A DNA stretch of 64,000 nt from Eutreptiella sp. 'Long Island Sound 2002' (GCA_964036045.1 OZ038379.1:15438001-15502000), one strand, 5' to 3'. Numbered from the stretch's first letter, positions 1-64,000 are shown. Program-made: numbers and translations. The notes: generated from the letters alone by a model not told the origin.

Positions 1-1030
1 AGCCCTGGAACACATTCAAAACGGCCAAACGAAGGGAAACGGTGGGTACCCTCCACGTGCGGCTTGACTTCTCCGTGTCAACGAGCTCTTTGCGGCCCTC
101 TAACTCCGTGATAACTCCAAGAAACGGTCCAAAAAGGCCCCCAAAAGCTCCAAATGCCGACAACCACAAACCAAGAATAGGCCATATCTTTGGCTACATG
201 GCTCAAAATGTGATTCCGAGGGCACCTACACCACCCGCAACCCCCACTTTTTGTGGTTTCCACCCCTCAGAATTGCCCAAACGGACGCCTAGACCCCAAT
301 ACCTAGGCCCAGCGGGCCGCGGCAAGCTGCAAGCTCAAGCCCAAACAGGTGGGTGCCCAAATGGGTCAACAGGGTCCAATACGGGCAAAAAGATGACTTT
401 TCTCAAAAATGATCCTAGACCATGCGCGACGCTAAAACAAGTGTTTTTGGACTGTTTTGAGCTTGTGGTGGCCCATTTTGGTCCTCCGAAAATCCCCAAA
501 TGTCTTGAAAATGGGCTGTTTTGGGACCAAAAATGGGTCAAAAATGGGTCAAAAACGCATTTTTCCAAACCTCATCCTAAACCATTTGGGGTGCACAAAC
601 GGGTGAAGTGAGCCCATTTTGAGCCCATTTCGGGGTATTTTGGCCCCTCAGAAGTCCAAAAAGCCTTGAAAGTGGGCCTGGTGGTGATGGGGTTCACTTG
701 CAAGCTGATTTCACTTTGTCAAGAGCCATCAATGTGTGAATCATTCTTGATGTCCCTCACGAGTCATAGCTGATGTCCCTCTCCCACCAGCTCGGTCCCA
801 ATATTCAGTCTTGATTAGGGTTAGGGCTACGGGTAGGCTTAGGTCTTGGGGTAGGGTTAGGCGTAGGTGTAGGGTTAGTACTAGGCTGAGGGTTGGGGTG
901 GGTGTTAGGGTCAGGGTTGGGTTTAAGGATAGTGTTGGGGTGCAAAGTGGACAAAATTTTCCTTTGGGCGGCTTTGGTGCCCGTGGAGCGTCGGGCGCCT
1001 TTGGCGCCCATGGACTCCACAAGCCGGCAC
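1..1030. repeat. Dispersed ~1.1-kb repeat, copy 1 (truncated by window start), ending in a degenerate TTAGGG-like tract (~812-930)
   Basis: Position 1 onward (agccctggaacacattcaaaacggcc...) aligns with 3382 onward (offset 3381) over about 900 bp. It contains internal gggtcaaaaat repeats. Confidence 0.9.
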
Positions 1031-2969
1031 CTTTGGCAACTAATCGTTGGCCCGAGGCCCCCTAAGGGGGGGGAGGTAGTTGGCGTCCTAGGACCCGCGG
1101 AGTCGCCCCCCCCCCCCCCCGGGGCCTCCCACCCAGGTGTTGCATGTTGCTGAAGGTGTATGATTCAAGCGTCAAACAGTCAGTCCAAGCCAATGGCTGT
1201 CATCATCGCTCTATGAGGGTTGAGAAAGTGCAAACAGAAGTGGGGTTGCATCTAGCCTTTTTTTTCAATACAATGGAGCACCCATCCCACATGCAGCAAC
1301 ACAAGGGAAAGACGATGTAGTGTTGAACAAGTCAAAAGTCAAAAACTCACCTCTAATCTCATATCTGGGAGCTCAGGCATGTTTTTACGATTCTTATCTT
1401 TGTGGAGGGTCGAGAGCACAATCTCTGATCTAAGCGAGCATGCACCTACATGTGAATCTCCCAGAGGAAATTTGCAATTCCCCCATTGGAGAGCGCTGCA
1501 TTGATCACTATGTGTGAGGCTCAAAGAAGATCTTGCTTGATCAAGCTTCTGGCGAACAACGAAGAGACCTACATGTTTACGTCGCAGCCAAACTCTTTTC
1601 GAAGGACCATGCCGCCCTTAAATTCAGTTTCCCCCTCATTCCCACCATTCGCAGCCACTTATCGCCACAATGCCGGAGAAGCTTGGATTCCTGGCCAACA
1701 GAAACCATGGTCTAGTGTTCACTAACTGAACCTATTCATGTGCAGAATCCATACACCTATGGACCTACAGCAAAAGCAAAATCTGTGAGTAGGTGTTGAA
1801 CAGGGAGTGTGTCATGGGGTACGTGTCAGGTGGCAACTCTGCAATCAATGGCCACACTACATATCCAAGGGGTAGATTGCATCAAACCAGGCGAGGCCTC
1901 GGGCGTGGTTCTACCCTTAGAAGACGTCTCATGGGATGACGTCTTCAGGAGGTGTTGCAACGAAATTGTGCGCGTGGCAAAGGAGGCCCAACAGGGACCT
2001 CAGTATGCTGACCCTCAGGATTAAGAAACAATGTTAGGGCCAAGATGTGACCCGTTCCCTTTGGGGATCTCTTTGCGTGGACTGCAGGTCGTCTTCAACT
2101 TCCTTGCACCCAAATACAGGGCAACAGGGGGCACATCTATGGCTGTCCTGAGGCAGGCAGGTGCTGTTCCTCCCTTATTGTACAATAGATATGCATTGAT
2201 GCATTCGTTTGGTGTACGTCCGGCCCTCGCTTGAGCAGTCCAGGCATACCCCAAATTTACTGGCCAATGTGAAAAACGGGGGGATTCTCATTAAGATTCC
2301 AAGCAATTGGAAAGCACGGGACCCACATGACACATCCGGGCACACACACAACCTCCACGCCAAGGGAGGGTGATGTTTTGCGTGCAACAGCGAATCAATC
2401 TGAACCCCTAGCATATCCCATGCAGGGATCAGGGGCCTGCTTAACCCCCACGCACGAAACAGGGAACCTGCCCAATCCACCGGACCCACCTACCCCAAGC
2501 AGAAAAGTTTTGCTCATGGGCAAACTTTACTTTACTTTACTGAAGGGGAGACTGGTTTGAGGTATGCAAACTGGATGCAGGGGCCGTCTCCTCGCTTTTG
2601 TACGCGACTCCCCCCCCCGTAGAAGTGGGCCGAAGGCCCCCTGGGGGGGGGGGGGGGGGGGGGGCATTGGAGGGGGGTTCAGGGAGGAGCGGGGGGGGAG
2701 GGGTCGGGAAGGTCAGTGGGGCATGGGGGGGTCCAGGTGGGGCGATTTGGGGTGGTGCGGTGGGGGGGGGGGGGGGGCACAGGCGCCCCTTACCTCCCCT
2801 TGCCCTACCTCTCACCATACCATCACCATAAACCTAACCCTGACCTTTGCAGTAAGCTGGTTTGGCCATGCCAGCCATGTTGATTGGGCTGAACAAGATC
2901 CGCCAAATTTCGTTCATGGCTGCTTTTGCCACATCACTGCTCTCCATTTTGGACCCCAACACTCACTCT

Positions 2970-4350
2970 AACCCTAGCCTAGGGTGAGAGCTAGGGCTAG
3001 GGTTAGGGCTAGGGTTAGGGCTAGGGTTAGGGTTGGGGTGAGGGTCAGGGGTAGGGTGAGGGTCACCGAGCTGGTGGAACCAGTCTTGGTTTTATAACCC
3101 TTTTTAGTGTCTAGGGTGGACCTACTAGGTTTAGCAGCAAGCAGCAGCAGCAAGCAGCAAGCAAGCAGCACGCGCGAAATGGGTAAAAATCAGATCTCCG
3201 TCGTGGTGCTTCAGATTCGGGTGAAATTTTGGTGGATGATACCTATGGGTGTGAAGTACAATCACACAAAGTTTGAGCAAGTAACTCAACGGTGGCGGCC
3301 GGGAACGGGATTCGCAAGTGGCGGACCTCAGTTTCAAAAACTGCAGTTTAGGGCCAAAAACAGCCATTTTTGGGCCAAAAAAGCCCTGGAACACATTCAA
3401 AACGGCCAAACGAAGGGAAACGGTGGGTACACTTCACGTGCGGCTTGACTTCCCCGTGTCAACGAGCTCTTTGCGGCGCTCTAACCCCATGATATGTCCT
3501 GGAAACGGCCCAAAAAGGCCCCCAAAAGCTCCAAATGCCTACAACCACAAACCAAGAATAGGCCATTATCTTTGGCTACATGGCTCAAAATGCGATTCCG
3601 AGGGCACCTACTCCACCTGCAACCCCCCACTTTTTGTGGTTTCCACCCCTCAGAATTGCCCAAACGGACGCCTAGACCCCAATACCTAGGCCCACTAGGC
3701 TGCGCGGCAAGCTGCAAGCTCAAGCCCAAACAGGTGGGTACCCAAATGGGTCAACAGGGTCCGAAAGGGGTAAAAATATGACTTTCCGCAAAAATGATCC
3801 TAGACCATGTGCGACGCTAAAACAAGTGTTTTTGGACTGTTTTGAGCTTGTGGTGGCCCATTTGGGTCCTCCAAAAATCCCAAAATGCCTTGAAAATGGG
3901 CTGTTTTGGGACCAAAAATGGGTCAAAAATGGGTCAAAAACACATTTTTCCAAAACTCATCGTAGACCATTTGGGGTGCACAAAAGGGTGAAATGAGCCC
4001 ATTTTGAGCCCATTTTGGGGCATTTTGGCCCCTAAGAAGTCCAAAAAGCCTTGAAAGTGGGCCTCGTGGTGATGGGGTTCAGGTGCATTTCACTTTGTCA
4101 AGAGCCATCAATGTGTGAATCATTCTTGATGTCCCTCACCATTCATATCTAATGTTCCCTCCCCCACCAGCTCGGTCCCAATATTCAGTCTTGATTAGGG
4201 TCAGGAGCAGGCTGAGGGTTGGGGTGGGCGTTAGAGTCAAGGTTGGGTTCAAGGATAGTGTTGGGGTGCTCCAGCGCCTGGGTGGGGAGGGGTGCTGCGT
4301 GGGCAAGGGGAATGAAAAAAATTTTTCGGGCGCCTTCGGCGCCACCACAT
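2970..4350. repeat. Dispersed ~1.1-kb repeat, copy 2, with degenerate TTAGGG-like tracts on both sides (~2970-3063 and ~4196-4270)
   Basis: High identity to 1-1030. An inverted 13-mer brackets the core: ACCGAGCTGGTGG at 3065-3077 and CCACCAGCTCGGT at 4164-4176. Confidence 0.85.
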
Positions 4351-5238
4351 GTATGGCCAGTAGCTATTGACCCTTGGTAACTAAGTGGGCCCGGAGGGCT
4401 GGGAGGGGGGGGGGGGGGGGACATACCTGAACTGAGGAAATGGCCCACCCGTGGCAAACTCTTTTGGGGGGGAGGGGCTTAGACCCACCCACCCTGGACC
4501 CCCCGACCCCCCTGGAGGTGGGTGGGAACACTCAGCAATGGTCTGGCAGGAATACACTTTCAAAGCCATACCTACCCACAATGTGTGCTGCCATTCCTTT
4601 GCATCTGCTTGCCTGCTAACCCCCCTCGCCCCCCACAGGTCCCTCTACTTTGTGCGTGCACATGCGCCCGAAGTCAGGGAAAATGAGCAGCGGGCGTACC
4701 AAGGCTGCCATTGTTGCATAGATCTCCCTGCTACAACTGCCAACAGCCGCCGGCTGGTCATCAGCTGACCATCACCTGTGGACGGCTGGCGGTTACACAT
4801 CGGTCATGAGCGGGGCAACAGACAACAATGTGGAATAGCTGTGCCTGCCTGGCACACGAAGTGGGGAGAGATGTATGGGCTCCAGTCGTGGAGGGTAGTT
4901 GGGAGGTGGCCGGGTTCGAGCATTCGTGGTGTCGAGGTGGCTACTCACTGAGCCCCCCGCTTCAGCTGTGGGGTTGCGCGGCCCCTGGGGCCCAAACACG
5001 ACGCATCCCAGGACCCCCTCGTCCCATCCTGGGCCCGGAAGTGAATTAGACCCCTATGATTGCGTGCCCCTAACCACTGTACTACGGGAGTGCCCCCTCG
5101 CCGGTGGGGAGTTAAACGCCAACAATTGGCAGTCAACTTCCAGCGTTCGGCGGTAGCCCCGGACTTTCCATAACAACACAAAAACCCGAAGCCGTGCCGT
5201 AAGGAACGCCCTGCCACAAGGCACGTGAAGTGCGGCCT

Positions 5239-5549
5239 CTAGTAGCCCCCCCACGACCGCATCTCCGCGGCCGCTTCGTCTTCAGAACTCGGGCTGGCCT
5301 CCCTGTCAGGCCCCACACTGAAGCTGGGGGGGCGAGCACTGGACTGGCATTGGGGGTCTGAAGTAGGGCTGGCAGCGTCGCCGCGCTCCAGGGCCAGCTC
5401 CACACTCGACAGCACCCCCCTGAGTTTGCTAACGTCCGTCGCCGGCAGCGCTTGGAACATGCGCTTGAACGGAATCATGCGCTTCTGCGTCCACTGCTGC
5501 AGCCGTTCCTTATCCCCTGAGACAATGGCGGCGAAAGGCACGTGAAGGA
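5239..5549 (-). CDS. trmJ: TrmJ/LasT-type tRNA methyltransferase, exon 4 (last)
   Basis: Acceptor gaacag|TC completes the phase-1 codon from exon 3. It translates as ...RMIPFKRMFQALPATDVSKLRGVLSSVELALERG..., matching the TrmJ C-terminal RRLF...LRGIL helix. Stop at 5241-5239. Confidence 0.8.
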
Positions 5550-6670
5550 CTGTTCAACAGGACGACAAACCCTCTCGTCGTCGACTTGTTGTGTGTTGGA
5601 TGGAGGAGGTGCAGTCATCCGGAGTGCAATCTGGTGGACCGCATGCCCCGATGCTGCGGCGGTGCAGTGTTTCTGCTGGCGTTCATTGAGCCTCAGTCCG
5701 TTTTTGTGCTGACCAGGCGCGCGGGCACACGTTGGAACGTGCTGCTAGTGTCAGATATCAGGTTGCATCTCCTGACGAGGGCCTATGGTACAGCACATGA
5801 GTCTCCGCTGTCAACCGTCAACTGTTGGGGTGTTGGATTTGGGGGGGGGGGGGGCATACCTGAGGACGTGTGCCAAAGCCCCTTCTGCCAAGATTCCACC
5901 ACAATCACACAGCAGCCTTTGTGCGTGTTGTAGGCAGCGCTGAACCTCCGCTCGCCTCTCTGCCCGCCCCCATGAAAAGGCGCGGCGGGAAGCGCATGGA
6001 GATCAGTTTGAGGCGCTTCGCTGCCAAACAACGGTGGTGCAGCGTCTTGATTGCTGGTATGGGTTGCGGGTGAAGAGGGCGGGTTCAAAAAACTGTGAGA
6101 GCAGGGTTTCTCGTATTTCCGTGGTAGTAGGGCTCAAAACCGGTCCGTGATTTTTCCGTGATTTCCATGGTGACCAAAAATCCTTCCGTTTGGCAAACAA
6201 CAGACAAAATGTACCAAGCAATGCAACATAACGACACAACAGCCAAAGAAGATTGCTGCAAAACATCATTGTTTGCAATCCTACAGAGAACCTGCCCTCA
6301 CGTCTCCATTGCAAAACATAGTTACAGCACATTGCCTCCTTTTGTGTCCAATGTTTTGTCTGTTCTTTGTATCAATCAATACAGCGAGGCTGAAAGGAAC
6401 CTTCCCCATTGCACACATCCACATCCACATTCACACCCACAAGTACATCCACACCCTCACCCACATCGCACCCATCCACACGTATGCTGACACCTACTGC
6501 CAAATTCTGAACTGCCCCCGTACATCACCGTCCGACCACTATACTGATGCAAGTGAAGACTGGCAACGCCCTTTGATTTATTGCCGCGGCCTCCAGCCCT
6601 TCTACCCACTGCCCTGCCCACTCCGGAGGTAAACCCGGACCGATACACCCAGACCCCCGAGCAGCACTAC

Positions 6671-6902
6671 CTTTACTCTTGCGATCCGGCTTAAAGAACT
6701 GCACACGCCACAGGACTCGCTCCAAGTGACTGTAGAAGTGCTCCAATTCAGCACATGTGACTTGCTCCGCAGTGCCCTTGGCAGAGGCTGCGGTCCCAAT
6801 TGTTAAGTGCCCAATGTTTGGTGCATCACCTGAGGCTAAAACGTGAAGTGCGTTCAAGGATTCGCCTGCAGACCGAACCGCACCAGCTTCAGAAACACGA
6901 AC
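6671..6902 (-). CDS. trmJ: TrmJ/LasT-type tRNA methyltransferase, exon 3
   Basis: AELEHFYSHLERVLWRVQFFKPD matches the TrmJ C-terminal domain (ELEGFYxHLExxLxxxGFL type). Donor is AAAG|GTAGTG. Acceptor ccccag|GTT gives 232 nt (phase 0 to 1). An alternative acceptor 18 nt upstream is possible. Confidence 0.8.
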
Positions 6903-6989
6903 CTGGGGTCCGTGCCCTGACTGGCTTATTGCAGCTGAGGAATCAATCCACCACACGGGTCTGGGCTGGGCCAGCAATGGAGGTTGCAA

Positions 6990-7112
6990 CGTGCATGGGG
7001 ACGTCGATGGGGAAGTCAATGAATGGGGACGTCAATGGGAAGTCGATGGGGAAATCATTGGGGGAAGTCGATGGGCCAGTCAATGGGGCCATCATCGGGG
7101 AATGGGGGGGGC
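6990..7112. repeat. Degenerate ~12-bp tandem repeat (gaagtcgatggg-like)
   Basis: Repeated gtcgatggggaa / gtcaatgggaa / gtcgatgggcca units. Confidence 0.75.
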
Positions 7113-7199
7113 GTTGGCCCCACAATACAATTCCCATCTAGCACACCAAAAAATGCCCTTCACTGGACACAAACAGGCCGTCCTTACAAGGGGACAGAG

Positions 7200-10100
7200 A
7201 GTTCTTCCGCACGCTTCAGCAGAAATCAAGCGCCGATCAGCAATTAAGGGCAGCGGTTGGCCGGTCCCTAACAGCATTTGGTGGCAGTGATCGTTAACCG
7301 ACCAAACTTGAGAGTAACCGCCAGTTGCTCAAGATGAATAAAGGCCAGTGACTGCACAGCTGTACTCCTGTCATTGCGGATATAGAAGTTGTATTTCACA
7401 AGAAGACCACCCTATCTGCTGCATGCCCCCCTCCGCCTCCCCCCCCCGGGCATTTCCCCTTCACCCCCCAGAAGCCCTGCGTAGGTGAGCTGATACCCAC
7501 AGAGATACCATCCACCAAGGCAGCGGGGCCCTTCTGAATTGCGAACAAGACTCCTGAAGATTTACTGAGGCAAAAGAGTCCCATGACCAAGAGGCCTATG
7601 CCCTGTTGACAAGGCACAGAGTTTCCTGTGAGGTGCTCATCGTCCTGCCTGTCCTGTTGCACTTGTTTCCATCCACAAGTGAATCTGCTCTATGGCAAAG
7701 CAGGCACCGCAGCACAGAGCCTTTCCCCAGTTCCAGTCCCTCTGAGTGTCGACTGTGAGATGAGGTCTGCTGTCCGAAGAGGATGGATTGTAACTCAGTG
7801 GCATCCACAGTCAGAGGCCCTTGATAGACCGAAATGCAAATGCAGATACAACAAGGACTCTCTCCCCTGTAGACCAGCAAATAAAGATATCGCCTTCCAA
7901 TGGTGCTGCCAGCAGCAAGTGCTCAAGGAGGCAACATGAAGCATGAGTGTACAAGGGGGACAAGCCATGAAGAATTGGAAGTGGAACAGAGCGTGCAGCA
8001 TATGTGCATGACGAATCCAACACATGGCAGACTATAGAGAATCGGAGAACATCTGTGATTTGCGTGCTCAGCTCCCTTGCCATGGGGTACTGTCCGATCA
8101 AGGGACCATCAGGGTCAGGTACTGTGCACCTCCACCCCAGCAGCGTTGATCACCTTCGGTTTTTGAAAAAGGGGCCGCCAAAATACCTGGCATCATCACG
8201 GGGGCCCTCGCTGCAAGTATCCTGTGGTGCGACACTTGGGGGAGGGGGGTCCAGGGCAAACACAGGTGAAGTGCAGAACCACTGTCAACCCGTGCACAGC
8301 AACACCCACCAACAATGGTCGTGTTGCGTTCGTGCCTTGCAGCCGGTCACGGCACTCAAGAAGCTTCGTGCAGCTGCGGTGCCCACAGGACATCTTGGGG
8401 GCTGCGCATGGCATTCAGCACGGGCAAAGTAGCTGCTTGGGGCACGCATCACACACTCAGCGCGCCTTCCGGGCAGCCTTGTGGTGCCAGGGTGCGTGCT
8501 CCCGTTGGCATGAGTCCTGTGAGCCTGAACACACCTCAGGACTCCTCCAGACATTACTTCTGGTGACCCCCCAGTGCACCCCAAGACGCAGCCATGAAGT
8601 GGGGGGACCTGCAGTGTCTCCCGCAGCATGAAGGACAGCCCCGCGGCTGGACGTTGTGCGGGTCTTGTTGTCAGCGCTGCTTAAGCCTGTGTCAGGCTGT
8701 GGCACTGCCACTGCTGCAGGCTCTATCCTGCGCTTCTTGAGGACGGGCTCCTGCACAATGAAGCGCAAATGGCAGATGGTGGGGGGGGGGTAAGAGATGG
8801 GGTGACATGTGTGTCTTCGCCCTATTGATCCAGGAGCTCGGAAGGTCCAAAGCAAGCATTCTCACCAATGACACAGCACAGCACAACACAGCAAGTTTTC
8901 TCCTCCTTTCACCTGGCACCAGCACAAACATGAAAACTCCGGCACACACAACTGTTGAAGTCCAGTCAGCACGTCATGCCACTCCGGCCTACGGCTGAGC
9001 AGCAAACAGTCACGCAGCTCCTCCAGCTTTGGCAACACAAACTTTCGGGAGGGTCGGTCATCCGAGGCATTTTGCTTAATGTAGTTGAGAATGAAACTGC
9101 ATTTCTCCTCATTTTTCGGTACTGTCCGTGCCTTATCAGAAGCCACAGACCGCCCCCCCTTCAGTGGACAACCTCAGTCACCAAGGTCTGCAACATCTCA
9201 GGCAAACCAATTTCTGAGCCTTCGCCCACCCCCTAGACTCCCGCAGCTCGTGTTGATATTTGAAAAGCAAAACCTGTGGCACTGCCCTGTCCCACATGCC
9301 CCCGTCCCACAGGCTTTTACTAAGTTCCACTTCTCCACACACTCCAAGGCCCTTTGCCACCACCGACACATCAACCTCTTCCAGGTGTTCCTCATGAGAG
9401 TAATAAGCATCCTCCTCTTCCTCCTCCTATCACTTCTCTGCCATGCTCGACAAACTCCACAAAACCACAGGGATAGTATCCAGGACCGTCTGACACGCCA
9501 CTTCATGAGCCGTTGACACCAACGACAAAGCTGCCTCTCCCAACCGAGCCTACAAACGTGGACTCACTATTTGCATGAAGTTTTCCACCACAGGTAAGAC
9601 ATCCAACTTCCGCGGCTCACGAACTTCTCCTCGAATCCATCCTACCCACCATGACAACATCAACCATGACCCATACGCAACCTCAAATCCTCCTTCTTTT
9701 CTGAGCACCGGCTTCCTGGGCCATGAGTGATATCCCCATGCATGCTTTTGCATGCTTTGATGTGGCATATGCCACCACCACTGCTCGTGTGCTCCAGCCT
9801 CCCACAAGTCCCTAGCCCCTGCTACCCAAGCTTGTGCCGCCCCACATCTCCTATGCCCATGCCATCGCGGCGCCAAATACAGTCCTCCTTCCACCGACGC
9901 CACCCATTAGGCTTCCAGCTCACTTGGGTTGCTGAAGTTGGATGCACAACTTGGGTCCGCTCTCCTCCTAATGCGCTCTTTGTGTAAGAATCTAGCCACC
10001 TTTGTGGCCAAGGCCCCACATCTTGGACATGCACACCTGGTCGATTTTTCTCTTCCCTGAACACTAGGCGATGCACTGCATCTCCGGCTACGAGAATGAC

Positions 10101-11000
10101 CTCCTAGATGATGTGACAATGCGCAAGATACGTGTTCCTCCTCTCTGTAAGCGTAGTTTCTCCCACGCTTTTGCAAACAGTTAGTCTAACTCCTTATCCA
10201 ATGGGGCAATGACCCTTGATTTCTCCGCCAACCGCAGCCTAGACATCCGCTTCTTTGCCGGCCCTTCAAAACCCCATTCCCTTGCCACTTGCAACATCGT
10301 GCCTTGCAAGGCCATCCTCAATGACAGCCATCCGTACAGCCCACTATATTTGATGAACGTGAGCAGCGCTCCGACGTACCCCTATCGCGTCCAACTTTCT
10401 AGTCTCCTCCATACCACCATTTCATAGGACGAGCCCATGGCATGTCCCTCTGTTGCCACAAATTCCTCCAATGCATTCCAGAGTTCAAATCTGGGAGTCA
10501 CTTACAGACGAGTTCCTAGGCATGAAAAGCCTAGTGTCTCTGATTGCAGTCACTGCAGGGCTTCGATGGTGGCGAGGAACAATCTTGCCACTGTCCATTC
10601 CTTATACGGAAATGCTTCTTCCCACTGATCCATTTGAACTCAAATTGGTCCGGCTTGGATCTCCTCCTCCCCACTTTCCCTTTTCCATTCCCTTTGTGGC
10701 TCCTTCCATCCGAAATCGGCATGTTGTCCGACGATGATGAGTCACTCGAAGACGACGAAGAACTTGATAAGCTGGGCGTCTAGGAATCCGAATCGCTCCA
10801 ATCCCGTCTACTCAATCCCTTTTTCTCCGCCTTTGTCGTGTTCTTCCTCTCCTTCTCCTCACGGTGCTTGGCTTTCTTCTTCTCCTTTTTTTGTTTCGCC
10901 TTCTCCTTTTGTCGCTTCACTTTCTCCTCCTCCTTATAATACCGGCGCCCCCGATCATCACAACGGAGCAGCGTCTCCAAGATCATGATTTCTACCTCAC
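7200..11000 (-). mobile_element. Decayed tyrosine-recombinase retrotransposon, VIPER/TATE-like (Gag - YR - RT - RNase H)
   Basis: Frame-disrupted minus-strand motifs occur in order. Lys/Ser-rich Gag-like region with CSDCNQRH (10.5-11 kb). YR core LVFREEKNRPG...GPW and box-II-like WHGHRRCGAA (~9.85-10.07 kb). DIRS-type RT start TVPKNEEKCSFILNYIKQN...KFVLPKLEEL (8.9-9.15 kb). GDIFIC at the YxDD position (~7.9 kb). ALN-ADR, resembling the RNase H NxAD motif (~7.24 kb). Confidence 0.6.
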
Positions 11001-11499
11001 TTAAAACATCTATCGAATTTCTCCGCCTATGCCGTCCCCCTAGAAAGCCGAAGGGCCTTCAAGTTTTGGAGACTTTGGTTTCGGAGACCAAGCCTCATAC
11101 AGGCATGTGCAAATGCTCTGGGGCAAGGTGTAGAAGAGACCCTTGGCGATGCATTTATTCAATCGCCACACAGATTGCAGATTGCGGGTGTGAACTGAAA
11201 GGAGGACACCACATGTCATGTCCTACGGAGCACTCTTGCCCACATATAAGGGGATTCGTGCATCTTTATAGATCACTGTGGGTTGGCTTGGAAATGTCCA
11301 TACCGTCCATTGGCAGTCCATGTGCCACCTTTATTGCAGGAACCCATTTTGTTTACTCGATAAAACTATGACCTCCCGAGATCGCGAAAAAATGCACCAA
11401 CACACAATTTGCCTAAAGAATATATTCATGTACCGCTGCCTCTCTTGAATCCAACTTAGGTCTCGCCGGAAAAACCGGCAACAAACAAAGCGGAGTGCC

Positions 11500-14200
11500 A
11501 TAACCGCCGTAATGCACCACGGCTCACAAGAGCACCACAATGGACCACACCAGATAACCACAGTGGCCACAGTGCCCCACCCCTCCCCTCCCTCGAGAAG
11601 GTGGGATAGAGGTCATTTGTTGCAAAACACGCCAATCATTATTCAAATCGCTGCACCATTGGGTGACCGGCATGGTCAACATGGAACAAAGCATAGCGGC
11701 AACGATCCCAATGAGCCATCCTGTGTAATCAACAACAAATTAGCAAAGCGACCCTTGCCTTTTGTGCCGGCAAATGTGGTATTACAAAAGCAATACACTT
11801 TCTACTGGGAGTGATGGCACACGGCGTAAGCGCTCTGATATGTGTCACGGCTCTGTGCGCTGCGCGCAAAGTGGTGGAAAAGAGTGGCCACATAATAGTC
11901 CCATATTTTCGCAAGCAGCAAAAGTGATGAGCATAGCACCCCAAGAATGAATGAAAGGCAAACTATTGACAAGGACAATCATGTAAAGATGGGCCAAAGC
12001 ATTGCTGTGTAGAACGCAAGAAGGCTGCTACGGGGGACCCCGCTTCAATATCCACTGTGCTATATAGGCAGCCGGGTGTGCAACACAAGACCCTTGACCG
12101 TTTGGATGGTGCATACAAATGCCCAAGGCATGAAGCTATGAAGTCATGCATGCGCTGGTGCATGGATCATGAGGTTGTTTCATATAGGGGCATAAGACAC
12201 GCGAAGTCCAGATGTTAGTAGTGGTGCACACGTCGCACATGGCGGTGCTGCCCTAGGCCTTGTGGAAAGCACGACAATATTGTCGCGAAATTGCACCAGG
12301 GACATTACTTGACCTGAAGATGCACGCAACACAAACTACCCTTGTGGTGATGTGGAGAGGGTTCCCGTCTGTCATGATGTTGCTTTCGCAAGATCAACAA
12401 ACAATATACAATATAAGTCAGTGGATTGTGCACTAAACGATCCACCCATGGGAAAGGCAAATAACCGTGTCCACACTTGGCCTATGGCGAGCAATACTTA
12501 TCCATACACACTGAAAAGGTGATGATTTGAACAAAATTTGCGTGACGATTAACTGAAAAATTGTAATGTGTGGCAATACTAGCCCTTTCCATAGATTTGC
12601 GTTATGGATGGACCGGCACATTTGTGTAGCGCACCACTGACGCTTGGTCTTCAGCCACTCTATGCTCTGTTCTAAATGTTTTACAACCGCTTTTGGATGT
12701 ACATTGTTAAAATGGTCCTTGCAATCCGCCTCTGCAATGTGGCTACAAAACCATCTGTAAAGCCACGCATACCATTCAGCGACATTGTGAATGCTTTGAT
12801 CGGGAATTCCTTGGGTCAACATGCGTAAAAAAACAACAAGAAAACACACAAGCAATAAAGTGCCAATAGTTGCAAGGAATAATGGGCCGGGCGATGGCAC
12901 AAATGGGGCACCAAGTTACAGCACATAGGTGTGGAGATTTGCCTCTCCCAACCAGGTAAAGTAGAGTGCCACGCGAGCATTTGCTAAGACCTGCCACCTC
13001 TGCTATGTTAAAAGGGCAAGCAGGCCCTGAAGCCCATTGGTTTTTCTACCCAATGGTTGAAATTTCTCGGCCAACTCAAATTCTTGCAGTTGGTGCCACA
13101 TCCAATTACGGCCAAAAGCCCCATGGGGCACCAGGGAATTCATCTAGGGAGCGCGGGCTTTCTTTTTTTTGGGGGGGGGTCGATAGAGCCTTGTGGCTAG
13201 ACCCCCCCCCAATAAAAAGGCTCAATTGATGGGCCTCCCAAAATCCTACCGAGGCGGACCCCCGGGCCCCAAGGGTGACCCAGGCCCAAAAATCAGCAAA
13301 AAATGGAAATGGGATTTTTGGAATCAGTGTGCCGAGGGGGTTCAAAAAAGTCATCATTTGCGATGTATTTGGCGAATTTTTTTGGACCATTGTCAATACT
13401 CAAAAACAATTTTGGGGGCCTTCGGCGCCCAAGTTCATGATAACCGATCAATGGTCCTGTCAATTGAGCCCTTTTCCCGAACCCCCCCCCCCCGATTTTG
13501 GGGGGCTCTATCGACACCCCCCCCCCTCCGGAAGTAAAAACCCGGGTCCCCCTACAACTTGAACCACTGGTACTTGGGATACCTGCTGCGCGATATACTG
13601 GGTTCAACATGTGATGTGTTTCGTGAAAAAAATGTGTGGGGCAACAAATCGTGGCATTGTTATGTGATGGGAACATGTACAAGATCCGTTTTTGAGCACC
13701 ATGGCAATAAGACAGAGGGTTTTGACCCGCCTCCCCCATGTCATTGCACTGCTACACATTGGCACCTCTAGGAAGCTAGGGACATGTCATTACAACAAGG
13801 ATATTTTGATTTGATGCCCATCAATCTTGTCTATCAAACTTGTCAATTGGGCTCAAAAGATCATCTTCCCATACATGGTATAGATGCATGCTCTCATGCA
13901 TCGGAGTGTGTGTGAGACAATTCATACAATGAAAATGCGAGATCGCAAGGCTTGACATTCCCATGATGCGCAAGGCACTTTGCGGAGAAGTTGTGTGACA
14001 ATGTGTGCCAAGTAGGGTTTCTTTGGTGCTATGAGATATGGAACACGTACACACACTAGCACAAACAGTGATATTTGTTGCTCACATGCAACATCAGCCT
14101 CTTTGCAAAGCTGCACCCCGTGCACAGTCATGGTCCGGTTTAGCGTGAGACAAATTGCGACGTGAGACAAAATACTTGCACCACTCTATGTGGTACCTTC
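11500..14200 (-). mobile_element. Decayed reverse-transcriptase element, possibly Penelope-like, interrupted by a repeat insertion (~12960-13555)
   Basis: Motifs resemble RT subdomains 1-2 (LYMFPSH...HMLNPVYRAAG, 13.6-13.7 kb), 3 (EADCKDHFNNVHPKAVV, ~12.7 kb) and 5 (LFVDL, ~12.4 kb). Many stops. Confidence 0.4.
12960..13555. repeat. Dispersed repeat with poly-G/C tracts and a ggcgccttcggcgcc-type hairpin
   Basis: Its hairpin (gggccttcggcgcc, ~13416) resembles those at ~995 and ~4328. It splits the RT-like frame. Confidence 0.5.
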
Positions 14201-14904
14201 TTGCATGGCTTTGTATAATCTATAGGGGGCGGAGGTCATTAATGGCCAAATGGCTATACTTACACTCCCATTCACAGTCTACAATAGCCTAGATAGTTTG
14301 CCCAAAAAAAAATAAAAGAGCACAATGCACCATTCTTCCAAATTAGCCCCCCACCCCATCCCTCTCCCACAAGCACTCAATGGTCCGATGGGGTGAAAAA
14401 CACATAAATGGGGTATTTGTCTATTATTGTCCTGAAACCTATGTAGAGAGGTCAAAGGGTTGGGTCAGTGGGCCAAGCATTAGTTCACACACCCATCTCC
14501 CCATACATGCCCCCCGCCTCTAGAGTATGGTGGCACAGAGGGACGAGCTAGCTGGGATTGAGTCTTGTCCAGATGGGTGCCCTCCATCCCTTGCTTGACA
14601 GCCTCACACACCCTTTCCGTACTCCCTTAGCTGCCACGCCCGGCGCCCCCGTAACCTGCTACGGCTTAGCACCCTAACCTCATCCCAGGGAGGGCCGAGG
14701 GACACAGACCCCACCCCCCCACACACTCCCCCAAGGTGGTACCAACCACGCAATGATGCCCCAACAGTGGGGCCCCGAGAGAGACTACAACCCGTCCCTC
14801 CAAGGCTAGATAGTAAAGCAGGCGCTCATGGGGGCGCCGCAGGGGGGATGAGGGGGGGTGTTGGAGCCAAGGGTGGTGGGTGGGGTGTTAGCACGGGCAC
14901 CATA

Positions 14905-14960
14905 GGAGGGACAAGGGGCATCAAGAGGGACAAGGGGCATCAAGAGGGACAAGGATCATT
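14905..14960. repeat. 19-bp tandem repeat (gagggacaaggggcatcaa) x ~2.6
   Basis: Direct inspection. Confidence 0.8.
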
Positions 14961-16026
14961 AGTAGGCATACCAGACCCGAAGGCCCCCGGGAAGAGGGGG
15001 GGGGGGGGCTCCTCCCTTGGACACCCCACCCCGAGGCTAGGCCAACCGGTTGGCCCTGTTGGACTAGCCAGACGGTATTCAGCAAGGCTTGCCCAGACTT
15101 GAGGATGGCGTAGGGCAAGCCAACAAGGGGTCAACAGAAAATTGCAGCTCCAACCACACGGCCCCATCATGCCGAATGCATAGACAAAGGTTGCTCTCCG
15201 CTTGCACAATGTCCACAGGGTCCCGCCCCCGCAACCTTTCATGGGGGGATTGAACCCCAAAAAGTCCCAGCTGTAAGAATAGTGGAAGTTGGTAGCTGCT
15301 ATTTGCGTAGTGGCCCCCCTCCCCCCATTCCTCACACACATGAGGGGCCAGTCCGGTAGTGTGCCCTACGGGCCCCCGGGACTAGCGGGGCAGCAGCGCC
15401 GCACCCGGGATTCATCCCAGGCAGGTCCCGGGGCAGGGAAGCGCTCTGCGCGCCCTGGGACCCCTCCACCTGCCAACGGCGCCCCAGGCCGTGGGAGTGT
15501 GGGACCCAGCTAGTACGGCGGCGCCACCTGTGCCATTTGGCAGTCAAGGAGCGCGGGTCCCCCCCAGTCGTGCCCAGCGCACACCCGTCCCCGTGCGTTT
15601 GCAGTCGTGGGACGGGCAGGCAGTGTGTCCCTGTGACATGGAGGTGGCGAGGCCCTGGCCCAATACTCCCCGGTGGGCTCAGCGTCAGGCTCCCATGGCC
15701 TCCCCACCGGGCCTGGAGCACCAGGCCACACTTACCCCCCACGCGCAAGGCCCCGCCCCCCTGCCCAGCCCACGCACACCGACACGCGCACACGCCCGCA
15801 CACACGCACGTGCCAGCACACACCCAGAGGGCTAGGCCTCAGTGGTAGCGAGGCCGGGCCCTGTCAACGCCGTCCAGCCGGAGCCCTGCCGCCGTAGAAC
15901 TACTCCGCCCCGACGGCCCCCTTGGACGGTTGCACCAACGTCGCCTGCCTCAGCTGCACGGACCATGCTGAGCACCCGAGACTACTATGAACACCACACA
16001 CCATATGCCTCCTCTCCTTCCTGCCC

Positions 16027-16962
16027 TTGACTGCCCACCCCAGCCATGCCCCACTCCTCGTTGCCACAGTCCGTCATCACACCCTTGGATTCGTCTTGCT
16101 GGCCTCCATGCATGTGCACCCCGACCTAGATTACCGGGGGCAGCGTGCCGTCCTCGTCAACCTCACCACCCTCGCCATCTACCTGCGTCCTGCGCTAGAG
16201 CTGATAGGGGGTGACTTCAACATGTCCATCACCGACCCCCGCTGGCCACTCGCCCCAGCGTGTCGCGCCCAGGGGTGTCTCCAACGTTATCGGTCAGCCC
16301 TCCCACCGCACACACCCACGCACTTCACGTCCACTAACGGCCGGCAGAGCGCCACTGCCATCGACCATATCTTTCTCCGGGGGGCACGATCTGTGCCAGG
16401 CGCCGATGTCCTCCCCGCTCCCACCCCCCATTGCCCTGTGCTGGCCACAGTGGAGCCCACGGAGGGCCTGGCCGACGTCCGCTCTTGGCGCCTCATCCGC
16501 TGGCGCAGCGCCGCAGAAGGGGCAGCGCCCCGGCTAGCGGCGCTCCTCGATGTGCTCTGGGGCTGGCTGACTATGCACCACCTCACCCCTAACGCCTTCC
16601 TGCAAGCTCTGTGGTCAGCAGCCCGCCACGTCATACCCCAGCCTCGCCCCATCGATCACGTGCTTCATGACCTCCGCACGCGCAGCCACCCTCGGACGGC
16701 CGAAGACATCGCAGACCTCCAGGCACTCCTCAGCGACACAGCGGCCCGCCACAGGCAAGAACGCCCAGACCAGGTACTCCGCCAGACCACGATCACCTCG
16801 GCCACCACGAGTGCCCCTCCAAGCCCCTCGCCCCGTACAGCCAGATCGAGCCGGATCGCGGCGTCGAGCTCCCCACGGCAACAGCCCGGCTGGCCGAAGT
16901 CACAGAGCAAGCGTCGGCCACGACCCGCCATCGCGGCCACACCATGGATGTCGACTTCCTGA
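16027..16962 (+). pseudogene. LINE ORF fragment: APE endonuclease domain and linker
   Basis: LIGGDFN and TAIDHIFLRG...TPHCPV are APE motifs. A frameshifted N-terminal TVA.NVACL lies at ~15930. Confidence 0.85.
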
Positions 16963-18446
16963 CTTCGGCCTTCGATCCCCTGAAGTGGACCCCCTTCTTC
17001 GACCCCATCCAGCACGTGCCAGCCAACCTGCTGGGCGACATGCTATTCCACGGTGTAGACCAGCGGGATCCCCGGGCCCGGGGCCTCTACAGCGTCCGAT
17101 CTGCGGCCGGCTCTCCCCTCCGGGAAGATGGCGTATGGACCTCGGTCACGAGAGCAGGGTCTCTCTTCGCGGGCCTGGACCAGTGCCCTCAAGCCCTCCT
17201 CCACCACCTCAGCCATGGTGGGGTCCAGGGAGTCCAGCACCACTTACAGCTCGTCGATTCAGGCTGCGACTCCCTGTCCTTGGACTCCGTGATGATGGGG
17301 ATAGACAAGAACAATCCGAACCCCCATCTTTTCAAGTCCCACCGCCCGGTCACCCTCACCTCACCCCTCACCCGCAGAGAATCGCGGTCCGTCCGCGACA
17401 TGCTCGTCCCCTCCCTGGAGATCTCCGGCCACCTCACCCCCGACACCTTCGCCTATCGAGCCGACCACCGGGCAGCCTTCCTCGCCCTCGCCTTCCGTGC
17501 CGCCTTCACCAGCAGCCTCGACCAGCATCGCACAGTGACCGTGACCGATTGGGACTCAGCGGACGCCTTCCTCCGGCAACAGCGCGAAGACTGCACCCCC
17601 CTCCACCGCCTCCCGTGGGACTTTGGGCCCTGGGCCCTGAAGTACTATGGCCGCCTGCGCATCCACCCCCTCACGGACGACGGCTTTGCCCCCCCCTACA
17701 GCACTGAAGAGGGGTGGAATCAGGGGGACAACCCCTCTAGGGACACTTACCAAACCGGCGAACTGGCTGTAGGTGGCTGCCTCCCCCTGTCCGAGAGCCT
17801 CCACGTGCCGCCGGACGCCACCGGCGTACCGATCAACACCCTCTCCTACTCAGACGACCGCCGCCTGCTTCACCCTGATCTGTCCGGCCTCGTTGAGCTC
17901 ACCCGCCTGTGTACCAGGGCCACGGTGGCCAAAGGCGGCTTGGTCCACATGGACAAGCTGCAGTTCTTCGCGTTTAGCGTGCAGAGTGGCACCCTCCGAC
18001 AGCGCACTCAACCAGTCCACTACTATAACACAGTCACCGCATCCTGCGCCCCCGCGGTCGGCGGCATCCCCCTCTCCCACGCGCTCCCACCGACCCCGGA
18101 CTACGCAAGCCTCGCCGAGGAAGTCCGGCGCCAGCGCCTGCGCATCTCGTCCACCCCAACCCACGTCCTCCTGGCGTTACGCACGCTGTGGACTTTCGTC
18201 CTCTCGCAGTTCGACTTCATCGCCTCAGGAGTAGCAATACCTCCCCACCACGTCCGCGACTTAGCGGTCCAGGCACGCCTCTACTACCGCACCGTTCTGG
18301 GCCTCCCCTGCTGGACGTCCCGGGCCCTGCAGTCCCTTCCCATGGTCCAGGGCGGGCCCGGCTGTCCTGACCTCACCCTGCGGGCAGCAGTGCGACTCCT
18401 CCTGACGTACACCCAGGCCTCCTTCTCCCGGAATCTACTGGCCTAG
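16944..18446 (+). pseudogene. LINE ORF fragment: reverse transcriptase
   Basis: KSHRPVTLTS (subdomain 2), FAYR (2a), DWDSADAF (3), GWNQGDNPS (4), LSYSDD (5), GGLVHMDK (6). Premature TAG at 18444-18446. Confidence 0.9.
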
Positions 18447-18573
18447 CGCTCCGCTCAGTATGTGAGCACGGCGCGCGTCCCAGGCAGAGAGGCGGAGCCC
18501 CTGGCGGCCGCCGCCGCAGCCCTCAGCGTGCAGGTCGTGGTCCGACCCAGGCGTTAGCGACCTGCAAGTCCAC

Positions 18574-19275
18574 GTGGATGGCGACCGCGAGGCCTTGATG
18601 GCCCAGCCGGCCCTCCTGCTGGCCACTAACGGGGCGCTCCGGCGGCGAGCCGGTGGTGGAGGCATTGTGTTCTATGCCCCTGGTGCAAGAGTGGTCCTGC
18701 GCGCGTGGTTCGGCTGCCTCGTGTGGGCCTCCCCTAGCTCCATGGAGTGGCTCGCCCGCTTGGACGCACTCGCCTTGCTGGATGGGTGGAAGGGTACTCT
18801 CCTCTCCGCCCTCGATGCCACGTCCGCCCTCTTCCGCTCCTACGCACGCCAGCCCCCCAAGTTCACCCTCCTTGACGCCCTGTGGCGCCACCTCATCCCC
18901 ACACTGCTGCACCTCGAAGCCCACCACGAGCTGTGGCTTCGCGCTCAGCACGATACCTCCGACCGTGACCTTTTGGCCTCCCTCAACAGCATGGCCCACT
19001 CCCTCGCCACCCGGGGAGCCCGCGCAGCCACCCCCTGGACGATTCCCTGCTGCCCCATCTCCACCGGCGCCTGGTACTGTTTCACTGTGGAGCCCTCCTC
19101 CTTGACCCCGATCTCGGCCTCGACGCAGCTTACCAAGCGGCAGCCGGTGCCACCTACTTCACGGCACGCCGCGAGACGTGTCTCCGCCCCGACAGAACCG
19201 ACTTCCTGGCGCTGCTGGAGAGCGATCAGCTGCCGACAGTGGCGGTCAAGCGCGCCTTCGCTTACCGCATCCTAG
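18574..19275 (+). pseudogene. LINE ORF fragment: RNase H domain
   Basis: LLATNGA (TDG with D->N), SSMEWLA (E), SALDATSA (D), WLRAQHD, SLNSMAHSLATRG (NxxAD with D->H). Confidence 0.75.
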
Positions 19276-20147
19276 AGTGGCAGCCACCGCCTGCCCTTGA
19301 CATCCCCATGGAGTGCCACTTCTGCGTGTTCACCCACCCCCAGCTGGCCCGCCACGTGCGCAGTCGCTACATGCCAGCATACCGGCGCCTCCTGTGGGCC
19401 CAGGCCATCGTCCTGCAGCCAATCCCTGCCACCCAGGGTAGGTATGTATGCCCTGACGGCACCCTGTACTCGTCAGCCGGACGCCCCCTCTTGCGGTGCA
19501 CGTGGGACGGCCTCTTCCTGGACACCGACGTCCTGCCCGACACCGTCACCCTGTCTGGCCTCTGGTACCCTGCCAACGGCACAGGCACTTCCCCACTGCT
19601 GCCCGTGAAGCGCCGCGCCGTCGTCCAACGCGTAGTCCAAGCCCTAGGGGCCGCGGTGCCAGACCTGCCGACCATCCTCAACGAATGGGCTACCCTGCAG
19701 CCCCACCTTCGACCCCCGCCGTGCACTCCGCCGCAGCCCCTCCCAGTGTCAGCGGACCGCTCTGGGGATAATCTAAATTGGGAATATTCTATACTTATGG
19801 CCTTACTGGTGCGCGGGCTGGTCAAGTGGCGCGTGCGCTGCTCGGGCCCCCTCCAGGTGGCCCTGCCCGTCGAACCAGATTGGCACCCGGCAGAAGCCAC
19901 TACCCTGGTGGCGGCACCGCCCGCGCGCCTGCCCTGGACACTGGCTCAGCTGGCAGACCTGTCCGCCCTGCGCTCCTCCGGGGGCTATGCCCTCCTCACA
20001 GGTGAATCACCTGGGAGCGCGGCGCTGGCTAGAGCCTATGCAGCCACACCCGATCCGGGGCTTGTGGCTCTACGTCAGCCCTGGGGTACCGCACGCTTGG
20101 CCCTTGCGCGGCGAGCTGCCGCCCACAGCATGAACTCTTGCCAGTAA
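19239..20147 (+). pseudogene. LINE ORF fragment: C-terminal region of unknown fold
   Basis: 302-aa GC3-rich ORF overlapping the RNase H fragment. No clear CCHC knuckle. Confidence 0.6.
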
Positions 20148-21699
20148 ACTTAGAGGCATCCCCCGCGTTGTGCCTGCTATGTGTGTGCCGCTTGACTTCC
20201 TGCCTGGTAGGACACCAGATGACCCCCCCCGAGAACCCCCCCCCCCCCCGGAACACCCCACCCCGAGAGAAACGGACGGGGAAGGGGGGCAACGTGAGAC
20301 CGAAGACCCAGAGCCCCGGCGCCCACGGCATGTGGGCTAGGCGCGGCCAGTCCGTGTGACCCGAAATGCGCTACCAGCAGCCAGGGCGCCGTGCCCCGCA
20401 CGCTCTGCACCCGGCGGCCCAGCCCACGCCCAGCCCGCGCGCGCGCCTACACACGAGACGACGGTATCTTCCGCCCACCAGCGCTTCGGTGGGGTCTGGT
20501 GGCTGTCGATAGTCCGCTCGGCCTTGGAAGCGGACAATCAGGTTGTTCAGCCTCGTGGTGGGGCAGGGAAGGACGCCCACACCCGAGGGCCTGCTCCTGC
20601 ATCAGGCCGCCAGCACAACCCAACCAACCCCCATTCCTCACCGCCCCAAGGGGAACAGCTTATGGGGCGGATAGACCAATGCCTCCTCCAGCCCCGCACC
20701 CATGAGAACCCGGTTGGCAGGTATGGTGGAGCCAAGGTCAAAGGGTTTGAACAGAAAGGCTAGATTTTTGCCAGCGCGTCGGCGGCTGACACAACGACCA
20801 CCTTGGAGGCCTCCGGCAGCCCCCATAGACCCAAGGGGTCCTGATGTAGCGATGCCCAATCCACGGTGGCCACCGGTGTTCCTCCCCACTTGCAGGGTGT
20901 CAATGGTGGCAGACCATGGGTGGCACCTCCACTAGTGCACTAATGACCGTTGTCAATGCCACGAACACCATTGCCACCGCCGCAGTGCCCACTGCTACGC
21001 ACAATTCCTGCGCTTCGACGGCCGTCGTAGCCGTCACGCTTGGGGCCGTGTCCTCATCGAGGGGTTAAGCCGCACCGCACCACCAGTCCGCAGTGCGCCA
21101 TAGGTGCCATATGGTCTCCACATGCCCGGGTAGAGGCACTCCTCACGCAACCCCAAGCACAAGGAGGATAGTCCATCACAGCCGCATTGTTACCCATTGC
21201 ATCATGCATAGTCAGTGCACTGGGCCACATCCAGAATACCCACCAACTCCGCCCACTGTGGCAATGCGGCAGCCAACAAAGGCGGGCATGAGCGAGTGTC
21301 CGCAGAGCCCAGCAGGTCCATCTAGGTCCATCTGGTGGGGAGGTTGATGGCCTCTATCCTCACTTGCCGTTGCTGATGGGAGCTCCCCAACAGGGTGCCG
21401 TAGGAGGGGAAATGCTGGCCCACACTCCATGTCCGCCACGGTAACCTCCGGCAGCCTACCGGCAATACAGCCCACCAACAGTGCTAGACTAGCGACCAGC
21501 AAGCACACCTGGCACATGTGTGCCCTCTATCAAGGCAGTCGGTGGCAGCGAGCCACTTCCTTGCCCACATTGGTGGTGCCACGCGCAACCCCAGGCCTCG
21601 CTGCAAGGGGCACCCTCGTAGGTGAGGCTAGTGCCGACCACGTCTTTACGTCTGCGAGGTTGATGTCAGCACCCACCGTGGCGGACCATGCAGTGCATG

Positions 21700-22797
21700 C
21701 AACCCCCCCCCAAATCGGCGAAGAAATCCCAACAAATCGGCGAACAAATCGGCGGACCGATTTTTCGGCAAAACAGGCTCCCAGTGCCCTGGATCTCAGT
21801 CCCAGACCCCTAACACACCTTCCTTATGGTTGCTCAATAGTTGCATTCATGTGGAAAGGTAAAATATCTCTCAAATTTCAAAAAAAAAATTTCGTCTCTC
21901 GGCCTCTACATGGTCCCTCCGCAGTAGTCTAGCATTGCACAGTGGTGGTCCAGTGGTATATGCCTAGCCACACACTTTTGCTGGCGTAGGTTCAATTCCC
22001 ACTGTTTACGGACCGGAATTTTTTGCATTTTTTTTTGCTTGTCTTCCTAAGCAAATTGGTCCTCCATGCACAAACAAAGCCTTCTGGAGGAAGATAAATG
22101 CACACAGGCTTCCCATTTGCATCCCATTGTGTGCTGGGTGGGTGTGCAGCACTGATTTGCAAGCATCTCTGGGTCTGTACACGGTCCCTGAGCAGATGTA
22201 TAGCAGTACAAGGCAGTGGTCCAGTGGTGTGCACTATGCACCCCTGGTTCACAGGCGTGGATTTAAACCCCACTGTTTACTGACCGGATTTTTTTTGCAT
22301 TTTTTTGCACTTGTCTTCCCGAGAAAATTGGTTTTCCATGCACAAACAGAAGAAGAGGAATTCACACAGGCTTCCCATTTGCACTGGGGCGTGCAGAGCA
22401 AACACATAAGTTGCAAACTGCCCCCTGAGCAGCATCAGGGTACTTGTCCCGCAGAAAAGTTTGATCACTGGGGGACAATGAATCCCAGGGGACCAGAGAT
22501 GTGTCTTTCTCTGGGCAGTAAAAACACTTCATGGTGCCAATCTGAAGAACCAATGTAGAAAGAAAAGTATTATCCAGTGTCCCAAAGTAAATGATGCACA
22601 TCTTAGGTTGACACGTCCAAATCAGGTGTCCTATAATCCCAGAAGCCTCAACAAGTCGGCACAACAAATGGGCAAAATCACAGAAACCCAAAGAATCGGC
22701 AAAACAAATCGGCGAAATTCAGAAAGCCAACAAATCGGCGGAACAAATCGGCGAGGTCGGCCGAATTTGGCCGCCGATTTGGGGGGGGGGGGGGTTG
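21700..22797. mobile_element. Non-autonomous TIR element (~1.1 kb) with a 6-bp target-site duplication, TGCATG
   Basis: Left end CAAC(C)nAAATCGGCG and right end CGCCGATTT(G)nTTG. TGCATG at 21694-21699 and 22798-22803. Subterminal aaatcggcg repeats. Confidence 0.8.
21935..22450 (+). repeat. Tandem dimer (~270-bp period) with tRNA-like (SINE-like) heads
   Basis: A-box-like TGGTCCAGTGGT in both units. B-box GGTTCAATTCCC at 21989-22000, and GGATTTAAACCCC in unit 2. Both are followed by actgtttac..gaccgg and T-rich runs. Confidence 0.65.
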
Positions 22798-23642
22798 TGC
22801 ATGGCACTGGGCCCATGGTTGGCAAGCAGCAACCATGCGAGCGCCCCATAGGAGGCTCCCACCCTGACATACATGGTTCTGGTATCAGCAAGAACAGTGA
22901 TACCATGTGTATGTTTCACAACAAATCACCTGGAAAAAATATACATGGGGTGTGATACATGCTTGCCATGTGGTTTTGGATCATTGTGGGTGGCCACAGT
23001 GTTAAAAAAAAAAAACTGAATCTGGAATTTTCGATTTTGCAACTGTTTTTAGCCCTAAAGACTCCTCCAGCAGGTGCCCCAGCCCTTGCCCATGAAACGC
23101 CCCATTTCACCCATCCAGTGGCCAGAAGGTGTTAAAAATGATTGAGAGCATTTTTTCTGGCATAAGGTGTGATCACCCCCAAGGGCATTGTTCTGTCCGA
23201 CACCCTGGGGGGGGGGGGTTCGTCCCTGGAAAGCATCATGGGGATGGGGGTAACACGTGGCCCCTTCTTGAGGTTCCCCAAGGTTACCATGATTTCAAGC
23301 ACATAGGGGGCATCTTCATGGTTTATGGGGGCCTCACCCCACTCCCAGGGTCCACCACGCTTTGATCACTGCGCCTGCGCACCTGTCCAGTGCCCGATTA
23401 CTTTCAAAATTGCTACTACTCCATTTAATTGGACTCGAAGGGGCCCACAGGAAAAGGATAGTACAATCGGGGGCTGATCATCAATTGTCGGCAGTTGGCA
23501 GTTACACATCGGCTGTTGAGGGTCAACGGCCAGCAGTTGGTGCTCTCCTTAACAACAAACACCACCGAAGTCGTCCCTTAAGCAACGCCCTGGGAGGCAC
23601 AGGTACGGCAGTGGCACGGCGGCTGTGCACAGAGGTGTGCAC

Positions 23643-23960
23643 CTGATCGCCACATTCTGCAGCAGCGCCCGCAACCCGGAACATGTCGTAGCAGCACACA
23701 GCGACCGCCTGCGCCAAGTTCAAGACCGGATAGGCCGGCGACGAGGGCACACAGAGGAAGCGCTGCGCTGTGCTCAGCTCCACGTTCGTGAGGCCGCGAT
23801 TCTCTGCGCCGAAGATCAGCGCCGCGGGGGCACCCGGGTCCCCGACGAGCCACGGCAGGGCCTCCGAGGGGCCCTGGAGGTCAGGGGTCGCCGATGTGCA
23901 CTTGTGCGTTGTGGCCACGACCCGCTTGCAGTCCTGCACGGCCTCAGAGAGGGTGCACAC
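23643..23960 (-). CDS. trmJ: TrmJ/LasT-type tRNA methyltransferase, exon 2 (SPOUT knot motifs)
   Basis: cattgcag|GTG...GATCAG|GTGCAC, 318 nt, phase 0. AALIFGAENRGLTNVEL and YPVLNLAQAVAVCCY are SPOUT SAM-binding motifs. Confidence 0.93.
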
Positions 23961-24509
23961 CTGCAATGCCCATGTGCCGGGGGCTGTTATGGTGGAGCGG
24001 ATCATGCGGAGGGAAACAGGGCTCACCCAGTTGCCCCGAGGCTGGGGCTGGGACCGGGTAAGAGCTGGGGCGGAGGCAGGGCCAGTGGCTGGGGCCACAG
24101 GCGAAGCGGGTGCACCCGGTGCTGAGGACAGTCCGGGGGAAGGGGATGGGCGAAGGAATCACATGGCATGTGCATGGACCAGGCCTGCACTGTGCCGGTT
24201 TGCGGGAGCGCCCAACCTCCGATGGATTGCCTTCGCCTTCTCGCGCAGTGCACACCGAATGGCTGGCCCCGCTTTACACGCCACCATTGGTGAATGCCGC
24301 TGCGGTGGCATTGAAGGGCTTCAGGCCCCGGGCTCCAGGGCAGGCCCTACTCAACATGTGGCAGGTTGTGCACTCCTGCTTTGGAGAGGGGCACTCGGGA
24401 AGGGCTGCTAAACTAAAAGGTGCCCCAGGAGCGTGGGGAGGGCCAATCTCGTAGCCTCCTTCGGGCCATAGGAAAGAACATGACTTGTGGCTCCAAATAC
24501 ACGGGCGTA

Positions 24510-25012
24510 CCCCCCCCCCCCTTGTCGTTCCCCACCCCAGGGAAGACGGTCCCCCACCACCCCCTGGGGGATGGTCACCAAGTGACGGTCCCCCACCCCC
24601 CCCCCTGGGGGACCACACCTCCACCGTACACGCACATTTGCAGGGACAAAAATTGCAGCATAAAACGAAAGAAGTCAGCATAGGATGCGTTCAAAGGGCT
24701 GCCAATGTACGGAGACCTACTCCTTGACCAGCTCGGTGTAAAATTTCTTGGTCCTGCTCCGCTTCACCTTGAACTCTTGCACATGCTCACCACTTTCCAC
24801 TGGAATGCTTTGGGCAGCACTCTTGGGTGGTGGTTTTGCCTTCCTGTCCTGCCATGAGTGCAAGGGATGCAAGTGGTAGTGCCCCACAACACAGTCACCC
24901 ACACAACAACACAATGAGCCGCAACGAAAAATTTGGGGTTGACCAAGTGACGGTCCCCCAGCCCCCCCCGGGGAACGACAAGGGGTGGGGAGCGACAAAG
25001 GGGGGGGGGGGG
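24510..25012. mobile_element. 503-bp MITE-like element with TA target-site duplication
   Basis: TA|(C)nTTGTCGTTCCCCA ... GGGGAGCGACAAA(G)n|TA. TA at 24508-24509 and 25013-25014. Confidence 0.7.
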
Positions 25013-26529
25013 TATCAGGGCTACACCCCACAAAAGAGCATGGATTGCGGCCAAATATCTGCTTTCGCATCCGGGCCCATCCGGGAATTTCATTGGTCCC
25101 CAAGGTAATTGATTGGTCCCCTTCACGAATGTCGTGGATCCCCCCCTATGAATTTCATTGGTCTGCTAAATGGATTTCATTGGTCCCCCGCCACTTTGAA
25201 GGAGATGTCTGAATTCTCTCAATGGGCGCACCAGTTCGGTCGGAGGGGGCCTTTCTGAGATAGGTCAGGTATGCAGGCCTCAGAAGTAATTGGACAACGT
25301 GGCCAGGAATGCACCACGCAATATACCCAGAATGTACCCAGGACCAGGAAAACCGGGACACATGAGGGGGGGGGGGGGGGGAGCTGGTGGGAACTGGGAA
25401 AATGGGATAGAGAAAACCCGATGAAATGGGGGGCACTTCTGATACTTCTGATACTCCGTTGGGATGATGCCACGTGGCGTGCCCTCAGGCCTCAGGTACT
25501 CTCCTGCTCGACCACCTTCGTCAAAGAACCCGCGGTGAGCCCCATCCGCAACGCCCACGCCACGGGCGCACCGCTCCTGCGCGGGCTGGTGGCCTCGAGG
25601 TCTGTGCCTGTCCCTTCGTGGTGGATGGGTGCGTGTGTATGTCGGTGTGCGGAATCGCACGGATGTTTGGGCGGCTTTCGGTATGTGGGGGCACCCTCCG
25701 TCCGTGGGGGGGGTAAGAGGTGCATCTGCAGCGGGGGTTGAGGGTGGGTGGGTGCAACTTCCCCCACAGGCAAATGACTCTCTTGCCTCCGGCGAAGTTG
25801 AACACGAGGGGTCATGAGGGTGTAGTGCACCCGCCTTGGAGCACTTTTTCCCGACCCCCAACCCCACGCTTTTCCCCGGCAGCCCAGGGCACGCCTCTGC
25901 CATCGTTTTGGCGCACGGTGTGCAAACCGATTCCGGTGGGAACCTCCAGCGCATATGAGAGCAGAAGCAATGTTCGGGGCATCGTGGAAATACGACTGCA
26001 TCCCTTCACGTCCCTCACCAGCACCAGGGCTCAGCTGCAGCCGGGGGGCTGGCGGATGGCTGCGAGCGGGGGAGGGGGCTGGTGTGCCTTCCCTGTGCCC
26101 CGCGCCCCTATGTGACGACTTGGCGGGGCTGGTCTTCCTTGTGCTCCACCTCTTCGTCAGGCGCTTCTGAGGGGGGGGGGGGGGGTGGCAGCGGTTCGTA
26201 GTCTTGCTCCTTCACAGGGGGCGGCATGATCGAAGTCCGACCGAACCGGAGGGGGTACTCTCGCCGGTCCGTGTCCGCAAATGGTCCCCACATTCCTTTC
26301 CTTTGCTTCTGACGTGGGAGAGGACGTGGATGCAGTGCCTTTCTCCTCCGCAGGCAGGAACTGGGTCCTTATGTGCACTGGCTGATCGGTCCCTATGATC
26401 ATGTCCACTTATGTGGTCTCACCTTCGAGCTTTGCCCGACCCCCATGTGGGTGTGGAGCTGAGCTTCTCTGGAGCTGACACAGGCCTGTGGCAACAGGAA
26501 CACACCCCAACAAAGCGCCAGGCAAGTAC

Positions 26530-26724
26530 CTGCCGTGCATTTTGCAGCACATCAAGGGCATGGCAGCTCATTTTCTCTGCTTCATCACCCAAAATGTCGC
26601 ACTGGCTGTTGACCACGCACAACTGCAAGATGCCAAAATTCTTCATGACGCGGGCTATCATCCCCACGTTCCATGGCCCTTGGGGCTCCACCAGTACAAT
26701 GCGGACATGCCCCAGGCCCTCCAT
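26530..26724 (-). CDS. trmJ: TrmJ/LasT-type tRNA methyltransferase, exon 1
   Basis: MEGLGHVRIVLVEPQGPWNVGMIARVMKNFG is SpoU motif 1. Donor CAG|GTACTT. The phase-0 join gives QNARQ|VCTLSEAV. Confidence 0.93.
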
Positions 26725-27199
26725 CGGACATCAACATGCACCCTGTCGACGGGACATCTGCAGAAGCAAGTGGTATGCCAGTTCGATGGTTCATTCATTT
26801 GCTGATGTATCAATGTGGCTGCAGGGCACACGGGCGGTTTTTTGCGATCAAATACAGTGTTTGTTGAGTCCATAGGGACACGGGGAATGCACATCATGGC
26901 AAGGCTACACTGAAAATGAGCAGTGAGGTGGCATGGTCCCATCACCTAAATACAGAATTACTGCCTTGTTGAATGGTCTTGCCCTCCAAAAATTAACATA
27001 GGACATCAATAGCCCTACCAAAATTGTCCAATTTGCCATTTTCTGCCTAGTTCGATGATCTTTTCGGCAAAATTCAGGAGAGTGCCACTGCACCTTTCCC
27101 CTCCCTTGGGGTCCAACGAGTGATTAAACTGGTAGCTTCATGTAGGCCTCACCCAGGCGCTGCCTTTGGAGGCTAAGCATCAAGGGTGATACACAGGCA

Positions 27200-28350
27200 A
27201 ATCGGGTGCAACCTGGGCTCCGGGTCCAGATATCCTGGCTCATCTGTCACCAAGCTGGTAAGGATGACCATGTTGGGCCACCATGGAGTACAAACCCGGT
27301 CCATCTAGGGAGCCTGATAGGGGACCACAAACACGCCAAGCGCCAAGTAGAGGCTTTTAACTCACATTGTGCTACACTCGATATTGTATTGTTGATTGTC
27401 GTTAAATGTTGTTTGTGAATCTCGTTACAATCTTGAACCAGCCACCGGCACAATCCCAATCGCACATCTGGAATTTCCATTGTCGCCATCTGCGTGATTG
27501 TAGCCACTTGGCAATCGCAATTGAACTTGAGGGGAAATGGAGTCTCAAGGATCGCAAAAAGAGGTAAGACGGGCCATGTGTCACTGTTCTATTTTGTTGT
27601 TGTGTATAAATGTGTAAATTCCAAAATATTTGAATGTCACCATTTGATGTTCCACAATGTCTCTAAATGTTGTCGATCACCATTGCACTTAAAACCAATA
27701 TTTTCAACAACTCGTCCATGTTTGTTGATTTCAAGAAGGAGCCTATGGAACAAAAATAGCAAACCACATTTCACCTGACCCCTGTCCAATTCAGATTCAT
27801 AATCGATCGAATGTACCACGAAACGAAGTCCCACCAAACCACTTCAACATCGGTTACGTTTATCACAGGGCTACCTTTCCTCAAGACATCAGAAAAACCA
27901 ATTTGGGCACCCTACAGTTGCATAATCAAGAGCCATTGATTCCATCTGGCGTGATTGCTAACCTGTTAATCCTTTTGAAGATGAATCAATTGATCAATCA
28001 ATCCTCAATTCGATTCAAACTGGACGTCCGGGGCGAACAATTGCAACACCGGCCTTGGCCAAGTTCTTGCACTGCATGTGCACTGCGTGCATACTGCGCA
28101 TGTAGAGGCCAGGATACTCACCCAAGAATACCTGTCACCTGTCTGGTAGCAAATAAGATGAAGGGGAGGGCGGTGGTGATTCTGAGCGTGAACACGACAC
28201 ACTTGTTGATGGCGAGCGAGGACAGTGATGTGGTGGGGATGAAGGCCGTACCACAAACTCCTCAAGGTCCGCGGAGATTGACATGTGTATTCTATGAACA
28301 AAGTGCAAAATACAGTAGTTCCGCAGCAGACACCCTGGAGTTGTATGACC
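27200..28350 (-). mobile_element. Highly decayed non-LTR RT-like relic
   Basis: Fragments LRKGSPV (QGxPLS-like), KHGRVVENIGFKCN and VTFKYFGIY (FKYLG-like) occur in collinear order but in different frames. Confidence 0.35.
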
Positions 28351-31300
28351 ACATACTAGGCTCAGGGTGCCCGTTTGACATTTGGCAACAAACATGGGAG
28401 AGGCATGAACGCAAGGAAGGGGGCTGAGTTACAACCGTAACACCGACCGTAGGAAAGATTGGCCCGGTTTGCTCAATAGCACCGAAAGGTTGAGTCGAAG
28501 ACAAAGGACAATCAGTGGGGAGAGTTCAATATGGGGGATGGAAAATGGGTAAAAGTGGTTGAAAATGGGCAAAAAGGGTGACAATTCAAATGTGCCACAT
28601 CCCAAATGCATAGGAAGCTAAAAAAAACCCAGTATGGAACCAAAAACTTGTCAAAAGGGGCCAAAAGTAGGGTCCGAGTATTTGCCGACATCCAAAACTT
28701 CGCACTGCGTGCGCACTGTGTGCATGGCATTCCCCTTGTACTAGCAAATTCAGGTGGCTGTTGGTGACCTCCAATCAGGCACCCTTGTGAGGTCAGAACC
28801 GGCCCCTCAGTACTTGGTGCAACGTCATAAGGCTTTCAGCCAGGTTAGTACCTGCTGTGCATAGCTGACTTGCTTTGTGCTCCGATGTCTGGTGGCCTGG
28901 GCACTTCTGTACAACAGCATGCTAGGAGGGTTACTTCGCAATGGTGTTTGCCCGGCGCGCTAACGCTCCCCCAAGGATAGCACTGAGGATACTGCACAGG
29001 GCAGGTGTACAGGGCACCGTGCAAACATGGAGCGTGGCATTTCAAACAACCAAGCCAGAGGCCTGCCTTCACAATGTGCAGATAATCATTCCATCAGAAC
29101 AACACAGTGTAATGAACTGCATATGCACAGACACAGCATTTACAGGTGAGCAGGGTAATGGGGAAGCTGGCAGAAGGTGAGAGAAGGGCTGAGAAAATGG
29201 GCCACAGGGTGGAGGGTGAGCGGTCATTCTGCAACTACGTTCTTCTGTCGACCCTGGCCAAAGTCGGGGAAAACAAAAGTCTGAGGGTCCCGCGCCAGGA
29301 AAGGGTGGTGGTTACGCATGACCCACAGTCAACCATTTTATGGCCCGTTTGGGCCCATTATTGCAGCATTTGCTGAAAACCATGTCAAAACAAATAGTAG
29401 CTGACCTCCAGCCCAGGGCCATCTCGAGGTCACACAGCAACACAGGGTGCACCTGATCCCAATTTGGCACCAGCCGAGACATACCTCCCTCCCCCACCAC
29501 AGTGACATGTCTGTGAGCCGTTTGTAGTGGGAATGAGGGGCTGGGCCACACCTGTAAATTATTGCTTGAGCTAAAACCAACATAACACGGGGCACTGCGA
29601 CCCACGCACAAACAGTACAGGACGGCAGCCACAGAGGACAACTAAAACGATGCACCAAAATGCACAAAACATTGTCATCATTCTCCTCCGGAGGCATCCT
29701 CATCTACCAACAACCCATGCCACCGGTTTATACTCAGAGCACAGTGAGGCTTGAAAATAGGGTCCCTGCCTTCCGGCAGTACAAAAACTTTGCGCTGCGT
29801 GCAGAGGCGTCCCCACACAGTACGAGCGTTCCCTTGCACACTTCCACAGGGGTTAGATCCCACCATCCACCATATCGCACCACTGCACGTGCACTCTGAC
29901 GAGCGCCACACCCAACGGCATGCTGGTTTGTGACAAAGCGTTCATAGGAGCTGCAAGTACGCTGCACTAAAGCCCACGAGGAAGTGGAAGTGCAGGGCCT
30001 CGGGCACGATAGAACGCAGTGTGGCACAAGCCTGTTACAGTTCTTTTGTGTAAGAGGGTCTGCCTTGGAAACGGCTGGGTTACCCTGCGGCCCTGTCCCC
30101 AGTCCAGCTACAGGGATCAGCAGAGGGACCACATGCCCATGTTCTTTGAGCCACTCCGAGCCCCTAGATGGGGGCCCAACCCATGGATATTCCGCCCACC
30201 CAGAATGAAATGCCCCTTTAACATGCTGTGGTGCCCCCTGTGCTGGGCTTCACACGGCAGCGGCCCCGCCCAGCCAGACCGAAGCCCCACCAGACGCCTG
30301 GTAAGGACAGATCATCAGTAGACTGCCGCATGCATGGGGCAGGAAGCAAGAGAGACCTCGGTACACTGTGCACACTGAGACAACAGCATTCGGGGGGGGG
30401 GTATTTTGGCACCTGGCCAGCGTGGCTGACCCACCCATTCACCCACCCAGACATGGGAAGGGGGGGGGGGGTCCTACTCACGTCAACCTGGGCCAAAAGC
30501 AAAGGCATACCCATGAAACCCTTAACTCATGTTGGCTGTAGTTCCGGGGAAGGACGCCACGCCATTCGGGGCCATTGGTAGTCCCCTGTACCCCAATATG
30601 AGGGGTAGTCAAAGGTCATCAATTACCTCATTCGGAGTGCTGCCCGGGAGAAGATGAAGACGAAGCCTCACTGTCCCTGCGGACGTGTGGCATCCTCTGC
30701 AAGAACTGCGGCATACGAGGGAAAGGACGTTGCACACACCCACGTCCACCACATTTCACCACCAGCCACCAAACCCAACCCGTAAGCCCCATGAAATGTC
30801 CACACCCTCGTCCCATCTGCCTCAAATTTCGTCCTGTGTGCCCCAATATTCACCTTGCTTGGATGTCGCACTTCGTGCTACAACCTCTGAGCAAAACAAT
30901 TTGGGTTGTAAACAGCACCATCTCACCAGGTAGAAAGTCGTTGCGGAGGGTGATCGTTGCACAAACTGGGGAGTACGCCACAAGGACATTCGGGAAGACC
31001 GGCATAAACCCCTGGTACAACCACAAGCACCATTTTCAAGTCAAGGCAGAGATGTCAGGCCGGCAGGCAAACAGCTGTGGACAGAACCTCTGGAAGACTG
31101 AGCTTGCTTAATCGTCAACCGCAGCCGTCAACTTTGTGGGGGAGGAAGGGGAACTAAACACCAGATCCATTGCACAGTGCACGTTTCCTCTGAGCCCCTC
31201 ATGCCCGGCAGCAGGAGACCACTGGGTTGCCAGCCGCTTGACGCAAAATGGTCACCCAATGTGAGCCGTGTCAGTGAGACATAGCCAAAGGTGTGTCGCA

Positions 31301-33514
31301 GCCGAAAGACTCAAAGATTGCACCCTGTCTGACACCAATGCAGCCGGACAGTCTGCCACACCCTGAAAGTCTTGCCCTTGAATGGAATGAAGGGTTTGTA
31401 CCACATGGCATGTTCCGCATGACCAGAGGAGCGGTGTTCGGATGTCGATACAAGGAGAGCACACGAGCCTCGCATTTCCCGGTGCACATCAGAAACCGTC
31501 AATCAACAGATGTTGGCGCCACGTGACCGCCAACCCGCCGTCAGTTTGACACTAAGCGCTGTTGGTTGGGGGTTCTGAGGGCATTCCCAAGGAGGCATCT
31601 TACTCTGAAAACGGGCGTCAAATACAAACAGACTGGGTCCGACGGAGCTCGTGCGTAACTAACGCACAACTGGACGCCTTGGCGCGGCAGCCGCAACCAC
31701 GTGCCAACGGTTAGACTGGGGTACAGCACATGGACTGCCAAATGGAAGCTGCGAACAGGAGTTGGGGCAGGGCAACTGCCAAACCGTTAACGACGGTCTG
31801 CCCCTGACCGGTGTGCGTGCCCTGCACGAGCCATGTGTGCACGAGACACCAAAGGAGACGCTCTTCGTTGAAATTGGGTCTGATCCCAATTCGTAATCTT
31901 CTCGGTCCCGCCTCCGAATTTCGGTTAGGGAACGCCCCCCACGTGGCGTGATGGTGGCCCACTGAATCGCACCTGCTATTCCTCCGGTTGTCTCCCCCAC
32001 GGAGGGGCACCGCGCAATGCAGGGGGCGTTGGATGAGGAACAACACAAGAAACAGGTCAGAGGTCAGACGGATGGGCAATGGGCCTGGGGAAGGGCAAAA
32101 GGGGATGGCTAAACGAGGCAATGGCCATCATGACTGCAGCATTGATGAAGCAATGGGCAGATGCCGCACACATCCATGCGGCAGGCCCTCCTCAGCCATG
32201 CAGGCGCAACGGCAGGCTGCACGCCGGGCTACACAGCTGCGGTACATTGAACTCGGGGGGGAAACGCCCCCCCCCCCCACGCCCCCCCTTCCTTGGCCTG
32301 GCATCCGTGTGCCAGACTTGGGGCAGGGGCTCCTCCAGAGCTTTTAAAAAGCCCGTCCCCCGACTGTTGTGGTCTCCAGGGGCCAATTGACGGTGGTCTG
32401 CAGTTGACCCAACGGAGCTGCCCCAAGGGCTGTGTCGGTTGGGGGGGGGGGATCTTAAGGGCAACAAAGGACGCAAGGGCTCGTACCGGGCCGGCTTGAC
32501 CTGGGGCATGTTTGTTCCACCTGCAAACCCACGGAACTTCGCGTCAAATCACAACGTGTGCGCGCCGCTCTGGAACGGGAGGCAGTCAACAAGGTCTTTC
32601 TGGGGGCGCATCGGGGGTCCGACTGGGCACTTGAGAATCGCCAGGACACTTGGGCCCCCCTGTCCCATGACCACAGACGGGAAAGCGCCGTCTGCTGGGG
32701 TGCCCGTCTTTGGGCAAGCCCATGCATGCACCGCGTTTTGGGGGGGGGGGGGGGTTCGCAAAGGTATAAGCGGATACCAGTACCCGGCCAACAGCAACTC
32801 CATTGTCAAGCCAACGGGATACATGCCCGACTGGCAGAGAAACGGTGCGGACAGAACCTCCAGATGACTGAATTGCTTGAACAAAGACATTCCACGAGAG
32901 GGGGAGGGGGGGGAGTGCCATAAAGGCTGAGTGTGCGGGTTGGGGGTTCCGGGTGTGCGCACTGCGTTGGGGTTTCTGGGGGAGATTGTCGCTTGTCCCA
33001 AGTAAAAACCTGAGGTACTTTTAGTACGCGAGACCGGGACAGCCGTCCCCCTGCTCACAAGTGCTGTCTCCCCCCCCTTTGGCGTGCTTCCGCTGCGCAT
33101 GCCCACCACCACAAACGATGTGGGGAATGCACCGCAGGGGCCGGGGGGTTGCGGATCGACAAGTGCTACCCATCGGTGGTGCGCTGCATCTTCAGGCATT
33201 TTGTCTTTTGGGGCAAACTTTGGGCGGCTTGGCCCTGTGGTCCGTGGGCAGGGCCGCAACAAAGGGGGTGGGGGTATGGACAAACGCAGTGGCTGCCCCA
33301 AATCAAGAAGGGCCCTCTGTGTTGGATGTACTGAACACTACTACTGGATCCACTGATCACAGAGGTGCCCCCGTAGGACGAGGTACGTTTCCGGCTGCTC
33401 GGCATATGCCCTGGGACGATGCATGTACTGAGTCCAGCCATGGCTCGTGTATATGTACATCGGTGCAGTTCGAAGAAGGAGTGTGCTCTTGGAGAGCAGC
33501 CGCCGCGGGCGCGC

Positions 33515-34213
33515 TCACCAGCCCCTGCGCCGCGGCACCGTCCCCCCCAACGGGCTCTTCGCGGGCGCGGGTTCGTCCAGCACCCGCACCAGCGCCTCCG
33601 CCGGGGCGAGGCGGGCGTGCTTCGGCGCGGCCCTCTTCTCCGGGGCGCTGCCGGGGGGGCACGTGGGGGCGCCGGCGTCCGAGATCGTTCTCGGCGTCGG
33701 CGCCTTCGGCAGCACCGGGCCGGCGTCCTGCGCCAGGCCCTTCAGGAGCCGCGCCCGGTACCCGGACGGATTCACGTACTGAATGGTGTCCGCGAAGTTG
33801 TGCCCGTCCAGCTCCGCCGGGAGGGCGCGGATGGCCGGGCCGTCGCGGGTCTTCCGGCCCAGGCCGCTGCTGTCCAGCGTCGCGGAGGCCCCGTCGAGGC
33901 TGCGGGCGCTGAGGCTGCCCGAGAACGGGGCGGTGCTGCGCCGGCCCGGGACGGTGCTCGCAAACGTGTTCGATCGGACGGAGCTCGTGAACGTGTCGTT
34001 GGGGAGGGTCGTGTTGAGGCTGTCGGACGGGAAGGTCCGGTTCAGTTGGCTCGAGGCCGTCGCCGGCAGCGGGATCGTGGGGAGCGTGGCGCGCTGTCCC
34101 AAGCGCAAGTGCAGGGGCTCGCGACCGAACACGCGCGCGAAGGAGTCTTCGGGAGGAGCCCGGGCACCGAAGGTGGAGCCGCGAGCCCCCCCTCGATGGC
34201 CACCGTAACTCAT
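33515..34213 (-). CDS. Orphan Ser/Thr/Pro/Arg-rich protein (single exon, or one exon of a larger gene)
   Basis: 232-aa ORF with strong GC3 bias in a very GC-rich island. Acceptor ttctccgcag 13 nt before the ATG. Possible donor TG|GTGAGC at 33518 overlapping the stop. Confidence 0.75.
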   Translation of the reverse strand: MSYGGHRGGARGSTFGARAPPEDSFARVFGREPLHLRLGQRATLPTIPLPATASSQLNRTFPSDSLNTTLPNDTFTSSVRSNTFASTVPGRRSTAPFSGSLSARSLDGASATLDSSGLGRKTRDGPAIRALPAELDGHNFADTIQYVNPSGYRARLLKGLAQDAGPVLPKAPTPRTISDAGAPTCPPGSAPEKRAAPKHARLAPAEALVRVLDEPAPAKSPLGGTVPRRRGW

Positions 34214-36074
34214 GTCAGTGCCAGGCCTGCGGAGAACGGCGCGTGTTTCGATGGGCTGGGCGGGCCCATGGATGCTCCTGGCGTCCTACCACTGCCCTAC
34301 ACTGCCGCTTCGCTTGCACGGCGGAAACAGGGTCGGCCAACGCACTGTGCAGAGTACTGGAGCATGCAACACACACGACCAGACTCGCCTCCAGCGTCCG
34401 TCAAGCCAGACACAGTCGTGGGGGATGGGCCCTCCTGAGCCATGCACTGGATGCAGCAAGCTCTTACTGACTGTTGGGTGCGAGTGTGGCAGGGAGTACT
34501 CAGTGGCCCATGGTACAGAGCTGATTCCTAACGAGACCCGGATTCCTTGCCGAAGGCTAGTGGCATGTCTCCAGACTACACATGACGGCGGGCAAGAAAT
34601 TAAGAAGCACTGGAAATCATCCGCCTGGTGACTGGAGCCGACCACCGACGCCTGCTCATCTCTGGGGGTGAATCCCACGGGCAGCACGATTTTTACCCAA
34701 AAAACTTGGGGCCGGCCAGCGGTCAGCTCAATTTGTCGACACAACGGGAGAACATGGGCAACTCTGCGAACCTCATCATCATCTCCTGAAACCTCCACCG
34801 CTTTCAACTCCCCCGCTCGCCCCAATGTCACAAGACTGGGCCCTTCTCCTCTTCCTGGCGTCTTGTCGTAGACTAATTTGGAGGCTAATGATGACTGGTT
34901 GGAGCTACGTATCGGCAATTTGGTGCCAGGTGCCAGCAGTCACAGGCTGACCGACGGCGGTTGTGGGCCAACTGGTGGTGGTCAGGCTGGGAATCAAAAA
35001 AAACCCTCGTGTGCCCACCTAATACCGACTGGCCCACGGTCGCCAATGCCGCCCCCCTTGCACTACGTCTTGCATAGACTCTGCGCCAGTACCAGCCCCA
35101 CATTGCGCAAGCGCGGCCCAGGTGAGGAGATGCAACGGTCAGACGAGCATCCTTACGCACGACAAGCACGTGTCTTGCCACAGGCTGCACACTGAACGTG
35201 GGTACATCCCACTTCCGCAGTCAGGTTTGTGCAGAAATGGGTTGCCCTCCGAGCCACAAGTTTGTTGTGAGCAGAAACACAGTCGTAAATGCACATGCAT
35301 GACCCAGCCCATCTTCCCCGATGCCATGGAATGGGCTTACATGTGTGTCATCTTACCCCTTCTCCCCCTTGCACAAGCACAGCCACAAGCAGGCAAAATG
35401 TTGAACCTCTGGTGCTTCGCCATAATCTGACAATGGTCGTCACCCCCGGGGCATCAGACCCTCAACAAACTGCAAGCTGTTCATTGTACGGTGTCTGCGC
35501 TGTCTCCAGCAAGGCGCCAGAGACGCCTCCAAGAATCGTCCTCGCCTTTCCGACAGCCGCCCACATCCCTACCTTGCATGTTCGGCCTCCCTCCTCTGAC
35601 GACCGGTGACAATGACATCTGTACTGCTCCTATCCCTCCCGCCACTCCACTTGTATGCCTCTCCATGTACTGGTAAGGCGCCACAGGCGCCCCCACAATG
35701 CTGGTATGCCTGTGAGCAAGGCGCCGTTACTAGCCATCATGGGGGGCGCCCAGGTGAAGTCCTTGGCCCCGACACCCCTTAAACATTTTTTTGAGGGGGG
35801 GCTGGGACCAAAAATCTCCCCTTTCTTTGAACCACCACGGTGCCACCAGGCAATATTCACACCCACGGACCCCGTGCAGCCACCTCCCGGTCTACTCACA
35901 CCAAAAGCAACCTTGCCGATCATCTCATAATGATCTCCACTCATGTCATTTCTCATAAACCTTGCTATGAACAAAGTGGCAGGGACGCCGTGGTTAGCAT
36001 ACAACAACGGAGGAACTGTGGGACAATAAGAGTAAAGTAAAGTAAAGTATATGTATGTTGTAAATCAGAAGTGG

Positions 36075-36245
36075 CTACATAACCCCTGCCTTCTCGGGGG
36101 TCCCCAATAAGGGGATGAAATCAAAAGCGGCTGCATAACCCCTCATAACCCCTTCCTTTTCGGGGGTCCCCAACACAGGGACATAATCAAAAGTGACTGG
36201 ACAAAACCTGCCTTCTTGGGGGCCCGCGAAAATGCCCAAACAAAA
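36075..36245. repeat. Degenerate ~60-bp tandem repeat (ataacccctgccttctcgggggtcccc...atcaaaag)
   Basis: About three units visible. Confidence 0.7.
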
Positions 36246-38104
36246 CGGGGCATTTTGAGTATAAACACATGGGGGTGACCAGTTCTACCAGCGCCTTCAA
36301 ATGGAGCACCAAAATTTTCCAGCTCCTGCGGCGCCAGGCAACTTCTCCATATTGGCTTGTACTATGGTCAAGACCTGTTAAACAATTTGGCCCCATAGAA
36401 AGGGGGGGGGGGGTTCAAAGACTGTATCTGGGCGCCCCCCATGGGTGCCATCATAAATCATCTGAGGACTCAAACATTTGGTCCAGTGACTGCCACAACT
36501 TCTTGAAGAATCTCTGTTCGCTCACCTCCGTACGGAACTCTGAAATCCTTGAGCTTGTTGAACTCGTTGAGCTCGTGTCCCTGACATCCTACCCCCGTCA
36601 CAGCGGGTTATCACTCACCTCTGTATTGTACCTGTCCTCCTCAATCCCACCCCCTTCCCGCCCGATTGCCGGAAACTTGAAGAATCCCTTGAGGAGTCCA
36701 ACACATTTGAAGCCATCGGCTGTAACCCCACGTGTCCCACATGCCGTCTGTCAGTGATGGCTCCTCCGAACAGCATTGCTTGTGCATGTACGCATGCGCC
36801 CTCTTGCCCACCCCTGCCATGGAGTCCGTCCCGACATTGTCGTCCACCTTCATATGCAACGAGGTCCACACCACCCGTACCATAGCCCCTGTTCCTCCCT
36901 CAAATTCAGGATGGGAGGGAATGACAAGGTGGGTAGCACATGTTTGGTGCAATGCATTGGAGGGGGAATGTCTGGGGCTCAAAATCAACTTGGACGGTCT
37001 TTGCTTGGGGTTTCAATCATTGTTGTGAGTGCCAAAACAAAGAAAAATGAAAACATTTTCGGCTTTCACACGGACCTCAAAGAGCGCATACTAAAAGATG
37101 CCACCTCGGATTCAATGCATTCAACCCTTTTGGCGAAAAAAAAGCCCTTTGTCCGTGCTCCTGCTTCTCATAACACCTGCTTTGTAAATTGTCATGAGAA
37201 TATCATGCCTAGAGTTATGAATTCATTGCTTCTAAAAGGTGATGCATGTTTCACCCTCCAAGAAAAGGCTCAACCAAAAAAAAGAATGGAGGCAATGAGT
37301 GCCATTTTCAGTGTTGTTGCACTATCTTAAAGAGAGGAATCATTTATTTCACAATGTTGGCAACACCCCTTTCTTTGTTTCTGTGAGTCCTCAACCGTCA
37401 TACCATGCAGGCTTGAGCAAGGCACATGTGCTCCTGCAAACCTTTGACAAGACATCAATGAAGAGTGACCTTTTCAAAAGCCCTGTAGCTCAATGAATGA
37501 CTTCCAAGGTACTCCTGCTCGGCAAATATGTCTACTACAACTAGACCACTTCGAGCGCTCGTGGTATGATATGTTCCTTGTGTGTGCTTGCACCTGCAAC
37601 TTGTGCCCAATACCAAATGCTACAGTGGCACCCACCGTGGTGGCATGATTCGCTTCCCGTCTGTTGTGGAGATTGTATGTTGCTTTTGACCTTTCTTTCA
37701 TGTAACTCCCATTGCTTGGAAAGTTTACCAAGGTTTAGGATTTCTTGTTTCAACCTTCTACCACTTACCAATTTTTTTTTGCCAATGGCCCCACCACAAG
37801 GGTGTTTTCAACGCAAACGGTTCTCGCATGAGGCAGTTCTTTGCTTGCATTGTCCGCACTTCATCGGATGCAGGTCAGGCAATTACACTAGTCCATCTCA
37901 GGGTCACACAGTTCGAGCATTCCTTGCTACTTGCGCTTTCATCTGATTGTGACTGGTGGTTCCCTCTCCTCTCCGCCTGACTTGGTGATTTGCACCGCCA
38001 CCTATTGCTTGACGCCGCGCCCCTTGGCGACTTTTCTCCTGCTACTCCCTTGTTTGCCCCTCCGTTGATCATTGCCGCCTCCTAACTTTATGCACCACCG
38101 ACAT

Positions 38105-38479
38105 CTATGCCTACTTGTCGGCTTCCTCATTATGTGGCACTTTGTTGTGCCTGTACATATGAGTCACTTGGAACGAGCCTACTCTCGTGGTAATCATGGC
38201 ATATATATCCTCCCAAACACCGTGCTGCCTGATTGGCCTCCTGCCCTTCGTGTGCCACTTTTGGCGCTTATATTGTGCCATGTTGTCCAAAATATCTACG
38301 CACCACTTGGAATCAATGTACAGCCCGTCGTTCTTGTGAGCCGCCCGCACTGTAGAAACCTCTGCACGATTGTCTGTCTGCCCCGACACTGGTTGACTTA
38401 CATTGGTGTACTCCCCAAAAGGAAGGAACACCCTGTATCTCACTTGCCCTCCCTCCACTAACCCATCCACAGGGGTCAT
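38105..38479 (-). pseudogene. RNase H1-like domain, premature stop
   Basis: PVDG...GQTDNRAEV...YIDSKWC...VTHMYRHNKVPHNEEADK*: all four acidic catalytic positions can be aligned. Confidence 0.75.
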
Positions 38480-38704
38480 TGATATCGGTAATTTCGGACA
38501 TGGTGATGATTCGCCTACTTTTGGGGGGGTCCTTAAAAAGGGGGGGGGGGTTATTTAAAAAATGACACCTAAAATTTGACCCTTGGAAAAAAAGGGGGGG
38601 GTTCTCTGTTGTACGAAAAGTTGGACGTAAACCGGCAAATTTGGACGTAAAATAAGACAAAAGTGATTTGCACCCAATGTTCTATGCAACATACTCAAGC
38701 CAAG

Positions 38705-38780
38705 GACGCGGTGGCCTAAGGGGTAAGCATTTAGGAAGCGGGCTCCTCCACTCTAAGCCCTCACCAGGTTGCAGGGCTGG
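38705..38780 (+). pseudogene. tRNA-like / SINE head remnant
   Basis: GACGCGGTGGCCTAAGGGGTAAGC resembles a tRNA 5' half with an A box. No intact B box. Confidence 0.35.
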
Positions 38781-40619
38781 TGCCTAAAGCCGCCTACACC
38801 CCTTGCCAAGAGGGGGGCCGTTTCCTCAATCGCATCGGCCATGCAGCCCACGGCCCCAAACAGACTGCATGCATTGGCCACACAGCTTGTAGTTCATCAA
38901 GAAGTGCACTGGCAGATCCTTCTGGGGCTAGGCATGGCCGCAACGACCGTTTCCAGTGTACTTCATTTGAACATTACCGGATTCCATCAGCTGCTGATCC
39001 GGAAACACATATGCAACATGACACAAAGGAAGATAGCAAGAGTTAAAATAGGGTCGCCTATTAAGGGTTTACCATTGTCAACACTGCCACCTAGCTCCTA
39101 CCTCCGAAAAAAAGGGGGGGTTTTGTTGATGCGCATAATGTCAGTTTTCACTAGTTTCGGGGGCTTGGAAAAACCCGGGGGGTTTACACAAACCATCATG
39201 ATGTCCAAACATTCCCAAAGTCGATGACCCCTGCCCATCCACCCATGCATGGACGCACGGTGTGATGTGATACTCTTGGGGAAATTGCGGCACAACCTCC
39301 ACATCGGACATGCCTTCCAAAAAATTTGACGCCAATGGATCCTAGCTTGCTTGGACGCTATCTGAACTGTTCCGGTGGGGCGTGCACCCCTCCATGTGCG
39401 CAAACGTGGACGACCAATCACACTCCACGTCATCCGGCATTGCGGCCCCCCGCCCTAGCGAATTGTTGTCATCAGCCACGCCCAGCTCTCGCTCCAACAT
39501 ATTGACACGCGTACACGTTGGTGACCACAATCGCCCTTGGCTTCCAATGTCTCTGATGCTCCCTTGTACTCCTAGTTTAGCAAAAATACACGCAAACATG
39601 CAACAACACCACATGCAACTGAACTTGGTAGCGTGCCGCACTCCCCTACAAACTGGAAAATCAGTCCATGACAAAGGCAATGCACACGACACACAAGCAC
39701 GCACACCCACTACCATACAGAGCTAAACCATAGCTCAGGCCACCCCCCCTGCCTTGAGCTAAGATTCATCACACGGGTGTATGCACTACTTGTGTGTGTG
39801 GGGGGGGGGGTCATCTTTTAGAGCGCACTCGTCTATTGAGGCCCAGAACGCTAGGGACAATAATGGTCAGTTTTGATCAATTGAATCTCCCCGCCATAGA
39901 CAATTTCAACCATCAATACAAATTGTGTGCCGCTACCAATCACACACATGGCACCAAGACGCTGGTGCACCTAGGGTTGGTTGCAAACAAAGCAAATGTT
40001 GTGTCTCACCCCGCCCCTACCCTCTCAACTAGCCTTGGGAGGCACAACACAACGGGACTGATGGAGAAACACTAAGTGGCTTCGCCGGACGCCTTGCCAT
40101 GCTACCGCCCCTCTGTGGTAGTGGGGCGCCCCCAAGGTGAAGCCTAGAGACAACAACGTGCCCCTGTTCGCCCCCAAGCCTCCACCCGCCACCACCACGC
40201 TGGCCCCGTTGCCGCCCATTTGACCAGTTGCTGCTCAAGCACCCCCCCTGGAAGCAAAGCCCGGCCCCAGTACTGCCCCCTCTGCCCTTGGTGGTTGTGA
40301 AACCAATGCCTACACCGAGCGCCACACTCCGCTGCTCCCTGTGCCAACATTGGCAACAAAACAGTAACATATTTAAGAGGGAGAATATTGGCTTGCTACA
40401 CACGCATCCGTATAGCCTGGCCCGCGTCCAAAAAGTACCCGATTTTCAGAGGTGGAAGTGCATGCTAGAATGAGGGACCAAGCCTAGCAAAAGGCATGTA
40501 TCGAGCCATACAAAGTGCCCGTGCCCGTCGTGCCTCTATGTAGCATGCACCCACCTACGTATGGAATGGGACCCACATCTCCACGAGGCCTACCGCATGT
40601 GGTCCGAACGCACACAACC

Positions 40620-41050
40620 ATATGTTGTCTTCGCGGGCGCTTTCACGGGCACAAGTATAGCCGATGTTGCCCGCACACCCTACCCGGAGCTTTGCACACA
40701 CCTTTGCGGGCACCCGGGCCTGGGCCTCCCGCACACACCCCTCCGGGCACTCCAGCAACAAGTTTGCCCTCCACTTGTGCTAGCACCTCCACGGGCACTT
40801 TTGCGGGCACATCTGTTGCCAATCTTGCCCGATGGGGCTTCACGGGCACTTTTGCGGGCAGCCGGGCCCAGACCTCCCGTGCGCACCCTTCCGCGCACTT
40901 CCTCGGACAATGTGCGCCCAATACTTTCGGGTGCGCCTTCATGGGCCTTATTGCCCACAATGCGGCGGCCACTATTGCCCACACACTTTACCCGGGGGTT
41001 CGCGGGCACAAGGGGAGAGCTTTCCACACGCATCCCCATGCGCACCCCCC
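40620..41050. repeat. GC-rich satellite-like repeat, same family as 43680-44480
   Basis: Shared gccaatcttgccc, gggcacttttgcgggcac and cccctccgggcactcc motifs. Confidence 0.8.
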
Positions 41051-41129
41051 CCCCAAGCGGTATGTTCAGCATTAGGGCATACAAAGCAACTACAACAGTG
41101 CCTTACAATCAGTGTGCGGACCATCCTCC

Positions 41130-41850
41130 CACTCACTTCACATGCATGTGTACTAAGTTGACGGATAGTCTGCACACCGAATGTAGTGTAGTGTGACGCC
41201 CCAAGCAACCAAGCAACGGCAACACTGCTCTACACTTCGTGGGCAGGCCATCCTCGAACTCACTGCACAGGCATGTGTGCTGAGTTGACAGATAGTCTGC
41301 ACACTGAATGTAGTGCAGTGACGCCCCAAGCAACGTAACAACAACAAGGCCGCATTGCACTTAGTGTGTAGACCATGCTGCCACGCAGTTCACATGCATG
41401 TGTACTGAGTTGACGGATCATTTGCACACTGAATGCAGTGCAGTGTGATGCCCCAAGCAACAAAGCAGCTGCACAAACTACTTTACACGTAGTGTGCATA
41501 TCATCCTCCAACTCACTGCACATGCATGTGTACTGAGTTGACGGATAGTTTGAACATTGAATGTAGTGCAGTGCAAAACCTAAAGCAACAAAGCAAGAGC
41601 CAAACTGCATTACATTTAGTGTGTGTGGCATCCTCAACTCGGTGCACATGCATGTCAGTTGACGGACAAGGGCACACTGAATGTAGTGCAATGTGACGCC
41701 CCAAGCAACGAAACTACAACAAAACCGCATTGCACTTAGTGTGCACACCATGCTGCCACTCAGTTCACATGCATGTGTACTGAGTGACCAGTGAGTGACT
41801 GAGTGACTAGTCTGCACACTCGATGTAGTGCAGTGTGAGGCATAGCAACA
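41130..41850. repeat. ~125-bp tandem satellite, 6 copies
   Basis: The anchor agttgac or its variant recurs at 41156, 41283, 41408, 41536, 41657 and 41783. Confidence 0.9.
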
Positions 41851-41917
41851 AAGCAAAATCAACAAAAACCTTCTTTCATGGGAAAGCCCATATTAATGAA
41901 CGGCTTTGAACCATTCT

Positions 41918-42128
41918 GGCCCAACCTTGCCCAAGGGTGGGGGCATTTCAGTCACCAACTTTGAACAAGTGCTCCATCTTGGCCCTAGCTAGCCCAAGGG
42001 TGGGGCCCTTTCATTCATCGGACCTCATTAACCACTCCGGCCCCACTGAGCCCAAAGGTGGGGCCCTTTCAAGCACAGAACTCTGAAGGAAAGTTCTGGC
42101 CCCACCTTGCTCTATTGGGGCCCTTTCA
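41918..42128. repeat. Array of four 31-33-bp palindromic repeats separated by 25-30-nt variable spacers
   Basis: Repeats at 41918-41950, 41981-42013, 42039-42071 and 42098-42128. Consensus GGCCCCACCTTGCCCAAGGGTGGGGCCCTTTCA. Confidence 0.8.
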
Positions 42129-42347
42129 TTCATTCACTGAGAATAAGAGCAGAAGGGGAGGAACCTGTTGAGGAGAATACAGCCCACCAACACCAAGTTG
42201 ACGTTGTCTACAGCAGTAGACTGTGATGTTATCTGGAGATCATCGGACCTCTGGGGAAAAAAAAAAGAGGCATACCCTCCCAAAACTTAGTGTACACATC
42301 TTGAACCCCTCCCCAAACCTAATGCACACCATGAATGTGACATGATA

Positions 42348-42460
42348 TCACATCACATCACATCACATCACATCACATCACATCACATCACATCACATCA
42401 CATCACATCACATCACATCACATCACATCACATCACATCACATCACATCACATCACATCA
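42348..42460. repeat. (CACAT)n microsatellite, ~22 copies, with a degenerate tail to ~42545
   Basis: Direct inspection. Confidence 0.97.
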
Positions 42461-43679
42461 CGTCACGTTGCATCAACGTACATCGCATCACACCACAAAA
42501 CATCAAATCACACGGCATGGAATCACATCACACCACATTGCATCACAGTTCGAGGGGTCAACGGGTCGGACTTTGTGGCCGGCAGGGGGTGGGGACACCT
42601 AAGGGGACCATCTTCCTGAGGGACTTAAATTGGCTTTCCCTCCTTGGTGTTTACAAGCCGGACGCTCTGATGCTTTTTGTTTTGCATCCCACCTCTCCAA
42701 ACATACAACCCCCCTTGCGACGCAACAGCAAGGCGGCATTGCCTTATAGTTGGGATTTCTCCTGGTTTGTACAGTTACTTTTTCTGCAACCACCCACACC
42801 CCTACCCACACCACCATCACCACCAAAACCGAAAGTGCAAACTCCTACCATCCCGCTTCACACCATCTTCTTGGTGTGCGCCACCCTCCTCCCCCAACCC
42901 CTATTTCCCAAATTCACGGTCCCCATTTTTAGTGCTGAGGCACAGTGGTGGTGCTAACGGGAACGTGGACGATGCCGGCACATGGTCACACGACAGTTCA
43001 TTACATTGCAATTCCACGGAATGCAACCGATGCAAGTTTGGTGATATGGGGCAACAACAATCCCAACTACAAGGTAATGTCCAATCAATGTGAGTCGGAC
43101 AGTGCTGGGCTGACACCTAGGGGAACAGAATGAACACACCCAGGTGTGGTGTATTTCGGTGGATGACATACACCATCTTGTCCACATCCAACGTCACTTC
43201 ACCCCCCCCCCAAAAAAAGCACCTTCATCGGATGTAGCGACCACCTAAGGGGCTTTGCGGTTAAACAAAACACTAGCACAGGTAAAACATGGGATGATGT
43301 GGGGGGAAATACAATCAGTGGGATGATAACTTTGTCGTTAACCCCCATGGAATTTCCATGGGATAGGGGCAGCAGTTTTGGGTGGCACAGCCCATGGGAG
43401 TGGGGTGGTGAACTAGTAAAACGGAAAAAGAGAAAGCAAATGACCCTACTGTAGGTGTCCGCAACTTCGGGGGTTGGGGAGGAGGGTGGTGGTTTGTGTA
43501 TCAATGAATTGTTCTGTGGCACAACGAAGAGAGGGGAACACTCATGCATGAGCAGTGGTGACACAATTGAATTTGAATCGTTGGGCATGCCGGTGGGCAA
43601 CGAAATGTTTTATGTCCTTGGCTAAGCACAGAAAAGCCAAAAAGAAAATGTACAAGCACTCGCCAACACAAGGGTCTTT

Positions 43680-44480
43680 TTTTGCGGACCCGTCTACAGC
43701 CAATCTTGTCTGCAGACCCTGCCTAGAGCCACGCAAACACTTTTCTAGGCATTGCAACGGGAGCCCTTCACACGCACCCAAACCCAAACTGCCTCAAGCA
43801 TTGTGCCCGGAGTTTGTGCTAGCGCCTTCGCAGCCACTTTTGCGGGCACCTTTGCAGCCAATCTTGCTTGCACACCCTACCTAGGGCTTCGTGGGCACTT
43901 TTGCAAGCACTAGGGCGCAAGCCCCCCACGCGCACCCAATCCCGCACTCCCCCGGGCATTGTGCCCTGAGTTTGTGCCACCGCCTTCGCAGGCACTTTTA
44001 CAGACACCTTTGCAGCCAATCTTGCCCGCAGACCCTGCCCGGGGCTAGGCGGGCACTTTTGAGAGTAGAAGGGCACGAGTCTCCCACGTGCACCCCATCT
44101 CAAACTTACTTAGGCACCGTGCCCTGAGTTTGTGCCACCACCTTTGCGGGCACTTCTTTGGGCACCTTTGCGGCCAATCTTGCCCGCACACCCTGCCCAG
44201 GGCTTCGCATGCACTTTTGCGGGCACTAGGGCGCGAGCCTCCCACACACACCCAATCCCGCACTCCCCTAGGCACGGTGCCCTGAGTTTGTGCCAACGCC
44301 TTCATAGGCACATTTGCGGGCACATTTGCAGCCAATCTTGCCCGCACACCCTACCCGGGGTTTCACGGGCACTTTTGCGGGCACCCGGGCCTGCACCTCC
44401 TACGCGCACCCCTCCGGGCACTCCAACAAGCAGTCTGCCCTCCACTTGTGCCAACGCCTTCGCGGGTACTTTTACAAGCA
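43680..44480. repeat. 158-bp tandem satellite, ~4-5 copies
   Basis: The unit start gtgccc(tg)agtttgtg recurs at 43803, 43961, 44119 and 44277. Confidence 0.92.
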
Positions 44481-46519
44481 AGGGATCACGTATAGTTACG
44501 CGCACCTGTACCCGTAGCGTGCGATGCAACTTGGCTCGCATCTTTACCAACAAAAAGGGCATCCAAAAGGCATGAAAGATTTTTCGGTGCGTCATGGAAT
44601 TGTGCACAACCGGAGGGTACAACATTGCTTGTCGCTATTGAATATGTCTCACATTGTGGCATGCCAACATCAGGGATGACGATTGGTGGCCTTATCTTGG
44701 CCCGCATGCCAATAGGCGGCATCGCGCCACCCATTCTGTGCCCACCCCCAAAACTATTGGTCACAACCTCTCAGCATGCACGCGCAAGTGGTCTCGACGG
44801 CTGCCCATCCATGCACATGGCGACTCATGCGAGGTCGCTTAGCTGACAAGCCATAGCTTGCATCTTGGTAGGCCCGTGGCTGCTTAAAGGGATGGTGTTC
44901 CTCAGTGCGAGTCGGGTGTCTTTGATGGTCCATTCCTTGGCGGTGGACCGACATTCTACTACTCCTTGGAATATATCTTTTCAACCCCGGCAAGGTAGGC
45001 CTATTGACGGGTGTACGCATGACCCACTTGTTTGTTCACTGTGTACGTAGACATCTTGTGTGTCCCCTACGGCAGCAATGACACACTCCTCAGTGGGTTC
45101 CTTGACATATTTGGCATGCTAGATGCTAATGGGAAGAGCCAAATGTGCCTCACTCCGCCTTGTTTCCTTTGTACGCTTCGACAACTAGCCTTGCACTGTG
45201 AAGCCCTCTTGCTCACTGGGAGTGGGATCAGCAAGAAGAAATTGCCAAAGATAATTATTTTTAAGGGCAGAGCCCTCGCCCCCCCCCCCCTATCCCATGT
45301 AGGAGCACTGGCATCGCGCAATCGATCCATTTGCGGGCATCGGTTTGGGTTGCAGGCACCATTGCCATCCACATGCCTTGGAGGCTCTAGCCTTGCCCCA
45401 TGTCCACTTGTTGGACCTCTTTCCAACACCACCTCTCTTCACAATGTTGGCACTGCTGTGCAACTGTGTCATCATCTCCCGTAGACACATGAAGTACGGC
45501 CTAGCTTATGCCAAAACTACTGTGTCTACCTCCCCAGTGGAACCGTTAAGCAGCCTCGTGTTGTAGCTGGTGCCAGCGGTACATTGCCGATCTTCAATGC
45601 CTTGTTAGCCATCGCTATTGCCACTACAAGCACCCATCCCCTTTCTTGTAGCGGCAGCTTCGTGCCCGATTGCTCAAGTGCCCTAAAGGGGGGATTAGGC
45701 AGCCCAAGTGGGCCTGAAAAGTTCCATAAGTTCCACAAGGTCCACAAGTTCCATAAAGGTACTTGACAAAGGGACCCCCCCACCCAAACATGGGGTGGGG
45801 AGGACACGGGGGTATCTGTCATCAAGGAGCAGTATGTGCCCTCCCCCCGGTCAATCTCCTTGCTACCGCACAGTGGTTCCTGCACACCACCAAGGGAACA
45901 CGGCCAAAATGGCCAAAAGGAAGACCCACCTCCCTCCCCTCCCCCATCCCACGGGGGAACTTCAAGGAACAGAACACACAACACACCTGGTAATGTACAA
46001 CATTGTGGCCTCCTTGCTCTTTGCTTTGCTAGCAACTATATTCAGTACACAAGGCACAACGAGCATTGCCCCTGTCACTTCCTTATGAACCTTGCCGTCC
46101 CATTTGCCGCTCCAAATCGTGACGGGGCGGGGCGGGGCTTCACTCTGTGGATGTTGGCCGGTTGCGCAGAACTAGGTGTACTCATCACCACCGCCACACC
46201 AATAGCTGGCAATGAAACAATAAATTGGTACTTAGAAATGATCCATGCATCAGATAGAGTAGTCGTGTAAAGCAACCTTTGGCACATGTATCTTTTTTTT
46301 GGGGAGGGGGGTAGAGTGTACGAGCGGGCGAGCCCCACTCAACTTATCGTACTCAAGATAATTCTCAGACTCAATGCTCAGAGATATCTAGCTCGAGGAT
46401 AAGTGGAATCTGAAGCCACAGAATGAAGTGGAAAACTGCCCGTTGCTTGCAGCCTTGCCGTGTACGTCTAATGTCCTAAACAATTGTGGATAGATGCACC
46501 GACGGCACACCCACCACCT

Positions 46520-46900
46520 AATCTTGTTGTACTACAAGCCGGTCATCAGTTGCAACGAACCACTCAAAGGTGGTCAAAGCTGTGCCAATGTATGTTGAGC
46601 AAAAATTGCTGTCGGTGTTTGGAGCTACAGTTGTCACCCATGGGAGCTGGGTCGTAGGAGTGCAGGATGTGGTCAACCTTTTGGCCACACAATGGCGACA
46701 AAAACTGAAATCTAGAGTGTGAAGAATGCAAATATAAAGGAGTGTGGGCCACGTGAACTGGTGTGTGAGATAATTTGGGCTCTGCAACTGGTGGTGTATC
46801 TGCATTGGGGAACTGGTGGGCTGAGCCATCAGTCCACATGAATGTGAATCGCTGGAAAACAAGGGGTATGGAGCTGTTTCTCCACTTTTTTGGCATGGTC
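46520..46900 (-). pseudogene. Possible DDE transposase remnant
   Basis: FTFMWTDGSAHQFPN followed in another frame by FEWFVAT. This resembles the WSDGxxxQFKN...WxFFATxHGK motif pair of eukaryotic DDE transposases. Confidence 0.3.
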
Positions 46901-48954
46901 TGTTTTATGTTCCAAGCGACGTGCAGCTGCAGCCCTTAACTGCGCCTTTGATAGCAGAGGTTGAGAATGCCTGGAGGAGTAGAGAGGGACAGTTCGATGG
47001 AGGCATCATATTGGGGGGGGGGGGGGGGGAGCCTAATCAAGGTGAGCACAGCAAAAGTGCCCGTAGGTTTGGTTGACTTACCTTGGACCTTGGTCCTTGG
47101 CTAACAGCCACCTACCAAGAGCTACTGGACCGCAACCACTCAAAGGCACATAAATTTCAAAAAGAGTGGGAAGGAGGGACAACACAAATTGGGGTGTAAA
47201 ACACGCACTGGCATTGAAAAACACGCAGTCAACACGCAATGTCAGAGCGCGAACCTTCTGCATGTTGCCTGTAAAAAGGTGCAGGTGCCTGGTAAGGTCA
47301 AATCCACATAGAGCAGATAGGCGTAGAGAGGGGAAGGTTATCATCGTCATCATATTAGGGAGGTGAATAGCCGTCAGCAGCCTCAGGAGGTGGGCTGGGC
47401 ATATCTGGGCGCCTGCACTGGAAGCCAGGCACAGGCAAGGTAACCTGTTCCCACCGGCCTCCACTTCATTGGGCTGTGTGTGTGTGTTGGGAGGGAGGAA
47501 AGCACGGGGGACACCAGCATGGGTCAGCAGAGTCAGACTGCCTATCGGAAAACCGCAGGTTCAAATGAATCCAGAGGTAAGGCAACAGTTCAACCTACAA
47601 CGGGAAGTGAATGGACAGTGGTGAAGGCCACAGGTCATGGATTGTTGAAACGCTCAAGCCAGGCCCTGGGTCGAACTCCACACGCTCTCTGTATGGCTTG
47701 TTGGCGCCAGAGCATCACATACACAGAGCATCTGCATAATCAAAAGCACCCTTTCCTCATACAGGATCGGTTCAAGCTCTTCTTCGCAATTGGGCTATAA
47801 CTGTTGCTGTCCTGCTCCACCTTCGGTATTTACAATGATGGTGATCAAGTAGGTACAATGTTGTGGGTACAATTTTATAATTTTTTATCCCGTGGCCTGT
47901 GTTGCGAAAAAATGCAAGGTGTTGTTTCCTCAACTTTTTGGGCCCGAATTATTTTTTGGACAAGGAGGGGGGGAGGGGGGGCTGGCAGTGACCGGGGTTA
48001 CTGCCTCTATAATCTGAAACATCGCTGTATGATGCACCTGTAGGGCAAGATGCCGATGGTGCCACTAATCGAAAATTGCTCCCGGGCCACACAAAGTGCT
48101 GTAGTACGCCAAAACCCTGCTGACGAGGGAGGGGCATTGATAAAAGGCAAAGTAGGACATGGTTCCAAAAGATGCGGAAACAACACCTCGCGTTGGTTGG
48201 ACAAGGGCGTTGTTTGGCCATGAATCAGCGATGGTCACTGGGGCCTCACGGCGCCTTGCTGGACAGCCTGGACAGCCTGTAAGGCGCCATCAGGCGCCTA
48301 CACAGACTGTCCTGCAGTGCCTGAGATCGTCACTGACGCTCCCAAAGCTCTGGTCACTGGTCAGGCTTTGGCTCCCTGTTGCCCTTCCCTGCGCCGTCTC
48401 TTTCAGGTATCACTCACATCCGTACTGAAGCCCACACTGTCACTGTCCAACCCCCGCAGCAAACTTGTACCACTGCTGTCCGTGCTGTGGGACAGTGAGG
48501 AGGCTGGACAGGGCTCCGATGTGGATTCAGGGGGGGGGGGGGGGTTACCGCCAGTACCTCCAGTCATGGGCTGGTTTGGACGTGCAGCTCAGATGGTGAG
48601 GAGCTGTTCAGCACCAGGAGGTTGATAGAGTGCGACAGTGACAGTGAGGGTCAGCATCGGCTCCAGCCCCAGAGCCTCCCACAGCTACCCTCCGGCGCTT
48701 GGAGAGCGGCAGTAGATTATTTGGATGCAGCACCCTGCCCTGATTGGCCAGGTAGGGCATTATTGGAGGGGGGGGGAAGGTGCCACGGTCACAGCTGTGA
48801 TGCTTGTTGGTTGTGTAGCACCTCATGAACAGCCCCACTCCAAGGTTGTGCAAGCACGCCCAAGGTCAGGGAAGACAACAATCAGACAGGGATGCCGCCT
48901 TGCACCACACGCAGATACTTCACCACAGACCTGAAGCTGAACGTCGGCTTATTC

Positions 48955-49110
48955 CATGGCCTGCAATTTTGTGCAGTCCCCGGAAGAAAAAGGATATTGG
49001 TATGAGCCTGGGGGGGGGGGGGGGATTGCGGTCCCCCAAGCCTGAAAAAATTGCGATAAATTGCAGTAAAATTGCGGTAAAATTGCGGTACATTTTTTTT
49101 GGTCCCCAAA
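48955..49110. repeat. Short repeat with aaattgcg(g/a)t subrepeats and a poly-G tract
   Basis: aaattgcgat/aaattgcagt/aaattgcggt x4. Confidence 0.65.
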
Positions 49111-49140
49111 CTCTATGCCAGGCATGAGCAGCAGTGGAGC

Positions 49141-49210
49141 AGATATGTGCAGTTGGTTGCACACAAGACCCTAGAACAAAAGGTGCTTGGTTCAATTCCT
49201 GCACAGGACT
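49141..49210 (+). pseudogene. Degenerate tRNA / SINE head
   Basis: D-arm GTGC-AGTTGGTT-GCAC and B box GGTTCAATTCC at tRNA-like spacing. Anticodon and acceptor stems do not pair. Confidence 0.55.
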
Positions 49211-52200
49211 TTTTGTAAAAAGGTTTTTTTGACCAATTATGCACCCAATTGGAAGGATTTTGAGGCTTTCAGCACGTAGCATGCACACTGCACCAAAGCT
49301 TTCAGCACAAGCATCTAATCCAACCGTCGTTGCACGTCACCATTATAATGGGCCATGAAAGCCACATGACGGGCATTGTGACTGCTTGAATACCTCTGGT
49401 CTGTGTCAGTATATTTGCAAAACAAAAAGAACCGCTCCACAGAGCCAGTCCCCATCACCATGCAAACGAGGAAAAGGACACGCTCTTTAAAAGGTGATGC
49501 AGGGCGGGCTTCCCACCACTGGAGGAGCAGCAGGTGATATTTGTGTGACATAACGAGCCTTTTGGCCACCAAATCCTTTGCCACACTTCACTGGCCTTTT
49601 GCCCTTGCCAGAATCACTGTCCCCAGAAGTGGGTGACATTTTGGGAACACATAAACAGAGACGTGTCCTGCCACACAAATGACATGCAGGACAGATGAAA
49701 ACACACACACCGTTCAGTGTGCCTAGTGTCAGCCAGGGACGGATACAACGGACGGGGTGGGTCCGGCCCGGACCCCCCCCCCCCACCCCCCCCCCCTTGG
49801 TCACAAAAAAGGTCACAATATTTGGTCGCAAAAAACGTGACCCACAACCGGCCATTTTGGGCAGCCCTCTGCCTGTGCATGCGCATGGGAGGGGGGGGGG
49901 GGGTTGATGCAACATGGGATACACAGCACATTTGACACGCACAGTGTGCTGTGTATGGACCATTTTCAAATGTCATTCAGGGTCATTCAATGTCATTCAA
50001 TGTCATCACTCACAAACTGACAAAATTGTCTTGCTCGCTGCCGCAAGAAAATTCCTTGCACATGTGTTCCAACATGCAAGAGTGATGCTGCATGCGGAAG
50101 CGTAGCAAAGCAAAGCGCAAGCAACAGGCATTGGCTGACCAAGCTTTTGCATTCGCCGCGGCTGCTTGTTCTGCTGTGGGTGTGGCTGCTGTTTGTGGTG
50201 TTGCTGACACCGCTGCTGGAGGAGGCGCACTTCACAGAATGTGCGCAAGCCACGCAAGGATACGGGCAGGTGGAGGAAGGACAGCAACACACTGCCCGCA
50301 TCAGGTGAATATAATGATAATCTGGCGGACATATCAGATGGGGCAAGCTCCTTGTCCTCCTTTGCATCTATCACTACAGTTTCATCAAGTGGCAGTGGCA
50401 GCGATAGTGACAGTGATAATGAGACGTCAAGTACTCACACCCCTAGAGGTATGCCCCAGCCGACAACTGTGTGCTGACCTCTTTGGCCTCTCTGGTCGGG
50501 TCTCTCAGGCCCATGTGTCAACAGAGCAAAACCAATGTGTCGTGGGCACACAGGAGGCACATAGTGGGCATATGGAGGGCGCACAGTGCGTGCACAGTGG
50601 GCGCACAGTGGGTAGAAATATTTTTTCGTGTCACATGTTGGTGGTGATGCGCCCAGTATGCACCCTCCACACACCCACTAGGTGCACAGGCTTGGTCATC
50701 CTATTCCTATTTTCTAACTGGCTTCTGCCCCAACGCATGCCAGCCTGAAAAAAGCCTAGTCCGCAAAAGCAGGGGCCCATCCTGTTCTGTTTGGGGGGGG
50801 GGGGGGGGGCTGAGATACCTGGTGCTAGGACCCTGGACTGGTTAGAATAAAACAAAGACAATTGTGAAATCCAGGGCCCACTGTCTCAGAGGCGTAGTGG
50901 GGGCTCAGATGTCGGTGGAACATTCGATTGTCAGGGATGCCACAAGAAGGATCCCCAACCCTCTGCCACACTCATTTGTACAAGATGAACAACTCTATAC
51001 ACGGGAACTGGGGGGAAATGGCAGTGTCCAAATGAAAACCAGGCGAGCTTCTCGAGTCCAAGGGGTCTGAACAAGGTAGTACCACCACTATTCACTCGTT
51101 TCCGACGGGCGCATTTTTGTGGCACAAAACTCGATGTTTGGAGACAAAATACCCAATGCCATGCGATGGGGAATAGCTGGGCTTCATCACAGAAGAATGC
51201 CAACCAACTGAGCTACGTGGCCCCCATGATGCAACGCCCGTATGCTGCTTCCCATGGCACAAGATGACTGCCCCCACAGTTGCACCATGGCTCACCCGTC
51301 GGACCAAGAGCTTGTGTCCTGTCCCAGCGAAGGCGGTGAGCGTTGATTGCTGTGAGGGTTGTGTGTGGGCATCGCAACATTCGTTGGGCATTGGAGCCCA
51401 TCCTTCAGATTTTGCACTGCTGGTTGGTGTTTCCGGGTGTACGCACTGGTTGAAGCATTCGCGAGGAAATTGTCCACAGCGCTTGTTCACAATTGTCCAC
51501 AAAAAAATGGGGAAGCGGAGGGGGGGGGTTGTCCTCAACGCAACTGAACGTAGGGGATACGTGGCTGAGCACGGCGCTAGCACCTGTGCATATCGCCGCC
51601 GATCTGTGTGCACTCACTGGTGGCCTCTGCCCAGGCACCCCCCCCGCCGCTTTCTTGATGGCAGAAAGGTACCCCGGGGGGTACCTGTGGTCGTTTATTG
51701 GCCACTGACGAGCAAGTGTCTGATGTGCTGCTTGCGTGCATCCTCGCACTGCTGTAACACAGCATCGCACCAGGCTATTGCTCAAGGACCCCGGGGGGCC
51801 AGGGGGGGGGGGTGTTGTTTGGGGCCCTGGCCAGCCCCAGCCGACCCACCCACCCACCCACTCACATCAGAAAAATTTTCATCAGGCAAAGAAAGAACTT
51901 CATCAAAGGGCCGGAAATTTGAGGACACAGAGTACAACAGACAAAAACAGCAGACAAACATAGGTACAAAGCAGGCTAGTACGGTCACCAACTGCGCCAA
52001 AGGCGCAGAAGAAAAAATCGGCCCGAACATTTTAAATAGGGGGGGGGGGGGCAATGAGCACCGCCCTGCCAAGAAACAGGCACAGGCCTCATTGATGCAG
52101 CTCTGGAAGAAATAACTGGTTCACGCTGATTGGCAGCTCAATGATTTAGTGGCATTTGATGTGATTTGCTCAAAAGGGGGGGTTATACGTATAGGTCTCC

Positions 52201-52354
52201 GAGTGGCAGTTATTGGTGGGGGAATCAGGATTGGGCAGGAAGGGGCACCCAGAATGACGACACTCTACAGTGCTCTAGCACATGACTGGGGTTACAAGGG
52301 CTCACGGCCTACGTGTGTGGCAGGACCGTCCTTCGTTTTCCGTTTCGCCGCCTT

Positions 52355-52729
52355 TCACTCGATGTCATGGACGTTATCCTCCCGCTGCGTGACAAACGGG
52401 TGTTCCTGCAAGACGGTCACCGGCGGCCGCAAGGCCCGGGCCTTGGGGAGACAGAGTTGCAGGAACTGGATGCAAAGCTCGTCCTTGATGGTGTCCGGCA
52501 GCGGGGGGTTCAGTCCCTTGGTGTCCATAAGAGTGGACACCAGCTGCGTCTGCAGGACACAGCACCAGCTGAAGGGCCGCCGTGCCGTCAGCATCTCCAT
52601 CACCGTGCAACCCACGGACCAGACGTCGGCCTCCCAGCTGTGCCCATCGCCGGTGAGCACCTCAGGGGCCATCCAGAAAAAGGTGCCGATGCGCGTGCGC
52701 TGGGAAATGTCCGACAAATGTACTGAGGC
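52355..52729 (-). CDS. MAP3K/STE11-like Ser/Thr kinase, exon 3 (subdomains VIII-XI)
   Basis: cttag|GCC gives DFG|ASVHL. Contains IGTFFWMAPE and DVWSVGCTVMEM. TGA at 52357-52355. Confidence 0.92.
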   Translation of the reverse strand, partial: ASVHLSDISQRTRIGTFFWMAPEVLTGDGHSWEADVWSVGCTVMEMLTARRPFSWCCVLQTQLVSTLMDTKGLNPPLPDTIKDELCIQFLQLCLPKARALRPPVTVLQEHPFVTQREDNVHDIE

Positions 52730-53770
52730 CTAAGCATGGGGGCACAGGCGTGAGTGCAGCTTGAGAAAGGGCACGCCAGTTGGCAAAGGCAGGGGGGTGG
52801 TAGCAGCCGCGCGATGTGGTATGTTTCACCCGGTGCTGCCGCAAGACTCATGGATTATGTGGTGGGTGCAGTTGGGAACAAGGGGGAAACTTGAAAGCAA
52901 ATGGTGAAGTGGGAGCTTTTGGACACAATAAACAGGTTGGGTACAGGAGGGGGGGGGGGGTTACCTAATTCACGGAGGTGAGTAATTCAGGTGCAGGTTG
53001 GTAGATTAGACTAGACCTTGTTTCACACAACCACTACGAAGAGCTATTGGGTTGCAACCAATCAAAGGCGCATAACTTCAAAATGGAGCCGGAATGCGAG
53101 TGAGAAAACAAACCGCACTGTCAGAGCAAGAACCTACTGCATTTATGCTTTTCGGAGCGCTGTCTGCATACAGCACGGCATCAAGAACGTGTTGTAGGTG
53201 CCCAAGCCGCTCAACGTCCTTGAAGAGGTAAAGATACCATTGGGCACAGTCGGGCGGGGGGTTTGGCACAAGGCCTCGGTCACAAGGCCTCGGTATTAGG
53301 TTGTTTGCCTTTGGCGGTGCCTATTGGCCTCTCGCCACTGCTCATTCTGACCCTCTGTGGGCCCGAGCATGTTTTGGTTGTGTCAACGGAGCCCCTGGCT
53401 GACTTTTGACTACTCCAGGGTCGGCTGTCCCGGAGACGGGCTGTTGCCCGTGCCGTTGACCAGGTGCATCCAGATGCACACTCCGAGTCCATGCTGGGTT
53501 TGCTGACTCCAGCACTGACTTGTGTGCGCTGGGGTGTGCATCTGCAGGATAATTTTCCTGACAGGGGCTTCTAACAACCACAATGATCCAATCCAGACCT
53601 TACAGGTGTTAGGACCTCCCTCTGTGGCGTGAGTGAGACGCAGTGGGATCCATTTGACATGATGGTCAAGCCACCCGACATGAGGGTGCAATCCATCAAA
53701 AGGGGGAGGGTGCTTGTGGGATGTAGTGTTCCTGGCATGTACGGTGTGGACATGTGGAGGAGAGCGACAC

Positions 53771-54059
53771 CCCGAAATCAGCCAGCTTGGCGTTGTCCTG
53801 GCTCCCCAGCAGCACGTTGTCCCCTTTGATGTCCCGGTGGATGACGCCGGCGTTGTGCAAAAACGCCAGCCCCTGCAGAATGTCGTCAAGGTAGCGCCTG
53901 CACGTGCCCATGGGGATGGGACCAGAGGCGGTGTACTTGGCCTTGATGGAGCCCCCCGGGCAGTACTCCATGAACAGGTGCACAGAGGACTTGGTCCGCG
54001 TAGACTTGTAGTACTTGACCAGGTTGGGGTGGTTGGCCATGCGCAGCACACGCATCTCC
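53771..54059 (-). CDS. MAP3K/STE11-like kinase, exon 2 (subdomains III-VII)
   Basis: tttgcag|G GAG ATG. Contains HPNLVKYY, FMEYCPGGS, HRDIKGDN and LADFG|GT donor. 289 nt. Confidence 0.94.
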
Positions 54060-54766
54060 CTGCAAATAGTTGGTGGACCTTGGCACGCTTTGGTTGTGGC
54101 GCTCGGAGACCTTCAACGGTCCAACCCCTCGCGAAACGGTGTCAGATCTCCACGAATCACGGGAACAAGATGTGCGCGCGCGGTGCAACGTGGCAACGTT
54201 TCGAGCGGTATCTCTCGCAAGAGTCATCAGTTGTTGAGGCTGTGGTTGCTCAGAGGAATGCCGTTGCTATGCAACTCGAGTTATGCCCAAGTGTCAAGTG
54301 GCATCACGTTCTGCTCATGAACATTGTTCAATCATTTTGAGCCCGATATACTGACTGACTGAAAGCGTGCTACTGTGCGCTGCACTATCCATCCGGTGCT
54401 ATGGGGCGGGAGCCGTGCGTACGGAGAGGATTGCGTTATGGAGGACGGTGGAGAAACTGGGGCGTCCGTTCCACCCTCCCATTGCTCCTCTTCTCTGCGT
54501 TCTCATTCTCTACCAGTAGAGTTGCGGGGCAAACCCACCTAAATCGGAGACTTAAGACAAGGGTTGCGTGATAGGGCGGAGCGATGCAGCGACCAATGAT
54601 AGTCCAGGTGCGCGCGCCCCACTTGGAGACGGGATCTATCCACGATTCGGTCCAAAAAACTTCTACTCCCTTTAACACCAAACCGGTTAGGTATCATCAC
54701 TCTCCAATGTGGCCACGGAGGTCCCGTGGTTGCTCACGTTAGGGCAAGGGGTTCACCAAAAAGTAC

Positions 54767-55146
54767 CTCTTCAAAAGTTGCAACGTGGCCTGAACGTTGG
54801 GGTCATTAGGGGCGAATTCCATGGTCTTCACAGCTGATTGTTCCCCAAGGTGGTTTTGCACCAAAGTCACGGTTCCAAAGCCACCTATGCCAAGAACTTT
54901 GACAGGTTTCCAACGGTTGGAACTCCAAGAGTCTTCTTTGTCATTCACAGTTCCTATCATCTTCTCATCCCGAATTGCGTCTTTATCTTTGTGGTCTCGT
55001 GTCCCACGGGAGGACGTGGGGCGCGAACCAAGGTCCGCGATGAGAGTGAGGTCGTTTGGATTCTTGCTAGGTGCAAATCGCTTCTTGAAGATCGTATTCC
55101 CTTGCGATTGGACCGTATCGTCTGATGATGATGTACAAGAACCCAT
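54767..55146 (-). CDS. MAP3K/STE11-like kinase, exon 1 (MGSC N-terminus, subdomains I-II)
   Basis: MGSCTSS..., LGIGGFGTV, SAVK. Donor AG|GTACTT (phase 2) joins to give LKREMRVL. Confidence 0.92.
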
Positions 55147-55199
55147 TGTGCAACAAATTGCACTGGTGAGCATGGGGAGAGTGGCATGAGATGGGCCGG

Positions 55200-57400
55200 G
55201 GTGTAGTAGGTAGTCCGCGGATCACTAATTGGGGGTCCATAACCCCCCCCCCCTTTCCCCCCTTAGAATGATCCATGAATCACGGATCACCTACCCCATA
55301 ACACCCCCGCCTCCCCGCTGCCTAGCAAAATAAACCATCCATCCGGACACGTGGACAGCCTTGGGGCCTAACGATCCCAGGGTCCCAAAGTGCACATAAA
55401 AGGCACGTGGAAGAAACAAAAGATTTTACCATTTTACCAATTTACCAATCACATCCCAATTTGTTCAGAGCGTACGTAGTAACCTAGTGTAACATGCTGG
55501 TGAAGAACAGCAGATGTGCACTACACGAACACAAAGAAAACTGCTCACAAGTACTGAGCAAAGGAATGATCCACCAATTCATCTTCAAAAAAAAAGAGCC
55601 AACACCTAGTGTAACATGCAAGTACAAAGCAAGAAACTCATCCGCCCATTCATATTAAAAAAATGATCCAAAAATGTTACTCCCCCCATAAAAAAGAAAA
55701 AAGAAAGGCGCACAAGAGCACACAAAATTGGTCAAAAAATCCGTCTTCCAAAAAAAATGTACAAAGAAAATGGTTCAAAGTTTCGGCAAGGCACACAAAA
55801 TTGATCCACAAGTCCACAAGAGCATTGGCATATACTGGAAGTACAGTGGGCAAAATGGTCCAAGAATGATCCATGCATCACTTTTGGATCACCACCCTCG
55901 AAACCCGCCCCCCGTCCCCACTGCCGAGTGTTTGGATCAAACATGATCCAGATCACCTACCCCATAACCCATCCCCCCCCCCCCCCCACTGCCTGCCGCA
56001 CACAAAGTCTTCCTTTACGAAATCCTACGGAAGTATTGTGATACGGCATCAAGGTCGGCACTCAATCATGGACATGGCCGTTCACAATTGTTTAGGAGGT
56101 TTGTTGAGCACCACACGAGATTCTTTACCGTCGGCCATCTTTGGCCCGTACATTGGCGCCAAACGACAACCCCAAAACCCTTGCAACTTTCGTTGCGCCG
56201 TACTGCGGACAGTAGCGATCGCCAACAAGTTGGGCACCCGAGGCAAGCGTGCACCGTCCAAGACGAGATGGCAAGCTACTTCTTGCCACGTAGTTGCACC
56301 AAAGATGAAACGCCGCAACCAATGCTATCCTTCAACATGGAAATTATCAAACCACCACTTCTGCTCCATGTCACTTTGAGGGTTAGACTCCTACGCGCAA
56401 GCAATTTTTCTTGTTGTTTTCAAGGCAAGCACAAAAAAAAAGCGTATCGGCAACAACGCACATTTCAACCCATGTACCATGTGATGTACTCATTGTCCAT
56501 GTACCTATTGAGATTCAATGCCATCGGACTGAGTTGCACATCCCTCATTCACATGCATTGTGCACGTAGCCCAGCAAGAAGAACCTTTGGTTTTTAACCC
56601 TCCTATATTGTGCAGTAGGTAGTCTGCGGATCACTGATCCGCGGGGGTCCAAACCCCCCCCCCCCCCAAATGATCCGCAGATCACGGATCACCTACCCCA
56701 TAACCCCCCCCCCCCCCACTGCCTAGCAAAATGATCCAAGATTTCCCGGACCATCCATGCGGACACGTGATCCACCAATTCGTCATCAAGAAAAATGATC
56801 CAACGGGTAGTAACAGTAACACATAGTGCAAGTACAAAGCACCATATTGATCCACCAATTTGTGAAAAAAAAATGATCCAAAAATGTAAGTTCCAAAAAA
56901 GAAATGACACAAATTGGTGGATCATTTCTTTTTTGGAACTTGCATTTTTGGATCATATTTTTTCCACACAAATTGGTGGATCATTTCTTTTTTGGAACTT
57001 ACATTTTTGGATCATTTTTGTTTCGCTAAGTTCCAAAAAAGAAATGATCCACCGATTCATGTTCACAAAAATGATCCAAAAACGTAACTTCCAAACATAA
57101 GTGTGACATAGTGCAAGTACAAAGCAACATATTGAACCAACAATGTGTGTTATAAATGATCCAAAAATGTAAATTCACTTGTTCCAACAATTTGGCTTCC
57201 AAAAAATGATGCACACGTCCACAAGACCATTGGCACAGAGTTGAAAGTACAGTGAGCAAAATGGTCGAAAATGGTCCAAGAATGATCCAAAAGTGATCCA
57301 CGGATCACCTACCCCATAACCCCCCCCCCCCTCCACTGCCTGGCGTTTGGATCAAAAATGATCCGGATCACCTACCCCATAACCGCCCCCCCCCCTCTGC
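55200..57400. repeat. Two diverged copies (~55200-56000 and ~56610-57400) of an ~800-bp A-rich element with atgatcc subrepeats
   Basis: gtaggtagtc(c/t)gcggatcact at 55206 and 56615. ggatcacctaccccataacc or a variant recurs about five times. Confidence 0.8.
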
Positions 57401-59249
57401 CTGAGGCACATTTCATGTCGTACATAGGTGGAATCCCAAACACACTTACAAGAGCGCGATGAGCACCAATAAACCTTAAATTGACAACTGATCACCTCCA
57501 AGCTTCTATTCTCCCTTTCACATCATCTGCCGATTTTGCTTGTTGCCTGTTTTTGACTCCTGCTTGTGTGGCTGCTTTGTTTTGACGGAAGAGTTGGTGC
57601 TTGCTGCTCAACTAGTTGTGTGGACTTTGCCATAGGAGAAACACTTCATAGTCGTTGACCAGTTATTAAGTCTTTGAATGCTCGCTTTTGCATGCTTGAT
57701 AGTTGTAACTGTGTCGATGGTAAAAAAGTGGGCAACAACAGCAAGCTCCCCATGGATACATAAACCGGACTCAGGTCTAAGTTCCCGGGTCTCCATAACC
57801 CGGACTTAGATTTTGATTCTATACCGGGTTTGCATTTCGAATGTCGTATGGCAATCGTGCTTGCACCCAACATTTGGCATTGGAGCAGATCCTTGGGACA
57901 CACGGGACTCCACATTTGTAGAGTCTGCCGAGACGTCTAGGGACTTAAGATGTTGCTGAGTCTATACCGTGTCATGAGCAAGGCACGCAGATATTTCACT
58001 AACCTTGAGATCCAATCATGTCTGTCACACATGTCTCTTTCGTGGCTCCTCCTTCAGCTTTTCCCTTCACCTAGCCGAGTGGCTGGGGATGCGTATGTTT
58101 CCATTTTATTTGACACATTCTCTTTCACTTAGTCACTAAACCCAGAACTTGAGCCCGAGTCAGGGCCCGGGACCCAGCGAAGCCGATTTCCAGGTTATAT
58201 AAACCACACTCGGGTCAGATTTCCCGGTTAGAAAGCCCGGACTGAAAGGTGGGATCAATAATACACCTCCCATCCTTGCATCACTCGAGAACCTACATCG
58301 GAAGGATTTGGGGGCCATTGCCACATTTCTCATGTTCTCACAAGGACATGAAGGGTGAAAAGGTTTGATGGTGTTCAAAACGTGGTAATGGCAACTTGCT
58401 TCCCATCCCAATATTCCCATCAAGTACCCAAGGCACCCCATCTTGGTTCATAAGAGGCAGGGTCATGCCAACTTTTTTATGTCTTGTTTGTTTTTGTCAT
58501 GGCTTTCGTTGCACGATGTTTCCTTTGTTCGCCCAATTGCGCTTGGTGGCGTTGTTTTTTGAGCCACGCGTAGTTCAATGCCTAGCCCATCCTGCATCAT
58601 CATTCCGGACAATCCAACCACTCCTTGGATTTGGTTCAGGGAACCTATCGCAAAACAAAACACGAGCACGCAAGGCTTGACCAAAGGCTTGTGCGGCAAT
58701 CCCTTGCGTCCACTCCAACGGCACCCGTAGGCTTAACGCCTCCCATAGTTTGCAAAGCCCCTCCCCTACTGATTTGCGCTTAAGGTGACTTGCGTGGTCA
58801 ACGTGTAGATGATGCTACCTGAAATGATTCAATTGGACGGGGCCCACGCCACACAAATTTTCTAATGAAAATTGCATATTTTTCATCGCTAGATCGCTAG
58901 GACTATTTAACTCATTTTGTTGTTTTACAGCCAAGTAACGCACAATCGGTTCATGCACTTTTGACCGCATATTGTCGGTGTCCGCTTTCGAGCCTAGTTA
59001 GCAACACCCCAACGAAGGCCGTTCCTTCACCTAGTTGGTCTGCTGCTCACCGCTCCAAATGTTGATACCCGAAATGCTCTACCAAGCCCATTGCCTTCCC
59101 CAAGTCATGTTACCTCGTTCTGTTTGTCTGCTCAGGATTTGGAGGTGTTCAACCCACCCACTTTCATAATCTTGATGACGCAGTGTGAATAGTCTTAATA
59201 TGCTTGTCTTTGGCGATTTCAACCAACTCAACCAGCGTGCACACGCGGA

Positions 59250-61223
59250 TTCCAGCAAAGCTGGATCCTACAACTATAAGCCTCTGCGGCCTTCATACTA
59301 TTCAACCCCTTTGCGTTTCCTCTTGCCAGTGGGGGGTCAGTACGTCAGTAAGTTTCGCTAAATCTCGTTTTGAATACATGCTAGCGATATCTGAATGCCT
59401 TTCCACCCCAAATGCAAGAAACACTTTGTCCAAAACCATCATGCAGACCCGTACGAATGCAAGACATTTCTCAAACTGAACTGTTGAGCAATCCAATCTA
59501 TGGGGAGTTGCTCAAGCAACAGTCCCATACCATTCGGGACACTCGTGAACATATCAATCGCATGTTGGCCGACTTAGAGGTGTGTGCCTCAACCCTCTTC
59601 GGTTTGCCTTAACCCTCTTCAAAATTTGTCATTGGCGTGTGAAAGCCGAAGCTGACATTCCCACATCCTTTACATCCGTTGGCGACTGTGCAGGAGAAGA
59701 AGGAGCTTTGCACTGCAAAACGCATAACTCTGAACACTTTCAAAAAGGATATCACTGAGAGTTTTACCGACTGTCGCGGGCATGTCAAGAAGTCTGTGGC
59801 TGCTATGATCAACTACTTGAAGCAGCAGCAAGACGAAATGTTGCGGGAGCTGGATGAAACAGCACAGTACAACATGGATCTGCTGACACAACAGGCGTCG
59901 AGTGTTGAAAGAGCCATGATTCGAATCGAACAACAACTGGAGGAAGGTACGATGTTTCGTTGGTGAGGGAAGAAGCCAAAATATGTCTACCCGTCCGCAA
60001 CATACGGTTCTGCCCTCATCTGCCTTACTTTTTGACGCATTTTCTCAGGGCGCTCCCTGCTGCGCGAGCAAGACACCTTCATATTTTTCTCGAAGGGGAA
60101 CTTGTACAAACAGTTGCCGCCTATCCAGGTTCCCCCGTTGAACTGTGAATTTAAAGACAACTTTCCAGATCTTACTAGTCTTTCGATTCAACCCTACCAG
60201 GTGTGCGCTGCATGCAGACCAGCTGCATGGTCGGGAGGGACAGCTAATCACACCCATTCAATGCCACTCAGGTTCCACTGCAGCATGCGGTCCAAGTGGA
60301 CATGAAAGAGTTCCTTCAGTCCGGTGTTCATACTCGTATCTGTGGGAACATTTTCCACAACGGCTTCAGATTTCAGGTGCTTGCTCGAAATGTTTCGACA
60401 AACGGCTTTTGCGCTTCAAACTGTCGAGGGAGTGTCCACAGCAAGTTGGCAGGTAGCATGCAGGCTGCGAGTCCCAGAACATGGAAAGGAACATTAAAAA
60501 GTGAAAAATACAGTTTCCCCCTTCTTTGCCCAGATTCAGCTGAAGCACGATGAGCGTTATTTATCTGCTTACCTCTGTCTGAGAGCATGGCATGACGTGG
60601 CGGCGTTCCTGAGAGTCACCGTCAACTTCACTCTAACCCTGCAGGATGGCCCCGAGCTGTTGCATTCGGCCACTGCCAAGGTGTGTATCGCTGGGCGCCT
60701 GTTGCCCCTCAGCTTTGCTCCAAAGCCCCCCGCACACTCCCTTAGCAAAGCCCCACGGTCATCTCTTCACTCGAAAGCCCCTCGCGCACTCCCTTCGCAA
60801 AGTCTCACGGTCGTCATCTCTTCAGAACACCTTCGAAGGGCCGAACGATGGATGGGGTTGGAATAAATTCCTTTCACTCTCCAAGTTGCAAGATTGCACG
60901 GAGGTTTTGTTCCTGGTAAATTTCAACGAGTTGACGTACAGCTTTGTGCAGGTGTGCTGAAATGAGAAAGGACTTCGTGAGTTAAAACTGTTTGCCTTTT
61001 TCGTTCGTTGGGATTGATCACATCCCCGTGTTTGCAGGAAGACGCACCAAAGAATCAGTCTGCGGACATGGACACCAGCGGCGAGCAGGCCACCAGCGCA
61101 GGTATTCCCAGCTGAGACGTGATGTTTTGGTTCGGTGCCCGGTTTTGCTTGCCTAACCTGACCGCAGGCCTATCCTCTTCATGTTCTGCAGTTGCTCAGT
61201 TGAGCATTCAACAGCAGTCGTGA
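59250..61223 (+). CDS. RING-like / coiled-coil / MATH (TRAF-C) protein. Exons: <=59250-59347, 59385-59579, 59694-59946, 60049-60200, 60272-60376, 60534-60680, 60826-60951, 61038-61101, 61192-61223. 5' end unresolved.
   Basis: Eight GT-AG introns with compatible phases. LDPTTISLCGLH...LCPKPSCR...LLSNPIY is RING-like. Heptad-rich exon 3. MATH motifs GNIFHNGFRFQ, YLSAYL, VTVNFTL and GWGWNKFL. TGA at 61221-61223. Confidence 0.85.
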
Positions 61224-64000
61224 AAGTCCTTGCGAAGTACATTGATGGTGCTGCACGGTATGTGGATCGAAACGAAGCACACAGTGCAGCAAAGAGCCAA
61301 CAGCTTCAATCAGTCACTCACCCCACAACCTGCTGCTTGAAGTTTACCAACCCACAACCGACAGGTGGAAACTAACAACGACACACTGCTTTGCGCCACA
61401 GAAACGGAACAGTTTTTTCCTTGGAACCGAAGAATTTGTGTGAGAAGAAGGAGTAGAATTTTGCTGTGTGCGCGATTCGGGCGTCCCGGGTGCCGCGGCC
61501 CCAGCCCAAGAAAGAAGCCCACGCCCACCCCACCCACTTCACTACTGGGTCGCTGCCGTATCGTGGTTGCACAATGGCAAGAGAGTAAATTCCAGATGAT
61601 GCAGGCCTCAGACAGGGTTATTACGTCCATGTAAGCCAGTGTCAAAAAATTGTTGAGTGCTGGATTGCCAAAGGTTTTCTGGAGAATCCTCCTATCTCTA
61701 CCATCAACATCACGTCTCAGGACCTCATAGAACCTCTGCTTATCTCTCCGTCTTTGCTTTACAATGTTTCAGAGAAGTGTTGAAATGTTGGGCATCTTGA
61801 CCAATGCATCGATATGTGCTGGCAATTTTTGTGCCTGGCTGTTCAATGTGCGTCCATGTGCGTCCGTGTGTTTTCACGTGGTCGTAAGATGTGCTTGGCA
61901 TTGTATCAGTCTGAGAGATGCATGTGTCTCTGACGTTTTTCTATCCATTTGACACTCCGTGATTTAGAGGATACTTGCACCTGGTTTGGCCAGCAGGCAT
62001 CGGCCTATTCTTCCCAGTTTTGTTTTAAACTGGTTGCTTTGCCCCCACGTGCTCCTGATGTTTTCTTGAACCGCCCCATGATTTACCACCCAGCAAATGA
62101 GGTGGAAACCAAAATAGCTGGAATTTTGGTCCGCCCTTGGGCAGCGGGTGCGGGTGTTTGCAAGATATCCGCCCAAACGGCAGGACAACCGGAAGCCTCA
62201 GACTGACACCACCGCCCGGTTCTAAGTGATAGTCCTTATCATTGTTGTTGTTATTGTCTCTCACCCTCACGCATTGATTCTGAATCCCTCTGTCCATAAA
62301 AACCTGTGATGTTCACAAGGAAAACTTACACGCCCTATGGCATGTTTATTTGACCTCTGGGGCTCTCTGGATTGGGTTCCTCCTCAAGCTCGTCCGCAGT
62401 GCAATGCAGATTTGTTTCATGTTGTTTCTGCTCTGAGCAAACTGTGGCCATCATTTTGACATTTTCTCTAAGTGGAGGAATCGGCTCAGGAACAGGAATA
62501 TCCCTGCTTGGCCCCTCCAAAGATCTTATTCTGCAAAGGAAAATGTGTCCCCACCGTTTTAGGTGATCATCTTCAGCATTTTTCTTGCAGCGAGTTTTGT
62601 TTTTTTTTGCCCTGGCCACATTTTGTCAGAACAAGGCACATCGGTTCGCCCCCACTGCAGTCCACCATTTTCCAATGTCTGGAGACGCAATGAATGACGG
62701 GCATAGCTGAGAACCCCATTATTACCCGTGACCCGTGTTCTTTAATGTTGCCTAATCCACAAGCAGCGTTATGCCTAGTTCAAGGGGTAATTTTCCTGGT
62801 TTTGCCCCAAATGTTGCCCAACACATACGCAATGTGCGGAGGATAAACGAAGAATCCAAATATGAAATAACAGCTTCAAAATCCCATTGCGCCACATTGG
62901 GAACCGGAGACGTCACGGGTTATGCAGTCGCTTTGATTTCTTGCCCCTTTGCGGGCCCTGAGGTGGCAGGAGTTATGCAGCCACCTCGATTTGTTCCCGC
63001 TATCGGGATGCGCTGGTTGCAGTTTTGGTTGTGTGCAGCAGTTTCGAAAAAAAGTTTGAAGCTCCCTCTTTTGGTTACAGCCCTGGTGCGGATGCAAAGC
63101 CTGCAGATGCCAAGAACCCTATTTTTCTTTCCTTGTGTATGGATACAGAACTGCAACAGGAAAATCAATTAAAACGGCTGGCAATGTTTCATGGTTGGGT
63201 CACCTGCACTATGACCCTCCCCCACAGGAGGATGTATGGTGTTGAGACACCAAACCAACCAAATTTTCTGGAAATCTGTCCACGACGCCACTAAGCCCCC
63301 CCCCCCCCCAATCCACAATCTTCAACTCTTGCCCCCCCCTCCCGGATTCAAGATTGTGGTACAATATCTTTTTTTTTTTGCAGATGGTGGTAGATTGGTT
63401 CATTGATATTGCTATTGCTGTCAGCCAGCAAAGCCGGGGGGAAAGCTGTTGGACAATGACGTCACAGGCATTGGACGTGCTGCTATTGTGGAAGAGCTGC
63501 CGTGTAGCAAAAAAAAAACCTGCCATGGGTAGATGTGGTTGGGTGGATGGAGGAAATTTTGGGGGGGTGGGAGAATTTGGTGCTGCTGGGTTTCCCCAAA
63601 TCTGAGTGGCTGGGTGTCTGAAGCAACCCTTTCCCCCTCCTGCTCCATTGCTAAGCACAATCCTGGCTGGGGGGGGGGGGGTATGTATTACCCAATCCCA
63701 TTGTTTGAGCAGATTCTAACCTTCGCTTTCGTGGCAGCAATTACAGTGAGTTGGCCATGTCATATATGTATGCCATGCCAATATAGATTTTTGTACATTT
63801 TTTGATGGTGACATGTTGTCTCAGGATATGCCTACAGCAGATGCTGTCAAAGCGGCAGATTTTGATTGATTTTCATGTCGATTTCTCAATTGTCTGTCCA
63901 AGTTGCTGGAATTTCTGCACATGATTTGCTCTGCTGCGGTGACTTCGAAAATGCAACAAATGTGCCAACCCACATGTAATGAAAACAATCACACCACCGC

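Follow-up and report, generated by a model that had tools for sequence, protein, structure and literature searches.

The euglenid Eutreptiella sp. 'Long Island Sound 2002' most probably (a probability of about 0.8) carries one expressed nuclear gene for a SPOUT RNA 2'-O-methyltransferase of the TrmJ/YjtD family, with an ancestry in the cyanobacterial/plastid lineage. The gene lies in a 64,000-nucleotide stretch of genomic DNA (GCA_964036045.1, OZ038379.1:15438001-15502000; hereafter the window). The locus is a real, expressed nuclear gene, and its parts, all read on the minus strand, are as follows.

26758..26725, minus strand: probable trans-splice (spliced-leader) acceptor CAG at 26760-26758, then a 33-nt 5' UTR, from two RNA contigs
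26724..26530, minus strand: exon 1, 195 nt (65 codons), from ATG to CAG/GT; codes for the N-terminal third of the SPOUT domain; a conserved Arg (exon residue 25) lies in ...GMIARVMKNFG
26529..23961, minus strand: intron 1, 2569 nt, GT..AG; skipped in RNA contigs
23960..23643, minus strand: exon 2, 318 nt (106 codons), from AG/ to CAG/GT; completes the SPOUT domain, whose SAM-binding knot motifs are ALIFGAENRGLTNVEL and YPVLNLAQAVAVCCY, and opens the linker
23642..6903, minus strand: intron 2, 16,740 nt, GT..AG; donor used in RNA, acceptor predicted
6902..6671, minus strand: exon 3, 232 nt, from AG/ to AAG/GT; variable linker, followed by helix 1 of the C-terminal extension domain (ELEHFYSHLERVLW...)
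6670..5550, minus strand: intron 3, 1121 nt, GT..AG, predicted from sequence
5549..5239, minus strand: exon 4, 311 nt with its TAG (or starting at 5516), from AG/ to TAG; euglenid-specific insertion, the C-terminal domain's final two helices (KRMIPFKRMF...LRGVLSSVELAL), and an acidic/Ser-Pro tail that lacks conservation

RNA contigs from two runs (X1 record 2, X2 record 8) cross the exon 1-exon 2 joint with 0 mismatches and skip intron 1. This intron is present in a DNA contig (X4 record 25), and colinearity with the window holds for a DNA run over both exon regions. The fit of a 1,337-nt RNA contig (X1 record 1) to the genome stops exactly at the exon 2 donor (23642/23643), with 1,132 nt lying beyond. 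The 5' boundary of the transcripts is at 26758, where two contigs carry 8 (X2 record 14) and 6 (X3 record 17) extra letters that probably represent a spliced leader; the cDNA of a relative (L001) begins with the euglenid spliced-leader sequence. The 5' UTR also holds an in-frame upstream ORF of 8 codons, running from an ATG at 26757 to a TGA at 26733-26731, 7-9 nt before the main ATG.

Once joined, the exons amount to 1056 nt, corresponding to 351 codons plus a stop, with phases 0, 0 and 1 in the minus-strand reading. This is the four-exon model of the earlier note: its exons, phases and GT-AG borders hold on direct reading of the minus strand and its exon 1-exon 2 joint is borne out by RNA, while the exon 2-exon 3 and exon 3-exon 4 joins are predicted from homology. 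Neither a metagenome scan nor a word search returned a relative or partner by way of exon 3. A second in-frame acceptor for exon 4 (AG at 5518-5517, exon start 5516) would give a protein of 340 aa, 11 codons shorter, and an intron 3 of 1154 nt. It matches the closest cDNA relative in spacing and suits the relatives better than the acceptor at 5549. Another in-frame acceptor lies 18 nt upstream of 6902. The lineage-specific insertions described earlier in the linker and the C-terminal domain are indeed common to the euglenid relatives, but 11 codons of the C-terminal insertion may reflect the choice of the upstream acceptor.

The four exons go beyond what chance would produce: each matches its own stretch of the TrmJ family, and these stretches follow one another without overlapping. 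Exons 1 and 2 exceed the Pfam gathering cutoff of PF00588 (SpoU_methylase, 29.7 bits), with 44.5 bits (profile 2-57) and 48.8 bits (profile 63-142), respectively. When the exons were scanned one by one, TIGR00050 (TrmJ/YjtD, COG0565; cutoff 167.15 bits) was the best NCBIfam model for both of them (exon 1, positions 4-60, 66.7 bits; exon 2, positions 64-156, 88.2 bits), and its cutoff is exceeded by three relatives from the same clade (P0005, P0087, and P0002, with 187.7, 177.7, and 167.9 bits). With hhalign, exon 3 residues 47-76 correspond to family-profile columns 193-222 (probability 93.4%, E 2.5e-7) and exon 4 residues 21-62 to columns 222-265 (probability 94%, E 1.4e-7); exon 3 also gives a weak PRK15114 match at positions 176-204, and exon 4 can be aligned to E. 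longa P0005 and to the second ORF of the cDNA L001. Exons 3 and 4 thus fall on consecutive columns and supply the helical C-terminal extension that follows the SPOUT domain as a trait of the TrmJ/YjtD subfamily (PMC1829167; PMC4551947). Against solved structures, the euglenid profile scores 92-118 bits with TrmJ and at most 29 bits with TrmL, and the full-length profile aligns along E. coli TrmJ to about residue 239, including the C-terminal domain (180 bits). Exon 2 aligns to residues 65-168 of E. coli TrmJ 4xbo. The Arg of ...GMIARVMKNFG falls on the position of the conserved Arg in HI0380 and in S. acidocaldarius TrmJ, and the knot motifs FGAENRGL and LNLAQAV have FGRERVGL and LNLAMAV as their E. 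coli counterparts. On these alignments the protein is a member of the TrmJ/YjtD SPOUT subfamily, in agreement with the earlier note. The comparison with LasT made there is inseparable from one with TrmJ: the equivalog cutoffs of PRK15114 (E. coli TrmJ, 280 bits) and PRK10433 (LasT/YjtD, 212 bits) are reached neither by the separately scanned exons (25.7+44.7 and 36+58.4 bits) nor by full-length euglenid and cyanobacterial relatives.

Exons 1 and 2 carry the knotted catalytic domain, which binds SAM. A variable hinge is encoded where exon 2 ends and by most of exon 3, and the helical C-terminal extension by the end of exon 3 with exon 4. In E. coli TrmJ, this extension mediates dimerisation and helps in tRNA binding. 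By analogy with the solved relatives, the enzyme would be a homodimer. It would take a methyl group from S-adenosylmethionine and place it on the 2'-OH of the ribose in a tRNA nucleotide, the most probable target being anticodon-loop position 32.

Bacterial TrmJ (E. coli YfhQ/TrmJ 4xbo/4cnd; P. aeruginosa 5gm8) is a tRNA Cm32/Um32 2'-O-methyltransferase that shares the N-terminal SPOUT domain, hinge and C-terminal helical extension with the euglenid protein. Its chains score 114-118 bits with the euglenid profile, and motif 1 with its conserved Arg is shared, as are both knot motifs. By contrast, identity is only about 30-35%, the euglenid hinge is longer, a euglenid-specific insertion of 9-20 residues precedes the second C-terminal helix, and the euglenid gene is nuclear, spliced and eukaryotic, with scores far under the cutoff of the E. 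coli TrmJ equivalog model PRK15114. Further differences concern residues involved in tRNA binding. E. coli TrmJ needs R82 and R84 of its 'TrmJ-specific motif' for this purpose (PMC4551947). In the 4xbo alignment these are replaced by Lys and Thr, respectively, and the motif is absent; the second Arg is missing in all euglenid relatives, but kept in cyanobacteria, Galdieria, and Gloeochaete. For the basic residues K211, R213, R214, and R218 of the E. coli C-terminal helix (PMC4551947), the profile alignment gives P, K, R, and A in the window protein; two of them are retained, and further K/R residues lie a little upstream. The euglenid-specific insertion in the C-terminal domain carries a conserved Trp. 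Recognition of tRNA may differ from that of E. coli TrmJ, and since the equivalents of R84 and K211 are lost, the substrate is one that we infer.

The protein is closest to those of other euglenids (Euglena gracilis, E. longa, and the heterotroph Jenningsia), exon 1 sharing 70-78% identity with E. gracilis P0002 and the cDNA-derived P0003; together they constitute a small euglenid-specific gene family with two paralogue groups. Next come the red alga Galdieria, the glaucophyte Gloeochaete, and cyanobacteria. At 45-60% identity over exon 2, the named prokaryotic matches are all cyanobacterial except for two MAG contigs labelled otherwise, which nest among cyanobacteria; identity to Shewanella is about 40%. 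Phylogeny groups the protein with cyanobacteria, in a clade of cyanobacteria and eukaryotes (euglenids, Galdieria, Gloeochaete) supported at 100/99, within which the euglenids also form a clade (100/99). The cyanobacterial affinity suspected earlier is thereby upheld. The closest prokaryotic proteins, 'RNA methyltransferase' / TrmJ-YjtD family proteins of cyanobacteria such as Leptolyngbya, Microcoleaceae and Coleofasciculus, have C-terminal domain motifs in common with the euglenid protein, but keep a TTARxR motif and have a ...YLYPHTAxSRMxKFRRLF segment without the euglenid insertion; no experimental function for them was found in the literature searched. A bacterial-type gene of this kind is not a peculiarity of the present eukaryote: Galdieria sulphuraria, Galdieria phlegrea, Galdieria partita, and Gloeochaete wittrockiana carry TrmJ-type genes, one Galdieria entry being annotated TrmJ in NCBI. 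These genes ('tRNA/rRNA methyltransferase' in Galdieria) are likewise eukaryotic, nuclear and cyanobacterial-type, but their products have N-terminal extensions and the R..R motif, both lacking in euglenid proteins. On the sequence comparisons, ancestry in the cyanobacterial/plastid lineage holds, and algal and direct transfer both fit it. As the clade includes a plastid-lacking phagotroph, Jenningsia, the gene was probably acquired before the green plastid.

The free careful tree keeps euglenids and Archaeplastida apart, each branching on its own within a cyanobacterial polytomy, which would suit a direct transfer from a cyanobacterium to a euglenid, for example from prey, with no alga or plastid involved. 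The presence of the gene in a plastid-lacking phagotroph, the missing presequence and the lack of a green-algal homologue among the named matches point the same way, but names were assigned to just 30 of the 150 representatives, so that a true absence from green algae does not follow. Moreover, a tree constrained to a single eukaryote clade beats the free search by 6.5 log-likelihood units and is not rejected (AU p 0.655), and quick and FastTree trees place euglenids with Galdieria at a support of 87-91. A single eukaryote clade would imply that the gene spread by way of an alga, but such a clade can also be mimicked by long-branch attraction, and we consider direct transfer possible but doubtful. 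The protein could instead be a plastid enzyme making Cm32/Um32 on plastid-encoded tRNAs, which an endosymbiont-derived gene would lead one to expect; it would have to enter the three-membrane euglenid plastid non-canonically or through an undetected upstream start. Cyanobacterial ancestry, N-terminal extensions consistent with plastid targeting in Archaeplastida homologues (about 65 aa in Galdieria partita; Gloeochaete from MAF...) and the copy retained by E. longa, which still has a plastid, are compatible with such an enzyme, which is nevertheless unlikely. A targeting presequence, which in euglenid plastid proteins is bipartite (signal plus transit peptide), is not found, as the earlier note had remarked: the ATG is preceded by 33 nt of transcript that contain an in-frame TGA, the protein begins 6 residues ahead of the conserved VRIVLVEP, and all four euglenid relatives with complete N-termini start at most 12 residues from RIVLVEP without any extension. 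The clade member in plastid-lacking Jenningsia argues in the same direction, as does, weakly, the absence of the E. gracilis homologue from the supplements of a plastid proteome preprint, whose files may be incomplete; it was not found in the supplements of a mitochondrial proteome paper either. A missing presequence alone is no proof of cytosolic location. Nevertheless, given the 33-nt leader of the mRNA and the lack of N-terminal extensions in all the euglenid relatives, the most likely place of action is outside the plastid, in the cytosol or nucleus.

In the cytosol, the usual eukaryotic Nm32 system is Trm7/FTSJ1 with Trm732/THADA. Its product, a 2'-O-methyl group at position 32, would be the same if the proposed target is right (PMC4033218), but Trm7 has an unrelated fold, being a Rossmann-fold methyltransferase with a partner protein. 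A rather unlikely alternative is that Trm7 makes Nm32 and the euglenid enzyme has drifted to a different RNA target such as another tRNA position, rRNA, or spliced-leader/snRNA. The lost equivalents of R84 and K211, both needed by the E. coli enzyme for tRNA binding, the insertion with its conserved Trp, and the unreached equivalog cutoffs are in line with drift, and even the E. coli paralogue LasT/YjtD has no known target (PMC1829167). However, the catalytic and SAM motifs and the two-domain layout are retained, the nearest prokaryotic relatives keep R82/R84, and nothing points to any specific other substrate. It is very unlikely that the main product is instead a short SPOUT-only protein, made from exons 1-2 read into, or polyadenylated in, intron 2, with exons 3-4 as relics or rarely used. 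Two transcript-derived proteins of relatives do end just past the SPOUT domain, P0002 (E. gracilis, 172 aa) 2 residues beyond the position of the exon 2 end and P0003 (178 aa) a few residues later, which leaves room for a short isoform, and exon 2 read into the intron gives a 160-aa ORF (P0001). Against this, the genome fit of contig X1 record 1 breaks off precisely at the GT donor, no RNA contig was seen over 23491-23641, past that donor, and exons 3 and 4 remain intact, keep their phase and still fit the family profile. In L001, both the SPOUT and the C-terminal parts lie on one cDNA of 1,206 nt, their ORFs being separated by a frame change, and E. coli TrmJ requires its C-terminal domain (PMC4551947).

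A euglenid TrmJ family without chloroplast import signals, as favoured here, is mildly unusual, while the type of system is already known. The 21.5-kb span of the gene is due to intron growth and is unrelated to the enzyme itself. Intron 2 contains long plus-strand ORFs at 16027-20147, which have no significant Pfam match, plus other repeats, and intron 1 contains a very high-copy repeat at about 24476-25066, with a depth above 1e5 in the DNA run.

The predicted TrmJ/YjtD-family SPOUT methyltransferase gene runs along the minus strand from 26724 down to 5239. Its exons, read from the sequence and checked by script, are the following (a slash marks the splice border):

26724..26530, minus strand: exon 1, 195 nt, from ATG to CAG/GT
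23960..23643, minus strand: exon 2, 318 nt, from AG/ to CAG/GT
6902..6671, minus strand: exon 3, 232 nt, from AG/ to AAG/GT
5549..5239, minus strand: exon 4, 311 nt, from AG/ to TAG

Together they amount to 351 codons plus a stop and would join in phases 0, 0 and 1 across introns of 2569, 16740 and 1121 nt; the four regions were re-read, and the coordinates and arithmetic of the earlier note proved correct. Single exons or ORFs, one at a time, served as queries for all searches, scans and trees. The Pfam family SpoU_methylase is matched above its gathering score by exon 1 (profile positions 2-57) and exon 2 (63-142), and the best NCBIfam model for both is TIGR00050 (TrmJ/YjtD), at positions 4-60 and 64-156. 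Residues 47-76 of exon 3 and 21-62 of exon 4 correspond to columns 193-222 and 222-265, respectively, of a profile made from relatives in euglenids and cyanobacteria (probability 93-94%, E about 1e-7). All four pieces match one protein family, in the correct order, on a single strand and without overlap, which is not expected of chance ORFs.

Contigs of three RNA-type sequencing runs (X1, X2 and X3) and one DNA run were aligned to window positions 22900-28800. Record 2 of X1 and record 8 of X2, each a single contig, lie on 26528-26683 and 26528-26606, respectively, and continue directly at 23958 with no mismatch, which confirms the splice between exons 1 and 2; the two-base offset from 26530/23960 corresponds to the GT with which both the intron and exon 2 begin. 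Of the 1,337 nt of X1 record 1, the last 205 fit from 23846 to 23642, and the remaining 1,132 lie outside the 22900-28800 stretch. Since this contig leaves the genome at 23642, the predicted exon 2 donor is used, the one-base offset being the G shared with the exon 3 start. Subtracting exons 3 and 4 from this record would leave, by arithmetic only, a 3' UTR of about 590 nt. The contigs of the DNA run are colinear with the window across the introns in the aligned stretch. Metagenome contigs were scanned with exon 3 for a cDNA that would link exon 2 to exon 3; of 600 pattern matches, none was a relative. No transcript-derived peptides emerged when the exon 3 ORF was used in a word search.

A close relative carries both halves of the protein on one mRNA. 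The JGI metatranscriptome contig L001 (1,206 nt), which encodes the protein P0003, opens with the euglenid spliced-leader sequence ...GTGTCTATTTTTTTTCG and bears the SPOUT part together with a C-terminal part in another frame, the latter aligning with exons 3-4. The two ORFs overlap in different frames at L001 523-590, in a C-rich stretch, and the change of frame may be an assembly error (an indel) or real. L001 also bears on the exon 4 acceptor. A second in-frame AG lies at 5518-5517, after a pyrimidine-rich tract, and its use would give ...KSK-GDKERLQQW..., with spacing identical to ...HTR-ADPERRRQW... of L001; the acceptor at 5549 adds 11 residues without counterpart in relatives. The predicted protein would accordingly measure either 351 or 340 aa. 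For exon 3, too, another acceptor is possible: 18 nt upstream of 6902 there is an AG in frame.

At the 5' end, X2 record 14 and X3 record 17 cease fitting at 26758, with 8 and 6 further letters. The sequence at this boundary, ...CTTCTGCAG/ATG..., reads as a good candidate trans-splice acceptor, 33 nt from the start codon. A coding exon upstream of exon 1 was considered and ruled out: a TGA stands 7-9 nt before the ATG, no AG lies between them, and the RNA starts at 26758. The predicted protein begins 6 residues ahead of the conserved VRIVLVEP strand. Of the euglenid proteins, four have complete N-termini, and none of these carries an N-terminal extension; Galdieria partita and Gloeochaete do have one. 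The absence of a targeting presequence, claimed from the sequence alone, is thereby borne out, as the 33-nt 5' region contains an in-frame TGA and no upstream exon can be joined in frame. An 8-codon upstream ORF (26731-26757, minus strand) begins at the first base after the acceptor and shares the frame of the main ORF, stopping 6 nt short of its ATG; it may influence translation initiation.

In a comparison with solved structures, the euglenid profile reaches 92-118 bits for TrmJ-type chains (E. coli, P. aeruginosa, Sulfolobus and HI0380) and no more than 29 bits for TrmL. The motif-1 arginine and both knot motifs are retained in the window protein. E. coli TrmJ uses R82 and R84 to bind tRNA, together with K211, R213, R214 and R218 of the C-terminal helix (Liu et al., PMC4551947), whereas the window protein has K and T in place of the former pair and P, K, R and A in place of the latter four. 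The second arginine is lost in all euglenid members and kept in cyanobacteria, Galdieria and Gloeochaete. From these comparisons we infer that the gene product is a SAM-dependent RNA 2'-O-methyltransferase; its target would most likely be tRNA position 32, and altered substrate recognition is a real possibility. In the supplements searched, which belong to a paper on tRNA modification in Arabidopsis and to papers on the plastid and mitochondrial proteomes of E. gracilis, there is no entry for a TrmJ/SpoU homologue or for EG_transcript_34727, the E. gracilis relative.

That transcript (protein P0002) was the closest match in a word search with exon 2, at 69% identity, along with P0003 (66%) and a complete 276-aa protein of E. 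longa (P0005); beyond these, only cyanobacteria were found, at 50-60% identity. Identical sequence is present in an estuary metatranscriptome, as would suit a marine euglenid. An exhaustive profile search and cluster look-ups, in which names were obtained for 30 of the 150 representative hits, added the protein P0087, the phagotrophic euglenid Jenningsia fusiforme, three Galdieria species (one protein being annotated as TrmJ) and the glaucophyte Gloeochaete. The euglenid proteins form two paralogue groups, A, which includes the window gene, and B. In contrast to the window gene, with its three introns over 21.5 kb, the group B member P0087 (291 aa) is intronless, at 6001-6876 of a eukaryotic ENA contig of 327 kb. 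P0087 may be a retrogene; 3.7 kb upstream of it there is a gene for a reverse transcriptase. That contig and the window have a single 136-bp repeat in common (90% identity) and nothing else. Two Logan ORFs from other assemblies (P0084 and P0085) read ...ALVFGAENRGLTNVELSHAQRFLC, which is E. gracilis-like, and then unrelated sequence; this break suggests an intron, in another euglenid genome, at a place where exon 2 is continuous here. P0247, a 424-aa JGI protein at the top of the profile search, might have passed for an extended euglenid version, but this was rejected: the sequence is a cyanobacterial TrmJ in which about 170 residues are duplicated internally, most likely through faulty assembly.

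The earlier note had proposed a cyanobacterial affinity and an endosymbiotic or horizontal origin, and the phylogeny agrees. A scan of the genomes of 185,579 prokaryote species yielded 80 loci. Within the 44-57% identity range, two MAG contigs are the only loci without a cyanobacterial label, and non-cyanobacterial loci begin at about 40%. The two exceptions ('Actinomycetota bacterium MAG69' and 'Tatlockia sp.') encode TrmJ of the usual cyanobacterial type, sharing 54-55% identity with exon 2; both fell among cyanobacteria in a FastTree analysis, the Tatlockia one also in a more careful tree, and they are probably mis-binned. The careful tree (IQ-TREE, LG+C20+F+G4 with PMSF; 72 rows, 274 columns) left out the exon 1 fragment and 22 rows that were long or redundant; cyanobacterial loci that were redundant, and about 85 representatives without a name, had already been set aside. 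The 65-aa exon 1 row was too short: a quick tree put it among long outgroup branches, and FastTree with P0003. Cyanobacteria and eukaryotes, exon 2 included, form a clade with support of 100/99, as do the six euglenid rows, within which exon 2 groups with P0002 and P0003. Gloeochaete and Galdieria group at 97/99, with a long-branch warning, while the backbone among these groups is a polytomy and the bootstrap stopped short of full settling. With all nine eukaryote rows constrained to one group, the log-likelihood was 6.5 higher than in the free search (AU p 0.655). Tree and constraint test make a cyanobacterial or plastid-lineage ancestry of the gene solid, with a slight preference for a possible transfer by way of an alga.

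In reviews, TrmJ figures as an enzyme of bacteria and archaea whose job is done in eukaryotes by its counterpart Trm7 (PMC4033218, PMC1829167). Together with its relatives in red algae, a glaucophyte and other euglenids, the window locus makes up a small family of eukaryotic TrmJ genes whose ancestry is cyanobacterial; the euglenid proteins have no import signal, and one occurs in a plastid-lacking species. Euglenids might have acquired TrmJ before their permanent plastid, duplicated it and kept it in the cytosol without an import signal; there it would modify tRNAs encoded in the nucleus, either alongside Trm7-Trm732 or in its place, and the changes at the tRNA-binding positions would be an adaptation to eukaryotic tRNAs. 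We give this tentative reading a probability of about one in four. Such an early acquisition would explain TrmJ in plastid-lacking phagotrophs, and there are precedents both for cyanobacterial-type genes in plastid-lacking euglenids (PMC2416651; PMC10041101) and for the entry of algal or cyanobacterial genes before the green plastid, for example cyanobacterial gnd (PMC2416651) and Rapaza (PMC10041101), to which TrmJ would add one further case. If the reading holds, a bacterial single-subunit Nm32 enzyme acts on these nuclear-encoded tRNAs. The locus is a concrete candidate for testing such an enzyme on cytosolic tRNAs. Annotated eukaryotic TrmJ members are already in databases (Galdieria); in the searchable literature, no paper linking TrmJ with plastids was found, and TrmJ and Euglena are co-mentioned only in passing, in two unrelated reviews. 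This is a known enzyme family and not a novel type of system, of which the location and history are modestly interesting.

The introns and flanks hold further features. In intron 2, the plus strand of 16027-20147 bears a chain of long ORFs (311, 500, 233 and 302 aa; 66-68% GC). A Pfam scan of six long ORFs of this intron, aimed at confirming transposons as the reason for its size, found no family at E<=0.01, the sole hint being Exo_endo_phos (E 0.6), and an Rfam scan of window 1-30000 gave no match. Very high-copy repeats lie at 24476-25066 (intron 1) and 28022-28800 (upstream of the gene); in the DNA run their summed contig depth is above 1e5, compared with about 30 in the single-copy DNA that flanks them. 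Both show many rearranged joints and are present in all three RNA-type runs.
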